Shown here: piece after piece, positions 1 to 64,000 of the stretch
Numbering within the stretch: position 1 is the stretch's first letter
Layout: each line of letters begins with the position of its first letter
Assembly (NCBI GenBank): GCA_943787795.1
Contig: CALSNU010000001.1
Coordinates: 192,001 to 256,000 of the forward strand
DNA length: 64,000 nucleotides
Reading direction: 5' to 3'
Origin: an uncultured bacterium
GTDB taxonomy: Bacteria > Planctomycetota > UBA1135 > GCA-002686595
Program-made: the position numbers and the translations under genes
The notes under the pieces: model-generated
The model's database searches: none
What the model saw: only the letters and a program-made list of their open reading frames with translations
Told to the model about the DNA's origin: nothing

Positions 1-276
1 GGTCAGGCTGATGGCCGGGGGCGAGAGGGTCGCCTCGAGGGCCCAGCCGGGACCCGCGCCCCGGTAGATCTCCACTCTCCCCGGGCCCGATGACGTCAGC
101 GGGGCCCTCATCCTCGCGCCCAGGGCGAGCGTGTCGCCGTCGAGCGCGACGGAGGCTCCGAGGCCGTCGTCGGGTGCAGCAGCGGGAGAGGTCACCACAG
201 CCTCCGGGGTCAGCTGTCCCGAGGCTGCTCCGACGAGCGAGCAGGCGAGGAGGACGCGGAGGGCAGGACGCTTCAT
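1..276 (-). CDS. Secreted FG-GAP-repeat protein, N-terminal part (runs off window start)
   Basis: Manual translation from ATG at 276: MKRPALRVLLACSLVGAASGQ (signal peptide) then DGLGASVALDGDTLALGA...GRVEIYRG, an FG-GAP_2-like repeat. Confidence 0.7.
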   Translation of the reverse strand, partial: MKRPALRVLLACSLVGAASGQLTPEAVVTSPAAAPDDGLGASVALDGDTLALGARMRAPLTSSGPGRVEIYRGAGPGWALEATLSPPAISLT

Positions 277-426
277 GGGTATAGGGTAATCCCTATGTCG
301 TCTTCTGGGGGCGAAGCCGCGTGCATTCCGCGCCGGGTGTCGCTGGACGGGGCCGCCACGACAGGCTCCGTACGGAGGGCGTCAAGGGCGCTCTCCCGTG
401 CGGTGCCGTGTGGCCGCTCTCTCCCG

Positions 427-738
427 TCACTCGGGTTTCTCGTCAGCCGCTTTCTCCCCTTTCAGCTCCTCGGTGCGGCGCTCGATCTCGGGCCGGAGGA
501 AGCCCCACCAGATCGCGTTCCAGGGCGCGGCGAACATCCAGGCGTTGCGGTCCGTGATGTACGGGACGTCGGGGAGCGAGATGAAGCGTGCGTAGGCCGC
601 GATGCTGAGGACGGACCAGATGACGGCGATCCAGCTGAGCGGCCGCTCGAAGCGGACCAGGGCCGCGGCGATGGGCCGAAGCCAGCCGTCCCACGCTGGG
701 GTGACTGGTCGACGGTGCGGGGGCGAGGGGGACGTCAT
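427..738 (-). CDS. Small hypothetical membrane protein
   Basis: 103 aa with hydrophobic segments; starts 3 nt after the stop of the upstream ORF. Confidence 0.5.
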   Translation of the reverse strand: MTSPSPPHRRPVTPAWDGWLRPIAAALVRFERPLSWIAVIWSVLSIAAYARFISLPDVPYITDRNAWMFAAPWNAIWWGFLRPEIERRTEELKGEKAADEKPE

Positions 739-741
739 CGG

Positions 742-1455
742 CTAGCCGCGATCGTGGGTGCCGAGCCAGGAGCGGACCCTGGCGCCAGGGTCTTGCTCGA
801 TGAGCTCAGGCAGCCCGTCGGCCGGGACCAGAGCGTGCTCGCCGTCGCTCCGGAGGACGTGGACCAGCCGCTCCTGGCGGAGCCGCTCGACGACGCCGTG
901 CATGGTGGCGAGGCCCGCGTTCGGCCCGGTTGAGCCGCGCCAGGTTCCGGTGGGGCTGAAGACCTCACCCAGCTCATCCGTGAGGCGGACGACCACCTCG
1001 TCCTCGCCCTGTCGGGCCTCGACCCGGAGCGTCATCTCCACAGGTGTGGGGGCCTCGAGGGTGGCCACGGTCGCTGTCCCTTCGATGGTCAGCCCATGGC
1101 GGAGCCGGGCCCAGGTGACGCGAGAGAACGTCTCCAGTGCTTCCCGGTTGGTGGGCGGTTCATTCTGGGGACCCCAGGCCCAGGTAAAGGGGATGGGCCT
1201 CGGTCGCTGTGGAGGGGGAGGGGTCGACGCGGACGCCGGACCGGCGGCTTCGTCCTGCCGGCCCGCCTCATAGGCAGCGAGCATGAAGCGGCCGATCACG
1301 CCGCCTGTCAGGCCGAGGAAGATGAACCCGAGCAGGTTGACGTGGACCTGGCCACCAAAGAGTGCGACGACGAAGCCGAGGCCCAGAAACACGATCGGGG
1401 TCCCGAAGCACCCGGTCACGAACGCGGAGCTCTTCGTCCAGGAGGAGTGGGTCAT
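742..1455 (-). CDS. Hypothetical membrane protein (two N-terminal TM helices)
   Basis: ATG at 1455 (MTHSSWTKSS) followed by two hydrophobic helices and a Pro-rich linker. Confidence 0.55.
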   Translation of the reverse strand: MTHSSWTKSSAFVTGCFGTPIVFLGLGFVVALFGGQVHVNLLGFIFLGLTGGVIGRFMLAAYEAGRQDEAAGPASASTPPPPQRPRPIPFTWAWGPQNEPPTNREALETFSRVTWARLRHGLTIEGTATVATLEAPTPVEMTLRVEARQGEDEVVVRLTDELGEVFSPTGTWRGSTGPNAGLATMHGVVERLRQERLVHVLRSDGEHALVPADGLPELIEQDPGARVRSWLGTHDRG

Positions 1456-1716
1456 CTGTTGGCGCGAGCGGTCGGGGGATGCGAGCGGGACCCCGGCGGG
1501 ACCTGGCGTCTCCGCCCACCTGGGTTCCTGGACAGACCATTCTGGGGGATGGGGCTTGGGGCGCAAGAGGCGCTAGCGTCCACGGTAGCAGGCCATCCCG
1601 ACGCAGGCGGCGGATGCCCCGGGGCCGAATGGGCTTCGGCCTCACCGACCTCGACGCGGAGGCGACGCGGTGAGGCGCGCCTTCCGTGAAGGACCGGAGC
1701 CCGAGTGGCGAATGGC

Positions 1717-5468
<3,752 letters not shown>

Positions 5469-5472
<4 letters not shown>

Positions 5473-6428
5473 CGTGCTGCGCTGGCAGGTTCTGTCGCGC
5501 CCGCCACCTGTCCGGTGGCGAGGAGGGTCATCAGGTGCGGAGGCTGCGGGTCGCGGGCGGCGCGGTCGACGGCGACGTCCTTGAACCCTGCGGCCTCGAT
5601 GTGCTTCTTGAGGTCGGCCTCGGTGAAGCCGAGGTGAATGTGCTGGAGCCTGTCGCGCACCCACTCCTCGCCGTGGGCGAGCAGGTCGAGGACGAGCAGC
5701 TGTCCCCCCGGGCGGAGGATGCGGCGCGCCTCGCGCAGGGCCTGGCCGGGGTCGTGGGCGTGATGCAGCGCCTGGCTGAGGACCGCCACGTCGTAGGAGC
5801 CCGACTCCAGCGGCAGGTCCACGATGTCGGCCTCGAGGGTATCGACGTTGGTGATCCCCTTCCCGCGGGCCCGTGATTCGAGCTGACGCAGCATCTCCGG
5901 GGAGACGTCCACGGCGGTGACCGACTCGGCCACCTCGGCGAGCATGAGCGTCAGCATTCCATCGCCGATCCCGAGGTCCACGTAGCGGGCGCGCGGGGCG
6001 AGGCGCAGGATCCCACGGGCGAGGCCCTCCCAGGTCCGACCGGGTAGCACCTGCTCGTCGAAGGCCGCCGCGACCCGGTCGAAGTAGGAGCGTGACTCCT
6101 GACGGCGCTTCTCCATGGCCGCCTGGTAGCCCGCGTCGTCGGCGCGGAACTCATCGGCGAGCTGGGCGTCGTCGAGCACCTGGACGATCAGCTCCAGGGA
6201 GCTGCAGGTGCAGAGGCTGTAGAAGCTCCGGCGGCCGGCCTTGCGGTGGGCCAGGACGCCCACCTCCTTGAGGTGCGTGAGCTGGGTCGAGATCCGGCTC
6301 TGGCCCATGTTCAGGATCTCCTGCAGCTCTCCGACGGAGAGCTCACCCTTGCGGAGCAGGTTCAAGATCCGCAGTCGGGTCTCGTCTCCGAGGGTCTTGA
6401 GGAGCCTTGAGGTGGTTGAGAGGGCCAT
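5469..6428 (-). CDS. ArsR-family HTH plus SAM-binding methyltransferase-fold regulator (SahR-like)
   Basis: N-terminal ArsR HTH ([13 protein letters not shown]...ELSVGEL...QSRISTQL); C-terminal DLGIGDG SAM motif and ALHH; directly upstream of metH. Confidence 0.88.
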
Positions 6429-6436
6429 CGCTCTAT

Positions 6437-6468
6437 AGAATAGCACCCATCGAGATATCTTGATGGGT
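6437..6468 (-). promoter_or_regulatory. Palindromic operator (6445-6468) abutting an extended -10 box for sahR-metH
   Basis: ACCCATCGAGATATCTTGATGGGT is a 24-bp inverted repeat with one mismatched pair; minus-strand TGcTATTCT ends 8 nt before the ATG at 6428. Confidence 0.75.
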
Positions 6469-6632
6469 TCTTATCCGAATGGGACGATGGATCTTCCCCA
6501 TGGGGCAGAACGACGCTCCTTGCCCCCTCGGAGGCGGTCCATGACCCACCCGAGATCTCCCCTGCAGCCTGACCGACCCCTGCGCGGGTCCCCGCCGAGG
6601 ATCCCGCCGAGCTCGCGGACCGTGGTCCGCCC

Positions 6633-7706
6633 CTAAGGCGCCGTCGCGGCGCTGCCTTCCGGGGACGGCAGCGCCGCTCGGACGAGCTCCGCGGCGCCGT
6701 CCACCCAGGTGGTGTGGGTGTTGAGCGAGGGGATCAACACCAGCCGCTCGCCCCCGGCCTCCTCGAAGTCCTCCCGCGCGCGGATCCCGATCTCCTCGAT
6801 GGTCTCGAGGCAGTCCGCCACAAACGAGGGGCAGAACACGGCGACCTTCTTCGCGCCAGCCTTCGCCAGCTCGGGGACGACCTTGTCGGTGTAGGGGGTC
6901 AGCCAGGGCGTGCGGCCCAGCCGGGACTGGAAGGCCGTGGAGTAGGTGCCCTCCTCTAGCCCGAGGGCCTTCACCACGGCGCGCGTGGTGGCGTAGCAGT
7001 GGGCGCTGTAGCACTGGCGGTTGGCCGCGCAAATGGACTGGCAGCAGTCGGGCGTCTTGAGGCAGTGGCTGCCGGTGTCGTCGCTCTTGATGACATGGCG
7101 CTCGGGGACGCCGTGGTAGCTGAAGAGCACATGGTCGGCTTCCAGCTCGTCGAGCACAGGGCGGGCCACGGCGGCGAACGCCTCAACGAACTGGGGAGCG
7201 TCGTAGAACGGCGGCACCACGCGAACGAAGGGCGTGTTCCACAGCTTGCCTGCTTGTCGGTAGACCTCCTCCACCGCCGAGCCCGTGGAGCTGGAGGCGT
7301 ACTGGGGGAACAGCGGCATCATCACCACCTCGTCGCAGCCGCGGGAGGCGAGCTCCTTCAGGCCAGCCTCGATGGAGGGGTTGCCATAGCGCATGGCGAG
7401 GACCACCTCGACCTCGGGCAGCCGCTCTTGGACGCCTGCGGCCAGGGCCTTGCCGTGGACGAGGAGCGGCGAGCCCTCCTCGGTCCAGACCTCCCGGTAA
7501 GCCTCCGCCGACTTGCGCGGCCGGAGCGGGAGGATGATCAGGTTGAGCAGGGCGGCCCGGCCGATGGGGTTGATGTCCAGGACGCGAGGGTCCGAGAGGA
7601 ACTGCCGCAGGTAGCGGCGCACCTCGGGGGTCTGGGGCGCATCGGGGGTGCCGAGGTTCACCAGGAGAACGCCAGGGCGGCCATGTTGGGTTCCGTGCTC
7701 TTTCAT
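6633..7706 (-). CDS. hemH: Ferrochelatase with Cys-rich insertion
   Basis: LLVNLGTP, AMRYGNP, PLFPQYASSS, FSYHGVP, FQSRLG..PWLTPYT, FVADCLETIEEI. Confidence 0.95.
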   Translation of the reverse strand: MKEHGTQHGRPGVLLVNLGTPDAPQTPEVRRYLRQFLSDPRVLDINPIGRAALLNLIILPLRPRKSAEAYREVWTEEGSPLLVHGKALAAGVQERLPEVEVVLAMRYGNPSIEAGLKELASRGCDEVVMMPLFPQYASSSTGSAVEEVYRQAGKLWNTPFVRVVPPFYDAPQFVEAFAAVARPVLDELEADHVLFSYHGVPERHVIKSDDTGSHCLKTPDCCQSICAANRQCYSAHCYATTRAVVKALGLEEGTYSTAFQSRLGRTPWLTPYTDKVVPELAKAGAKKVAVFCPSFVADCLETIEEIGIRAREDFEEAGGERLVLIPSLNTHTTWVDGAAELVRAALPSPEGSAATAP

Positions 7707-7811
7707 GGAGGGAGGAGGCTCAACGACCGCGAACTCTCTCGCAAGTCTCGATACGCTTCCGTCCTTCGGATTCGCACGACACTTCGATCTGGAGGCCGAA
7801 TCCTCCCGCCC

Positions 7812-9791
7812 ATGACCGCTCCTGAACAGCCTGCCGCAGGGTCCTCCGCAGAGGGCACCTCCGCTCCGACGCCGGTGAGCGGGCGGCCTCGGTGGGGGCG
7901 GCGCCTCACGTGGCTGGGCCTGATGCTCGGGGCCGTGCTGCTGCTCGGCCCCCCGCTGGCTGGACGCTGGCTGCGCGTGGAGCTCGAGCGCCTCGCTTCC
8001 GCGGAGGTCCAGGGGGAGGTCACCCTCGAGCACCTGAGCCTGCGGCTCAACGGCAAGGTGTACCTCGAGGGCCTCCGGGTCGTAGACGAGCGGGGGGACA
8101 CCGTCCTGTTCTCCCCGCGTGGCATGATCGACGTGGGCCTGCGGGCCTGGCTCACGGGCCGCAGGGACCTGGCCGTGCACGTGTACGGTTCGGAGCTGGA
8201 TCTGGTCCAGGACGGTGAGGGCCGGTGGAACGTCGAGCGGCTGCTCGCCGCCGACGATGGGGGCGGCCCCCTCAGCAAGCCCAGCCAGGAGCCCAGCCCT
8301 GAGCCTCGAGGGGAGCCCAGGGGGGAGAGCCAACCTCCCGCTGGCGACGGGCCCGCGCCCCGCCGCCGACCGCTGGACCTCCACGGCCGGGTCGAGTTCG
8401 CAGAGTGCACGGTGACCGTGCGCTCTCCCGAGAGCGCCCTACAGCTCGCGGACGTCCGCTTCACCATCGGCCTCGACGGCCCCGAGCAATCCTCCGCCGT
8501 CCGCCTCGAGGGTCATGTCTTCGGCGGGACGGGCAGCGTCGGAGACTTCTACGCCGACCTCTTCCTCTGGCCCGACGCTGGCCCTGGCCTCGAGGTCGAC
8601 CGCATCGACGTCACGGACCTCGAGCTGGGAGTCGTCCGGGAGGCCATGCGCCTCGTCGGGGTCGAGGCGGACGAGCGACTGTCGTTCGGGGGGACCGCCG
8701 ACCTGCACGTCGGGGGCGGCGCCGAGGATCTCCGGGCCGACGCGCCCTTCGCCATCGAGGCCACGGCCGAGCTCCAGGGGCTGCAGGTGGAGTACCCCGA
8801 CGGAGCAGGCGGGCTCGCCTCGATCGCAGAGGGTGATCCCGTCCGCCTCCGCGTGAAGGTCGCCAGGTTGGTGGACGGCGACACCCTGGATCTCGAAGGG
8901 ACCCTGGAGGCGCGAGACGGCGAGGTGCGCGCAGACTTCGCCGCTGACCGGGAGCTCCGAGGGGAGTTGCGGCTCGACGGCGCGTCCCTGGACACGACGC
9001 TGGCGCCGCTGGTGGCGAGGCTGCACCCGGCGGCGCCGCAGCCTTCGAGCGTGGCGCTCACGAGCGGGGCCCTGGGCCTCGTGGACGCCACGGTCTCCCT
9101 GGGAGGCGCCTCCCCCGGGCGCTGGTCGGACCCCTCGGCCTGGTCCGGCGGCGGGAGCCTGACCCTCCGCGAGGTGGACCTCGCCCGCTCGCCGCTCGTC
9201 ACCGGTCTGCTCGACGGGCTCGGCGCCGCTGGCCTGCTCCCGGCGATCGACAGGGCGGGGGTCGAGGTCACCCGGGTCGCGGCCACGCGACCCCTCAACT
9301 GGTCCCTCGCGAACGGACGGGTGACGTACCCGGACCCGTGGACCTGGACCATCGCTGAGCTCGAGACCACCTTCACGGGCTCGGTGGGCCTCGATCGCAC
9401 CGTGGACCTGAGCTGGAACGTCCCCGTGGACGCCGCCCTCGCGGGGTCGAAGGACGCCCTCCGGTGGCTGGAGGGCGAGACCCTCTCCGTCGAGGTCGGA
9501 GGCACCCTCTCGAGGCCGACCGTCGACTTCGACGCGGCGCTCAAGGACTTGCTGGGTCGAGCCACCACCGGCGGGCTAGAGGGCGGGCTCGGCGGCCTGC
9601 TGGAGCGAGAGCTGGGCCTCGGAGGCGGAGGCGCCAGCCCTGCAGCGCTGCTCCGAGAGGCGGACCGACTCTGGTCCGAGGGAGACCGGGCGGGCGCGGC
9701 GCCGATCTACCGAAGGATCCGCGACGAGTTCTCCCTGTCGCCCGTCTACCTCCTGAACCGCGATCGAATCAAGTCGCGCCGCAACGGCTGA
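7812..9791 (+). CDS. AsmA-like envelope protein
   Basis: N-terminal TM anchor, 'L.L..D.EG.WN...L' AsmA-type segment, beta-rich body and C-terminal 'V.VGGTL.RP'. Confidence 0.6.
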   Translation: MTAPEQPAAGSSAEGTSAPTPVSGRPRWGRRLTWLGLMLGAVLLLGPPLAGRWLRVELERLASAEVQGEVTLEHLSLRLNGKVYLEGLRVVDERGDTVLFSPRGMIDVGLRAWLTGRRDLAVHVYGSELDLVQDGEGRWNVERLLAADDGGGPLSKPSQEPSPEPRGEPRGESQPPAGDGPAPRRRPLDLHGRVEFAECTVTVRSPESALQLADVRFTIGLDGPEQSSAVRLEGHVFGGTGSVGDFYADLFLWPDAGPGLEVDRIDVTDLELGVVREAMRLVGVEADERLSFGGTADLHVGGGAEDLRADAPFAIEATAELQGLQVEYPDGAGGLASIAEGDPVRLRVKVARLVDGDTLDLEGTLEARDGEVRADFAADRELRGELRLDGASLDTTLAPLVARLHPAAPQPSSVALTSGALGLVDATVSLGGASPGRWSDPSAWSGGGSLTLREVDLARSPLVTGLLDGLGAAGLLPAIDRAGVEVTRVAATRPLNWSLANGRVTYPDPWTWTIAELETTFTGSVGLDRTVDLSWNVPVDAALAGSKDALRWLEGETLSVEVGGTLSRPTVDFDAALKDLLGRATTGGLEGGLGGLLERELGLGGGGASPAALLREADRLWSEGDRAGAAPIYRRIRDEFSLSPVYLLNRDRIKSRRNG

Positions 9792-9796
9792 GCGGC

Positions 9797-10552
9797 TCAG
9801 GTCGCGGGGTCGCGGCGGGCTGAAGCGATGAGCACGCGGTTCATGGGGGAGATCGTCGCGGCGATCGACTTCCACCGCACGCGGTGCCCCGCCTGCTCGA
9901 GGGCGTAGGTGCGGTGGACGTCGATGGCCTCGTCCGCGCCGAGGGCGAGCTTGAGCCCTTCGGGCGCGGGGTGTCCGCGGTGGGGCCGGCAGCACGGGAG
10001 CGCCGCGATGGCGCCGCCGGCCTCTACGGCCAGCTCGATGGCGCGATCGGTGCGCAGGCCGCAGGCGTGGATCGCGATCACGCCGGTGCCGGGCTCGAGG
10101 GTGGTGCGCTTGAGCTGCTCCCGGCGCCACTCGACCTTGGGCGGCGCCCAGGGGGCCACGTCGGCGGCGGCCTGCAGGATGAGGTCGGCGCTCGCCGGCC
10201 GCTCGCGGTCCACGAGGTGGACGCGCTCGACCTCGCGCTCGAAGATGGCGAAGAGGAGCCCCGCGAGGCCGTGGCCGCAGCACAGGTCCGCGACCACCGG
10301 CGCGCGCACCGCCTTGCGAGCGAGGGCGAAGACCTCGGTGGCCTCGAGCAGCTCCTTGAGGCAGGTCGCCCTTCGCTTGCAGAGCGCACGCGCGAACGCC
10401 GCGGGGAGCGAATCACCCGTGAACAGCCGCGCATCCTCGGGCCGGAGGGTGCTGCGAGATCCATGGAGCGAGGGGCGGGAGGACAGCTCGCGGTGAAAGC
10501 GGAGCTTCGCGGGGGACCCCGCCTCGCCTTCATTGCTTCGCTGTTCTTCCAT
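9797..10552 (-). CDS. Class I SAM-dependent methyltransferase
   Basis: VADLCCGHG motif I, IHACG and LPCC motifs (Methyltransf_32-like). Confidence 0.75.
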   Translation of the reverse strand: MEEQRSNEGEAGSPAKLRFHRELSSRPSLHGSRSTLRPEDARLFTGDSLPAAFARALCKRRATCLKELLEATEVFALARKAVRAPVVADLCCGHGLAGLLFAIFEREVERVHLVDRERPASADLILQAAADVAPWAPPKVEWRREQLKRTTLEPGTGVIAIHACGLRTDRAIELAVEAGGAIAALPCCRPHRGHPAPEGLKLALGADEAIDVHRTYALEQAGHRVRWKSIAATISPMNRVLIASARRDPAT

Positions 10553-10790
10553 GGCTCACCACCCCGTGTTCGCTTCGCTGGCGTGAGGCCACGAGATGGT
10601 AGGCCAGCGGAGTCCCAAGGGGGCGGCCCTGTTCCCGGGGACGTGGCTCCCGACGGCCTTGCGCTGAGCCGTAAGTTCGGGGAACAGCCGCAAGTTCGGG
10701 GAATAGAAGCGAGGCGAACGCGTCTCTCCCTCGCACTGGCCGGCGCCGCGTCCGCCGCACCACTCATCTTCTTACAACGATTACCGTGCC

Positions 10791-11708
10791 ATGCGAGTCC
10801 ACCCGACGGTCTGCCTGGGCCTGAGCCTCTTTCTCCTCCAACCGCCCCTTGCTTCCGCCAGCGTGTCGCCGGAGGAGGGGGCCGTTCAGCCTTCAGTCGC
10901 GCCGGTCATCGGAGACGACCTCTTCCCTGCAGCGACCGGAGCGCTCGAGGTCGTCCTCGACGACGGGGGGGAAGGGCCGAGCTTCCTCGAACTGACTCGC
11001 ACGTACGGCGTCCTCACCGGTCAGCACGTCACCTTCAGCGAGGAGACCAAGGTGCTGCTTGAGGCGTCCAGGGTGCAGCTGGACCGGAGCCTCGAGGTTC
11101 CAGCGGCGGATGTTCAGCGGATCTTCGAGGTGATGCTCCGCCAGTCCAGCTTCAGCCTCGCAGTGGAGAGCGCGGCGTCGCCGAGGGTGCTCAGGGTTCG
11201 AAGCCTCGAGTCCATCGAGCGGAGCGATATCAAGCAGACGAGCAGGCTGATCACCGCCGATCAACTGGAGCTGGCGCGCCGCCATCCGGCCCTGCAGTTC
11301 CACGTGGTCGTGGCGCTTCCCCACAGCGACGTGCGCCAGCTGAGCAACAGCCTCAGGACGATGATCAAGGATCCGGTCACCACCATGCTGCTCCCCGCGG
11401 GAAACAGCTCCTCCATGGTCGTCGGTGGGTTCGGGGACTGGGTGTTCGAGCAGGCCAAGATGCTGCAGGCCATGGACGCGGCGGCGGCCAGCGCTCAGGT
11501 CGAGCGCGGCGAGATCATCATCGCCCTGTCCACAGGGCGCGCAGAGGCGATCGCCGAGACCCTGAAGGGAGTCTTCAGCGACTCGAGCACGCGGCGGAAT
11601 CACCAGGTCTTTATCCGGGCCAGCGAGGAGACCAACTCGCTCCTCGTCAGCGCACCGAACAGCCGGATGGAAGCGATCCGGAGGGTGATCAACGCCCTCG
11701 ATCGCTGA
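10791..11708 (+). CDS. Secreted protein made of secretin N-terminal (GspD N-like) domains, without a secretin barrel
   Basis: Signal peptide; repeated 'L....A..IA..L...F....I.A.E.TNSLLVSA....M..I..VI.ALD' NolW-like units. Confidence 0.6.
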   Translation: MRVHPTVCLGLSLFLLQPPLASASVSPEEGAVQPSVAPVIGDDLFPAATGALEVVLDDGGEGPSFLELTRTYGVLTGQHVTFSEETKVLLEASRVQLDRSLEVPAADVQRIFEVMLRQSSFSLAVESAASPRVLRVRSLESIERSDIKQTSRLITADQLELARRHPALQFHVVVALPHSDVRQLSNSLRTMIKDPVTTMLLPAGNSSSMVVGGFGDWVFEQAKMLQAMDAAAASAQVERGEIIIALSTGRAEAIAETLKGVFSDSSTRRNHQVFIRASEETNSLLVSAPNSRMEAIRRVINALDR

Positions 11709-11739
11709 CCGCGAGGGCGCAGGTCCGCGTGTCCCATGG

Positions 11740-11780
11740 GGCCCGGGGGTGGTCGGATAACGACCACCCCCGGGCCTCTT
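11740..11780 (+). terminator. Intrinsic terminator-like hairpin
   Basis: GGCCCGGGGGTGGTCG-GATAA-CGACCACCCCCGGGCC, a 16-bp perfect stem followed by TCTT. Confidence 0.6.
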
Positions 11781-11942
11781 CCATGGGCGGCCAAGGGGCC
11801 GGTTGGCCAGAGGGGGCCGGGTCGCAAAAAGGGGCAGGGCGGCGCGGCCGATGTGCCGCAGTGGTAAGGCTCCGGTCGCGGAGCGGGCGCGGTCGGCGGC
11901 GTGCCTCTAACCTGGGGCCTCCCTCACCCCGATCCGTGACCG

Positions 11943-14900
11943 ATGCTCCTCTCCCTCGCCTGCGCCCTCTCACTCTCCGCTGCTCCTGTCGCCATCCAGG
12001 GCGGCTCGTCCCCCGCCGAGCTGCTGGAGGGCCTCTCGTTCCGCGAGATCGGTCCCTACCGCGGCGGCCGCTCGGCCGCGGTCTGCGGCCTCGACGGTGA
12101 TCCGGACACGTATTACATGGGCGCCGCCGGCGGCGGTGTGTGGAAGACCACCGACGGGGGCGAGGGCTGGGACAACGTCTCGGACGGGTTCTTCGGCGGG
12201 TCCATTGGCGCGGTCGCGGTGAGCGAGTGGGACCCCAACGTCGTCTACGCCGGCGGCGGGGAGAAGACCGTGCGAGGCAACGTGGGGCACGGGGACGGCG
12301 TGTGGCGGTCTGACGATGCCGGCAAGACCTGGCGCATGATCGGCCTGGCGGACAGCCACCACATCTCGCGCATCCGGATCCATCCGCGCGACCCGGACAC
12401 CGCGTGGGTCGCGGTGATGGGGCACCTTTACGGGCCACACCCCACCCGCGGGGTGTACCGCACGACCGACGGGGGCGAGACCTGGGACGAGCTGCTCTTC
12501 GTGAGCGACGACGTGGGCTGCGTGGACCTTGCCCTCGATCCGAGCAACCCGCGCGTCATGTTCGCGACCTTCTGGAGGATCCGCCGTACGCCGTACTCCC
12601 TCAGCTCCGGCGGCGAGGGATCGTCCATCTGGAGGAGCACCGACGGCGGCGACACCTGGGCCGACATCAGCGCCAACGAGGGCCTCCCCGAGGGCACCAT
12701 TGGCATCGCGGGCGTGAGCGTCTCCGGCGCGGACCCGGAGGTGGTGTACGCCATCATCGAGGCTGAAGAGGGCGGCGTGTTCCGATCGAGCGACGGGGGG
12801 GACACCTGGAAGCGCACCAACAGCGAGCGCAAGCTCCGCCAGCGCGCCTGGTATTACTCGCGGCTCGTGGCGGACCCCGCCGATGAGGACACCGTCTACG
12901 TGATGAACGTGGGCTTCCACCGCTCCACGGACGGCGGCAAGACCTTCGAACGGATCTCGACGCCCCACGGGGACAACCACGACCTGTGGATCGCCCCGAG
13001 CGACCCGGCGCGGATGATCGAGTCCAACGACGGCGGCGCCAACGTGAGCGTGGACGGCGGCGCCTCGTGGACCGACCAGGACATGCAGCCCACCTCGCAG
13101 ATGTACCGGGTCTCCGTGGACACGGCCTTCCCGTACCGGCTCCTCGGCGGCCAGCAGGACAACTCCGCGGTGCGGATCCGGTCTCGCTCCCTGGACGGCG
13201 GCTCCATCGGCGTGCGCGACTGGGAGCCCACGGCGGGCGGAGAGAGCGGCCACATCGCCGCCCACCCCGCGGACCCCGACATCGTCTTCGGCGGCTCCTA
13301 CGGCGGCTACCTGACCATGCGGAACCACCGCACGGGCCAGCGCCGCAATGTGACCGTGTGGCCGGACAACCCCATGGGCGCCGGCGCCGAGGGCATGCGC
13401 TACCGATTCCAGTGGAACTTCCCCCTGTTCTTCTCCCCCCACGGGGACCTGGACGTGGCGCCCGGCGAGGAGGGGAGCCCCGCGCTCTACGCGGCCTCCA
13501 ACGTGCTCTTCCGCTCCACGGACCTGGGCCAGAGCTGGAAGCAGATCAGCCCGGACCTGACCCGCAACGACCCGGCGCGGCTCGTCTCGTCGGGCGGCCC
13601 GATCACCAAGGACAACACCGGGGTCGAGTACTACTGCACGATCTTTGCGGCCTTCGAGCACCCGCTGCAGAAGGGGATCCTGTGGTGCGGCTCCGACGAC
13701 GGCCGGGTTCACGTGAGCGTCGACGACGGTGCCAGCTGGGAGGACGTGACCCCCGGCGCGCTCCCCGAGTGGACCCAGGTCAACGACCTCATCCCCGATC
13801 CCTTCACCTCGGGCGGCGCGTACCTCGTGGGCACGCGCTACAAGCTCGACGACTTCCGACCGTACCTCTACCACACCACCGACTTCGGTCGCACCTGGCG
13901 GGACCTCTCGGGCGGGATCGAGGGCGACCACTTCGTGCGCGCCATCGAGGCCGACCCCGAGCGGCGCGGCCTGCTCTTCGCGGGGACCGAGCGCGGGCTC
14001 TATGTCTCCTTCGAGGACGGGAAGAGCTGGGACTCGCTGCAGTTGGACCTGCCCGTGGTCCCGATCACGGACCTCGCCATGGCCCAGGGGGACCTCGTGG
14101 TCGCGACCCAGGGGAGGGGCTTCTGGATCCTCGACGAGCTGACGCCCCTCCGTCAGCTGGACATCAAGAGCCACGCTGGTGCCACCGTGCTCTACGCCCC
14201 GATGGACACCACGCGCGCCATGGGCGGCCGCGGCCGCGGCGGGGACCCCGCCGGCACCAACCCGGCCTTCGGGATGACCATCGACTACCGACTGGCCACC
14301 GATACCAAGGATGTGGAGCTGACCATCAAGGACTACGACGGCGGGGTGGTGCGCACCTTCATGCCGAAGGGTGAGGGCAGCGGCGGCGAGTTCGCCGCCG
14401 AGCGCAGCGATGTCCTGCCCACGGGCGCGGGGTTCCACCGGTTCACCTGGAACCTGCGGGCGACCGGGGCCGAGTCCTTCGACGACATGATCCTGTGGAA
14501 CGGCGGCCTCGGCGGCCCCAAGGTCCCGCCCGGCCAGTACCGCGTGGAGCTCACCGTGGACGGCGAGACCGCCGGTGTCTCCGCCCTCGTCCTCGCCGAT
14601 CCGCGCTCGGACGCGACCGGCATGGATCTCGTGGCGCAATACCGCTTCGCGCGCTCCACGGGCGAGCTCCTGACCCGCGCCCACACGGCGATCCGCGACC
14701 TGCGGGCCGCGCGGGAGGACCTCGAGAGGCTCGGAGGGCGCCTCCCGGAAGGGGAGGGCGCCGAGGCCCTTGAGGCTCGCATCGACGCGGCCCTCGAGGT
14801 GATGGGGGCGGTAGAGGAGGAGCTCTATCAGACGAAGAACCGCAGTCGTCAGGACCCACTCAACTTCCCGATCCGGCTCACGGACAAGCTCGCCGGGGTG

Positions 14901-15161
14901 CGCTCCGGCGCGCTCCAGGGGGAGTTCCGGCCCACGGACCAGATGGTCGCCGTGGCCGCCGAGCTCTCCGCCGCCATCGAGGGGGCCCTGGAGCGGCTCG
15001 CCCCCGTGCTCGACGTCGAGCTGCGGGAGATCGACGCCGCGGCGCGGGCGCTCGGGACCCCGCTGCTGCGGCTGCCCGAGGTTGAATCCGATGTCGAGCC
15101 GGTCGCGGAGCCGGCCAAGGAGCCGGCCGAGGAATCCGCCGCGGAGATCGACGAGGACTGA
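11943..15161 (+). CDS. Secreted BNR/Asp-box (sortilin/Vps10-like) glycoside-hydrolase-like protein
   Basis: Signal peptide; many S/TxDGGxTW Asp-boxes; REIGPYRGGRS N-terminus; ATQGRGFWILD. Confidence 0.85.
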   Translation: MLLSLACALSLSAAPVAIQGGSSPAELLEGLSFREIGPYRGGRSAAVCGLDGDPDTYYMGAAGGGVWKTTDGGEGWDNVSDGFFGGSIGAVAVSEWDPNVVYAGGGEKTVRGNVGHGDGVWRSDDAGKTWRMIGLADSHHISRIRIHPRDPDTAWVAVMGHLYGPHPTRGVYRTTDGGETWDELLFVSDDVGCVDLALDPSNPRVMFATFWRIRRTPYSLSSGGEGSSIWRSTDGGDTWADISANEGLPEGTIGIAGVSVSGADPEVVYAIIEAEEGGVFRSSDGGDTWKRTNSERKLRQRAWYYSRLVADPADEDTVYVMNVGFHRSTDGGKTFERISTPHGDNHDLWIAPSDPARMIESNDGGANVSVDGGASWTDQDMQPTSQMYRVSVDTAFPYRLLGGQQDNSAVRIRSRSLDGGSIGVRDWEPTAGGESGHIAAHPADPDIVFGGSYGGYLTMRNHRTGQRRNVTVWPDNPMGAGAEGMRYRFQWNFPLFFSPHGDLDVAPGEEGSPALYAASNVLFRSTDLGQSWKQISPDLTRNDPARLVSSGGPITKDNTGVEYYCTIFAAFEHPLQKGILWCGSDDGRVHVSVDDGASWEDVTPGALPEWTQVNDLIPDPFTSGGAYLVGTRYKLDDFRPYLYHTTDFGRTWRDLSGGIEGDHFVRAIEADPERRGLLFAGTERGLYVSFEDGKSWDSLQLDLPVVPITDLAMAQGDLVVATQGRGFWILDELTPLRQLDIKSHAGATVLYAPMDTTRAMGGRGRGGDPAGTNPAFGMTIDYRLATDTKDVELTIKDYDGGVVRTFMPKGEGSGGEFAAERSDVLPTGAGFHRFTWNLRATGAESFDDMILWNGGLGGPKVPPGQYRVELTVDGETAGVSALVLADPRSDATGMDLVAQYRFARSTGELLTRAHTAIRDLRAAREDLERLGGRLPEGEGAEALEARIDAALEVMGAVEEELYQTKNRSRQDPLNFPIRLTDKLAGVRSGALQGEFRPTDQMVAVAAELSAAIEGALERLAPVLDVELREIDAAARALGTPLLRLPEVESDVEPVAEPAKEPAEESAAEIDED

Positions 15162-15227
15162 GGTCTCCCCGGAGGGCCCGCGGCCCACTCCTTTGGGCGA
15201 CCTGCGGCCTGTTCGAGCAAGGAGCCG

Positions 15228-15425
15228 CGCCAAGCAAGGCACTCAGCGGAGCAGAGAGCCCAGCGGAGCAGAGAGCCCAGCGGAGCAAAGAGCCCAGCGG
15301 AGTGGGGACTTCAGCCGCGCAGTGAGTTCTGCCAAGCAGTGAGCTCAGCCGTGCGGTGAGCTCCGCCGAGGGGTGAACTCTGCCGAGGGGTGAACTCTGC
15401 CGAGCGGTGAGCTCAGTCGAGCACG
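15228..15425. repeat. Degenerate 17-bp tandem array (about 11 units) between convergent genes
   Basis: Units begin at 15244, 15261, 15278, 15295, 15312 ... 15414; sequence drifts from CAGCGGAGCAGAGAGCC to CTGCCGAGGGGTGAACT. Confidence 0.85.
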
Positions 15426-16790
15426 GAGTAGCGCAGGACGATCCTGCGGACCCGGTTGGGGTCGCTCGCAGGGAGCACCAGAACGCTCGGCTCGCGCTCC
15501 ATGGTCAAGGTTCCGCTGCCGCCCGGAAGCTGGGCGAGGACCACGGGGAGCGTGACCGACCCCACGCGGGTGGAGCTGAAGGTGGGGCTGGTGTCGTACA
15601 CGGTGAGCTCGACGGTGGCGTCGCCCCGCGCGGTCACCTCGAGCACGTTGCCCGGCGGCGGGGCCAGATTGTCTTCGAACACGAGGAAGGGAGCCGTCGC
15701 GCCTCCGCCTGTCTCGGCCACGTCCTCACCGTCGGCGCTGGCCCGCACTTCGAAGTCCGGCTCCGAGCCGTCACCGGACCACGCGGACCCCCCGGCCGCA
15801 GGATCGCAGGCGACCTCCAGCAGCACGAGGCGCACCGTGCGCTGGTTCCGGCGCAGGGCGACCTCGCGGTCCTCGAGGCGCTTGCGCAGGAAGGCTGAGT
15901 CCGAGTGGTCAGGGTCGAGGGACTCGAGTTGGGTCAGCAGCCCGGCGGCCTCGGCCAGCCTGTCCCCGTCCAGGGACCCCACGATGGCCTGTACCAGCTC
16001 GCTCGGAGTGGCGCCTGAGTCGGTGCTCCCCGAGGTCCGATCGGGTGTGAGCCCGGGCTGGAAGAGGCTCCGGGTGTAGCGCACCACGAGGTTCGTCACG
16101 GGCGCATCGGGGTCCTCGAACTCCACGATGCCGCCGGTGAGGTGGGGGAGGGCCGAGACCTCCACGGGCCCGAACACGACCTCGGGTCCGCTGATCAGGC
16201 CGCCGGGTTCCACCAGCTCGAGGGTCACGCCCAGATCGAAGGAGGTCCGGACCGTGAAGACGTTGGCGCGCCGGGCGCCGCTCGCCCGTGAGAACGACGG
16301 CACCAGCAGTCCCGACGAGTGGACGACCTCTCCGCCGATGCGGACCCGCGCGAAGACGGCGTCGAGCTCGGTCTCGAAGGACTCGATACGGAAGGCCATG
16401 GGGCGCAGGGCGGCCCGGTGAGCGGCCACTCGCAGCTGGATCCGCTGCGCGAGGTCGGCGGCCGGTACGGAGTCGCCGTGCTGAGCCCGCAGCTCCTCCA
16501 CCCGGAGCGCGGCCTCCTCGATGAGGCCGCGGTCAAGCGCCTCCTCGGCGGCCAAGAGTCCGGCGGCCACCGGGTCCTCCGGCATGGCGATCGGTGGAGT
16601 GTCCGGCTCCGCGCTGGCGCCGGCTTCGTCCTGGGCGGGCTGAGCGCCTCCTGACCACACCCGGTAGGCGAGCAGCCCCAGAACCGCGATCGCACCGAGG
16701 ACCGCCGCCGTCCACCTCAGGTGAGGCTTCTGCGGCCCGTCGTGCTGGGGAGCCGGGTCTCCGTCGGTGGGATCCTCGGGGGGCGGACAT
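15413..16790 (-). CDS. Membrane-anchored protein with helical and C2-like domains; start apparently frameshifted at a G6 run
   Basis: The 15413-16660 frame extends upstream through a TM helix (WTAAVLGAIAVLGLLAY) without an ATG; the ATG at 16790 is 1 nt out of frame across G16778-16783. Confidence 0.55.
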
Positions 16791-16867
16791 GGAGAGGACT
16801 GTCCCGTGGCGCAGGGCCGGGCGCAAGGGGGAGCCTGACGGTTCCCGCCGTCGTACCATCAAGGGCG

Positions 16868-18040
16868 ATGAACGAGCCGTCGGGAACCGCAGACGTCGCG
16901 ATCGCAGCCGCGCGCATCCACACCCTCGGGCCCGAGGGGACGGTCGATGACCACGCCGTCCTCGTCGCAGGGGGCCGTATCCTCGACGTGGTCCCGCGCG
17001 CGGAGATCCCCGCGGGGGTCCCCGTGCTGGACCAGGGCGACGTGGACCTCGCGCCCGGCTTCGTGGACGTGCAGGTCAACGGCGGCGGCGGCGTGCTCTT
17101 CAACGACACGCCCGACGTGGACACGCTCCGGACCATCGCCGCGGCCCACGGCCGCTTCGGGACCACCTCGTTGCTCCCGACCTTCATCACCGACTCACGC
17201 GAGAAGATGGTCGCGGCGCGGGCGGCCGTGGAGCAGGCCCGCGAGGAGGGCGTCCCGGGGATCCTCGGCGTGCACTTCGAGGGGCCGTTCCTGGACCCAA
17301 GGAAGACCGGCGCCCACGACCGCGGCTTCGTGCGAGGGGCGGACGAGGGCGACCTCGAGGCGATCCTCGGCGGGGCTCCTGGCGTGGTCCTGGTGACCGC
17401 CGCGGCCTGCGCCCTGGTTGGCGGGACGCTGGCCAGGCTCCTGGGCGGCGGGGCCCGAGTCGCGCTCGGCCACTGCGCCTCCACCTATGAGGAGGCGAAG
17501 GCCGCCTTCGACGGCGGGGTCACCGGCGTCACGCACCTCTTCAACGCCATGAGCCCCATGGAGAGCCGCGCGCCCGGGCTGGTGGGCGCGGCGCTCGCGA
17601 CCCCAGGGGTGACGAGCGGGGTGATCGCGGACGGCGTCCACGTGGAATTCGGTGCGCTCCGGGCCGCGTGGCGGGCGGCGGGGCCCTCGGGCCTCATGCT
17701 GGTCACCGATGCGGTGCAGCCGGTCGGGGTTGACCTCGAGGAGTTCGAGCTCGGCGGGCAGCGTGTGCGCCTCGACGGGCTGCGCTGCGTCAACGAGGAG
17801 GGCAACCTCGCGGGCTCCGCCCTGGACATGGCGACGGCCGTTCGCAACTGCGTGCGGGGTGCTGAGATTCCGCTTGAGGACGCGCTCCACATGGCGTCGT
17901 CCACGCCGGCTCGCTTCCTCGGCCTGGAGGAAGAGCTCGGCGCGCTGCGCCCGGGGATGCGAGCGGACCTGGTCGCCCTCGACCATGAGCTGCACGCGAC
18001 GAACGTCTTCATGGGCGGGCAGCCGATCACCGGGACCTAG
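16868..18040 (+). CDS. nagA: N-acetylglucosamine-6-phosphate deacetylase
   Basis: PGFVDVQVNGGGG, GVHFEGPF, THLFNAM, IADGVHV, LVTDA, LAGSAL. Confidence 0.93.
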   Translation: MNEPSGTADVAIAAARIHTLGPEGTVDDHAVLVAGGRILDVVPRAEIPAGVPVLDQGDVDLAPGFVDVQVNGGGGVLFNDTPDVDTLRTIAAAHGRFGTTSLLPTFITDSREKMVAARAAVEQAREEGVPGILGVHFEGPFLDPRKTGAHDRGFVRGADEGDLEAILGGAPGVVLVTAAACALVGGTLARLLGGGARVALGHCASTYEEAKAAFDGGVTGVTHLFNAMSPMESRAPGLVGAALATPGVTSGVIADGVHVEFGALRAAWRAAGPSGLMLVTDAVQPVGVDLEEFELGGQRVRLDGLRCVNEEGNLAGSALDMATAVRNCVRGAEIPLEDALHMASSTPARFLGLEEELGALRPGMRADLVALDHELHATNVFMGGQPITGT

Positions 18041-18067
18041 CCCAGGGCGAGGCCACTCCACCAGAAC

Positions 18068-18109
18068 GCGAAAGGCCGCGCTCCTCGTTCGAGGAGCGCG
18101 GCCTTTCGC
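18068..18109. terminator. Probable bidirectional terminator between convergent nagA and the RRM gene
   Basis: GCGAAAGGCCGCGCTCCTC-GTTC-GAGGAGCGCGGCCTTTCGC, a 19-bp perfect stem. Confidence 0.75.
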
Positions 18110-18140
18110 TTCGCAGCTGATCCGAAGATCAGCGGCGGGA

Positions 18141-18407
18141 CTAGTCGCGGCGCGGGGCGCGCTCGCGGGCCTCGCTGATGCGGATGGGACGGCCGTCGAC
18201 CATCTCACCGTCCATGGTGCCCATGGCGTTCTGGGCTGCGTTGTCGTCAGACAGTTCGACGAAGCCGAAGCCGCGGGGGCGGCCGGTCTCGCGGTCCATC
18301 ACAATGTGGACGTCGTTGACGGGGTGGCCGCTGGACTCAAAGGCCTGGCGGAGGGTGTCGTTGGTCGTATCCCAGGAGAGATTGCCGACAAAGAGGCGTG
18401 AGCTCAT
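18141..18407 (-). CDS. RNA-recognition-motif (RRM) RNA-binding protein
   Basis: RNP-2 LFVGNL and RNP-1 RGFGFVE; 88 aa from ATG at 18407. Confidence 0.93.
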   Translation of the reverse strand: MSSRLFVGNLSWDTTNDTLRQAFESSGHPVNDVHIVMDRETGRPRGFGFVELSDDNAAQNAMGTMDGEMVDGRPIRISEARERAPRRD

Positions 18408-19142
18408 CAGAGTTTCAAGTTCGAGTGACACTCGCGGACCGATTGATTCTCTGACAGTAGCTCTCGTGATCGGCGCGGGCGAGCGGAAGGTTCCAGCTCG
18501 GCCCCGACCACGCGTGCTGCGTGAGGGACGGTTCGGACAAGAGTCGAATGCGCCGGAGGCGCGGGTGATGCCGTCCCCGTCGAAGACCAAAGGTCTCAGA
18601 GGTTCGGGCGGAATTAATGGGCCCGGGGGGAGGCGAACCTGCTCCCGAGGGCCCAGATCGTCCGCGACGGGTCGCCCCAGCGCAAGCAAGACCCGTTCAA
18701 TGCCGGACGGCCGCTTCGCAGCATGAAGATGCGTTGACCCCCTCTCCCAGGTCCCTGACGCCGGCTGGGCCCTGATGGAAGAGGGGCCTGAGAGGAGAGC
18801 GGGCCGGGGCCAGGGGCCCCTCGGCCGGTCCGAGGGTGCTCCCGAGGGGGATCGATCGCGATGCCCTTCATGCCACGGCGGTGGGTCCAGTCCGCGAGGC
18901 CTCTCTCCCGCTGCGCAGCGCTGGAGCGCGCGGGGCTCCCCGTCGAGCCCCCCCTCGAGCCCCTGCGTTGGCTCCCTCCTTGTCTCTGCATCCAGGCGGG
19001 CCAGGAGAGGGGCGGATGCCGCATGGGATGGTCTCAGATGATGGAAGTGGACGTGAAGAGGCGGGGCGCGCTCCCCGGGCAGGGAGGCCAACCTGCAGAC
19101 TGGGTCCACTGCCTCCTCCCGTTGCCGTTCAAGTCACAAGCC

Positions 19143-20753
19143 ATGCTCTCGCTCCTCCTCCTCTCGCTCGCGCAAGCTCCTGCGCCCTGCCTTCCCTCGG
19201 AGATCCTCCCGGCCTCCGGGACGGCCAGTCCCAGCTTCGGTGAGATCATGGCGGTGGACGGGGACCGGCTGATGGTCGCGGCGGACTCCGGCGGCGGGAG
19301 CCTCGACGTCATCAAGGTCTTCGAGCGCGACGCGGTTGGAGGAGGATGGTCGGAAGTTCAGGAGGTCGCCCTGACGCCCTCGCAGGGATCGCACGTGACG
19401 GACCTCGACCTCGATGGTGATCGGGCGGTTGTGGTGGCGGCTGACATGGGCTTGCTCGTCTACAAGAGCTGGGGCCTGGAGCGGGACCCTGCCAGCGGGC
19501 TCTGGGGATGGGGCCTGGAGATCGAAGGCTCCCAGATAGCGGGGCAGCTCAGGGCCTCGGTATTTGCAGACGACGTCGCTGTGGGGTCAGCTGTGTTGTC
19601 AGCGGGCCGGGTTCGCTGCTATCGCAGGGATCCGGCGGGCTGGCAGCTCTTCAAGACCATTCCGGTTGGCGGCCAGGTGAGGGAGATAGACCTGAGCCTG
19701 CGCTTCCTCGTGATCTCTACGGGGTCCACCACGGTGACGAACGACCTCTACGCCTACACCCGTATCCCGGGCCCGGACCTGCTGCCGCCCATCCTCGTGA
19801 ATTCGTCATCCAGAGGGCCCTTCGGCGTGGATGACGACCGGATCATCACGAGGTTTGGCGGCGTGGTCCGTCACTTCTCCGCCAACGCCGCCGGGGACGG
19901 CTGGTTCGCGGCCCAGACCATCTCCCCGCCGGGGGGCTACTCCTTCGCACCTCCGCCGGGAGCACCGCTGAGCCTTGATGCCGGTAGTGGGGTCTTCGTG
20001 CTGAACGGGACCCAGGGGGTGACGGGTCAGGCGGTCTTCACCTACCGCCGAAATCAGTTCGGGATCTACGAACTGGATTCGATCCTCCAGCCGACTACCC
20101 CGCCGGTTCCCCCCTTCGACGGTGACTCGCTGGGACGCAGCATCGCCGTGGGTCGGAACCACGTGATCCTCGGGAGCGTGGGCGCGTTGGGAGAGGGCCG
20201 CCTGGCGGCCCGCGCCCTGAGCTCGAACGACTGCGATCAGAACGGCCTCGGCGACTCCTGCGACCTGATCCTGGGGCAGGGCTTCGACGTGAACCAAAAC
20301 AACACGCTCGATGGGTGCGAGGAGACCGGGGTGCGCTATTGCAGCCCGGCGACGGCCAACTCCTCGGGGGAGGTGGCGCGCATCGGGATCTTCGGTCCGC
20401 CGACGACGGCGCTGTTCTCCATCAACTTCTACGCGGAGGGGCTGCCCGATGGGGGGCTCGGGGCCTTCATGGCGTCCCGCGGGAACCAGGTGGTGACGAA
20501 CCCGCTGTACACGGGGAACTTCTGCCTGGGCGGAGCCCCGACGTACCGGAACCTGGGCGGCCGGCAGTTCATCACCGAGACCGGCCGGGCGCGGGTGCTG
20601 CTGAACCGGCCGTTCGTCCCCGATGGCCTCGGCGGTCTCCTGCCGATCCTCCCCGGGGAGACCTGGTACTTCCAGTATTGGTTCTACGACCCCGGTGCCA
20701 CGCCGAGCACGGGGTTCTCCGACGCGCTGGGCGTGACGTTCACGCTGTTCTAG
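19143..20753 (+). CDS. Secreted FG-GAP-like propeller protein with conserved C-terminal domain
   Basis: Signal peptide; FG...AVDGD repeats; DCDQNG..DSCD; C-terminal YCSPATANSSG...GETWYFQYWFYD...FSDALGVTF. Confidence 0.7.
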   Translation: MLSLLLLSLAQAPAPCLPSEILPASGTASPSFGEIMAVDGDRLMVAADSGGGSLDVIKVFERDAVGGGWSEVQEVALTPSQGSHVTDLDLDGDRAVVVAADMGLLVYKSWGLERDPASGLWGWGLEIEGSQIAGQLRASVFADDVAVGSAVLSAGRVRCYRRDPAGWQLFKTIPVGGQVREIDLSLRFLVISTGSTTVTNDLYAYTRIPGPDLLPPILVNSSSRGPFGVDDDRIITRFGGVVRHFSANAAGDGWFAAQTISPPGGYSFAPPPGAPLSLDAGSGVFVLNGTQGVTGQAVFTYRRNQFGIYELDSILQPTTPPVPPFDGDSLGRSIAVGRNHVILGSVGALGEGRLAARALSSNDCDQNGLGDSCDLILGQGFDVNQNNTLDGCEETGVRYCSPATANSSGEVARIGIFGPPTTALFSINFYAEGLPDGGLGAFMASRGNQVVTNPLYTGNFCLGGAPTYRNLGGRQFITETGRARVLLNRPFVPDGLGGLLPILPGETWYFQYWFYDPGATPSTGFSDALGVTFTLF

Positions 20754-20957
20754 GGGGGCCGCTGTCGCAGACGGTCGCAGCGAGTGCGGCGGGCCGTCGC
20801 GATGGCGGATCCCGATGACGGAAATCGAACGGGCGGAGGGGCCAGAGAGCCGACCTCAGGCCGCAGGGGCGAGTGATTTGGGCCCATACTGGGGGGCAGG
20901 GCGAGGAGCCACCGCAGGCTGCGTCCACGCCCGCACCCGTCACGAACAACCAGGGCC

Positions 20958-22247
20958 ATGATCTCGACCCCCGAACACGACTTCGACGCCATCGTCATCG
21001 GCGGCGGCCCGGCGGGCTGCGCCGCGGCGACCGTGCTGGCCAAGAAGGGCCGCCGGGTGGCGGTTCTCGAGAAGCAGCCGCGCCGGCGCTACAGCGTCGG
21101 TGAGTCGCTGATCCCCTTCTGCTATGACGCGCTCGAGCGCATGGGGCTCGCGGGGGCCCTCGAGAAGCAGCGCTTCTCCTTCCCGAAGCACAGCGTCCAG
21201 TTCGCGAGCCAGGAGGGGAAGGTCAGCCGGTCCTTCTACTTCTTCCAGCACACCGACCACCCCCGCGCCAAGACCTGGCAGGTGGTGCGCTCGGAGTTCG
21301 ACAAGCTCCTCCGGGACAACGCCGAGGAGAGCGGCGTGCAGTTCTTCGAGCAGACCCGCGCCCGGGAGCTGATCTTCGGGGACCGCTGCGAGGTCCAGGG
21401 TGTGCGGGCCAACGACCCCGCGGGCTACGAGCTGACCTTCAAGGCGCCCGTGACCATCGACGCCACCGGCCGGGACACGTTCTCCCAGAGCCGGCTCGGC
21501 TGGCGTGTGCCGGACAAGAAGCTCCGGAAGATGGCCATCTGGACCTATTTCGAGGGCGCCACCCGGGACGAGGGCTACGACGAGGGCACCACGACCATCG
21601 CGTACCTGCCCAACAAGGGCTGGTTCTGGAACATCCCGCTGCCCGACGATCGGGTCTCGGTGGGGCTGGTCGCGGACAAGGACTACCTCTTCGGCGAGAC
21701 CAAGGACCTGGAGACGATCTTTAGCCGTGAGGTGGAGAAGCAGGACTGGCTCCGCGGACGGCTCGAGGACGCCCGCCGCACCGATGAGTTCCGCGTCACC
21801 TCCGATTTCTCGTACCGCTCGAAGCACTGCGCCAGCGACGGGCTCGTTCTGATCGGCGACGCCTTCTCCTTCCTCGACCCGGTGTTCTCCTCGGGCGTCT
21901 ACTTCGCCCTGACCAGCGGCGTGCTCGCCGCGGACGCGGTGGACGACGCGCTGACCGCTGGGGACACCTCGGCGGGCCGCTTCGCCGAGTATGGCGAGGC
22001 GTTCAAGAAGCAGATGGAGCCCATGCGGAAGCTGGTCTACGCCTTCTATGACGACCACTTCAGCTTCGGTAAGTTCCTGAAGGAGCACCCCGACCTGCGT
22101 CCCCAGGTGACCGACGTCCTGATCGGCGACCTGGAGAAGGACTACGACGACTTCTTCGAGGTCATGGGGAAGTTCGCGGACCTGCCCGAGCCCCTCCCGC
22201 ACGGGGAGCCCATCGGGGCGGACACAACGCACTCCGAACACGCCTAG
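20958..22247 (+). CDS. FAD-dependent halogenase-like / geranylgeranyl-reductase-superfamily oxidoreductase
   Basis: GGGPAG FAD motif, GESL, WFWNIP (WxWxIP), GDAFSFLDPVFSSGV. Confidence 0.8.
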   Translation: MISTPEHDFDAIVIGGGPAGCAAATVLAKKGRRVAVLEKQPRRRYSVGESLIPFCYDALERMGLAGALEKQRFSFPKHSVQFASQEGKVSRSFYFFQHTDHPRAKTWQVVRSEFDKLLRDNAEESGVQFFEQTRARELIFGDRCEVQGVRANDPAGYELTFKAPVTIDATGRDTFSQSRLGWRVPDKKLRKMAIWTYFEGATRDEGYDEGTTTIAYLPNKGWFWNIPLPDDRVSVGLVADKDYLFGETKDLETIFSREVEKQDWLRGRLEDARRTDEFRVTSDFSYRSKHCASDGLVLIGDAFSFLDPVFSSGVYFALTSGVLAADAVDDALTAGDTSAGRFAEYGEAFKKQMEPMRKLVYAFYDDHFSFGKFLKEHPDLRPQVTDVLIGDLEKDYDDFFEVMGKFADLPEPLPHGEPIGADTTHSEHA

Positions 22248-22301
22248 TCCCGGGGCCGATGACCGCGTTCGGGCGGCGGACCCTAGACTCTTGGGCCGCC
22301 C

Positions 22302-22793
22302 ATGTGCCCCTCCGACGTCTTCCTCCCCTTCGAGCGCGCGCGCTTCAAGACGCGCCTCCCGCGCGGGCACTTCTACACCGCCGGACACATGTGGCTTCAC
22401 CAGGCCGAGCCGGACCTGTGGCACGTGGGGCTGACCCGCTTCGCCCTGCGGATGCTCGGTGAGCCGGTGGACCTGGATTTCGAGATGGCCCTGGAGACCG
22501 AGGTCGAGAAGGGCGACGTGGTGGGCTGGCTGGAGGGCTTCAAGGCGGTGACGGATCTCTACAGCCCCATCGACGGCAGGTTCGCCGGCGCGAACCCCGC
22601 CCTCGACGAGGGCCTCGACGCGGTCCACCGCTCCTCCTACCAGCGCGGCTGGCTCTTCGCCCTGCGGGGCAAGGTGGACGAGGACTGCGTGGACGCCGAG
22701 GGCTACGCGGCGGTCCTCGAGGCGGCCATCGACAAGGTGCTCGGGGAGCAGCCCGAGCTCGCCGAGGCCGAGGAGGGTGCGAGCCATGGCTGA
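22302..22793 (+). CDS. Glycine-cleavage H-protein-like lipoyl carrier (orphan)
   Basis: YT.GHMW, VGLT.FA...LGE, LEGFKAVTDLYSPIDG (lipoyl-Lys position kept), Y.RGWLF. Confidence 0.8.
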   Translation: MCPSDVFLPFERARFKTRLPRGHFYTAGHMWLHQAEPDLWHVGLTRFALRMLGEPVDLDFEMALETEVEKGDVVGWLEGFKAVTDLYSPIDGRFAGANPALDEGLDAVHRSSYQRGWLFALRGKVDEDCVDAEGYAAVLEAAIDKVLGEQPELAEAEEGASHG

Positions 22794-23919
22794 GGACACC
22801 CGCGCCACCTACGTCATGATCGGCGGCTTCCTCGGGGCGGGGAAGACCACCGCCGTGGCCCGCATGGGGGCGGCGCTCACCGAGCGCGGCCTCAAGGTCG
22901 GGCTCATCACCAACGATCAGAGCTCCGGCCTCGTGGACACCTCCATCCTGCGCAGCCGCGGCTTCGCCGTGGAGGAGATCGCGGGGGGGTGCTTCTGCTG
23001 CCGCTTTGGGTCCCTGGCCGAGGCCGCCGAGCGGCTCGAGGCCAACGAGCGCCCCGACGTGTTTCTCGCGGAGCCGGTGGGGAGCTGCACGGACCTGGTG
23101 GCCACGGTGAGCTACCCGCTGCGCCGGATCTACGGCGACCGCTTCCGGGTCGCGCCGCTCTCGGTGCTCGTGGACCCCCAGCGCGCGCGGCGGGTCCTGG
23201 GGCTCGCGGCGGGGCGACGTTTCTCGGAGAAGGTGACCTACGTCTTCGAGAAGCAGCTCGAGGAGGCGGCCCTGATCGTCATCAACAAGGTGGACACCCT
23301 GGGGTCCGAGGAGCTGACGGAGCTTGAGGCGGCCCTGGCCGCGCGCTTCCCCGGTGCGAGGGTCCTCTCGGTCTCCGCGGAGCACGGGCGGGGGACGGAG
23401 GGATGGTTCGACCAGATCCTGGCCGAGGAGGCGGAGCCCCAGCCGACCATGGAGCTGGACTACACGACCTATGCCGAAGGCGAGGCCTTGCTGGGCTGGC
23501 TCAACCTCACGGCCCGGCTGTCTACTGATGGCGAGCCGGTGGACGCGAACCAGCTGCTCCTCGACCTCGCTGCGCGGATCCAGCGCGCCGCGGGCGAGCA
23601 AGACGCGGAGATCGCTCACCTCAAGGCGACCCTCGACGCGGGCGACGCGTCGGGGCGGCTGGCAGCCCTGTCGGTGACCTCCGGCGACGGAGAGGTGGAC
23701 CTGCGGGAGGCGCTGGTCGACGGCGTGCGCGCCGGCGAGCTCATCGTCAACCTCCGAGCGGAGGGCGATCCGGCGATCCTCAGGGCCATGGTGCTGGCGG
23801 CCCTCGAGACCGAAGCGGCCGCGCGTCCGGGCTGCACCCTTGAAGTGGAGCACGAGGAGCACTTCCGGCCCGCGCCGCCCGAGCCCACACACCGCGACGA
23901 GATCCGAGGGAGCGCCTGA
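22786..23919 (+). CDS. CobW/COG0523 G3E metallochaperone GTPase
   Basis: GGFLGAGKTT, GGCFCC (CxCC), EPVG, NKVD; SD AGGAGG upstream. Confidence 0.85.
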   Translation: MAEDTRATYVMIGGFLGAGKTTAVARMGAALTERGLKVGLITNDQSSGLVDTSILRSRGFAVEEIAGGCFCCRFGSLAEAAERLEANERPDVFLAEPVGSCTDLVATVSYPLRRIYGDRFRVAPLSVLVDPQRARRVLGLAAGRRFSEKVTYVFEKQLEEAALIVINKVDTLGSEELTELEAALAARFPGARVLSVSAEHGRGTEGWFDQILAEEAEPQPTMELDYTTYAEGEALLGWLNLTARLSTDGEPVDANQLLLDLAARIQRAAGEQDAEIAHLKATLDAGDASGRLAALSVTSGDGEVDLREALVDGVRAGELIVNLRAEGDPAILRAMVLAALETEAAARPGCTLEVEHEEHFRPAPPEPTHRDEIRGSA

Positions 23920-23922
23920 CCC

Positions 23923-24261
23923 ATGAGCCGCCGCATCGTCCACTGCCACTGCGTCTACTCGAAGGTGGTCCCCGCCGACGTGAAGGCCGCCGTCCTCGAG
24001 CGCCTCGCGGGCTCGGACGCGGACTTCGAGGCGGTCCCCGACCTGTGCGAGATGTCAGCGGGCAAGGACCCGGCGCTGGCGCGCTTCGCCGGGGACGGCG
24101 AGGTGGAGATCGTGGCCTGCTTCCCGCGCGCCGTTCGATGGCTCTTCCACTCTGCGGGTCACGATCTGGCTGCGGAGGCTAGCATCCACAACATGCGATC
24201 ATCGACGGCTGACGAGGTCTGCGGGGCCCTGGGCCTTCCGGACGGGGAGAGCGCCTCTTGA
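23923..24261 (+). CDS. Small Cys-rich protein resembling the HdrA N-terminal domain
   Basis: CHC...DLCE...VACFPRA spacing. Confidence 0.55.
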   Translation: MSRRIVHCHCVYSKVVPADVKAAVLERLAGSDADFEAVPDLCEMSAGKDPALARFAGDGEVEIVACFPRAVRWLFHSAGHDLAAEASIHNMRSSTADEVCGALGLPDGESAS

Positions 24262-25112
24262 AGCCGCGCGAGGCTGCCCGTCCGGGCCCGAGCGCGCCCT
24301 TCGGCGAGCTCCACGTCACCGTGGAGCCGGGGGGCTTCGACGGCGTGGACGCCGCCGGCCGTGGAGCGGTCCTCGCTGCGCTGCTGGAGGCGGGGCACCC
24401 CGTCTCCCGTAAGGCCGGCGCGGGCGAGGGAGCCCTCGCACGCCTGGGCGGCGACGTGGGCGTCTTGGACCGCGCACCCGAGCAGGTGGTCGAGGACGTG
24501 GCTGCGCGGCGTGAGGCCGCCGCGGCGCCGGCGCCGGGAGCGTGGACGCCGTGGTTCCCGGTCATCGACTACGACCGCTGCACGAACTGCATGCAGTGCC
24601 TCTCCTTCTGCCTGTTCGACGTGTACTCGGTGGACGGCGACGGCCGGATCACGGTCCAGAACCAGGAGAAGTGCAAGACCAGCTGCCCTGCCTGCAGCCG
24701 CGTCTGCCCCGAGGTCGCGATCCTCTTCCCCAAGTACAAGAAGGGACCCATCAACGGGGACGAGGTCAAGGCCGAGGACATCGCGTCGGAGTCCATGAAG
24801 GTGGACATCTCCTCGCTCCTGGGCGGCGACATCTACTCGGCCCTCAAGGAGCGCAGCGGCTCGGCCAAGCAGCGCTTCTCCACCGAGCGGGACGAGTCCA
24901 AGGCCCTCCTGGAGCGCAAGCGCTGCCTGAAGGAGCTCAAGGACAAGCTCGACATCCCCTCGGAGGTCCTCATGAGCCTGCCGAGCGCAGGGGACATCGA
25001 GGAGCGAGCGCGACGCGCCCGCGCCAAGCAGGAGGAGCGCATCGCGCGCTCCCGCTCGGCCCAGGACCAGAAGAAGACCGAAGGTCCGAGCACCCAGGAG
25101 TGGGACATTTGA
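24258..25112 (+). CDS. 2x[4Fe-4S] ferredoxin-domain protein
   Basis: CTNCMQCLSFC and CKTSCPACSRVCP; TTG start overlaps the upstream TGA. Confidence 0.8.
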   Translation: MKPREAARPGPSAPFGELHVTVEPGGFDGVDAAGRGAVLAALLEAGHPVSRKAGAGEGALARLGGDVGVLDRAPEQVVEDVAARREAAAAPAPGAWTPWFPVIDYDRCTNCMQCLSFCLFDVYSVDGDGRITVQNQEKCKTSCPACSRVCPEVAILFPKYKKGPINGDEVKAEDIASESMKVDISSLLGGDIYSALKERSGSAKQRFSTERDESKALLERKRCLKELKDKLDIPSEVLMSLPSAGDIEERARRARAKQEERIARSRSAQDQKKTEGPSTQEWDI

Positions 25113-26305
25113 GCGCCGCCCTCGCCATGCGCGTCCTCCGCACGACCTCCCCGAAGGTCCAGTGGAAGTTCGCCTACAACTTCGGCTGGAAGGGCATGCG
25201 CAGCGTGCAGCGCTTCAAGAGCCGCCTCAAGGAGGGGAAGGTCTTCCCGCCCTTCCTCTACATCTCGATCATCAACTCCTGCAACCTGCGCTGCCGCGGG
25301 TGCTGGGTGGACGTCGCGGCGCCCCAGAAGAAGATCAGCTTCGAGGACTTCGACCGCATGGTCACCAACGCCAAGAAGCACGGGAACCGCTTCTTCGGCA
25401 TCCTCGGTGGGGAGCCATTCCTGCACCCTGACCTGATGCGCATGCTCGCGGCGCACCCGGACTGCTACTTCCAGATCTTCACCAACGGGCAGCCGATCAC
25501 CGACGAGGTGGCCGCCGAGCTCGCGCGCCTCGGCAACGCGACGCCGCTCATCAGCGTCGAGGGCGACACCGTCGAGAGCGACGCGCGCCGCGGGCGCACG
25601 GACGTCTACGACAAGACCCTCGCGGGCATCGAGGCGGCGCTGCGACACAAGCTCCTGGTGGGCGTGGCGTCCAGCGTGTGCGCCACCAACTACGACCAGC
25701 TCGTGCGCGAGGAGTGGGTGGACAAGCTCATCGATCTGGGCGTGCACTACTGCTGGTTCCACACCTACCGCGCCGTGGGGCCAGACGCCGCCCCCGAGCT
25801 GGCGCTGACCCCCGAGCAGATCCGCAGCACCCGCCAGTTCGCCGTGGACATGCGCAACCGCAAGGCCATCGGCTTCGTGGACGCCTACTGGGACGACAAG
25901 GGCCAGGCCCTGTGCCCCGCTGCCATCGGGATCAGCCACCACATCTCGCCCTACGGGGACGTGGAGCCCTGCCCGATCGTCCAGTACGCCACCGAGCGCA
26001 TCCAGGACAACGACGGCGACATCTACAAGACGCTCACCGAGTCCAAGATGCTCGAGGACTTCCGGCGCACCGCCGCGGAGACCACCCGAGGCTGCATCGT
26101 GCTCGAGGCCCCCGACAAGCTGGCCGAGGTGGGCCGGCGCCACGGCGCCCGCGACACCACCGCCCGGGGCGACGCCTTCGAAGAATATGACCGGATGGAG
26201 TCCCGGCCGAGCCAGCACGACCCGGGCAATGAGATCCCCGAGAAGCACTGGATGTATCGCTTCGCCAAGAAGCACTGGTTCTTCGGGTTCGGCGCCTACA
26301 CCTGA
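25109..26305 (+). CDS. Radical SAM protein with SPASM/twitch-like C-terminus
   Basis: CNLRCRGC, GGEP, FTNG, ISVEG, CPAA..HISPYGDVEPCP. Confidence 0.88.
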   Translation: MSAALAMRVLRTTSPKVQWKFAYNFGWKGMRSVQRFKSRLKEGKVFPPFLYISIINSCNLRCRGCWVDVAAPQKKISFEDFDRMVTNAKKHGNRFFGILGGEPFLHPDLMRMLAAHPDCYFQIFTNGQPITDEVAAELARLGNATPLISVEGDTVESDARRGRTDVYDKTLAGIEAALRHKLLVGVASSVCATNYDQLVREEWVDKLIDLGVHYCWFHTYRAVGPDAAPELALTPEQIRSTRQFAVDMRNRKAIGFVDAYWDDKGQALCPAAIGISHHISPYGDVEPCPIVQYATERIQDNDGDIYKTLTESKMLEDFRRTAAETTRGCIVLEAPDKLAEVGRRHGARDTTARGDAFEEYDRMESRPSQHDPGNEIPEKHWMYRFAKKHWFFGFGAYT

Positions 26306-26419
26306 GCCTGCCGGCGGGCGGCGGCCCGTGTACAGGTTGTTCAGCCCCGGCGGCGTTTCAGCGCACCCGGAGCATCGAGCCCCTAGAATGCGACGAAGCC
26401 TTCCCCGGACGCCACGACG

Positions 26420-28273
26420 ATGAACCCGCCCCCCGATCCCGCCACCGCCTCCCCCGACGCGCCGACCGAGGCCGCTCCGGAGGCGACCCCCGCGATCCGG
26501 AGCACCCTCTCCGGCGGCGAGACCCGGGTGCAGCTACCCCGCCGTTTGCCCATCGTCCGTGAGCGCACGACCCAGTCCAACATCCCGAACGAGCGCGCCA
26601 CCCGCGACCGTTTGCGGAGCCTCGCCGCGGCGCTGGTCGCCGAGCGAGCGGTCGTCGCACCCGCCTCGATCCTGCAGCTGCGGGAGCTGGCCGTGGAGGT
26701 CATCCGGCGCGCCGATGTGGACGACGTCTTCATCGACTACACCGCGGTCCTCCTGAACAACGAGGTCTGGCGGGACGAGCTGGCCCAGGTGCCCTACGAG
26801 CGGCGCCTGCTGCTCCTCCCCAAGTGCCTGCGGGTCGAGGAACACTGCCCCGCCCCCTTCGACGAGTTCGGGATGCTGTGCAAGGAGTGCGGCCTGTGCT
26901 CCATCGAGGACTTCACGCGCGAGGCCGAGGAGCTCGGCTACGCGGTGCTCATCGCAGAGGGCTCGGCCATCGTCACGGCCATGGTGGAGACCGGCAAGAT
27001 CGACGCCATCGTGGGGGTCTCTTGCCTCAACGTGCTGGAGAAGTGCTTCCCGCACATGGAGCGGGTGGCGATCCCGGGCATGTCGATCCCGCTGCTCCAG
27101 GACGACTGCATCGACACGAACGTGGACGTGGACCAGGTCCGCGACCTCATTCACCTCACCGCCGAGGACCGCACCTACCGCCTCGACCTCGAGGGGCTCA
27201 AGGGCGACGTCCGCGCCTGGTTCAAGCGCGACGCGCTGGACGAGGTCATGGGCCCCGCCGCCGGGGTGGACCCCGCCACGGACGACCTGGCACGGGACTG
27301 GCTCGCGCGCGACGGCAAGCGCTGGCGACCCTATCTCGCGACCGCGATCTGGATGGCCCTGGAGAGCGAGGGCCGCGCCGAGGCGCCGGCCTTCACCGCG
27401 GACGTGCGCAAGCTCGCGGTGGCCATCGAATGCTTCCACAAGGCGTCGCTGATCCACGACGACATCGAGGACGGGGACGACGTGCGCTACGGCGCGCCCA
27501 CGCTGCACGCCGAGCACGGCGTCGCGGTGGCCATCAACATCGGGGACCTGCTCCTCGGTGAGGGCTACCGCCTGCTGGGCGAGCTCGAGGTCGTGGGTGA
27601 GACCCGCGCCCAGCTCCTGTCCGTCGCGGCCCAGGGCCACGCGACGCTCTCGCGCGGCCAGGGCGCCGAGCTCAACTGGGCACGGGCGCCGCGGCCCCTC
27701 AGCTCCCTGGAGGTCCTCGGGATCTTCCGGGAGAAGACGGCGCCGGCCTTCGAGGTCGCCCTGCGCCAGGGCGCGCTCCTCGCGGGCGCCGCGCCGGAGG
27801 TGCTCGAGGTGCTCGGGCCTTACAGCGAGGCCCTCGGCATCGCCTACCAGATCCACGATGACCTGGACGACTTCACCGGCGAGGGCGACTCGGACGACCT
27901 GGCCGACCTGCGCCCCTCGCTGATCATGGCCATCGCCCACAAGCGGGCGGCCGGCGGCGATGCCGAGGCCATGCTGGACGCGATCTGGCGCAAGGAGCGC
28001 CCCGTGGGCTCCCCCGGCTCCGACGAGCGGCTGGCCCTGGAGGCGCGCCTTGGGGAGTGGGGCGTCGTCCAGAAGGCCCGCGACCTCGCGGACGCCTACG
28101 AGGTGGCGGCGGTGGAGTCGCTGACACCGCTCCAGCACCCCAGCGTCAAGGGGCTCCTGCGCCGGGTCGTGGGCAAGATCTTCGGGGAGGGTGACCTCAT
28201 CGAGGGCTACTGCTCCGAGTTCGAGGCGCTGAACCGGTCTCGCCAGGAAGAGGCGCCGAAGACGACCGCTTGA
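26420..28273 (+). CDS. DUF116-like Cys-rich domain fused to a trans-isoprenyl diphosphate synthase
   Basis: N-terminal RLLLLPKCLR..CPA..CKECGLC..VGVSC..C; C-terminal GKRWRP, DDIED (FARM), GQ, KT, DDLDD (SARM). Confidence 0.88.
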   Translation: MNPPPDPATASPDAPTEAAPEATPAIRSTLSGGETRVQLPRRLPIVRERTTQSNIPNERATRDRLRSLAAALVAERAVVAPASILQLRELAVEVIRRADVDDVFIDYTAVLLNNEVWRDELAQVPYERRLLLLPKCLRVEEHCPAPFDEFGMLCKECGLCSIEDFTREAEELGYAVLIAEGSAIVTAMVETGKIDAIVGVSCLNVLEKCFPHMERVAIPGMSIPLLQDDCIDTNVDVDQVRDLIHLTAEDRTYRLDLEGLKGDVRAWFKRDALDEVMGPAAGVDPATDDLARDWLARDGKRWRPYLATAIWMALESEGRAEAPAFTADVRKLAVAIECFHKASLIHDDIEDGDDVRYGAPTLHAEHGVAVAINIGDLLLGEGYRLLGELEVVGETRAQLLSVAAQGHATLSRGQGAELNWARAPRPLSSLEVLGIFREKTAPAFEVALRQGALLAGAAPEVLEVLGPYSEALGIAYQIHDDLDDFTGEGDSDDLADLRPSLIMAIAHKRAAGGDAEAMLDAIWRKERPVGSPGSDERLALEARLGEWGVVQKARDLADAYEVAAVESLTPLQHPSVKGLLRRVVGKIFGEGDLIEGYCSEFEALNRSRQEEAPKTTA

Positions 28274-29148
28274 GCCTCCGCCTCGAGATGCTGCAGGTGG
28301 CCCGGCTCGCGCCGGGTGTGCTTGGTGGAGCCACGCCAAAGGTGGCAGAGTTCGTGCGCTCGCAGCTCACCGCCGAGGGCGGGGGCATGGATCGCGCCGG
28401 GAAGCCGGACCTCTACTACACGGCGTTCCTGCTCGATGCGCTGGTCGCGCTCTCGGAGGAGCTGCCCGCCGACCAGGTGCGCCCCTACCTCCAGACGTTC
28501 GGTGACGGGGAGGACCTTGACCTGGTGCACCGCGCGTGCCTGGTGCGTTGTTGGGCCGCCCTGGGAGAGGGCTGGCCGAGTGAGACCTTTGTCAGCTCGA
28601 TCACCGAGCACCTCGCGCGCTGCCGGAGCGCAGACGGCTCCTTCGGCATGGACCCAGGCCGCGCGCGCGGCACGCTCTACGACGCGTTCCTCGCGCTCGG
28701 CGTCTACCAGGACCTGGGTGTCCCGATGCCCGCGCCGGTGGTGCTCGGCGCGGCCATGGTGGAGCTCCGAACGCCGGATGGCGGCTTCTCCAACGAGAGC
28801 GAGCTGAGGTGGGGGATGGGTCCCTCCACCGCCGCGGCGGTCGCGGTCCTCTCTCAGCTCGAGCTCCCGGTGCCCGACGACGTCGCCCCCTGGCTCCTCT
28901 CGCAGATCCATCCCAAGGGCGGCTTCAAGGCGATTCCCGACGCGCCCATGCCGGACCTGCTCTCCACGGCGACGATCCTCCACGCCCTGGGGATCCTCGG
29001 CGCGGACATCGGGGGCGCGAAGGAGCTGTGCCTCGACTACCTCGACACCCTCTGGAACGGCCAGAGCTTCTACGGCCACTGGGCCGAGGAGGAGCTGGAC
29101 GTGGAGTACACCTTCTACGCGCTGCTCGCCCTCGGGCACCTGTCCTGA
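28270..29148 (+). CDS. Prenyltransferase/squalene-oxidase-repeat (alpha-alpha barrel) protein
   Basis: QW-like repeats (QLTAEGG, RSADGSF, RTPDGGF, QIHPKGGF); DLYYT and DVEYTFY. Confidence 0.75.
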   Translation: MSLRLEMLQVARLAPGVLGGATPKVAEFVRSQLTAEGGGMDRAGKPDLYYTAFLLDALVALSEELPADQVRPYLQTFGDGEDLDLVHRACLVRCWAALGEGWPSETFVSSITEHLARCRSADGSFGMDPGRARGTLYDAFLALGVYQDLGVPMPAPVVLGAAMVELRTPDGGFSNESELRWGMGPSTAAAVAVLSQLELPVPDDVAPWLLSQIHPKGGFKAIPDAPMPDLLSTATILHALGILGADIGGAKELCLDYLDTLWNGQSFYGHWAEEELDVEYTFYALLALGHLS

Positions 29149-29282
29149 ACCCACGAGGGGCGCCAGCTGGGCGGGCGGCGCGCTGGCCCTCAAGGCCCGC
29201 GGCCAAGGAGCGGGAGGCGCCGCCAGGGGCCAGCAGGGGTGGTGTCCTTCTGGTTTCAGCGACCGGCCCTTAGGGTCGAGAC

Positions 29283-31691
29283 ATGAAGCTCCTCGCCTTG
29301 GCCCCGTCGATTGCCCTCTCTCTCGCGGCGATCATCGTCGCGGCCCCGGCTGCCGCTCAGGGCGCCGACCTCTGCGTCTTCGCCCAGCCGATCACGGCCA
29401 CGGGGGCTTTCCCCGTGGACACCTCCCTCGCCGCGACCGACGGCCCCGCGAACGGCTGCGGTGAGAACGGCCAGATCCACAACGACGTGTGGTTCCGGTG
29501 GACGAGCACCGTGAGCGGGACGGTGCAGATGGACACCTGCGCCGCGGCGACCTTCGACACGACCGTGGCGGTCTACCCCGACGAGAGCTGCGCGACGGCG
29601 GCGCCGATCGTGTGCAACGACGACCAGTGCGCGCTCCGCTCGAGGGTGGCGTTCACCGCGGTGGCGGGAGTGGATTACCTCGTCCGGGTCGGGGGCTGGA
29701 ACGACGTGGCGCGCGGGACGGCGACGCTCACCATCAGCTCGGTGACGGGGGTCTCGAACGACACCTGCGCGAACCCCGCGCCCATCACGGGCTTCGGCGT
29801 CTTCCCGATGGACACCACCCAGGCCATGACGGAGGGCGTGGCGGACGGCTGCGGCTCGGGCGGCCAGATCTACCGGGACGTGTGGTACCTGTGGACCGCG
29901 ACCGTGGACGGGTCCACCGAGGTCAACACCTGCCAGGCGAGCTTCGACACGACGATCGCCGTCTATGACGGCGCGGCGTGCCCCACGGCGGCGCCCATCG
30001 CCTGCAACGACGACGCCTGCAGTATCCAGACGCGCGTGACCTTCCCGGCCATCGCAGGCAACACCTACCTGCTCCGAATGGGGGGCTTCAACGAGTCGGC
30101 GGGCGGCGTCTTCGACGCGACGATCAGCGCGGGGAGCGGGGTCAACTGCTCCTCACCGCCAGCGGGTCCGGACGTGATCATCGGCGACCTGCCGGCCATC
30201 CAGAGCTACGGCGGCGCGGCCGAGATGAGCGCCTTCGCCCTCGCCACCACCGCCTGCAACGTGGGGGACGCCACCATGAACTGGAACGGGAGCAACCGCT
30301 TCCACCCGGTCATCGGCCAGAACCTCTACCGCATCGAGGACGGCGCGATCCGGCAGCTCGGGATGTCCTGGCTCAAGCACGGCTTCGCCTCGGCCACGGG
30401 GAGCCTGTGCTGCACCTGCATCAACCCCGGCTCGAACCAGATCATGGGTGTCGGCTGCTCGGACCCCTATGGCGCCAGCATCAACGGCGCCCAGAGCGGG
30501 CTCGGGCCGCGCTCGGAGGTGAACCCCTGGACCGGGCTGTTCGCCTACCCCTTCGGGACCCAGGGCCAGACGGGTGACGTGATCTACAAGCGCCTGCAGG
30601 TGCCCACCCAGGACGTGGACCCGGCGCTTCACCCGGCGGCGCGGTACGTCGTCGAGGGTCAGTACGTGACCCCGGACGACGCCCAGGCCGGGAACCAGAA
30701 CAACAACTGTTCGTGGGCGGACGCCCAGCCCAGCGGGCCGGTCGCGGGGGGCCTGGGGCTCGCGATCTCGGGGGCCACGAGCGTGGGGGAGCCGGCGATC
30801 TTCGCCTGGCGAGCGGACGACCCGGAGGTGCAGATCTCGACCGTCGCGGCGGCGGGGGACGGGGTGATCCACGTGGGCTCCCGCGCCCATGACAACGGGG
30901 ACGGGACCTGGCGCTACGAGTACGCCGTGCACAACGAGACCTCGGCGCGCGCCGCCCGGAGCCTGCGGGTCCCGGTGGCGGCGGGGAGCACGGTCACGGG
31001 CGCGGCGTTCCACGACGTGGACTATCACTCTGGCGAGCCCTACGACGGGACCGACTGGGCGTTCACTGTCGCGGCGGGCGCCATGGAGTGGGCCACGCCA
31101 GGGCACGCCGTGAACCCGGACGGCAACGCCCTGCGCTGGGGGACGCTGTACGGCTTCACCGTCACGGCGAGCGCGCCGCCGGTGGCGGGCGCGGTGGACC
31201 TGGAGCTGTTCGTGCCGGGGCTCGAGAACCTGCTCACCGCCGCGGCCATCGTCCCCGGGGTGCCGGTGTTGGGGGAGCGCTACTGCTCGCCCGCGATCGT
31301 CAACTCCAGCGGGGCGCCCGCCGTACTCCGAGCCCTCGGGAGCGCCGTGGTCGCCGACGATGACCTGACGCTCGAGGCGAGCTCCATGCCCCTCCACACC
31401 TCGGGCTACATGCTCGCGTCCCTGGACGAGGGCTTCGCCGCCCAGCCGGGGGGGAGCCAGGGCAACCTCTGCCTCGGCGGCGCCATCGCGCGCTTCCGCT
31501 CCCAGGTGATGAGCTCGGGCGCCGAGGGTCGCTTCTCGATCCCCGTGGACCTCGCGGCGATCCCGATCACGCCGCCCACCGCGGTCCTCCCCGGGGAGAC
31601 CTGGCGGTTCCAGTGCTGGTTCCGCGACCAGCTGGTCTTCGGCATCACCTCGTCGAACTTCACGGACGCCGTGCGGGTCACCTTCGAATAG
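29283..31691 (+). CDS. Large secreted multidomain protein with conserved C-terminal domain
   Basis: Signal peptide; two Cys-rich DVW...FDT..AVY...CNDD repeats; HPVIGQNLYR...SWLKHGF domain; C-terminal YCSPA..NSSG...GETWRFQCWFRD...FTDAVRVTF. Confidence 0.75.
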   Translation: MKLLALAPSIALSLAAIIVAAPAAAQGADLCVFAQPITATGAFPVDTSLAATDGPANGCGENGQIHNDVWFRWTSTVSGTVQMDTCAAATFDTTVAVYPDESCATAAPIVCNDDQCALRSRVAFTAVAGVDYLVRVGGWNDVARGTATLTISSVTGVSNDTCANPAPITGFGVFPMDTTQAMTEGVADGCGSGGQIYRDVWYLWTATVDGSTEVNTCQASFDTTIAVYDGAACPTAAPIACNDDACSIQTRVTFPAIAGNTYLLRMGGFNESAGGVFDATISAGSGVNCSSPPAGPDVIIGDLPAIQSYGGAAEMSAFALATTACNVGDATMNWNGSNRFHPVIGQNLYRIEDGAIRQLGMSWLKHGFASATGSLCCTCINPGSNQIMGVGCSDPYGASINGAQSGLGPRSEVNPWTGLFAYPFGTQGQTGDVIYKRLQVPTQDVDPALHPAARYVVEGQYVTPDDAQAGNQNNNCSWADAQPSGPVAGGLGLAISGATSVGEPAIFAWRADDPEVQISTVAAAGDGVIHVGSRAHDNGDGTWRYEYAVHNETSARAARSLRVPVAAGSTVTGAAFHDVDYHSGEPYDGTDWAFTVAAGAMEWATPGHAVNPDGNALRWGTLYGFTVTASAPPVAGAVDLELFVPGLENLLTAAAIVPGVPVLGERYCSPAIVNSSGAPAVLRALGSAVVADDDLTLEASSMPLHTSGYMLASLDEGFAAQPGGSQGNLCLGGAIARFRSQVMSSGAEGRFSIPVDLAAIPITPPTAVLPGETWRFQCWFRDQLVFGITSSNFTDAVRVTFE

Positions 31692-31759
31692 GGGGCGTCC
31701 GGCCGAGGGGGGGCGGCGGCGCGCCGTCGAGCCCGCCGCCGCCCGTATACTCCTGCTCC

Positions 31760-33646
31760 ATGGGGGCACCCCTCGATCCCGACGGCCTCCTCTGGCTCGA
31801 CGACGCGCTCGGCCGGGCGCGGGCGTCGCTGCTCGATCGCCGCGGAGACGCCGGCCATTGGAGGGGGGAGCTCTCCTCCAGCGCGCTCTCCACCTCCACG
31901 GCGGTGGCGGCCCTGGCGGGCGCGGCCGGCGCCCTCCCCGTCGGGTCTCCCGAGCGCGCCGACCTCCAGGGGCTCGCCGAGCGCGGACGGGCATGGCTCG
32001 CCGCGAACCCGTCCCCGGACGGCGGCTTCGGGGACACCACCGATTCCCCGAGCAACCTCTCCACCACCGCGCTCGCGTGGATGGCGCTCGGGCCGGGCCT
32101 CGGGCTGCCCGCCGACGAGGCCGTGGAGCGGGCGTGGACCCGCGCGGACGGCTGGCTCAGGGAGGCCCTGGGCGGGGCGCGCCCGGACTCCACTCGCCTC
32201 GCGGCTGCGCTGGAGGAGATCTACGGCGAGGACCGCACCTTCGCCGTGCCGATCCTGGCGGCCTGCACCATCGGTGGCGCCTTCGCGGAGGACCCCGACC
32301 CCTGGAGGGTGGTGCGCCCCCTGCCCTTCGAGGTCGCGGCGCTGCCCCAGGGGCTGTTCCGGTTCCTGGGTCTCCCGGTCGTGAGCTACGCGCTGCCTGC
32401 GCTGATCGCCATCGGCCAGGGGATCGCCCACCACCGGCCGAGCCGCAACCCCGTCGCTCGCCTCCTGCGCCGGGCCCTGGCGCCGCGCACGCTCCGGGTG
32501 CTCACGGGGATCCAGCCCGAGAACGGCGGCTTCCTCGAGGCGACGCCGCTCACGAGCTTCGTCACGCTCTCCCTGGTGGCGATCGGCGAGGTCCAACATC
32601 AGGTGGTCTCCCGGGGCCTCTCGTTCCTTCGGGCGTCCGTCCGCGCGGACGGGTCCTGGCCCATTGACACCGACCTCGCCACCTGGGGGACGACCCTCTC
32701 GGTGGGGGCGCTCGGCGCGGGCTTCGAGGGCGCCGAGCGCATCAAGGGGTGGCTCCTCGATCAGCAGCACACCGTGCGGCACCCGTTCACCGGCGCGGCC
32801 CCGGGGGGCTGGGCCTGGACCGACCTCCCCGGCGGCGTGCCGGACGCGGACGACACGCCGGGAGCCCTGATCGCCCTCCGACTCCTCGAGGGGGACACGC
32901 CCTCGCCCGGGGCGCGCGCGGCGGCCGCCGCGGGGCTCCGCTGGTTGGTCGATCTGCAGAACCGGGACGGCGGCATCCCGACCTTCTGCAGGGGGTGGGG
33001 CCGGCTCCCCTTCGACCAGAGCTGCGCGGACCTCACCGCCCATGCGCTGCGGGCGTTCGACGTGTGGGAGGGTGCACTCGGTGGGGCGGCGGCGGAGGAC
33101 CTCGGCCGCCGGATGGAGCGAGCGCGGGCCCGGGCCGTCGGGTTCCTCGTCCGGCGGCAGTCCCCCGACGGCTCGTGGACCCCGCTCTGGTTCGGCAACC
33201 AGGAGCACCCGGAGAAGCTCAACCCCCTCTACGGCACCAGCCGCGTCCTGCGCGCGGCCGGGGTTCGGGTCGCCGGAGGATCCGCCGAGGGCTGGCGGGC
33301 CGCCCTCGAGCGGGGGGCCGCGTGGCTGCGGTCCGCCCAGGGCGCCGACGGCGGCTTCGGCGGCGCCCCGGGGCTCACCCCGACCGTCGAGGAGACCGGC
33401 CTCGCGCTCGAGGCCCTGGTGGACCTCGTGGAGGCTGGCCTGGGGGAGGAGGGTGACCTCGACCGGGTCCGCCGCGCCGCCCGCTGGCTCACCGAGCGGA
33501 CCGACGGCGGCCGATCGTTCCCGCGCACGCCCATCGGGCTCTACTTCGCGCAGCTCTGGTACCACGAGGAGCTCTACCCGGTGGTCTTCACCGCCTCCGG
33601 CCTCGGCGCCGCGCGCCGGCTCCTGGGGCCGTCAGCCCGGAGTTGA
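31760..33646 (+). CDS. Class II terpene cyclase (squalene-hopene cyclase-like, divergent)
   Basis: GHWRGEL; GGWAW...PDADDT (DxDD); LQNRDGG; QSPDGSW..LWFG; QGADGGFG; ET..AL.AL; IGLYFA.LWY. Confidence 0.85.
   Translation: MGAPLDPDGLLWLDDALGRARASLLDRRGDAGHWRGELSSSALSTSTAVAALAGAAGALPVGSPERADLQGLAERGRAWLAANPSPDGGFGDTTDSPSNLSTTALAWMALGPGLGLPADEAVERAWTRADGWLREALGGARPDSTRLAAALEEIYGEDRTFAVPILAACTIGGAFAEDPDPWRVVRPLPFEVAALPQGLFRFLGLPVVSYALPALIAIGQGIAHHRPSRNPVARLLRRALAPRTLRVLTGIQPENGGFLEATPLTSFVTLSLVAIGEVQHQVVSRGLSFLRASVRADGSWPIDTDLATWGTTLSVGALGAGFEGAERIKGWLLDQQHTVRHPFTGAAPGGWAWTDLPGGVPDADDTPGALIALRLLEGDTPSPGARAAAAAGLRWLVDLQNRDGGIPTFCRGWGRLPFDQSCADLTAHALRAFDVWEGALGGAAAEDLGRRMERARARAVGFLVRRQSPDGSWTPLWFGNQEHPEKLNPLYGTSRVLRAAGVRVAGGSAEGWRAALERGAAWLRSAQGADGGFGGAPGLTPTVEETGLALEALVDLVEAGLGEEGDLDRVRRAARWLTERTDGGRSFPRTPIGLYFAQLWYHEELYPVVFTASGLGAARRLLGPSARS
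33464..33626 (+). repeat. Direct repeat copy 1 (3' end of the cyclase gene)
   Basis: 163 bp, highly similar to 34202-34364 (offset 738). Confidence 0.92.
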
Positions 33647-33839
33647 CGCGTCCGAGGGGGCCCTCCCGCCGTGACCGTGTCGTCGAGGCCCAGGGCGACG
33701 TCTATGGTCCGCCAGGTCCGCCGGCGGCCTCCGCCGCTCCGCGGATGTGAGAAGTTCTGGGCAAACACGGGGAAGAGCGCGCCGAATGCGGCGTCCCCAG
33801 AACATCCCAAACGCCCCGCGCCCTCTCGCCTCCGGTCCC

Positions 33840-34193
33840 ATGCCTGAGTCCTCCTCCACCGCCCCGATCGAAGACGATGCCGCCCGCCTGCTGAAGGAGG
33901 TCATCCGGCGGCAGAAGTTCCTCGCCGTGCTCCATGCCCCGCTCTTCCGGGCACCAGCCCAGCGCGCCCCGGGGCTCCCGAAGCCCATGAGGCTGCTCTT
34001 CCTGTTCTTCCTGCTCCCGGGTGCTGTCGGAATCATGGTCGAGAACCTCGAGCACGCCGTGTTTCTGTTAGGCACCTTTGGCGTTCTGCTGGTCGTCGCG
34101 CTGTACCTGGATGTGCGCTGCCGTCAGGATGCTCTTGTGGCGTTGCTGGAGGACAGCGACGTGATCGGTCCTGCGAAGTCACCCGCAGAGTAG
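33840..34193 (+). CDS. Small two-TM hypothetical protein lying between the direct repeats
   Basis: ATG at 33840; two hydrophobic helices. Confidence 0.55.
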   Translation: MPESSSTAPIEDDAARLLKEVIRRQKFLAVLHAPLFRAPAQRAPGLPKPMRLLFLFFLLPGAVGIMVENLEHAVFLLGTFGVLLVVALYLDVRCRQDALVALLEDSDVIGPAKSPAE

Positions 34194-34201
34194 CCGTCCG
34201 T

Positions 34202-34384
34202 CGGGTCCGCCGCGCCGCCCGCTGGCTCACCGAGCGGACCGACGGAGGCCGGACGTTCCCGCGCTCACCCATCGGGCTCTACTTCGCCCAGCTCTGGTAC
34301 CACGAGGAGCTCTACCCGGTGGTCTTCACCGTCTCGGCGCTGGGCGCCGCGCGCCGGCTCCTGGAGCAACCCTCCCGGGAGTGA
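34202..34384 (+). pseudogene. Orphan diverged copy of the cyclase C-terminal coding sequence (repeat copy 2)
   Basis: Encodes RVRRAARWLTERTDGGRTFPRSPIGLYFAQLWYHEELYPVVFTVSALGAARRLLEQPSRE* with no start codon. Confidence 0.88.
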
Positions 34385-34427
34385 CGGCGTCGCTGGTGCC
34401 CCGCCGTTCCCGGTCGCCGCGGACGGT

Positions 34428-34826
34428 TCAGGCCGGGAACAGGCGCCCGATCACGGGGAGCTCGCGGCGATGGAGCCACGCGGTGACGGTGCCCGCGGCG
34501 AGCGTGACCAGCGCGAGGGTGAAGAGCGTCCCCCCGTCGTCCTCGACCTCCACCCCCAAGATGGTCAGGTGGCTGAGCACGGCGCCCGCCATGATCCCCA
34601 CCGTCATGGCGCCGCCGACGCCTGCGGTGCGGGGGAGGAGCAGCAGGGCCACCGCCACGAGCTCGGACGCACCCGCGAAGAGCCGGCCCGCGGGCTCCAC
34701 GCCGAGGGTCTCGAAGATGTAGACGCTCTCTGGGGCGGTGGTGAACTTGAAGTACAGGGTCTGGGCCATGATGGCGGCCGCCGTGAGGCGGGCCATCCAG
34801 TCGAGGGCGCGTAGGGGTTGGTTCAT
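34428..34826 (-). CDS. DoxX-like membrane protein
   Basis: IMAQTLYFKFT.APESVYIF..LG.EP.GR...G..EL; GA..SHL..LG; four TM helices. Confidence 0.75.
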   Translation of the reverse strand: MNQPLRALDWMARLTAAAIMAQTLYFKFTTAPESVYIFETLGVEPAGRLFAGASELVAVALLLLPRTAGVGGAMTVGIMAGAVLSHLTILGVEVEDDGGTLFTLALVTLAAGTVTAWLHRRELPVIGRLFPA

Positions 34827-35053
34827 GGCAGGCCGCGGGGTGGGGAAGGGAGCGGAGGCGGATGTCCGGCATCCGCGCGGGCCAGGTGAGCCGCTCACCC
34901 CAGCACAGGGGCCGCGCTCTTTGGAGTCAACCGTCGGCGCGACTTCTGGCGCGCCGGTGCCGGCGGAGGGCCGATGGTCGACCCTCTGCGATGTCGCGCA
35001 TCCTCAGGACTCAGGTCCGGGTATTACCCTTGGGTACCCCTTACCTCCCCGCG

Positions 35054-36502
35054 ATGCCCCCCCCAGCCACCGACTCCACCCGGGCCTTTCCCCTCTGCCA
35101 GGGCTGCGGGGCCGCGCCGACCACCCGGGAGGAGGAGGCGTGCCGATTCTGTGGGACGGTGCTCTCCTGGGCGGACTTCGACCTCCTCTCGAGGAAGCGA
35201 GTCGTCCTCAGGGATGCGAGCGCTGAGGTCGTGGACGCTGCGCTCTGGAAGGTCGAGACGTCGCCGGAGTTCCTCGAGGCCACGGCGAGGGACCTCCCTG
35301 AAGGAGACGATGGTCCGATCCTTGAGCCCCTGGCCATGGTCATCGGCGTGCTCTGTGCCCTGGGCGCGACCTGGCTGTTCGGACGCAACGAGGTCCTCGG
35401 CTTGGCCGCCGGCGTCGGCTCACTGTATGTCGTCGAGGGCGCCAACGAGCGCTTACGGGGTCGGGGCAGAGGGGGACGGGGGAAGCGCCAGTGGGCCGCC
35501 GCCATCTGCGTCCTGGAGCTGGGACCCCCGGAGACCTTCTGGGGGCTGAGGCCGCGTCGCGTTCGAAGGGTCACGGCACGGCTGACCCGCCAGCGCACGC
35601 GGAGGTTCAAGGTGGGGGTGAGCGCGGACCTCCACGCTGGCGACGTGGGCCTGGCCCATACCCTCGGTCACGAGATCGTCAGCTTCGACCGCCGTATGCA
35701 CCTGTCGGAGGACGTGAGTGCCCTCGCTACCGGACCAGAGCAAGGCGGAGACCCAAGCCCGATGGCCACGGCCAGGGAGGCGGGGAGCGCCTCCGTTCTC
35801 GACGCCGAGGCTCCGGCGCATGGGTTCTCATCCGCAGCGTCCCCCTCCCGCGACTTCCCGCTCTGCGGCGACTGCGGTTCTGCCCCCTCCTCCAGGGGCG
35901 AGGAGACCTGCCGGTTCTGCGGAGCCGAGCTCTCCTGGGAGGAGTTCGATCGCCGATCCCAGCGGCAATTTGATGTTCATGAGGACCGCGACCGCCTCAT
36001 CGACCTGGCGCTCTCTCGGGCGGAGTCATCCGGGGAGCGGCAGAGGGCCAACCGTCCGCCTCGACCTCCCTCCTGGGGGGAAGTCCCGGGGCTCAAGAGG
36101 ATGGTCCTCTTGACGCTGGTCTCGTTCGGCGGCGTGGCCAGTGTCCTGCAGTACCTTCATCCGAGCCTCAACCCGCGGCTTGTGTTCGCCGCCGGGCTCC
36201 TGCTCCTGGTCTTCCTGATCTTCCGGATTCATGGGCGCGTCGGGTCCATGCCACGGGTTTGCAAGCAGGACATCTCATGCGAGGCCATCGCCGTGCTGGA
36301 GGTGGGCCCGCTGGAGACCTTCCGCGTGGGGAGAAAGCGGCGCCATGCCAGGACGATCCAGGCGCGGCTGCCGGGGGGACGGACGGCAGAATTCACCGCC
36401 GGAGCACGCGAGGACCTCGAGCCCGGCGACGTCGGCTTGGCCTATGTCGTGGGCGAGCGGATACGGCGCTTCGTCCTCACCAAGCACATCCCCCGGGAGT
36501 AG
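35054..36502 (+). CDS. Internally duplicated zinc-ribbon plus TM protein
   Basis: Two units of FPLCxxCG..P..R.EE.CRFCG..LSW..FD, two TM helices and AI.VLE.GP.ETF...GDVGLA. Confidence 0.65.
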   Translation: MPPPATDSTRAFPLCQGCGAAPTTREEEACRFCGTVLSWADFDLLSRKRVVLRDASAEVVDAALWKVETSPEFLEATARDLPEGDDGPILEPLAMVIGVLCALGATWLFGRNEVLGLAAGVGSLYVVEGANERLRGRGRGGRGKRQWAAAICVLELGPPETFWGLRPRRVRRVTARLTRQRTRRFKVGVSADLHAGDVGLAHTLGHEIVSFDRRMHLSEDVSALATGPEQGGDPSPMATAREAGSASVLDAEAPAHGFSSAASPSRDFPLCGDCGSAPSSRGEETCRFCGAELSWEEFDRRSQRQFDVHEDRDRLIDLALSRAESSGERQRANRPPRPPSWGEVPGLKRMVLLTLVSFGGVASVLQYLHPSLNPRLVFAAGLLLLVFLIFRIHGRVGSMPRVCKQDISCEAIAVLEVGPLETFRVGRKRRHARTIQARLPGGRTAEFTAGAREDLEPGDVGLAYVVGERIRRFVLTKHIPRE

Positions 36503-36532
36503 CTCCTCCGCCTGGCGACAGGCCCGGGCCGT

Positions 36533-36566
36533 CTGCGGCTTCCGGCTGCGGCTTCCGGCTGCGGCT
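36533..36566. repeat. 13-bp tandem repeat (CTGCGGCTTCCGG, about 2.6 copies) between convergent genes
   Basis: Direct reading. Confidence 0.6.
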
Positions 36567-37851
36567 AGCGGGGCGCGGCGATGCAGTAGAGGTGCTCGTG
36601 GGTGCGGAGGTAGATCTCTCCGTCCACCACGGCGAGGGTCGAGTTGGTGCGCTCGTCGATCTCGTTCTCGGCGAGGACCTCGAGCCCCTCCTTGTCCGCC
36701 TTGAAGACCACGGTGGTGCCGGACTGGGCCAGGAGGTACATGCGATCCCCGGCGCTGACGATGGAGCCCCAGGTGCCGCCCCGCGCCACGCGCTCCTTCC
36801 AGTCCGGGAGCCCCGTCGCGGGGTCGATGCACCAGAGGATGCCCCGCATGTCCGGGATGAAGATGCGGCCGTTCATGTAGGCGCCCGAGGCGCAGTTGCT
36901 CATCTGGCCGGCGTGGCGCCAGAGCTGCCGGGACCCCGGCTCGGGGCCGGTGGCGCCGAGCTTCACGCCGAGGGTCGGGCCCTCCCAGCCACCCACGAAG
37001 ACGCAGGCGTCGCCGGCGACCACGGGGGAGGAGTAGGTGAGGTTGCCGCGGGTGCCGCGGATGCCGTCGCAGGTCCACGCGATGGAACCCGTCTCGAGGT
37101 CGTAGGCCACCACGCGGGTGGGCTGGCCGCAGACCAGCAGCGGGCGGTCCCCTTCCTCGGTGATGATCGGGGTGCACCAGGAGCCCGCGATGCGGCGGGT
37201 CTCCAGCTCCTCGGGCGTGCGAACGTCGGGCTCGTCCGTCTCCCAGAGGGTCTCGCCGGACTTCAGGTCGATGGCGGTCATGAAGGTCCGGGCGCCGGGG
37301 CCGGTGTTGAGGTAGACGACGCCCTCGCGGATGACGGGGGAGGTGCCGTAGCCCCAGATGTGCCGGAACTCGCCCAGGTCGCGGGACCAGACGGACTCGC
37401 CCTCGAGGTCGTAGCAGTGCAGGCCCGCCGTGGCGTGCCACACGACGACGCGGTCGCCGCTCACCGCGGGGGTGGTGCCGCAGTAGGGGTTGGTCTCGTG
37501 GGTGGGCATCTTCTCCTCGACCTGCACCGTGCGGGCCCAGAGGCGCTCGCCGTCCGCGCGGGAGTAGCACTCCAGGGTGCGGCCCTTGCCCTCGGTGTCC
37601 TCGGGGGTGGTGAGGAAGATGCGGTCCCCCTGGACCACCGGGCTCCCGTTGGCGGGCATGCCCAGGGCGACCTTCCACTTCACGTTGTCCTCGGCGCTCC
37701 ACGTGAGGGGCGTGTTGGAGGAGGGGATCACCCCGTCGCTGGTGGGCCCGCGCCAGGACGGCCAGTCGGAGGCCCCAGCGGAAGACACTGCGGGGGCAGC
37801 GAGGAGGGCGAGGAGGGCGAGCGTGGTGGAGGAGCGGTGCGTGGGGTTCAT
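36565..37851 (-). CDS. Secreted PQQ-like/BamB-like beta-propeller protein
   Basis: Signal peptide, DWPSWRGP, repeated G...W Trp-docking motifs, RT..HLYCI C-terminus. Confidence 0.85.
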   Translation of the reverse strand: MNPTHRSSTTLALLALLAAPAVSSAGASDWPSWRGPTSDGVIPSSNTPLTWSAEDNVKWKVALGMPANGSPVVQGDRIFLTTPEDTEGKGRTLECYSRADGERLWARTVQVEEKMPTHETNPYCGTTPAVSGDRVVVWHATAGLHCYDLEGESVWSRDLGEFRHIWGYGTSPVIREGVVYLNTGPGARTFMTAIDLKSGETLWETDEPDVRTPEELETRRIAGSWCTPIITEEGDRPLLVCGQPTRVVAYDLETGSIAWTCDGIRGTRGNLTYSSPVVAGDACVFVGGWEGPTLGVKLGATGPEPGSRQLWRHAGQMSNCASGAYMNGRIFIPDMRGILWCIDPATGLPDWKERVARGGTWGSIVSAGDRMYLLAQSGTTVVFKADKEGLEVLAENEIDERTNSTLAVVDGEIYLRTHEHLYCIAAPR

Positions 37852-37986
37852 GGCTGAGCTTGAGGATAGCCTCGCGCGAACGGGTTGGTGCTGCGTCTCT
37901 GGGTCGGCGCGGCTCGGAAGGGGGAGGACACCCAGCAAAGGAGCCCGGGAGGACCTATCCTGCGGCCCGTCCCACGGGAGCGCCCC

Positions 37987-39153
37987 TTGCCGGAAGAACG
38001 ACGCGACACCATCTACCTCGACCACGCCGCGACCACCCCCCTGGACCCGCGCGTGCTGGAGGCCATGCTCCCCTTCCTGCAGGGCTCCTTCGGGAACGCG
38101 TCGAGTCCCCACGCTGCGGGCCGCGAGGCCTCTGGGGCGGTGGAGGAGGCCCGCGGCCGCGTGGCCCTGGCCCTCGGCGCGGACCCCCGGGAGGTGGTCT
38201 TCACCAGCGGCGCCACCGAGTCGAACAACCTGGCCCTGCGCGGGGTGGCCCGGGCCCAGGCCCACGCCCGGCGTCCGCGCCGGGTGGTCACCTGCGTGAC
38301 CGAGCACCATGCGGTGCTCGACCCCCTCGCCGCGCTCGAGGCCGAGGGCTTCGAGGTGGTGCGTCTCGGCGTGGACCGCGAGGGGCACCTGGACCTCGGC
38401 CGGCTGGAAGAGGAGCTCGCGCGCGGGGTACTGCTGGTGTCCCTCATGAGCGCGAACAACGAGACCGGCGGACGGCACCCCATTGCCGAGATCGGCGCGC
38501 GCTGCAGGGAGCACGGCGCGCTGTTTCACACGGACGCCACCCAGACCTTCGGCAAGGAGCCCCTGGACGTGGACGAGGCCTCGGTGGACCTCCTCAGCCT
38601 CTCGGCCCACAAGCTCTACGGGCCCAAGGGAGTGGGGGCGCTCTACCTGCGCCGCAAGCGACCCCGCGTGCGGGTGGAGCCGCTGCTCGAGGGCGGCGGG
38701 CATGAGGGCGGGCGGCGCTCGGGGACGCTGAACGTGCCGGGTATCGTGGGGCTCGGGGCCGCGACTCGCCTGGCGGAGGCCGAGCGCGGCGCGGAGGCGG
38801 CCCGCGTGGGGGCGCTGCGCGACCGGTTCGAGGCGACGCTCCGCGACGGCGTCCCGGGCCTGAAGGTCGTTGGCGATCCCTCCGATCGCCTGGCGGGGCA
38901 CTCCAACCTGGCGTTTCCGGGCATCGACGGGGACGACCTCCTCAAGGCGATGCCGGACGTCTGCGCCTCGACCGCCGCGGCCTGCACCAGCGCGAGCCTG
39001 GAGCGCAGCCATGTGCTGCGGGCGTTGGGGCATGACCCCGAGGCCGTGGTGGGGAGCGTACGCTTCTCCCTCGGCCGGACGACGACCGAGGGCGAGGTGG
39101 AGCGAGCGGCGCGACGGATCCTCGACGGGCTTCACCGGGTGACGGGAGCCTGA
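37987..39153 (+). CDS. iscS: Cysteine desulfurase (IscS/NifS group I)
   Basis: IYLDHAATTP, FGNASS.H, FTSGATESNN, SAHKLYGPKG (PLP Lys), RSGT.NV, ACTS; TTG start is inferred. Confidence 0.85.
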   Translation: MPEERRDTIYLDHAATTPLDPRVLEAMLPFLQGSFGNASSPHAAGREASGAVEEARGRVALALGADPREVVFTSGATESNNLALRGVARAQAHARRPRRVVTCVTEHHAVLDPLAALEAEGFEVVRLGVDREGHLDLGRLEEELARGVLLVSLMSANNETGGRHPIAEIGARCREHGALFHTDATQTFGKEPLDVDEASVDLLSLSAHKLYGPKGVGALYLRRKRPRVRVEPLLEGGGHEGGRRSGTLNVPGIVGLGAATRLAEAERGAEAARVGALRDRFEATLRDGVPGLKVVGDPSDRLAGHSNLAFPGIDGDDLLKAMPDVCASTAAACTSASLERSHVLRALGHDPEAVVGSVRFSLGRTTTEGEVERAARRILDGLHRVTGA

Positions 39154-39401
39154 GGCCACCCGGGCGCCCGGGGCAGGGGTGGGTACCGCGTTGGCTCGCC
39201 GGAGCGCTCGGCGCGCAGGGCCGCTCTCGACGGAGCGGAAGAGTCCCGACGGGAGTCGTGTGAAAGGTCCAGGCAAAGGGGGCTGGCGGACGCCTGAGGG
39301 CCCAACTCCTGGGCCCCGAGCGAGTACCATGCGGCCCCTTGATCGCGCGCCTCGCTCGACCAGCGCGGCGCGGCTGCCCTCCCCCGGACTCACAGGACCG
39401 C

Positions 39402-41648
39402 ATGACCCCCCGAACGGCCCTCCACCAGGCGACCGCGGCGCTGCTCGCGCTCGCGTCCTTATCCTCCAGCGCCTTGGCCCAGGAAGGCCCCCGCGGCTGG
39501 CTGAGCTGGCGCGGTCCCGATCAGAACGGGACCTCTACCGAGGTCGGCCTGCCCGGCGCGCCCGATCTGGAGGAGAACCTCGCCTGGACCTACGAGATGG
39601 CGGGGCGAGGCACGCCGGTCATCGCCGACGGCAAGCTCTTCGGCATGGGGTACGACGGCAAGGGGGAGACCCTCCAGGAGGTCCTGTTCTGCCTGGACGC
39701 CGCCACCGGCAAGGAGCTCTGGACCCGCCGCTTCCCGGACTTCATCAGCGACGTCATCTATACGCGCTACGCCATCGGGAGCCCGACCGTGGACCCGGAG
39801 ACGGGAAACGTCTTCGCGCTCACCGGACCGGGGCTCATCCATGGCTTCACCCCCGACGGCGAGCTGCTCTGGCAGCGGTCCATGATGGAGGACCTCGGCC
39901 GGCTGACGTTCCCCAACGGCCGCGTGGGGGCGCCGCTGATCGTGGGCGACCTCGTCATCGTCCACTTCATCTTCGCGGCATGGGGGCCGGACTTTGGACC
40001 TGCGCGGGATCGCTTCTACGCCTTCGACAAGCGCACCGGTGAGGTGGTCTGGGGCGCGACGCCGGGCGGCCCGCCGAAGGACAGCTCCTTCTCCATGCCG
40101 ATCGTAGAGCTGCGCGACGGCCGCTTCGTGTTCTACGCGGGGATGGGGGGCGGCTACACCTCATGCGTGGACGCCATGACCGGCGAGGTCATCTGGCAGT
40201 ACCCCTTCAGCATCGGCGGCATCAACTCAAGCGCCCTGATCCACGGCGACAAGCTGATCATCATCCACGGCAAGGAGAACCGCGACTCCAGCGTCATTGG
40301 CCGGATGGTCGCCCTGGATCTGACCGCGAAGCCGGGGGAGGACGGCGTGCTCCCGAAGACCGCGGAGCTCTGGCGCAACGACCTGGTGGCGTTCACCAGC
40401 TCGCCGATCCTCGTGGGGGACACGGTGTTCGCGACGACCCTGACCGGGGAGTTGAACGCGATCAACGTGAACAACGGCGAGGTCATGTGGCACGAGAAGC
40501 TGGGCGACAGCCAGCTCCACGCCTCGCCGGCCTATGGCGATAACAAGCTCTACATCCCCCTCGCGGACGGCACCTTCCACGTGCTCGCCCTCGGCGGGAG
40601 CCGGGCCGCCAAGCTCGGGGTCGCGAACCTCGGCGGCAGCTGCCTGGGCGCCCCGGCCATCGCCGGGGGCCGCGTCTACGTCCACAGCACCGAGCGCCTC
40701 CACTGCTTCACCGAGGAGCCCGCGGAGCTGCCGGCCTGGCCCGCGCAGCAGTGGGACGCGGCCGCGGCCCCCGAGCTCGGGGCGCCGACCCAGCTGCAGG
40801 TGGTCCCCTTCGACCAGACCGTGCGCGTGGGCGAGTCCATCGACCTAGAGCTCCGCTGGCTCGACGCCTCCGGGCGCGTCGTGAAGCGGGTGCCGTCCGC
40901 CGAGGCGGAGGTCACCGTGGCCGCGCGCCAGAAGGCGCCCCTCGCGGAGAAGCAGGCCGACGGCGCCTGGGTCGCGGCCAACCCCGGCGCGGGCAAGGCC
41001 ATGGTCAAGCTCGAGGGGGCGGCGGGCGCCGCCCGGGTGCGGGTCGTGCCGAGCCTCCCCTTCGCGCAGGACTTCTCGGGGTTCCAGCTGAACCAGGCCG
41101 AGGGCACCTTCGCCTTCCCTCCGGGCGAGTGGCTCGGCGGCCGCCTCAAGTGGAAGATCATCGACAAGGACGGCGAGCGCCTCCTGACCCGCAACATGGC
41201 CAACCCGCTGTTCCAGCGGACCATGACCCTGTTCGGCGCCGCCGATGACGCCAACTACACCGTCCAGGTGGACGTGATGTCCGACGGCAACCGCCGGACG
41301 CTCTCCTCGCCTGGCGTCGTGAACCAGCGCTACCAGTTCGTCCTCAAGGGCAACTACCAGGAGCTCGAGGTCAGCTCCAACATGGAGCACTTCAAGCAGA
41401 GCGCCAAGTTCCGCTGGAAGGCGGGCATCTGGTACACGCTGAAGACGCGCGTCGACCTGCAGGCCGACGGCAGCGCCCTCGTGCGCGGCAAGGTCTGGCC
41501 GCGCAGCGAGCCCGAGCCCGAGGCCTGGACCCTCGAGGCCACCGACCCCCACGGACACCGCTGCGGAGCAGCGGGCCTGTACGGCTTCACACCGCAGAGC
41601 CGCTACACCATCTACATGGACAATCTGAGCGTGACCCCCAATGACTAG
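39402..41648 (+). CDS. Secreted PQQ-like beta-propeller with C-terminal Ig-like and ConA-like domains
   Basis: Signal peptide, WLSWRGP, propeller repeats; C-terminal W..LK..V...RGKVWP....EP.AW....D...G.AGLYG. Confidence 0.8.
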   Translation: MTPRTALHQATAALLALASLSSSALAQEGPRGWLSWRGPDQNGTSTEVGLPGAPDLEENLAWTYEMAGRGTPVIADGKLFGMGYDGKGETLQEVLFCLDAATGKELWTRRFPDFISDVIYTRYAIGSPTVDPETGNVFALTGPGLIHGFTPDGELLWQRSMMEDLGRLTFPNGRVGAPLIVGDLVIVHFIFAAWGPDFGPARDRFYAFDKRTGEVVWGATPGGPPKDSSFSMPIVELRDGRFVFYAGMGGGYTSCVDAMTGEVIWQYPFSIGGINSSALIHGDKLIIIHGKENRDSSVIGRMVALDLTAKPGEDGVLPKTAELWRNDLVAFTSSPILVGDTVFATTLTGELNAINVNNGEVMWHEKLGDSQLHASPAYGDNKLYIPLADGTFHVLALGGSRAAKLGVANLGGSCLGAPAIAGGRVYVHSTERLHCFTEEPAELPAWPAQQWDAAAAPELGAPTQLQVVPFDQTVRVGESIDLELRWLDASGRVVKRVPSAEAEVTVAARQKAPLAEKQADGAWVAANPGAGKAMVKLEGAAGAARVRVVPSLPFAQDFSGFQLNQAEGTFAFPPGEWLGGRLKWKIIDKDGERLLTRNMANPLFQRTMTLFGAADDANYTVQVDVMSDGNRRTLSSPGVVNQRYQFVLKGNYQELEVSSNMEHFKQSAKFRWKAGIWYTLKTRVDLQADGSALVRGKVWPRSEPEPEAWTLEATDPHGHRCGAAGLYGFTPQSRYTIYMDNLSVTPND

Positions 41649-43293
41649 GCACCTGTTCACCCTCGCTGGCATCGCCGGCCTCTCGCTGTCCGCCCTGGGC
41701 TCCACGGCATGTGCGATGGCAGCCCCGGCAGCCCCGGCAAGCCCGGCAAGCCCGGCAGCCCCGGCGCTCCTGGCGCCGCCGGTCACCGTGGCTCCCACCG
41801 CGACCCAGGACTGGCCCGCGTGGGGGGGCGGCGAGTCGCGGAACATGGCCTCGACGGTCACCGGCCTCCCCGGCGACTTCACCGCCGGGGACTTCAAGCC
41901 CGGCACCGATGAGGTCGACCTCTCCACGACCAAGAACGTCCAGTGGGTCGCCAAGCTCGGCTCCCAGAGCTACGGGAACCCCACGGTCTCCGGCGGGCGC
42001 ATCTTCGTCGGCACCAACAACGACTCGCCCCGCGACCCTCGCTTCAAGGGGGACCGCTCCACGGTCTATTGCCTGGACGAGAAGACAGGCGACTACATCT
42101 GGCAGCTGAACGTGCCCAAGCTCGGCACGGGCAAGGTGTCGGACTGGGAGTACCTGGGCATCTGCTGCTCGCCGACCGTCGACGGGGACGAGGTCTACAT
42201 CGTCACGAACCGCTGCGAGGTCATGTGCCTCGACGTGCACGGCATGGCCAACGGCAACCAGGGGTACCAGGACGAGGGCAAGTACATGGCCTGGCCCTCC
42301 ACGGAGCCCATGGAGGTGACCGACACGGACGCCGACATCCTGTGGGTGTTCAACATGATCGACGAGTGCGGCGTGTTCCCTCACAACATCACCACCAGCG
42401 CGGTGCTGGTGGCGGGGGAGCGCCTCTGGGTCACCTCGTCCAACGGGGTCGACTACGGCCACGTGGAGACGCCGGCGCCCAACGCGCCGAGCCTGCTCCT
42501 CCTGGACAAGCAGACCGGCGCCCTGATCGGCGAGGAGGCCTCGGGCTGCTCCTCGCGCATCTTCCACTCGAACTGGTCCTCGCCCGCGTACCTGCGCAAG
42601 GGCGAGACCGAGCTCTGCATCTTTGGCGGGCCGGACGGCTGGCTCTACGCCTTCAAGCCGGAGCCCATCGAGGGGCCGGACGGGTGGCCGATCCTGGACG
42701 AGGCCTGGCGCTTCGACGCGAACCTGCCCGAGTACCGGATGAAGGACGGCGAGCCCATCAAGTACACGGACCGGGACGGGCCCAGCGAGGTCCTCGCCAC
42801 GCCCATCGTCCACGACGGCAAGGTCTACGCGCCCATCGGCCAGGACCCCGAGCACGGCCCCGGCGTGGGCAACCTGGTGTGCCTCGACCACACGGGCAAG
42901 CAGCTTTGGAACTACTCCAAGATCAACCGCTCGCTCTCGACCCTCGCGGTCTACGACGGGATGGTCTTCGCCTCGGACTTCTCGGGCTACGTCTACTGCC
43001 TCGACGCGTTGACCGGTGAGGAGTACTGGATCTACGACACCAAGGGCCACATCTGGGCCTCGCCCTTCGTGGCGGACGGGAAGGTCTACATCGGGAACGA
43101 GGACGGCTTCCTGACGATCCTCCCCGCCCGCAAGGACGCCGACCCCAAGAAGGAGATGGTCGAGGTCGACATGGTTAGCCCGGTCTACGCCTCGGTGATC
43201 GCGGCGAACGGGGTCCTCTACGTGGGCACCCACACGCACCTCTACGCGGTGGCGGCTGGCGCCGGCGCGGCCAAGGAAGAAGAGGGGCGCTGA
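41641..43293 (+). CDS. Secreted PQQ-like beta-propeller protein
   Basis: Signal peptide and Pro/Ala linker, DWPAWGG...RNM, propeller repeats. Confidence 0.82.
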   Translation: MTRHLFTLAGIAGLSLSALGSTACAMAAPAAPASPASPAAPALLAPPVTVAPTATQDWPAWGGGESRNMASTVTGLPGDFTAGDFKPGTDEVDLSTTKNVQWVAKLGSQSYGNPTVSGGRIFVGTNNDSPRDPRFKGDRSTVYCLDEKTGDYIWQLNVPKLGTGKVSDWEYLGICCSPTVDGDEVYIVTNRCEVMCLDVHGMANGNQGYQDEGKYMAWPSTEPMEVTDTDADILWVFNMIDECGVFPHNITTSAVLVAGERLWVTSSNGVDYGHVETPAPNAPSLLLLDKQTGALIGEEASGCSSRIFHSNWSSPAYLRKGETELCIFGGPDGWLYAFKPEPIEGPDGWPILDEAWRFDANLPEYRMKDGEPIKYTDRDGPSEVLATPIVHDGKVYAPIGQDPEHGPGVGNLVCLDHTGKQLWNYSKINRSLSTLAVYDGMVFASDFSGYVYCLDALTGEEYWIYDTKGHIWASPFVADGKVYIGNEDGFLTILPARKDADPKKEMVEVDMVSPVYASVIAANGVLYVGTHTHLYAVAAGAGAAKEEEGR

Positions 43294-43300
43294 GGGCCGC

Positions 43301-43555
43301 ATGTCCGGCAGCGCACGCATCGGATGGGGCCTGATGGCCGTCATCACGGTCCTCCACTTCGACTTCTGGAACTGGGAGACGACCTCGGTGGTCTTCGGGT
43401 TCATGCCCAAGGGCCTCGCCTGGCAGGCAGGCATCTCGCTCGCCGCCGCGGCGGGCTGGGCGCTGCTCATGAACGTCGCGTGGCCCTCCCGCGTCGAGGA
43501 CTGGGCGGCCCAACCGTCGTCCCTCGACGGTGAGTCCTCGGAGGACCCCTCGTGA
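43301..43555 (+). CDS. Small two-TM SSS accessory protein (DUF3311-like)
   Basis: LH.DFWNW...VFGFMP.GL; overlaps the symporter start. Confidence 0.7.
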   Translation: MSGSARIGWGLMAVITVLHFDFWNWETTSVVFGFMPKGLAWQAGISLAAAAGWALLMNVAWPSRVEDWAAQPSSLDGESSEDPS

Positions 43556-45138
43556 TGGCCCTGCTCCTCCCCGCGGCCGAGACGGCGTCACGCACGCCGC
43601 TGCTCGTCGTTGGCTTCTACCTGCTGCTGCTGATCGGCCTTGGGGTCCTCTCCAGTCGCCTGTTCCGCGGGACGTCCGCCGACTTCTTCGTGGCGGAGCG
43701 GTCCATCGGGCCGTTCCTGCTGCTCATGAGCGTGTTCGGCACGACCATGACCGCCTTCGCCCTGGTCGGCTCCACGGGCAAGGCGTGGGAGCTCGGCAAC
43801 GGCGTGTACGGGCTGATGGCCTCGGCCTCAGGGATCGTGCACTCGGCGGTGTTCTTCCTGGTGGGGATCAAGCTGTGGGCCATCGGCAAGCGCCACGGCT
43901 TCCGCACCCAGGTGCAGTACTTCCGGGGCCGCTTCCAGTCGAACCTCCTGGGCTACCTGCTGTTTCCGATCCTGGTGGCGCTGGTCGTGCCCTACCTGTT
44001 GATCGGCCTGCTGGGCGCCGGCGCGGTCATGCGCGGCGTGACCGTGGGCATGTTCCCCGAGACCTTCGCGGGCACCACCCTGCCGAACGGCCGGGTGATG
44101 TTCGAGGGCTCGATCCCGCCCTGGATCACGGGGCTCGTGGTCTGCGCCGTGGTGCTCTTCTACATCTTCGCCGGCGGCCTGCGCTCCGCGGCCTGGGCGA
44201 ACGCCTTCCAGACCATCGTGTTCATGATCACGGGCGTGATCGCCTTCGTCTTGATCTCGAGCAAGCTCGGGGGGATGGACGCCGCGACCCAGGCGGTGAT
44301 CGATAACTCGCCCGACCACATGACCCGGGCGCGGATCGGCAAGCTGCAGTTCGTGACCTACATGTTCGTGCCGCTGTCGGTGGGCATGTTCCCGCACCTG
44401 TTCCAGCACTGGCTCACGGCCAAGAAGGCGTCGACCTTCAAGCTGACGACGGTGGCGCACCCGCTGTTCATCGGGGTGGTCTGGGTGCCCTGCATCCTGA
44501 TCGGCATCTGGGCCGCGGGCGCGGGGATCATGCCTCCGGGCGGCAACCCGAACGCCCTGCTGCCCAAGATCGTCCAGACCCTGCTCCAGGACCCCTACCT
44601 CACGGGGCTCCTCACCGCCGGCATCCTGGCCGCCATCATGTCGTCCCTGGACTCCCAGTTCGTCTGTCTGGGGACCATGTTCACCCACGACATCGTCATG
44701 CACGCTGCTGGGGAGAAGCGCTTCTCCGACCGGGCCCAGGTGATGCTGGGACGGGGGTTCATCGTCTTCGTGGTGGGGGTGACCTACCTGCTGACGTTCT
44801 TCCCGCCGCCCAAGATCTTCGATCTGGCCGTGTGGTGCTTCAGCGGCTTCGCGGCCCTGTTCCCCCTGGTCTTCGCCTCGATCTACTGGCGCAGAACGAC
44901 GCGGGCGGGGGCCATCGCCTCGGTCCTGGCCATGGTGGTGACCTGGGGCACCTTGTTCTACGAAGGGCTCATCAGGCCGACCCTGGCCGGCGAAGAGATG
45001 GAAGGCGACTTCCTGGTGGCCGGAATGATGCCGGTCACCCTGATCTTCGCCGCCTCCACAGCTGCCCTGGTCCTCGTCAGCCTCATGACGAAGCCCCCCT
45101 CCGACGAGCACGTCGAGCAGTTCATGGTGGAGTCCTGA
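43552..45138 (+). CDS. Sodium:solute symporter
   Basis: DFFVA.RSIG, GG.RS.AW..AFQ, AAIMSSLDSQ; about 13 TM helices. Confidence 0.9.
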   Translation: MMALLLPAAETASRTPLLVVGFYLLLLIGLGVLSSRLFRGTSADFFVAERSIGPFLLLMSVFGTTMTAFALVGSTGKAWELGNGVYGLMASASGIVHSAVFFLVGIKLWAIGKRHGFRTQVQYFRGRFQSNLLGYLLFPILVALVVPYLLIGLLGAGAVMRGVTVGMFPETFAGTTLPNGRVMFEGSIPPWITGLVVCAVVLFYIFAGGLRSAAWANAFQTIVFMITGVIAFVLISSKLGGMDAATQAVIDNSPDHMTRARIGKLQFVTYMFVPLSVGMFPHLFQHWLTAKKASTFKLTTVAHPLFIGVVWVPCILIGIWAAGAGIMPPGGNPNALLPKIVQTLLQDPYLTGLLTAGILAAIMSSLDSQFVCLGTMFTHDIVMHAAGEKRFSDRAQVMLGRGFIVFVVGVTYLLTFFPPPKIFDLAVWCFSGFAALFPLVFASIYWRRTTRAGAIASVLAMVVTWGTLFYEGLIRPTLAGEEMEGDFLVAGMMPVTLIFAASTAALVLVSLMTKPPSDEHVEQFMVES

Positions 45139-45160
45139 TCCACCCCCTCTCTCTCCGAGC

Positions 45161-46243
45161 ATGACCGCAGTCTCCAACGACCGGATCGAGGCCGCCCAGG
45201 CGGCCCTCGATGCCCACGTCCGCGACATCATCGCGCACCACTTCTCCCCCGAGACCGGGACCCCCGTATGGCTGGACTACGCCAAGTCCGCAGGCTGGGA
45301 TCCGCGCGAGGAGGTCCGCTCCTTCGCGGACCTCATCGAGCGCTTCGATAACTTCGACGGGGAGCGGCTGCGCACCGACGCCCACGAGATGTGGATCCCC
45401 CGCGCCTTTGCGGGCCGGCCCTTCACGATCTTCGAGACCGGCGGCTCCACGGGCATGCCCAAGCAGCGCATCGGCTGGGACGACTACAAGCTCGACTACG
45501 AGGAGTTCTCCGAGCTCCTCGACGACGAGGCCTTCCCCCCCGGCGGCTACTGGTTGATGGTCGGCCCCACCGGGCCCCGGCGCCTGCGCCTCGCCATCGA
45601 GCACCTCGCCAACCACCGCGGCTCCTCGTGCTACTTCGTGGACCTCGACCCGCGCTGGGTGAAGAAGCTGATCTCCTCGGGCCAAGGGGACCAGGCCAAG
45701 GACTACATGCGCCACGTGGTCGATCAGGCCCTGAGCATCCTCAAGCACCGCAAGGTGGACGCGCTCTTCACGACGCCGCGGCTGCTCGAGGCGCTGGGCG
45801 ACGAGATCTCGATCCCCGACGCCGGCATCAAGGGCGTCTTCTGCGGCGGCACCGAGATGGACCCCCAGAACGTGCGCTTCCTCTGCGAGGAGATCCTCGA
45901 GGGGCAGGTCGGCTTCGTGCCCACCTACGGCAACACGCTCATGGGCCTCGCCTGCCACAAGAAGGGCTTCGAGCAGGAGAACTACTCGATCACCTACTAC
46001 GCGCCGCAGCCCCGCGCGGTCCTGCGCGTGACCGACCCCGAGGACTCGCGCAAGCTCGTGGACCACGGCGAGTGGGGCCGCGTGGAGCTCACGACCCTGA
46101 CCCACGAGTTCTTCCTGCCGCGCTTCCTCGAGCGCGACGCCGCCAAGCGCATCGCGCCCTGCGAGGACTTCGCCTGGGATGGCGTGGCCGAGGTGAAGCC
46201 CTACGCCAAGAACGAGGAGAAGATCGTGGAGGGCGTCTATTGA
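45161..46243 (+). CDS. EhpF-like ANL-superfamily adenylating enzyme
   Basis: HFSPETG.P.WL, ETGGSTGMPK, PTGP, DLDPRWVK, TTP, GGTE, YG, ERD and C-terminal IVEGVY match EhpF motifs as I recall them. Confidence 0.8.
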   Translation: MTAVSNDRIEAAQAALDAHVRDIIAHHFSPETGTPVWLDYAKSAGWDPREEVRSFADLIERFDNFDGERLRTDAHEMWIPRAFAGRPFTIFETGGSTGMPKQRIGWDDYKLDYEEFSELLDDEAFPPGGYWLMVGPTGPRRLRLAIEHLANHRGSSCYFVDLDPRWVKKLISSGQGDQAKDYMRHVVDQALSILKHRKVDALFTTPRLLEALGDEISIPDAGIKGVFCGGTEMDPQNVRFLCEEILEGQVGFVPTYGNTLMGLACHKKGFEQENYSITYYAPQPRAVLRVTDPEDSRKLVDHGEWGRVELTTLTHEFFLPRFLERDAAKRIAPCEDFAWDGVAEVKPYAKNEEKIVEGVY

Positions 46244-47694
46244 GCGCTGCAGCCAGTGACGTCCCGCACTTCCCGGTGCTGCGGGCGGGCAAGGAGTACT
46301 CCAGCCTCGACCGGGTCGAGCTGACCTCGCACCGCGACGGCAGCGTCGTCGCCTCCATCAGCCAGGCAAACGCCGGGCTGGTGCGGCGAGACATGCGCAA
46401 GCTCGACCAGAACACCGAGCGGCTGCGGGCCATGCCCATGGCCGAGCGGATCGAGCGCTGCCGCGAGGCGGCGCGGATCTTCCTGGAGGACGACCTGCCC
46501 ATCGGCGACGGCGTGATGCAGTCCGCCGACGACTACGTCGCGCAGCTCAGCTCCACCAGCGGCCTGCCCCACGTGATGGTGCGGGCCAACATGGAGAAGT
46601 GCGCCTTCGTCCTCGCCGAGATGACCACCATCCTGCGCGGCCTCATGCGCGGCATGGACCCCGGCGTGCTCGACCAGGGCTACGGGGACCACGACGGCGT
46701 GCCCGTGTGGTACACGCCCAGCGCCCGCGCCCTGGGCGCGGTGCTCCCGAGCAACTCGCCTGGCGTCCACTCGCTCTGGATCCCGTCCATCGCCCTCGGC
46801 GTGCCCCTGGCCCTCAAGCCGGGCCGCGAGGAGCCCTGGACGCCCATGCGCATCGCGCGGGCGATGATGGCCGCGGGCTTCCCGTCGGAGGCCTTCAGCC
46901 TCTATCCCACCGACCACGAAGGGGCCGGCACCCTGCTCGAGTGCTGCGACCGCTCCCTGCTCTTCGGCGACGCCCGCGTGGCCGAGAAGTACGCCGGCGA
47001 CCCGCGCATCGAGATCCACGGGCCCGGCCGCAGCAAGGTGCTGGTGGGGGACGACGTGGCGGACGACTGGGAGCAGTTCATGGACGTCTACGTGGACTCG
47101 GTGGCCCGCAACGGCGGCCGGAGCTGCATCAACGCCTCCGCGATCTATATCCCGCGCCACGGCGAGGCCCTCGCCGAGGCGCTCGCCGCGCGCCTCGCCC
47201 AGATCGAGCCGCGACCCCACGACGACCCGGACGCGCAGATCGCCGCCTTCGCCAACCCGGCGTTTGCCGACATGATGAGCGGCGCGATCGACGCCGGCAT
47301 CGAGAAGGGCGGCGCCCACGACGTGACCATGGCGGCGCGGGGCGGCTCGGCTCGCCGCGCGGAGCTCGGCTGCTCGGTCTACCTGCGTCCGACCGTGGTG
47401 CGCTGCGACTCGATGGAGCACCCCCTCGCGAACACCGAGTACATGTTCCCCTTCACCAGCGTGGTGGAGGTGCCCCAGGAGCGCATGCTCGAGGTCATGG
47501 GCCCGAGCCTCGTGGTCTCCGCGCTCAGCCGAGACGCTGCCTTCCTGCAGTCGCTCACCACGAGCCCGCTGATCAGCCGGCTGAACGTCGGGCCGGTCCC
47601 CACCTCCACGGTGGAGTGGGATCAACCCCACGAGGGCAACCTGTTCGAGTTCCTGCACGAGCGCCGCGCGCTCCAGCGCGCCGCCGGCTGGTAG
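46240..47694 (+). CDS. Atypical aldehyde dehydrogenase / acyl reductase (EhpG-like)
   Basis: LPSNSPG, LKPG, GPGRSK in place of ELGGK, NGGRSCIN catalytic Cys, E..FP. Confidence 0.78.
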   Translation: MSAAASDVPHFPVLRAGKEYSSLDRVELTSHRDGSVVASISQANAGLVRRDMRKLDQNTERLRAMPMAERIERCREAARIFLEDDLPIGDGVMQSADDYVAQLSSTSGLPHVMVRANMEKCAFVLAEMTTILRGLMRGMDPGVLDQGYGDHDGVPVWYTPSARALGAVLPSNSPGVHSLWIPSIALGVPLALKPGREEPWTPMRIARAMMAAGFPSEAFSLYPTDHEGAGTLLECCDRSLLFGDARVAEKYAGDPRIEIHGPGRSKVLVGDDVADDWEQFMDVYVDSVARNGGRSCINASAIYIPRHGEALAEALAARLAQIEPRPHDDPDAQIAAFANPAFADMMSGAIDAGIEKGGAHDVTMAARGGSARRAELGCSVYLRPTVVRCDSMEHPLANTEYMFPFTSVVEVPQERMLEVMGPSLVVSALSRDAAFLQSLTTSPLISRLNVGPVPTSTVEWDQPHEGNLFEFLHERRALQRAAGW

Positions 47695-47705
47695 GCAGCG
47701 GGCCC

Positions 47706-48878
47706 ATGTTCCGCGAGGACGAGCGCACACGGGTCATCGAGGCGTCCGGGGGGCTGGCCCGCCTGGGGGCGCTGGCCGCAGAGCTCGGCGGGTCGCGGGT
47801 CATGGTGGTCTCCGACCCCGGGGTCGCCGCTGCCGGGCACGCGGCGCGGGCGGCGGAGGTGCTGAGGAGCGCTGGGCTCGAGGTCGAACTCCACATCGAC
47901 GTCGCGGAGAACCCGAAGAGCAGCGACGTGGCCAAGGCGGCCGCCGTGGCGGCCGCGTTTGGTCCGGACCTCTATGTCGCGGTGGGCGGTGGGAGCGCCA
48001 TCGACACCGCCAAGGGCGCGAACTTCGTGGAGGTGTGCGGCGGCCGTATGGAGGACTACCGCGGGCATGACACCGCCACGGCCGCCCTCCGACCGCTCAT
48101 CGCGGTGCCCACGACCGCGGGGACCGGGTCCGAGGTCCAGTCGTTCGCGCTCATCGGGGACGGCGAGACGGGGGCCAAGATGGCCTGCGGCGACCCCTCC
48201 GCGGCACCACGGGCCGCGCTCCTCGACCCCGAGCTGACCCTCTCGATGCCCCGCCGAGTCACGGCCATGACGGGCCTGGACACCCTTGCTCACGCCGTGG
48301 AGAGCGCGGTCGCGCGGCCCCGTGACCCGTCCACCGACGGCCGCAGCCGGGAGTACGGCTGCTCCGCCTTCGCCCTCGTCAGCGCGGGGCTGCCCCGGGT
48401 GCTCGAGGCGCCCGGGGACCTGGACGCGCGGGCCAGCATGATGCGGGCGTCCGCGCTGGCGGGCCTCGCCATCGAGCACGCCATGCTCGGGGTCGCTCAC
48501 TCCATGGCCAACCCCCTCACCCGCCACCACGGCGTTCCCCATGGCCTGGCCGTTGGCCTGATGTTGCCCCACGTGGTGCGCTTCAACGCGGCGGATGACT
48601 CGGCCGCCGGGGACACGATCCGCGGGACCTATGCGGCCCTCGCCGCAGCGGCTGGCCTGGATGGAGCCAGCGACGCGGCCCTCGCCGGGGCCCTGGCCGA
48701 TCGGTGCGCGCGCCTCCTCGAGCTCTCCGGGCTGAGCACCGGCCTACGGCAGCTCGGGGTCACGGCCGCAGACCTCCCCGTCCTCGCGGCCGAGGCGGAC
48801 GAGCAGTGGACGGCTCGCTTCAACCCCCGCGGGGTGGACGCGGCGGCCTTCGAGGGGCTGCTGAGCGCCGCGCTCTGA
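47706..48878 (+). CDS. Iron-containing alcohol dehydrogenase
   Basis: GGGSAID, PTTAGTGSE, D..AHA.ES, H...HG. Confidence 0.9.
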   Translation: MFREDERTRVIEASGGLARLGALAAELGGSRVMVVSDPGVAAAGHAARAAEVLRSAGLEVELHIDVAENPKSSDVAKAAAVAAAFGPDLYVAVGGGSAIDTAKGANFVEVCGGRMEDYRGHDTATAALRPLIAVPTTAGTGSEVQSFALIGDGETGAKMACGDPSAAPRAALLDPELTLSMPRRVTAMTGLDTLAHAVESAVARPRDPSTDGRSREYGCSAFALVSAGLPRVLEAPGDLDARASMMRASALAGLAIEHAMLGVAHSMANPLTRHHGVPHGLAVGLMLPHVVRFNAADDSAAGDTIRGTYAALAAAAGLDGASDAALAGALADRCARLLELSGLSTGLRQLGVTAADLPVLAAEADEQWTARFNPRGVDAAAFEGLLSAAL

Positions 48879-49060
48879 CGGCACCTGGGGCGCCTCCGGC
48901 GCCGGGTGGCCTGTCGCGATCTGGGGGTCTCGAGGGCCCGTAAGGTGGCGCCGTTGGGGGTCGCCGCTGATCTCGCCGGAGAGGCCGTGCGTCGCTCGCC
49001 GAATCCCGCACACTCTGGCGCTCTCCGGCGCCCCCATGGGGGGCCAGGGACGACCCCTCC

Positions 49061-51262
49061 ATGACCGACTCACGCGCGCCCAGCTACGGACGGTTCGGCA
49101 CCTTCGGTGGTGTCTTCACGCCGTGCACGCTCACGATCCTGGGCGTGATCATGTTCCTGCGCTTCGGCCAGGTCGTGGGCAACGCGGGGCTGTGGTCGGC
49201 GATCGGGATCGTGCTGCTCGCCAAGGCGATCACCACCATCACCGCCTTCTCGCTGTCGGCCATCGCCACCAACACCCAGGTGAAGAGCGGGGGGGCCTAC
49301 TACATGATCAGCCGCTCCCTGGGAGCGGAGTTCGGAGGCTCCATCGGGCTGGTGTTCTTCCTGGCCCAGGCGGCCTCGGTCGCCCTGTACGTGATCGGCT
49401 TCACCGAGGCGCTGGTCGCGACCTTTCCTGGTCTCGAAGGGAACTTCCGCTGGGCCGCGAGCGCGGTCAACCTGGTGGTCTTCGCGTGCGTGTACGTCGG
49501 GGCCGGGTGGACCATCCGGCTGCAGTACGGGATCCTGGCCGTGCTCTTCATCGCGGTGCTGTCCTTTGCCGCCGGCGCGCTGATGAGCTTCGACGTGGAG
49601 ATCCTCCGCGCGAACCTGGGGTCGGGCTACGCGGAGGGCCAGAGCGCCCTCACCATGTTCGCCCTCTTCTTCCCCGCCGCCACGGGGATCATGGCCGGCG
49701 CCAACCTGTCAGGGGACCTGAAGGATCCCGCTCGCTCCATCCCCCGCGGGACGCTGGCGTCGATCGGCTTCACGGGGCTGATCTACATCACGATGGGGGT
49801 CCTGCTGGCGGGAGCCGCTCCGCGGGCCTTCCTGCAGACGAGCAACATGGTCGTTCGCGAGACGGCGGCGGTGCCGGTGCTGATCACCGCCGGGATCTTC
49901 GCGGCCACGCTGTCCTCGGCCATCGGGTCCATGATGGGGGCCCCGCGGATCCTCCAGGCGCTGGCGCGGGACGGGATCTTCAAGCGCCTGCAGGTCTTCT
50001 CCAGCGGCGACAAGGCCACCAACGAGCCGCGGCCTGCGATCGTCCTCACGTTCGCGATCGCGCAGGTCGGCGTGATGGTCGGGACCCTCGACCTGATCGC
50101 GCCGATCATCACCATGTTCTTCATGGTGACCTACGGCTACCTGAACTTCGCCACGTTCAGGGAGTCGTACTCGCGGAACCCCTCCTATCGGCCGACGTTC
50201 CGCTACGCCCACTGGACCCTCGCCCTCGCGGGCGGCGTGGCGTGCGCGGCGGTGATGCTGCTCATCGCGCCGGGCTGGGCGATGGCCTCGGCTGCGCTGA
50301 TGTTCGCGCTGCACCGGTTCATCTCCAAGCAGAAGATCCGGACCTCCTGGGGCGACGTGCGCAGCGGCGCGGCCTACGAGCGCGCGCGCAAGGAGCTGCG
50401 CCGGCTAGAGGACGAGCACTACCACCCGAAGAACTGGCGGCCGGCGATCCTGGCCTTCAGCGGCGCGGTCGCGGGGCGGCCTCGGACGGCGGTCTTCGCC
50501 AACTGGCTCTGCGCCGGCCGGGGGATCCTGAGCATCGGCCAGGTCATCCCCGGTGACGTGGAGGACCTGGTGGAGCGTCGCCGCGGGCAGGAGAAGGCGC
50601 TCCGGAAGTTCATCCAGAAGCATCAGGTCGACGCGTTCCCGGCGGTGGTGGTGTCCAACGACCGCCAGCGAGGCATCGAGGCGCTGGTGCAGTGTCACGG
50701 GCTCGGGGGCCTCCGGCCGAACTCGGTGATGGGCGACTGGATCCGGGAGGGCGACGATGCCGAGGACTACGTCCACGCGCTGCGTCGGGTCTCCATGCTC
50801 GGTCAGAGCCTCCTGCTCTTCTCCAGCCGGGTGGACCCTGATTCGGACCCTCACGAGGTGCCCACCGGGACCGTGGACGTCTGGTGGCGAGGCAAGGAGA
50901 ACGGGTCGCTGATGGTGCTGCTCGCCCACATGCTGGTGCAGAACGCCGACTGGCGCGGCCGGCACGTGCGCCTCCTGCGGGTGGTCAACAACGAGGCGGC
51001 CCTCGAGGAGACCGAGCGGCACCTGAAGGACCTGGTGCAGCGGGCGCGGATCGAGGCCCGCGTTCAGGTCGTCGTCTCGGACTCGGCGGTGCACGCGATC
51101 CACGAGGTCTCTCGCCACGCGGCGGTGGTCTTCCTCGGGTTCAAGGTCCCGGACGAGGACAGCGGCGCGCCCGACTTCGTGGACACCAACGACGCCTTGG
51201 TGGGGGGGCTGCGGACGGTCTTCCTCGTGAACAGCGCTGGCGACGCCTCCCTGGACGTCTGA
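49061..51262 (+). CDS. Cation-chloride cotransporter (SLC12-like, APC superfamily)
   Basis: GVFTP...ILGVIMFLR, AIATN, GGAYYMISRSLG.EFGGSIG, FFPA.TGIMAG, KNWRP, DVWW. Confidence 0.85.
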   Translation: MTDSRAPSYGRFGTFGGVFTPCTLTILGVIMFLRFGQVVGNAGLWSAIGIVLLAKAITTITAFSLSAIATNTQVKSGGAYYMISRSLGAEFGGSIGLVFFLAQAASVALYVIGFTEALVATFPGLEGNFRWAASAVNLVVFACVYVGAGWTIRLQYGILAVLFIAVLSFAAGALMSFDVEILRANLGSGYAEGQSALTMFALFFPAATGIMAGANLSGDLKDPARSIPRGTLASIGFTGLIYITMGVLLAGAAPRAFLQTSNMVVRETAAVPVLITAGIFAATLSSAIGSMMGAPRILQALARDGIFKRLQVFSSGDKATNEPRPAIVLTFAIAQVGVMVGTLDLIAPIITMFFMVTYGYLNFATFRESYSRNPSYRPTFRYAHWTLALAGGVACAAVMLLIAPGWAMASAALMFALHRFISKQKIRTSWGDVRSGAAYERARKELRRLEDEHYHPKNWRPAILAFSGAVAGRPRTAVFANWLCAGRGILSIGQVIPGDVEDLVERRRGQEKALRKFIQKHQVDAFPAVVVSNDRQRGIEALVQCHGLGGLRPNSVMGDWIREGDDAEDYVHALRRVSMLGQSLLLFSSRVDPDSDPHEVPTGTVDVWWRGKENGSLMVLLAHMLVQNADWRGRHVRLLRVVNNEAALEETERHLKDLVQRARIEARVQVVVSDSAVHAIHEVSRHAAVVFLGFKVPDEDSGAPDFVDTNDALVGGLRTVFLVNSAGDASLDV

Positions 51263-51310
51263 GAGTCAGTCTCTGACGGCGTGCGGGCGGCGCGGCGCTA
51301 GGATGGCGTC

Positions 51311-52543
51311 ATGCTGTCACTTCTCTTAGCGCTCGCCGTCGGGGCCCCCGACTGGCCCGACTTCCGAGGCCCCGGGCGGGACGGGCACGCGGACGGCGTG
51401 GACCTCCCCATGTCATGGAGCGAGGAGGAGCACGTGGTCTGGAAGACCGCGATCCACGGTCGGGGCTGGTCCTCACCGGTGTTGCTGGAGGGGCGCGCGT
51501 GGCTGACCACGGCGCCGTCCAAGGGCGGCGCGCTCTCCGTCATCGCCGTGGACCTTGACTCCGGAGAGGTCGTGGTGGATCGGGTGGTGTTCGAGGTCGC
51601 CGAGCCGGAGCCCCGCAACGGTCTCAACAGCTACGCCTCGCCGAGCCCGGTGGTGGCGGAAGGGCGGGTCTTCGTGCACTTCGGGACCTACGGCACCGCG
51701 TGCCTGGACGCGGAGACCGGCGAGACCGTCTGGTCGAGGACGGACCTGAAGTGCGATCACCTCGAGGGCCCCGGGTCGTCCCCGCTCTTGCAGGACGGGC
51801 GCCTCTTCCTCCACCTCGATGGCGCCGACGTCCAGTACCTCGTGGCGCTCGACCCGAAGACCGGGGAGACCCTGTGGAGAACGGAGCGGACCGCGGACCT
51901 CGAGCCCCTCGCGCCCGACTTCCGCAAGGCGTATAGCACGCCGCTGCTCACCACGATGAAGGGAGCGGAGGGGCCCCGGCCGGTGCTGATCAGCTCCGCC
52001 GCGCGGGCCACCTACGGGTATGACCCCGCCACCGGCGCCGAGCTCTGGAGGATGGATCACCCCGGCTTCTCCATGGCGTCGCGGCCGCTGCTCGTGGACG
52101 ACAAGCTCTACGTCTCCACGGGCTTCATGCGCCCCGAGCTGTGGGCCTTCAAGATCGGGGGCGCCGGCAACATCACGGACGACGCCTTCCTGTGGCGCAA
52201 CACCCGCGGCGTCCCGACCATGCCCTCCTCCGTGATCGTCGGCGGGCTCCTGTTCCAGGTCAGCGATCGCGGGATGGCGTCAGCGGTGGACCTCGAGACG
52301 GGTGAGACGCGCTGGCAAGAGCGGCTCGGTGAGAGCCACTGCGCCTCGCTGCTCGCGAGCGGCGACCGCATCTACGCCTTCGGCGTGGAGGGCAAGTCCT
52401 CCGTCTTCCGGGCCAGCGGGAGCTTCGAGAAGCTCGCGGAGGGTCAGCTCGAGGCGGGCTTCATGGCCTCGCCGGCGGTGCTCGGCGACGCGCTCATCCT
52501 GCGGACGAAGACTCACCTCTACCGGATCGAGGCGGCGCAGTGA
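51311..52543 (+). CDS. Secreted PQQ-like beta-propeller protein
   Basis: DWPDFRGP, GWSSPV, NSYASPSP, LRT.THLYRI. Confidence 0.85.
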   Translation: MLSLLLALAVGAPDWPDFRGPGRDGHADGVDLPMSWSEEEHVVWKTAIHGRGWSSPVLLEGRAWLTTAPSKGGALSVIAVDLDSGEVVVDRVVFEVAEPEPRNGLNSYASPSPVVAEGRVFVHFGTYGTACLDAETGETVWSRTDLKCDHLEGPGSSPLLQDGRLFLHLDGADVQYLVALDPKTGETLWRTERTADLEPLAPDFRKAYSTPLLTTMKGAEGPRPVLISSAARATYGYDPATGAELWRMDHPGFSMASRPLLVDDKLYVSTGFMRPELWAFKIGGAGNITDDAFLWRNTRGVPTMPSSVIVGGLLFQVSDRGMASAVDLETGETRWQERLGESHCASLLASGDRIYAFGVEGKSSVFRASGSFEKLAEGQLEAGFMASPAVLGDALILRTKTHLYRIEAAQ

Positions 52544-53553
52544 AGGCGCTCACCTTCCAGGGGATCAAGGACGTCGCCTGCACGGAGGCGCCTGACCCGA
52601 CCATCGAGCAGCCCACGGACGCCATCGTGCGCGTGGAGCTTTCGGCCATCTGCGGCTCGGACCTGCACGTGTACCGTGGGGCCGAGGCGGGCCTCGACCG
52701 CGGGACGGTGCTGGGGCACGAGTTCGCCGGCGAGGTCCTGGAGGTGGGCAGCGCCGTGGAGGGGATCGTCCCGGGGGACCGGGTCGTCGCGCCCTTCTCC
52801 ACCAGCTGCGGCGCCTGCCCCGCGTGCGAGCGCGGGCTCAGCTCGCGGTGCGAGTTGGGGCAGCTGTTCGGGTGGGTCGAGGGTGGCCAGGGGCTCCACG
52901 GAGGCCAGGCAGAGCTCGTGCGCGTGCCCCTCGCCGGGAGCTCCCTGGTCAAGGTGGAGGACGGCCGCGACCCGGCGGCGCTCTTCGCCGGGGACGTGAT
53001 GTCCACCGGGATGTTCCTCGCCGCGCTCGGTGGGGTCGGCCCCGGCGACCGGGTGGCCGTCATCGGCTGCGGCCCGGTGGGCCTGATGGCCGTGGTCGCC
53101 GCCCTCGACATGGGCGCCGCCGAGGTGTTCGCGCTGGACCTGCTGGAGGACCGCCTCGAGCTCGCGCGGTCGTTTGGCGCCACGCCCGTCCTGGCCTCGG
53201 ATCCGGCTCAGCTCCCGTCTGCGGTGGACGCCTCCCTCGAGGCGGTGGGGTCGCCCTCCTCCACCCGCCTGGCCTTCGATCTGCTGCGGCCCGGTGGGAC
53301 CCTCGCGGCGGCGGGCGTTCACGTGGAGCCGCAGCTCGCGTTCTCGCCCGGCGAGGCCTACGACAAGAACCTGACCTATCGCGCCGGCCGCTCTCCGGCG
53401 CGGAGCCTCCTCGAGCCGGCGCTGGAGCTGGCCACGCGCAGCGGCGTGGACCGCATCGTGTCCCACCGGATCCCGCTGGCCGAGGCCGCCCACGGCTACC
53501 GGATCTTCGACGGTCGGCTCGACGGCGCGACCAAGGTGCTCCTGGAGCCCTGA
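52540..53553 (+). CDS. Zinc-dependent alcohol dehydrogenase (MDR family)
   Basis: ICGSDLH, GHE, CG.C..C...C, GCGPVG. Confidence 0.9.
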   Translation: MKALTFQGIKDVACTEAPDPTIEQPTDAIVRVELSAICGSDLHVYRGAEAGLDRGTVLGHEFAGEVLEVGSAVEGIVPGDRVVAPFSTSCGACPACERGLSSRCELGQLFGWVEGGQGLHGGQAELVRVPLAGSSLVKVEDGRDPAALFAGDVMSTGMFLAALGGVGPGDRVAVIGCGPVGLMAVVAALDMGAAEVFALDLLEDRLELARSFGATPVLASDPAQLPSAVDASLEAVGSPSSTRLAFDLLRPGGTLAAAGVHVEPQLAFSPGEAYDKNLTYRAGRSPARSLLEPALELATRSGVDRIVSHRIPLAEAAHGYRIFDGRLDGATKVLLEP

Positions 53554-53620
53554 GTCGCCTCTCAGCAGAGTCGCCTCTCAGCAGAGTCGCCTCCCAGCAG
53601 GGCCGCCTCCCAGCAGAGAC
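53552..53620. repeat. 16-bp tandem repeat (GAGTCGCCTCTCAGCA, about 4 copies) between convergent genes
   Basis: Units at 53552, 53568, 53584 and 53600. Confidence 0.8.
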
Positions 53621-53637
53621 GACGTGGGGGCGAGCCG

Positions 53638-54807
53638 TCAGCGGCCGGTGAGCTCGGCGAGGACCGCCTCGAGGGCGTCGCACACCCGGCCCACGTCCTC
53701 GTCCTTCATGGCGGGGAACATGGGCAGCGACAGGGTACGGCGGTAGTACTCGGCTGCGCCCGTGAAGGGCGCCGGGTCGTAGCCGAGATCGCGGTAGTAG
53801 GGCTGGGCGGGCACGGGGATGTAGTGCACCTGGGTCCCGATGCTGCGCTCGCGCAGGCCCTGCATGACGGCGGCGCGGGTCGTCCCGAGGGCCTCGAAGT
53901 CCAGCAGGATGCCGAACAGGTGGTAGGCGCTGACGCTGCCGTCGGGGCCGGGGTCGTTGATCTCCACGGCCGCGAGCGGCGCGAGGCGCTCCTCGTACAG
54001 CCGCGCCAGGTGTCGGCGGCGGGCGACGAAGCCCTCGAGGCGGCCCATCTGCGAGGTGCCCAGGGCGCACTGGATATCGGTGATCCGGTAGTTGAAGCCG
54101 AGCTCCTGCTGCTCGTAGTACCAGGGGCCCGGCGAGGGCGCCTTGAGCTGGCCCGGCTCGCGCACCATGCCGTGGGAGATGAAGCTCCGCACCCGCGCGG
54201 CGAGCTCCGCGTCGTGGGTGACCACCGCGCCGCCCTCGCCAGTCGTGGCGTGCTTGACGGGGTGGAAGCTGAAGATCGACATGTCCGACCAGGGGCCGCC
54301 GCCGATGGGGGTGCCGCGCAGGCTCGCGCCGAGGGCGTGGGCGGCGTCGTCGATCACCGCGGCGCCGCGCTCCCGGGCGAAGGTGGAGAGCACCTCCATG
54401 TCCACGGGCCGTCCGGTGAGGTGGACCGGGATCACCGCCCGGGTGCGCGGGGTCCACGCGGCCTCAAGGTCCTCGGGCCGCATGAGGCCGCAGTCGGGGC
54501 AGACGTCGGAGAAGACCGGCCGGGCGCCCGCGTAGAGCACTGCGTTTGAGGTGGCGAGGAAGGTCACCGCGGGGACGATGACCTCGTCCTCGGGTCCAAG
54601 GTCAAGGGCATGGCAGGCCGCGTGCAGGGCGGCGGTCCCGGACGACATGGCCACGGCGTGGGGCGCTTGGACAGCGGAGGCCAGCGCGGCTTCGAACGAG
54701 CCCACCCGCGGGCCGGTGGTCAGGTAGGGGGAACGGAGCGCCTCAACAACGGCCGCGATGTCCGCGTCGTCGATGGACTGGGCGCCGTAGGGGAGGAAGT
54801 CGCTCAA
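53638..54807 (-). CDS. DegT/DnrJ/EryC1/StrS sugar aminotransferase (PseC-like)
   Basis: LPYG.QSIDDADI, SSGTAALH, DAAHALG, FSFHPVK..TTGEGG, LG.NYR, QVHYIPV; TTG start is inferred. Confidence 0.85.
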   Translation of the reverse strand: MSDFLPYGAQSIDDADIAAVVEALRSPYLTTGPRVGSFEAALASAVQAPHAVAMSSGTAALHAACHALDLGPEDEVIVPAVTFLATSNAVLYAGARPVFSDVCPDCGLMRPEDLEAAWTPRTRAVIPVHLTGRPVDMEVLSTFARERGAAVIDDAAHALGASLRGTPIGGGPWSDMSIFSFHPVKHATTGEGGAVVTHDAELAARVRSFISHGMVREPGQLKAPSPGPWYYEQQELGFNYRITDIQCALGTSQMGRLEGFVARRRHLARLYEERLAPLAAVEINDPGPDGSVSAYHLFGILLDFEALGTTRAAVMQGLRERSIGTQVHYIPVPAQPYYRDLGYDPAPFTGAAEYYRRTLSLPMFPAMKDEDVGRVCDALEAVLAELTGR

Positions 54808-55031
54808 GGTCTTGGCTCCGGAGAGAGGGCCAGAAGATAGCAGTTGTCCGGGGGCGGCGCCCGGGCTCAGACCCGACCCGCATGGCCCTTGGCCGGCTGC
54901 TTGTTGGACCGCCAGCGTCATGCGACCCGAGGACCCGGCTGTCCGGTATCCCCTGGAGCCTGAGCCATCGGGTCGCGTGGACTTGATGGGCGACGCGCGG
55001 GGCGCGGTGTCTCTGGCCCCTCGGGGCGAGC

Positions 55032-57008
55032 TCAGGGGGCCGGCGCGGGGCTCGGCTGGCCGAGTTCGCTGGCGAGTTGCTCGAGCACCGGGTGCTCGGC
55101 GCCTGCAGCGGCTGCGAGCTCGAGGGCCTCCCGGATGGTCTCGGTGTCGCCGAGTTGGGCGAGGGTCTTTACGAGCGCGGACCACGCCTCGCCGTCCCCG
55201 CGGTCCAGCGCGACAGACTGCTGCAGGGCCTCAAGGGCCCCGTCGTGCTGGTCCATGGCGGAGAGGGAGACGCCCAGGAGCAGCCATGCTTCCGCGCAGC
55301 CGGAGGCGGACTCGAGCGCGATGAGCAGCAGGCGGCTGGCCTCCATCGGGTTGCCGGCGTCGATGAGCTGAGCGGCCTTCTCGACCCCGAGATTGAGGGG
55401 GTTCTCCGGGAGGTCGGGCGCCTCGGCGAGCCAGGGGTAGGTCCGGAGGAGGAAGCGCTCTTCCACGAGACTCCGGGAGCCCTCCGCCCCCTCGGCGGGG
55501 GGGTCCTGGAGGGGCGCGTCGCCGAGGACGAACTGGCAGATCCGGTCAAGCTCGGGGTCCTTGCCCTCGGCGAGTTCGGACGTCGAGGTGAAGGTCAGCG
55601 CGCCCTTGCCGCCCGCCTGCTCCTCGACCCAGGGGAACTCCACGGCGACCTCGTTGTAGAGCTTGTTCATGAAGCGGTGGGCGAGCAGCGAGGCCCGGAA
55701 GCTCACGGGCTGCCTGACCGCTTCACGCACGGTCGGGAGATAGGCCTCGGGCGTCGGCACGAAGTGCACCATCTCGGTCAGCCCGTACCAGCCGCGGGCG
55801 ACCGCGACCACGGGCTTGCCACGAGATGCCATCTCGACGCCCAGCGTCGTGCCGTAGACGACGCCGCACGCGGCGATGTCCGCGAGCGTGTAGGAGGACA
55901 CATCGTCGGTGGGCATCACCAGCCGGCAGTTCGACGGCAGCTCCGCTGCGATGGCCCGAGCTTGCTCCATGGCCTGCTCGTTGACGCCGTAGTTGACGAG
56001 GTTGGGATGGAGCCTGATGACCCACTGGAGCTCGGGGCTCTGCCGCGCGGCTTCCAGGGTCGCGGGGATCCAGTTGAGGGAGTCGGGGAAGGCGCCCTCA
56101 CGCCGCTCGGGGAAGGTGAGCCACTCATCGTCCGAGCTCGTGAAGCAGGCCACGATCGGGCGGTCGTCGAGGGTCAGCTGACGGCGCAGGGCGTCGGCCT
56201 CCCCGGGAGGCGGGCTGAACGACCGCCAGTTGAGGTCCTTGCCGTACCGCCTGTTGTGGAACATCTGCGAGGTGGCGCGCGCCTCCTCGAGCTCGAGGGG
56301 GACGTCGTGCCAGTCGGACCAGATGCGATCGAACAGGTCCAGCTCGTGGATCATGCCCCCGGAGCGCAGGAGCGCCGTGGACTTGCGGAAGCCGCGCTCG
56401 TGCGTGACGAGCTGGAGCCCACGCTGGTGCGCGAGCTCCACGGCGACTCGGTGACTGAAGAAGCGGCCGTTGAAGGTGATGACGACCTCGGGCTGGAACT
56501 CGTCGAAGGCGCCCGAGAGGGCCTCGAAGGAGATCGCCGTTCCGACGATGCAGTCCCGTAGCACCTGCGCCACGCCGGGGTCCTCGAGGGAGATCCGCGA
56601 GAGGCGGAACTGGTTGAAGGCCGAGGACTTCGCCCACTCACCTACCGGCTGGCCGGACCAGCGGGCGTCCAGGAGCTCGTCGTCCGCGAGGCCCTTCACC
56701 CAGGTCTCGATGCGGGCGATCCGGTCCTTGGAGATCCAGGTCCCGAGCCACTGCCACTCCAGGGCGTAGCTGGCGAGGTGCGTGGACTGCAGCGCCTGGC
56801 AGTGGGAGCACGCGTTGGGGGGCCGGTGGCCGTTGGCGTCCCCCGTGGTGTTCCGACGGAAGATGTCGCACTCGCGGAAGAGGGCATCGCAGAGGGTGAA
56901 ACGAACCTCGGCGCCGCGCTCCCTGAGGGCGTGGGCGAGGGTGGCCTCCATGGCGGCGTGGTAGCCCCAGACGCTGTAGGGGCTGTGGATGAAGACGCGT
57001 TTCGACAT
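55032..57008 (-). CDS. Capsular-polysaccharide biosynthesis-like (GT-B) protein with C-terminal TPR
   Basis: FNGRF, HERG, IRLHP, SSY.L, T.G.E....GKPV; C-terminal TPR helices. Confidence 0.65.
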   Translation of the reverse strand: MSKRVFIHSPYSVWGYHAAMEATLAHALRERGAEVRFTLCDALFRECDIFRRNTTGDANGHRPPNACSHCQALQSTHLASYALEWQWLGTWISKDRIARIETWVKGLADDELLDARWSGQPVGEWAKSSAFNQFRLSRISLEDPGVAQVLRDCIVGTAISFEALSGAFDEFQPEVVITFNGRFFSHRVAVELAHQRGLQLVTHERGFRKSTALLRSGGMIHELDLFDRIWSDWHDVPLELEEARATSQMFHNRRYGKDLNWRSFSPPPGEADALRRQLTLDDRPIVACFTSSDDEWLTFPERREGAFPDSLNWIPATLEAARQSPELQWVIRLHPNLVNYGVNEQAMEQARAIAAELPSNCRLVMPTDDVSSYTLADIAACGVVYGTTLGVEMASRGKPVVAVARGWYGLTEMVHFVPTPEAYLPTVREAVRQPVSFRASLLAHRFMNKLYNEVAVEFPWVEEQAGGKGALTFTSTSELAEGKDPELDRICQFVLGDAPLQDPPAEGAEGSRSLVEERFLLRTYPWLAEAPDLPENPLNLGVEKAAQLIDAGNPMEASRLLLIALESASGCAEAWLLLGVSLSAMDQHDGALEALQQSVALDRGDGEAWSALVKTLAQLGDTETIREALELAAAAGAEHPVLEQLASELGQPSPAPAP

Positions 57009-57229
57009 GGGGTACGGTGGAGCGAGCTTGTGGCGTGGATCCCAGCGGATGGTACGGAGGCCGGGTCGGGATCCGAAACGTGCAGCGATGGAACCAGGGG
57101 GGCGCTGAGGTCGCCGTTGGACACAACTCGGGCCCCTCCGCGTGTGACGCCGGTAAGCAACCTGGGGGCAGCGCGCGGGATTCGCTCCTGGGGAGTGGTG
57201 GGAACGCGCGCGCAGTCCAGAATGTGCGC

Positions 57230-58432
57230 ATGCTGATGGTCATGGTTCCCTGGGTCACGCTGCCCCTCGCGGGTGCGATCGGCGCCGCCGCCCCCGCTCT
57301 CGCTGGAGTGGACCCGGTCGCGGCCTCGGTGGAGGTCCCCGCCTCCGAGGAGGAGTGGCCGCTCTTTCGAGGTGACAGTCACCTGTCAGGGATCGCGTCC
57401 AGCGCGCTCCCCGCGGACCTCGAGCTCAGCTGGACCTACGATGCTGGAAAGGCGATCACGTCCTCTCCGGTGGTCGCCGGTGGCCGGGTCTTCTTCGGGG
57501 CCGACGACCATGCGGTCCACTGCGCCGACGCGAGCAGCGGAGAGCCCGTTTGGAAGTTCATGACCGAGGACCTCGTGGAGGCGCCGCCGCTGGTCCTCGA
57601 CGGGACCGTCTTCATCGGGAGTAACGACACCTTCTTCTACGCCATCGACGCCGCGACCGGCGAGCTCCGCTGGAAGGCGCCGACCATGGACAAGATCCTC
57701 GGCGGCGCCAACCACGTGTCGGTGGGGGAGCGCTCCGTGGTGGTCGTGGGGTCCTACGACAATCGCCTGTACGCCTTCGATGCGAAGACGGGTGAGCAGC
57801 TCTGGGCCTACGAGACCGACAACTACGTGAACGGCACCCCGGCCATCGACGAGGGGCGCGCGATCTTCGGCGGCTGCGACGCCATCCTGCACGTGGTGGA
57901 CGTCACGGTCGGCAAGCGGGCCGCCGCGGTCGAGCTGGGTGGCGACAGCCACATTGCGGGCTCCGCGGCCTTCCTGGGAGGACGGGCGTACTTCGGCCAC
58001 TACGGCAACCAGTTCGTGTGCGTGGACGTGGCGAAGGGCGAGGTGGTCTGGGCGTATGACTCACCGCGGCAGGCCTTCTTCTCCTCCCCGGCGATCACCG
58101 ACGACCTGGTGGTGTTCGGCGGCCGAGACCGGCATCTGCACTGCGTGCGCCGCGAGACCGGCGAGCCCGTCTGGAAGTTCCGGACCCGCCGCAAGGTGGA
58201 CGGCTCCCCGGTGGTCGCCGGCGACGCCGTGGTGTTCGGCTCCGATGATGGCCGGATGTACATGCTCGGCCTGCAGGACGGCGCCCAGCGCTGGAGCTAC
58301 GACATCGGCGAGCCTGTGCTCTCCTCGCCCGCGGTTGTGAACGGCCGGGTGTACGTGGGCGCCAACGACGGCCAGCTCTACTGCTTCGCCGCTCCTACGG
58401 CCGAGCTCAAGGACGCAGAGGTGGACCGTTGA
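57230..58432 (+). CDS. Secreted PQQ-like/BamB-like beta-propeller protein
   Basis: EWPLFRGD; about eight regular SSP...G.V..G..DG..Y..D..TG...W repeats. Confidence 0.85.
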   Translation: MLMVMVPWVTLPLAGAIGAAAPALAGVDPVAASVEVPASEEEWPLFRGDSHLSGIASSALPADLELSWTYDAGKAITSSPVVAGGRVFFGADDHAVHCADASSGEPVWKFMTEDLVEAPPLVLDGTVFIGSNDTFFYAIDAATGELRWKAPTMDKILGGANHVSVGERSVVVVGSYDNRLYAFDAKTGEQLWAYETDNYVNGTPAIDEGRAIFGGCDAILHVVDVTVGKRAAAVELGGDSHIAGSAAFLGGRAYFGHYGNQFVCVDVAKGEVVWAYDSPRQAFFSSPAITDDLVVFGGRDRHLHCVRRETGEPVWKFRTRRKVDGSPVVAGDAVVFGSDDGRMYMLGLQDGAQRWSYDIGEPVLSSPAVVNGRVYVGANDGQLYCFAAPTAELKDAEVDR

Positions 58433-59775
58433 AGCGGCTGGACGACAACGCGAGCGGAGAGGGCGCACAGCGTGAGGCGGCGGAGAAGACCACCGTCGGC
58501 AACTACTTCATCTCCAACTACCCGCCGTATTCCTTCTGGAACGAGGAGGCGCTGGGCTCGCTGGAGGGCTGCCTGCAGTCCGCGCCGGCGGACGATCGAC
58601 CGCTCGGTCTCTACGTCCACATCCCCTTCTGCCGCAAGCGCTGCGACTTCTGCTACTTCAAGGTCTACACGGACAAGAACTCCAAGGAGGTCCGCCGGTA
58701 CCTCTCGGGGGTCGCGAGCGAGCTCGACAACTACGCGGATGTTCCGTACCTGAAGGGCCGCAGCCCGCGCTTCGTGTACTTCGGTGGGGGCACGCCCAGC
58801 TACCTCTCCACGGGCCAGCTCGAGGAGCTCTTCGGAGCCCTCCGCGAGCGGATCGACTGGTCCGACGTGGAGGAGGTGACCTTCGAGTGCGAGCCGGGGA
58901 CCCTCTCGCTGCCCAAGCTGCAGACCCTGCGCGACCTCGGGGTGACGCGCCTCTCCCTGGGCGTGGAGAACTTCAACCCGGCCATCCTCGAGCGCAATAA
59001 TCGGGCGCACCGGGCCGAGGAGATCGTGCGCACCTACGGCTTCGCCCGCGAGGTCGGGTTCCCGCAGGTGAACATCGACCTGATCGCCGGGATGATCGGC
59101 GAGACCGACGAGAACTGGGCGCACTGCATCGAGCGCACCCTGGAGCTCGGGCCCGACAGCGTGACGATCTATCAGATGGAGGTGCCCTACAACACGACCA
59201 TCTATCGCCGCATGAAGGACGACGAGACCGAGGAGGCGCCGGTGGCTGACTGGGCCACCAAGCGCCGCTGGGTCCGGGAGGCCTTCGCCGCCCTCGGCGA
59301 GGCCGGCTTCGAGCAGTCCAGCGCCTACACCGCGTACCGGGGCGGCGGGACGAGCTTCCTCTACCGGGACTCCCTCTGGCACGGCGCGGACATGCTGGGC
59401 CTCGGCGTCTCGTCCTTCTCGCACCTGGGCGGGATCCACTTCCAGAACGAGCCGTCCTTCGGCGGCTACCTCGACCGCGCGGAGCGGGGCGAGCGACCGA
59501 TCTCGCGGGCCTACGCCCTCGGGGACGACGAGCGGCTCATCCGCGAGTTCATCCTCCAGCTGAAGACCGGCACCGTCGACGCCGGCGCCTTCCGCTCCAA
59601 GTTCGAGGTGGACCCTCTGACGCGCTTCGCCGGCGCGCTGGCGGACCACGAGGCGGCTGGCATGCTGACCGTGGAGGGGGACCAGATCCGGACCACTCCC
59701 GACGGGCTCCTGGTGGTGGACACGCTCCTGCCGGCGTTCTTCCGTCCCGAGCACATCTCTGACCGCTACGTCTGA
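58429..59775 (+). CDS. HemN-like radical SAM enzyme
   Basis: LYVHIPFCRKRCDFCYF, YFGGGTPS, RLS.GV, N.DLI.G, GLG.SS.S. Confidence 0.88.
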   Translation: MKRLDDNASGEGAQREAAEKTTVGNYFISNYPPYSFWNEEALGSLEGCLQSAPADDRPLGLYVHIPFCRKRCDFCYFKVYTDKNSKEVRRYLSGVASELDNYADVPYLKGRSPRFVYFGGGTPSYLSTGQLEELFGALRERIDWSDVEEVTFECEPGTLSLPKLQTLRDLGVTRLSLGVENFNPAILERNNRAHRAEEIVRTYGFAREVGFPQVNIDLIAGMIGETDENWAHCIERTLELGPDSVTIYQMEVPYNTTIYRRMKDDETEEAPVADWATKRRWVREAFAALGEAGFEQSSAYTAYRGGGTSFLYRDSLWHGADMLGLGVSSFSHLGGIHFQNEPSFGGYLDRAERGERPISRAYALGDDERLIREFILQLKTGTVDAGAFRSKFEVDPLTRFAGALADHEAAGMLTVEGDQIRTTPDGLLVVDTLLPAFFRPEHISDRYV

Positions 59776-59790
59776 GCGCCCCGCGGCCCC

Positions 59791-61107
59791 GTGCGGATCC
59801 TCCAGCTGACCCCCGGCACCGGCGACTTCCTGTGCGGGAGTTGCCTGCGCGACAACTCCCTGGTCATGGGCCTGCGGGATCGCGGTCACGACGCGCTGAT
59901 CGCGCCGCTCTACCTGCCCTTCGCCATGGAGGACGGCTCGGTCGACGCCGCGCGGCCGGGGGAGATCGAGCCCACGATCCACATGGGCGGGATCAACGTC
60001 TTCCTGCAGCAGAAGCTCGGCCTCTTCCGGTGGCTGCCGCGGGTCCTGCACGACCGGCTCGACTCGCCGCGGCTGCTGCGCTGGGCGGCGGGCCACTCGA
60101 AGATGACCGAGACGCCGGGGCTCGGGGCGCTGACGCTGTCCATGCTCCGGGGCGAGGAGGGCCGCCAGCGCGCCGAGGTCGCGCGGCTGGTGGAGTGGGC
60201 GCGGGAGCTGCCCCGCCCCGACGTGCTCCTGCTCTCCAACGTGATGCTCATCGGGCTGGCCCGGGAGCTCAAGGCGGCCCTCGGCTGTCCCGTGGTCTGC
60301 ACCATGCAGGGGGAGGCGCCCTTCCTCGAGGCCCTGGACGACGGGCACCGTGAGCGCTGCTGGGCGACGCTCGCGGAGCGCGCCCGGGACGTGGACGGGT
60401 TCCTCGCCGTGAGCCAGTACACCGCTGACCTGATGTCCTCCCGCATGGAGGTGGACCCGGCGAAGGTGCAGGTGGTGTGGAACGGCGGCGACCTCGAGGG
60501 GATCGCGCCGGACCCCGGCCGCCGTGACCCCGAGCGGCCTGCGATCGGCTACCTGGCCCGCATGTGCCGCGACAAGGGCATCGAGGCCCTGGTGGAGGGC
60601 TTCCTGCACCTCAAGGAGCGTCACCCCCGGGCCCGCCTGGTGGCGGCAGGGGTGGTGCTGAACGAGGACCGCGAGCTCCTCCAGCGGCTGGAGCAGCGCG
60701 TGGCGGGGGCCGGCTGGGCGGCTGACGTGGAGCTCCTCGGCCCGGTCACCCGCGAGCAGAAGATCGATCTCCTCCAGCGGGTCGACGTCCTGAGCGTCCC
60801 TGCGGTCTACGGCGAGTCCTTTGGTCTCTACCTCCCCGAGGCCTGGGCCGCGGGACTCCCCGTGGTGCAGCCCCGCCACGGGGGCTTCACCGAGCTGGTG
60901 GAGCACACCGGCGCTGGGGTCCTCTACGAACCCGGCGACCCTGAGGCCCTCGCGGGCGCCCTCGGAGACCTGCTCGACGACCCCCTCCGGCGGTCCGCGC
61001 TCGGTGAGCAGGGCCGCGCGGCCGCAGCCGAGGACTTCACGCGCGAACGCATGGCCGAGCGCGTCGAAGCGGCGCTGGGTCAGGTGCTGGAATCAGCGGC
61101 CGGCTAG
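59791..61107 (+). CDS. Glycosyltransferase family 4
   Basis: KG...L, ESFGLY..EA.A.G.PVV (ExFG...E); N-terminal CGSC. Confidence 0.85.
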   Translation: MRILQLTPGTGDFLCGSCLRDNSLVMGLRDRGHDALIAPLYLPFAMEDGSVDAARPGEIEPTIHMGGINVFLQQKLGLFRWLPRVLHDRLDSPRLLRWAAGHSKMTETPGLGALTLSMLRGEEGRQRAEVARLVEWARELPRPDVLLLSNVMLIGLARELKAALGCPVVCTMQGEAPFLEALDDGHRERCWATLAERARDVDGFLAVSQYTADLMSSRMEVDPAKVQVVWNGGDLEGIAPDPGRRDPERPAIGYLARMCRDKGIEALVEGFLHLKERHPRARLVAAGVVLNEDRELLQRLEQRVAGAGWAADVELLGPVTREQKIDLLQRVDVLSVPAVYGESFGLYLPEAWAAGLPVVQPRHGGFTELVEHTGAGVLYEPGDPEALAGALGDLLDDPLRRSALGEQGRAAAAEDFTRERMAERVEAALGQVLESAAG

Positions 61108-61333
61108 GACGAGCTCGGCTTGGGGGGGCGCATGACGGTCGAGGCCGTGGGGGGGCCTGGTCGAGGTCAAGCCGGCCACCGTGGTGGCCTCGAGGCGCGA
61201 TTCGGAGACGGCGCTGGCTGAAGGGCGCCGGCCCCCTTCAGCGAGTCCCGGGCCGCGGCGAGTCGAATCGGCCGAGGGACGAGGCTCCGGCGCGTCCCTG
61301 GCCCTTCATTCAGGGCCGACCGGCGGGCCGACG

Positions 61334-61828
61334 CTACCAGTAGATGGACCGGTGGTAGGTCCGTCCCGTCGCGGAGTCGTGGATGTAGGTCTGGCTGCCA
61401 CCGTTGGCTGCGGAGTACCCATAAGAAACAATGCCCTCGTGCCAGACCCAGCCGAGGGAGGCGTAGCGCTCTTCGAAGACGTCGCGGCCCAACGGCCGCC
61501 TCTCCGCGTGGGAGTCGAGCTCTTGGCCCCTGCCGTAGTGCTCGTCGAAGAAGGCGTTGAGGTCCTTCTCGTTCACCGTGAACCAAGCCTCGTGGTCGAT
61601 CGGAAAGTGCCGGTCCAGCGTGATGTCGGTCGCCGCCGGCGGGATCAGCGCCCTGCCTCGCACCGGGGAGATCCGGTCCCGGTGGTCGTAGTGGGCGTCG
61701 ATCCCGTAGTAGAGGTACAGCGCCCCTCCACAGACCATCGCGATGATCATCGCGGCGCCGAGCGCCTGGAGGAGGCACCCGAGGATCGAGGGCCTCGACG
61801 GGGGAGGGAGTTCGGGGTCTTTGGGCAT
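61334..61828 (-). CDS. Hypothetical single-TM protein
   Basis: ATG at 61828; one TM helix followed by a soluble domain. Confidence 0.55.
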   Translation of the reverse strand: MPKDPELPPPSRPSILGCLLQALGAAMIIAMVCGGALYLYYGIDAHYDHRDRISPVRGRALIPPAATDITLDRHFPIDHEAWFTVNEKDLNAFFDEHYGRGQELDSHAERRPLGRDVFEERYASLGWVWHEGIVSYGYSAANGGSQTYIHDSATGRTYHRSIYW

Positions 61829-62154
61829 GTTCTCTGACGGGGCAATTCGGTCCTGGCTGAACCCCAGCTGGTACGACCCTGGGGGCCAAGGTAGCCACTT
61901 GGGCGCCAGAGGATCAGCGCAACCGCACCTGGCTCCGGGGTGCACGGCTGGAAGGGCCCCTAGGGGTGATCTTCAGCCCGTCGTCCAGCAGGTCGAACGC
62001 GAGCGCTCGATTGAGGCGGCCACCGATGATGGGGTGGAGCAGCCGATGGAGGCCCGACGGGCGGCGGACGTACGAGAGAGGCGAGCCAAGGGCCTGGGGA
62101 GACTGACGGGGGGTCCGCCCCTGGGTCGTTCGGGCGGCGGCATGCTCGCGCCGC

Positions 62155-63180
62155 CTAGACCACCCATTCCCCGTCTCTGTAGATCACCTCGTCGTCCAGC
62201 AGCACGCGGCTCGTCACCGCGAAGACGTCCACGTGGTGCTTGGCGGTCTTCTTGCGGATCTGGGGCTTGTTGTACATCGCGTGCTTGGAGCCGAGGGAGA
62301 CGTGCACGCCGCACATGCGCTCGAAGCTGCCGATGTCGAGCACCGTCCGCTCGTTCGTGAAGGCTCGGTTGAGGCCGAGGCCTAGCTCGCGCAGCCAGAC
62401 CTCACCGTCGTCGCGGCGGATGTTGGCGAGGACCTCATCGAACTCGTCGGTCGAGTTCCGGGTCCCCGTCACGCGCCCCTCTTCGATGACGAGGGTGATG
62501 GGGTGGGGCGGACGGTTGAGGTTGAAGGAGGTGTCGCCAAAGAACGAGATGACGAGGGAGCCGTGGACCGCCTCGAGGTCCTTGGATTCCGTGAAGACCT
62601 CGCCGATGGGGAACTGGCCGCCGGTGTTCTTCATGCCGGTGTAGTCGCCGATGTTCATCTTGGCGGACTCGAAGCCGGCGGGGAAGGTCAGGCGCTCGCC
62701 CGCGCTCTCCACGACGCCGATCCCCGCTTCATCAAGGCGGGCCTTGAGGGCATGGCCCACACCGCGGAAGTAGTCCGGGTCGTAGGCGAGGGCGTCGATG
62801 TAGGTCAGCGCCTCCTCGCCGCACATGCGGGCGAGGTGCGGGTGCTCGATCACCTTCAAGGACCGGTTGAACAGCTCGATTCGAATGCGGAAGGCGTCGA
62901 GTCGGAAGCTGGTCGACTGGATCATGACGACGAGGTCGCCGGGGCTGAGCCGCTCGAAGGCGCTCAGGATCGCCTCCCGCTTGGCCTCGTCGAACTCGAT
63001 GAACTCAGCCTCCGGGAGGCTGAGCCGGTAGGCCGCCGTGAGCCCGCGAGAGAGCTCGCTATTGCCGTCCCAGACGACCACGCTGGACGCCGGGGCATCG
63101 TGCTCGAGCGCGATGGAGACGATGTCGCGGGTGTTCCTGGCTGCAGCTCGGAGGACCGGTTCAGGGAAGGTGATGCTCAT
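62155..63180 (-). CDS. Hypothetical protein, peptidase M29 (aminopeptidase T)-like C-terminus
   Basis: P.GEVFT, ELG.GLN, ER..G.H.SLG, H.DV motifs. Confidence 0.6.
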
Positions 63181-63292
63181 TGGAGCGCCAGAATACTGCG
63201 ACACCGGCACGCCCACCGGCGGATAAGCGATCGAGGCTGTAGAGATCGAGTGAGGGCGAGAAGGGCGCGAGAGACGAGGGAGGCCGGCCTGG

Positions 63293-63386
63293 CGGCCAGG
63301 AGCGGGGAAGGTGCCGACCGGCCAGGAGCAGGGAGGGTGCCGACCGGCCAGGAGCAGGGAAGATGCCGAGCGGCAAGGAGCGGGGG
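63293..63386. repeat. 26-bp tandem repeat (CGGCCAGGAGCRGGGARGGTGCCGAC, about 3.5 copies) in a divergent intergenic region
   Basis: Units at 63293, 63319, 63345 and 63371. Confidence 0.8.
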
Positions 63387-63681
63387 CTCGCCTCGGCCCC
63401 AAGGGGTCTCGACGACCTCGGACAGCGACGCCCTCCGCGGGACAGGCTCGAGGTTCATCAGGGCGATCCGATGGAGCCGGGGTGTGTCCAATCTGGTGGA
63501 GGGTGGGGTGCCGTGGCGGCGGAGCCGCTTCAGACGTCGAACGCGGGTCGTAGAGGTTGTATCCACCAAGGACTGCGCGTCCCATGTGCGCCCGCGTGCG
63601 CGGCCCCGTCTTCGCGGGAGCGTCCGCCGGCTCGCTGCGACTCTCCCGGCGTGTCAGACCTCTTCAAACCAGATCCGATCC

Positions 63682-64000
63682 ATGAATCGTCTTCTCCTCG
63701 CTGCCGCCGTCCTGGCCAGCGCTTCCTCGTTGCCCTCCATCGCCGCCGCTCAAGCTGCGGTGTCCGCCTCCGCGGAGGCTGAGCAGCCCAACATTCTCGT
63801 GATCTGGGGCGATGACATCGGCCAGTCCAACATCAGCGCCTACACGCGCGGATTGATGGGCTACCGGACGCCGAACATCGACCGTATCGCCAGCGAGGGG
63901 ATGCTCTTCACCGATTACTACGGAGAGCAGTCCTGCACCGCCGGGCGCTCCTCCTTCATCATGGGCCAGAGCGTCTTCCGCACGGGGCTCTCCAAGGTCG
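63682..64000 (+). CDS. Arylsulfatase, N-terminal part (runs off window end)
   Basis: Signal peptide; [28 protein letters not shown] formylglycine motif. Confidence 0.9.

Follow-up and report, generated by a model that had tools for sequence, protein, structure and literature searches.

The window, the 64,000-nucleotide stretch of an uncultured planctomycete genome that we analysed, carries three groups of genes (A, B and C), which the initial annotation had tentatively read as blocks of one pathway. Every gene named there is present on the plus strand near the position given and has a GC3 of coding type, and the assigned families hold throughout the three blocks, A4 excepted. The claimed stop/start overlaps are found at A2/A3, A4/A5, A7/A8, B1/B2, B3/B4, B5/B6 and C1/C2, with starts corrected to 22786 (CobW), 25127 (radical SAM), 31760 (cyclase), 43555 (SSS), 46240, a TTG (EhpG-like), and 47706 (Fe-ADH). 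A secreted protein of 802 aa (29283-31691), whose family is multicopy in the source genome, breaks up block A.

Surveyed in 111 Planctomycetota and 121 Verrucomicrobiae genomes, the genes divide into a hub, an aryl arm and a terpene arm. The hub comprises the CxxC-bearing GT4 glycosyltransferase C3, the propeller C1 and an FtsX-type ABC exporter, whose ATPase and permease genes lie 35 kb outside the window in the source genome, G000 (G000:C1:292248-296374). The aryl arm consists of an EhpF/EhpG-like reductase, an iron-containing alcohol dehydrogenase, a HemN-like radical SAM enzyme, a halogenase-like flavoenzyme and a symporter, joined in relatives by a chorismate-lyase-fold protein. The terpene arm contains a GcvH-like carrier, a ferredoxin, a radical SAM enzyme, a DUF116-polyprenyl synthase, a prenyltransferase-fold protein and a DxDD cyclase, and is accompanied by IscS and CobW. 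The system has no PKS or NRPS core. The features in the window are:

20958..22247, +, A1, flavin-dependent halogenase-like enzyme (aryl arm; closest PDB entries 3e1t, ChlB4, CmlS and PltA)
22302..22793, +, A2, GcvH-like carrier (PF01597; terpene arm)
22786..23919, +, A3, CobW-like GTPase metallochaperone (PF02492 and synteny; terpene arm, missing from some variants)
23923..24261, +, A4, small four-Cys protein (no family or structure match)
24258..25112, +, A5, 2x[4Fe-4S] ferredoxin-domain protein (Fer4 families; terpene arm)
25127..26305, +, A6, radical SAM enzyme (PF04055)
26420..28273, +, A7, Cys-rich DUF116 fused to trans-polyprenyl diphosphate synthase (PF01976 and PF00348)
28270..29148, +, A8, single alpha/alpha toroid without DxDD (PF00432)
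31760..33646, +, A9, two-domain class II terpene cyclase (PF13243/PF13249; intact DxDD, PDADDT)
36565..37851, -, WPxxRGP propeller, secreted and PQQ-like, from the dispersed family (PF13360)
37885..39153, +, IscS-type cysteine desulfurase (linked to the terpene arm in other genomes; start possibly further downstream)
39402..41648, +, B1, secreted PQQ-like propeller with unannotated C-terminal domain (PF13360)
41641..43293, +, B2, secreted PQQ-like propeller (conserved H248, H274, H309 and H405, many acidic residues)
43301..43555, +, B3, DUF3311 small symporter subunit (PF11755)
43555..45138, +, B4, sodium:solute symporter (PF00474)
45161..46243, +, B5, EhpF/GriC-like adenylating enzyme (full-length match to EhpF 3l2k/3hgu, E 9e-40)
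46240..47694, +, B6, EhpG/GriD-like ALDH-fold acyl reductase (aryl arm)
47706..48878, +, B7, iron-containing alcohol dehydrogenase (PF00465)
51311..52543, +, another secreted PQQ-like propeller from the dispersed family (in G020 it stands between B7 and C1)
52540..53553, +, Zn-dependent alcohol dehydrogenase (companion at this locus, may not belong to the system)
57230..58432, +, C1, secreted PQQ-like propeller (hub)
58429..59775, +, C2, HemN-like (class C) radical SAM enzyme (aryl arm)
59791..61107, +, C3, GT4 glycosyltransferase with N-terminal CxxC (hub)

An Rfam scan of the 64-kb window returned zero matches, and a promoter and terminator scan of positions 20500-40000 gave no signal above chance. 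The 3' end of the cyclase gene is duplicated locally, which together with the passenger genes indicates local rearrangement at the source locus. The Zn-dependent alcohol dehydrogenase occupies the same place in G020, G015 and G004 and was not seen at 80 distant loci.

Enzymes of the two arms

The cyclase A9 (628 aa) retains D362, D364 and D365 in 15/15 aligned sequences and scores far under the SHC and OSC cut-offs; with 57 bits against the TIGR01507 cut-off of 431 it is not a canonical hopanoid SHC, nor is A6 an HpnH (37 bits, cut-off 225). The window holds no hpnCDE, squalene synthase or hpnH/G, and the stated absence of hpnCDE, phz core and pqq genes is borne out by the lack of any squalene synthase, phz or pqq Pfam match among the 44 ORFs scanned. 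A single SQS_PSY gene lies elsewhere in the source genome (G000:C1:882010), unlinked to the cyclase. Judged by length, motif, neighbours and PVC distribution, A9 probably belongs to the 'SHC-like' cyclase clade. Upstream, A7 and its homologues carry KASL(I/V/L)HDD ahead of the first Asp motif in 28/28 motif matches, and the small residues near that motif suggest a chain of C20 or longer. The A8 model (pLDDT 96) is closest in fold to protein prenyltransferase beta subunits (TM 0.67-0.68), with the monodomain cyclases 8paj/8pak also near (TM 0.63-0.66) and MstE a weak match.

Among the small redox proteins, the lipoyl-site Lys of A2 is conserved in an 11-row alignment that includes both arm types. 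The label 'HdrA-N-like' for A4 found no confirmation, the protein having no Pfam, NCBIfam or meaningful PDB match and offering only four invariant Cys (C8, C10, C42 and C66, 7/7). A4 probably binds Fe-S and is apparently fused to A5 in some relatives, one 348-aa ORF standing at that place in L107. In operons lacking EhpF, a different radical SAM enzyme takes the place of A6.

In the aryl arm, B5 and B6 have the look of a GriC/GriD- or EhpF/EhpG-type reductase, that is, a short predicted adenylating enzyme adjoining an ALDH-fold protein. B6, found at 53/80 EhpF loci, keeps the catalytic Cys (GRSC) and has His in place of the general-base Glu. The top NCBIfam match of B7 is ErcA, with a score under the ErcA cut-off. 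B4 is the likely importer of the acid and is replaced by an MFS transporter at 7 loci. A1, a putative flavin-dependent halogenase by its motifs and PDB neighbours, has homologues that retain GxGxxG, the catalytic Lys and WxWxIP in 18/18 aligned cases; in relatives it is placed between the lyase-like gene and the GT4 gene. The lyase-like protein of these relatives (187 aa, no DNA-binding domain) is predicted to adopt a chorismate-lyase (UbiC/DUF98) fold: its model (pLDDT 92) best matches DUF98 2nwi (TM 0.66) and chorismate lyase 1fw9 (TM 0.52), with UTRA ligand-binding domains scoring similarly. Its presence within the relatives' operon strengthens the aromatic-acid part of the pathway first proposed. 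The gene was not found in the source genome (85% complete) or in six other B5-positive genomes.

Co-occurrence of hub and arms

The system is conserved, previously uncharacterised and carried by Planctomycetota and Verrucomicrobiota. Gene order and co-occurrence, in Planctomycetota and Verrucomicrobiae alike, give good support to the suggestion that blocks A, B and C form one system. The blocks themselves are not natural units: in other genomes A1 groups with B and C, and IscS with A, adjoining A2 or A9 (G041, G042, G147, G077, G091, G103, G304, G329 and G020).

B5 (E<=1e-100) and C2 occur in the identical 27/111 Planctomycetota genomes, scattered genes included. A6 is present in 20 of the 111, all among these 27, and the lyase-like gene in 20 genomes, 20/20 of them EhpF-positive. 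The system is common, and the best-ranked 8,000 EhpF-like candidates all have E<=1e-20. The hub gene C3, whose C15 and C18 are conserved over 28 aligned rows, was found in 30/111 Planctomycetota and 25/121 Verrucomicrobiae genomes. It accompanies B5 or A9 in 30/31 Planctomycetota genomes vs 0/80 others, and either arm in 24/26 Verrucomicrobiae genomes vs 1/95 others; pooled, it is present in 54/57 genomes with either arm and 1/175 with neither, figures for which Fisher tests overstate significance, related genomes not being independent. Each positive genome has one C3 match at the threshold used. Among 41 close relatives, A9 occurs in 10, all within the 14 carriers of B5. A phylum-wide sample of Verrucomicrobiota had B5 in 2/91 genomes only and is uninformative.

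The arms are physically joined in G020, G091, G108 and L078. In five genomes without EhpF, the terpene operon includes C1 and C3. The aryl arm occurs without the cyclase in 8/27 Planctomycetota, including the single-contig genome G138, and the cyclase without a detected EhpF-like gene in 10/20 Verrucomicrobiae. In several genomes the arms are far apart. Over 18 genomes, identity to the source genome correlates within arms (rho 0.83-0.87 for B5/C2/C3, 0.75 for A9/A6) and weakly between them (rho 0.17-0.42), which shows that the terpene arm has evolved along a separate path. Since either arm is found alone, the carriers cannot all share one and the same product. For the same reason, the linear route of the initial annotation, from acid to alcohol, prenylation, cyclisation and tailoring, is not supported as obligatory.

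Propellers and the possible product

C1 accompanies the aryl arm as well as the EhpF-less terpene operons, and B1 is present at 55/80 EhpF loci, cross-hits counted; its C-terminal part has no Pfam match, and our impression of a lectin or DUF1080 domain was set aside. With 29-82 bits, the propellers score far under the TIGR03075 cut-off of 480 for PQQ quinoprotein dehydrogenases; pqqC was found in 0/5 positive genomes, in a search whose control was also silent. Members of the dispersed family, 2-14 matches per genome, occur in 7/7 positive genomes and in none of 8/8 negatives, in a test of 15 hand-picked genomes matched within one genus and four families, with C3 status checked in five of the negatives. 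The query was taken inside the cluster, and some matches are cluster-linked neighbours. B2-type propellers give 3-9 matches in 4/5 terpene-only genomes and none in 10 negative genomes. Small as the sample is, the dispersed propellers follow the 'only where the cluster is' pattern of a cofactor system. One of the negative genomes, G059, carries a distant EhpF-like gene (34%). Over 27 sequences, what the dispersed propellers have in common is mainly structural motifs, and neither a catalytic set nor any Cys is invariant; in G000 and G091 they adjoin 3-keto-disaccharide hydrolases, ThuA proteins, sulfatases and oxidoreductases. The propellers bear signal peptides and the pathway enzymes look cytoplasmic.

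The propellers having turned up only in genomes with the system, its molecule may be their missing cofactor. We therefore favour, tentatively, a reading in which the secreted PQQ-like propellers receive, as cofactor or bound ligand, a glycosylated small molecule that the system assembles in the cytoplasm and exports. The gene content points to a likely sugar-linked aromatic and/or ring-shaped terpene product that is exported. In the aryl arm, 4-hydroxybenzoate or a close relative would be imported through B3/B4 or, alternatively, derived from chorismate by the lyase-fold protein of relatives, seemingly absent here. B5 would adenylate the acid, B6 reduce it to the aldehyde through a Cys thioester, and B7 turn the aldehyde into a benzyl alcohol; tailoring of the ring could fall to C2, by radical methylation or C-C coupling, and to A1, by halogenation or hydroxylation. 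In the terpene arm, A7 would join prenyl units head to tail into a chain of at least C20, which A9 would cyclise by protonating the terminal alkene. A8 might transfer a prenyl unit or partner A9, and A6 would functionalise the terpene with electrons from A2/A4/A5 and maturation by IscS and CobW. The product of this arm would serve as a membrane anchor. Lastly, C3 would attach a sugar, and the ABC ATPase and FtsX-type permease, together with C1, would carry the product to the periplasm. A more specific version, which we regard as rather doubtful, is a periplasmic redox cofactor not described before: a glycosylated compound derived from a hydroxybenzyl unit, optionally with a cyclised-polyprenyl anchor from the SHC-like cyclase, that takes the place of PQQ in the large orphan propeller family. 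Against the favoured reading, a redox head built from 4-hydroxybenzoate fits poorly into terpene-only genomes, import aside.

It is also possible, if on balance unlikely, that the genes form one system that yields an envelope glycolipid of structural role or a metabolite for secretion, for instance a substitute for hopanoids or sterols, or an aryl glycoside. The propellers would then be carriers, binders or periplasmic tailoring enzymes of that product instead of cofactor users. The same linkage data speak for this, and propellers without an obvious catalytic set agree with it. The gene set, from polyprenyl synthase and class II cyclase to radical SAM enzyme, glycosyltransferase and exporter, mirrors the logic of hopanoid synthesis. 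A novel polycyclic terpenoid is moreover expected from the cyclase clade, according to the accessible part of PMC7306690. However, such a product explains poorly why up to 14 dispersed propeller paralogues are found only alongside the pathway, and aryl-only genomes such as G138 do without the cyclase.

We consider it improbable that the genes are two separate pathways, one to an aryl glycoside and one to an orphan terpenoid, which hitchhike together in a genomic island and hold a glycosyltransferase and exporter in common or in duplicate. The solitary arms, their weak mutual correlation, their distance in several genomes and the rearrangement seen at the source locus would suit such an arrangement; the one C3 match in every positive genome and the absence of A6 without B5 in 111 genomes do not. 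The co-occurrence, moreover, survives the scattering of the genes, a pattern that hitchhiking would not maintain. Very improbable is a protein modification in which a prenyl, aryl or sugar group is put on the secreted propellers and modified proteins are trafficked by the FtsX/LolE-like ABC transporter: the fold of A8, the FtsX type of the permease and the distribution of the propellers, which suits substrates as well as users, are compatible with it, but A8 has no invariant Cys or His as Zn ligands (13 rows) and no alpha subunit in the cluster, where a protein prenyltransferase beta subunit would have Asp, Cys and His ligands and an alpha partner, the dispersed propellers lack an invariant Cys, and enzymes and propellers appear to reside in different compartments.

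If the favoured reading, a molecule supplied to the propellers, is correct, abundant polysaccharide degraders would have a new cofactor or an anchored glycoconjugate, of consequence for microbial physiology, enzymology and lipid geochemistry. One set of knockouts would address both what the SHC-like cyclases use and make, a question that bears on biomarker interpretation and cyclase evolution, and the function of the many secreted 'BamB/PQQ-like' propellers in planctomycetes and verrucomicrobia. If P. limnophila carries the pathway, an essentiality supplement for that organism gives a weak hint that it is non-essential: the list has no Plim entry for COG0635, 1454, 1012, 0142, 0523 or 0644 and includes the COG1657 gene Plim_0306, whose nearby tags (PulG, phosphoglycerate mutase) misfit the cluster. 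V. spinosum supplements held no matches to the terms searched.

Relation to known systems

In literature that covered few subscription journals, we found no paper linking the two arms to each other or to propellers, pairing EhpF with a squalene-hopene cyclase, joining Planctomycetes, terpene cyclase, radical SAM and EhpF, describing Planctomycetes PQQ beta-propeller paralogues lacking PQQ biosynthesis, or tying 3-keto/glycoside, DUF1080, Planctomycetes and PQQ together; 'DUF116' was absent from the 12 listed papers checked for it.

EhpF and EhpG form a two-protein aryl carboxylate reductase in the biosynthesis of D-alanylgriseoluteic acid. B5 matches EhpF over its whole length, and B6 shares the ALDH fold and the Cys without the general-base Glu; unlike these precedents, B5/B6 are coupled to an Fe-ADH, symporter, radical SAM enzyme, GT4, propellers and a terpene arm. 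In grixazone biosynthesis, as far as the available text of PMC10179220 goes, GriC adenylates and GriD reduces 3-amino-4-hydroxybenzoate. The window contains no aminohydroxybenzoate genes and no phzA/B, the latter found in 0/5 genomes in a search whose control was also silent.

The function and product of the 'SHC-like' class II clade are stated as unknown in the accessible parts of PMC7306690 and PMC12324236. A9 resembles this clade in PVC distribution, intact catalytic motif, two-domain length (628 aa, clade 550-700 aa) and neighbouring polyprenyl synthase; those parts do not link the cyclase to GcvH, ferredoxin, radical SAM, GT4, an aryl arm or propellers. In the phenalinolactone, brasilicardin, atolypene and longestin pathways (PlaT1-4), the excerpted account has the acceptor prenylated first and then cyclised (PMC11317874). 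These share a head-to-tail polyprenyl synthase and class II cyclase with our system, the Pla cyclases coming from a sister clade. In contrast, PlaT3 is described there as UbiA-type, which rules out A8, an alpha/alpha toroid, as its counterpart, and A9 keeps DxDD for alkene protonation, no epoxidase being evident in the terpene arm. Membership in this group, whose terpenoid core needs UbiA and a flavin epoxidase, is rejected, A8 being PF00432 and none of the 44 scanned window ORFs matching UbiA.

The baaA-baaB locus was proposed for 3,5-dibromo-p-anisic acid, an assignment made without genetic test according to the part of the preprint available (bioRxiv 10.1101/723874). There, too, a chorismate-lyase-like gene adjoins a flavin halogenase in a planctomycete, as in relatives of our locus. 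By description, BaaB is ~44% similar to Bmp5, unlike A1, which is nearest the CndH/CmlS/PltA type, and the Baa product keeps its acid group. Alichondrichlorin, given in the accessible text as a 4-hydroxybenzoate ester of a straight chain (PMC11848864), was rejected as a model; it misfits a reduced, cyclised product. The nearest chemical precedent in the available portion of PMC12324236 is the MstE merosterol, a hydroxybenzoate-derived head on a cyclised C20 chain. MstE is a monodomain DxD cyclase, unlike the two-domain DxDD enzyme found here beside a motif-less A8 and without UbiA in the window.

The pattern of distribution recalls two cofactor systems, mycofactocin and PQQ. The mycofactocin cluster includes a glycosyltransferase, as does ours. 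Mycofactocin was found through the same 'only-if' paralogue pattern, and the accessible account describes a patchy cluster with radical SAM and flavin genes and dispersed paralogues only where the cluster is (PMC3023750), as in our system. Unlike mycofactocin and PQQ, no precursor peptide is seen here, propellers of the periplasm act as the partners, and the molecule would be built from an aryl alcohol and a polyprenyl chain.

Enzymes of the aryl and terpene arms

This window spans positions 192001-256000 of contig C1 and has a GC content of about 70%; genuine ORFs were chosen by codon-position GC and then searched against Pfam and NCBIfam. All the genes named in the initial annotation are present, and its overlapping stop/start junctions occur at seven places; 'HdrA-N-like', given to the four-Cys protein A4, is its sole label left unconfirmed. 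By tblastn, the halogenase-like A1, GcvH-like A2, A4, ferredoxin A5, radical SAM A6, DUF116-polyprenyl synthase A7, toroid A8, EhpF-like B5, EhpG-like B6, Fe-ADH B7 and full-length cyclase A9 are single-copy in the source genome, G000. Among the matches listed, the named closest homologues of B5 are mostly labelled Planctomycetota.

B5 matches EhpF from end to end (E 9e-40). B6 retains the ALDH cysteine and carries a histidine at the position of the general-base glutamate, the pattern expected of an acyl reductase; an aminohydroxybenzoate is the substrate for the same chemistry by GriC/GriD (PMC10179220). A1 retains the halogenase motifs. Relatives carry a further gene, X (19 of the loci listed in the B5 scan), which has no Pfam match and whose fold resembles DUF98 and chorismate lyase; none was found in G000 as searched. 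Upstream of the propeller gene B1, eight loci (e.g. L067:2188-4320) have a TonB-dependent receptor, possibly for uptake of the acid or product. Locus L050, in a record titled Deltaproteobacteria, keeps the gene order DUF3311, SSS, EhpF-like, EhpG-like, and therefore the aryl core may extend past the PVC group.

On the terpene side, A2 retains the lipoyl-site lysine, and A7 has small residues ahead of its first Asp-rich motif and a Cys-rich DUF116 domain. The DxDD motif of A9 is intact, yet the protein scores far under the SHC and OSC cut-offs. A8 is a single toroid with protein prenyltransferase beta subunits and monodomain cyclases as its nearest folds, and the catalytic signature of neither was found in it. 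C3 is a GT4 glycosyltransferase with a conserved N-terminal CxxC. In EhpF-less terpene operons, A6 gives way to a radical SAM enzyme of 541 aa (L137:17069-18694), whose long N-terminal domain carries no annotation and which has related ORFs at six loci. The terpene-arm genes of G042 (L096-L097) are broken by several frameshifts or stops, through either assembly error or decay.

Other features lie in and around the three blocks of the initial annotation (A, 20958-33646; B, 39402-48878; C, 57230-61107):

18861-20753 and 29283-31691: secreted proteins belonging to a high-copy family of G000 (15 and 92 tblastn segments, respectively), with a common C-terminal domain that has no Pfam match; one of the two genes is inserted within block A.
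33464-33688 and 34202-34422: the final 225 bases of the cyclase gene, duplicated at 85% identity, the copy standing after a 148-aa orphan ORF (33747-34193); the repeat is present in G004 and missing in G015, and with the ORF looks like an insertion scar.
34862-36502: membrane protein with two repeated zinc-ribbon units and no firm family.
49061-51262: SLC12-like cation-chloride cotransporter after the Fe-ADH gene and near a halogenase-like gene, seen in same-genus relatives only.
53638-57008, minus strand: DegT-type aminotransferase and TPR-bearing protein between blocks B and C; the pair occurs in same-genus relatives and is not at this position in G020.
62155-63177: 340-aa ORF with no Pfam match, presumably leucyl-aminopeptidase-like, as judged by eye.

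Gene order and co-occurrence

A scan from the B5 alignment gave at least 598 confirmed matches, and we examined 80 loci, with titles almost all from Planctomycetota and Verrucomicrobiota. Within 10 kb of B5 at these 80 listed loci, many of them truncated by contig ends, the neighbours were B6 (53), the SSS symporter B4 (46), B7 (37), the HemN-like radical SAM C2 (23), C3 (19) and A1 (15); the propellers B2 (57), B1 (55) and C1 (27) were also frequent, in counts that take in cross-hits. Genes recur in the order B1-B7, C1, C2, X, A1, C3, thioesterase, small membrane protein, ABC ATPase and permease; the last four of this series, thioesterase to FtsX permease, lie outside the window in G000, at contig position C1:291220-296374. 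In many genomes A2-A9 and IscS form a separate operon. By these recurring orders, A1 is an aryl-arm gene and IscS a terpene-arm gene. The blocks are linked, merging into one nearly unbroken run in G020, from another genus, but not as the three original units, since A1 has to be parted from A2-A9. A compact operon in five EhpF-less genomes comprises C1, GcvH-like, ferredoxin, a radical SAM enzyme other than A6, cyclase, polyprenyl synthase, C3 and A8. The GcvH-like gene is thus present in both arm types, and the sole add-ons are IscS and CobW.

Co-occurrence was assessed in 111 Planctomycetota genomes (G000 and 110 others at ≥92% completeness). B5 was found at E ≤ 1e-30 in 36 of them, the thresholds here being of our own choosing and related genomes being non-independent; dividing these matches at E ≤ 1e-100, post hoc once a gap had been seen, gave 27 close (≥48% identity) and 9 distant (31-36%) genomes. 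C2 occurs in exactly the 27 close genomes, and A6 and X in 20 of the 111 each, always within the 27. A9 occurs in 23, including four outside the 27, where it adjoins C1, C3 or ABC genes. We therefore predicted C3 to be a hub, and it is present in 30 of the 31 genomes with B5 or A9 and in 0 of the 80 others. Among 121 Verrucomicrobiae (B5 in 16, A9 in 20, both in 10), C3 occurs in 24 of 26 with either gene and 1 of 95 with neither. In 41 close relatives, A9 is found in 10, all inside the 14 with B5. Searches for C2 in four of the five EhpF-less genomes and in G075 returned generic HemN-level matches only, and no DUF116 synthase was found in four of five aryl-only genomes, the fifth, G117, having one.

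Across 18 genomes, sequence identities correlate well within arms and weakly between them, a pattern that counts against a single fixed pathway. The proposal that the three blocks form one pathway is well supported as a linkage via a shared hub, seen in both synteny and co-occurrence, but not as one fixed route. A distant EhpF-like gene (about 35%; e.g. L112:10586-11596 in G065) occurs in a different neighbourhood in five of seven genomes of family f29, without C2, A9 or C3.

Secreted propellers

G000 encodes about 13 PQQ-like propellers, most of which show a signal peptide and begin with WPxxRG. B2-like proteins are multi-copy in four of five terpene-only genomes, and none was found in 10 genomes without the pathway. 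The generic family was counted in 15 hand-chosen genomes (paired within one genus and within four families, with G147 and G047 added): the seven with the pathway have 7, 14, 8, 5, 2, 11 and 7 matches, many distant from the cluster, and all eight without it have 0, including the same-genus, single-contig 7.7 Mb G012. This correlation is the most novel finding of our analysis and also the most thinly sampled. Such an only-if distribution was the basis of Haft's mycofactocin prediction (PMC3023750), and the propeller family shares it. B2 has four conserved histidines and many acidic residues; conservation in the generic family is chiefly structural. Scanning 36 of the 80 ORFs that flank propeller genes in G000 and G091 turned up 3-keto-disaccharide hydrolases, a ThuA protein, sulfatases, cytochrome-c-type PVC domains and oxidoreductases, among others; as such genes are frequent in both phyla, they give no more than a hint.

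A proposed hub fed by two arms and its relation to known systems

Based on these data, we infer the chemistry of a hub fed by two arms, the most economical reading. The aryl arm would supply a tailored hydroxybenzyl unit and the terpene arm a cyclised polyprenyl unit, for glycosylation and export by the hub; genomes with both arms, G000 included, could make the anchored conjugate envisaged initially. One shared system is highly probable when our preferred explanation is taken together with two of its alternatives, an envelope glycolipid or metabolite and a protein modification. That the propellers use the product as a cofactor or ligand is a tentative proposal, with a little under an even chance. 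The pathway is real, widespread, modular and uncharacterised.

No description of the whole system was found in the literature searched, which covered few subscription journals. By the membership tests run, the cluster is not of hopanoid, PQQ or phenalinolactone type, and probably not of phenazine type, no phz gene having been found among the 44 ORFs scanned in the window. The 'SHC-like' clade, the product of which is stated as unknown, agrees with the A9 cyclase and its adjoining polyprenyl synthase (PMC7306690; PMC12324236).
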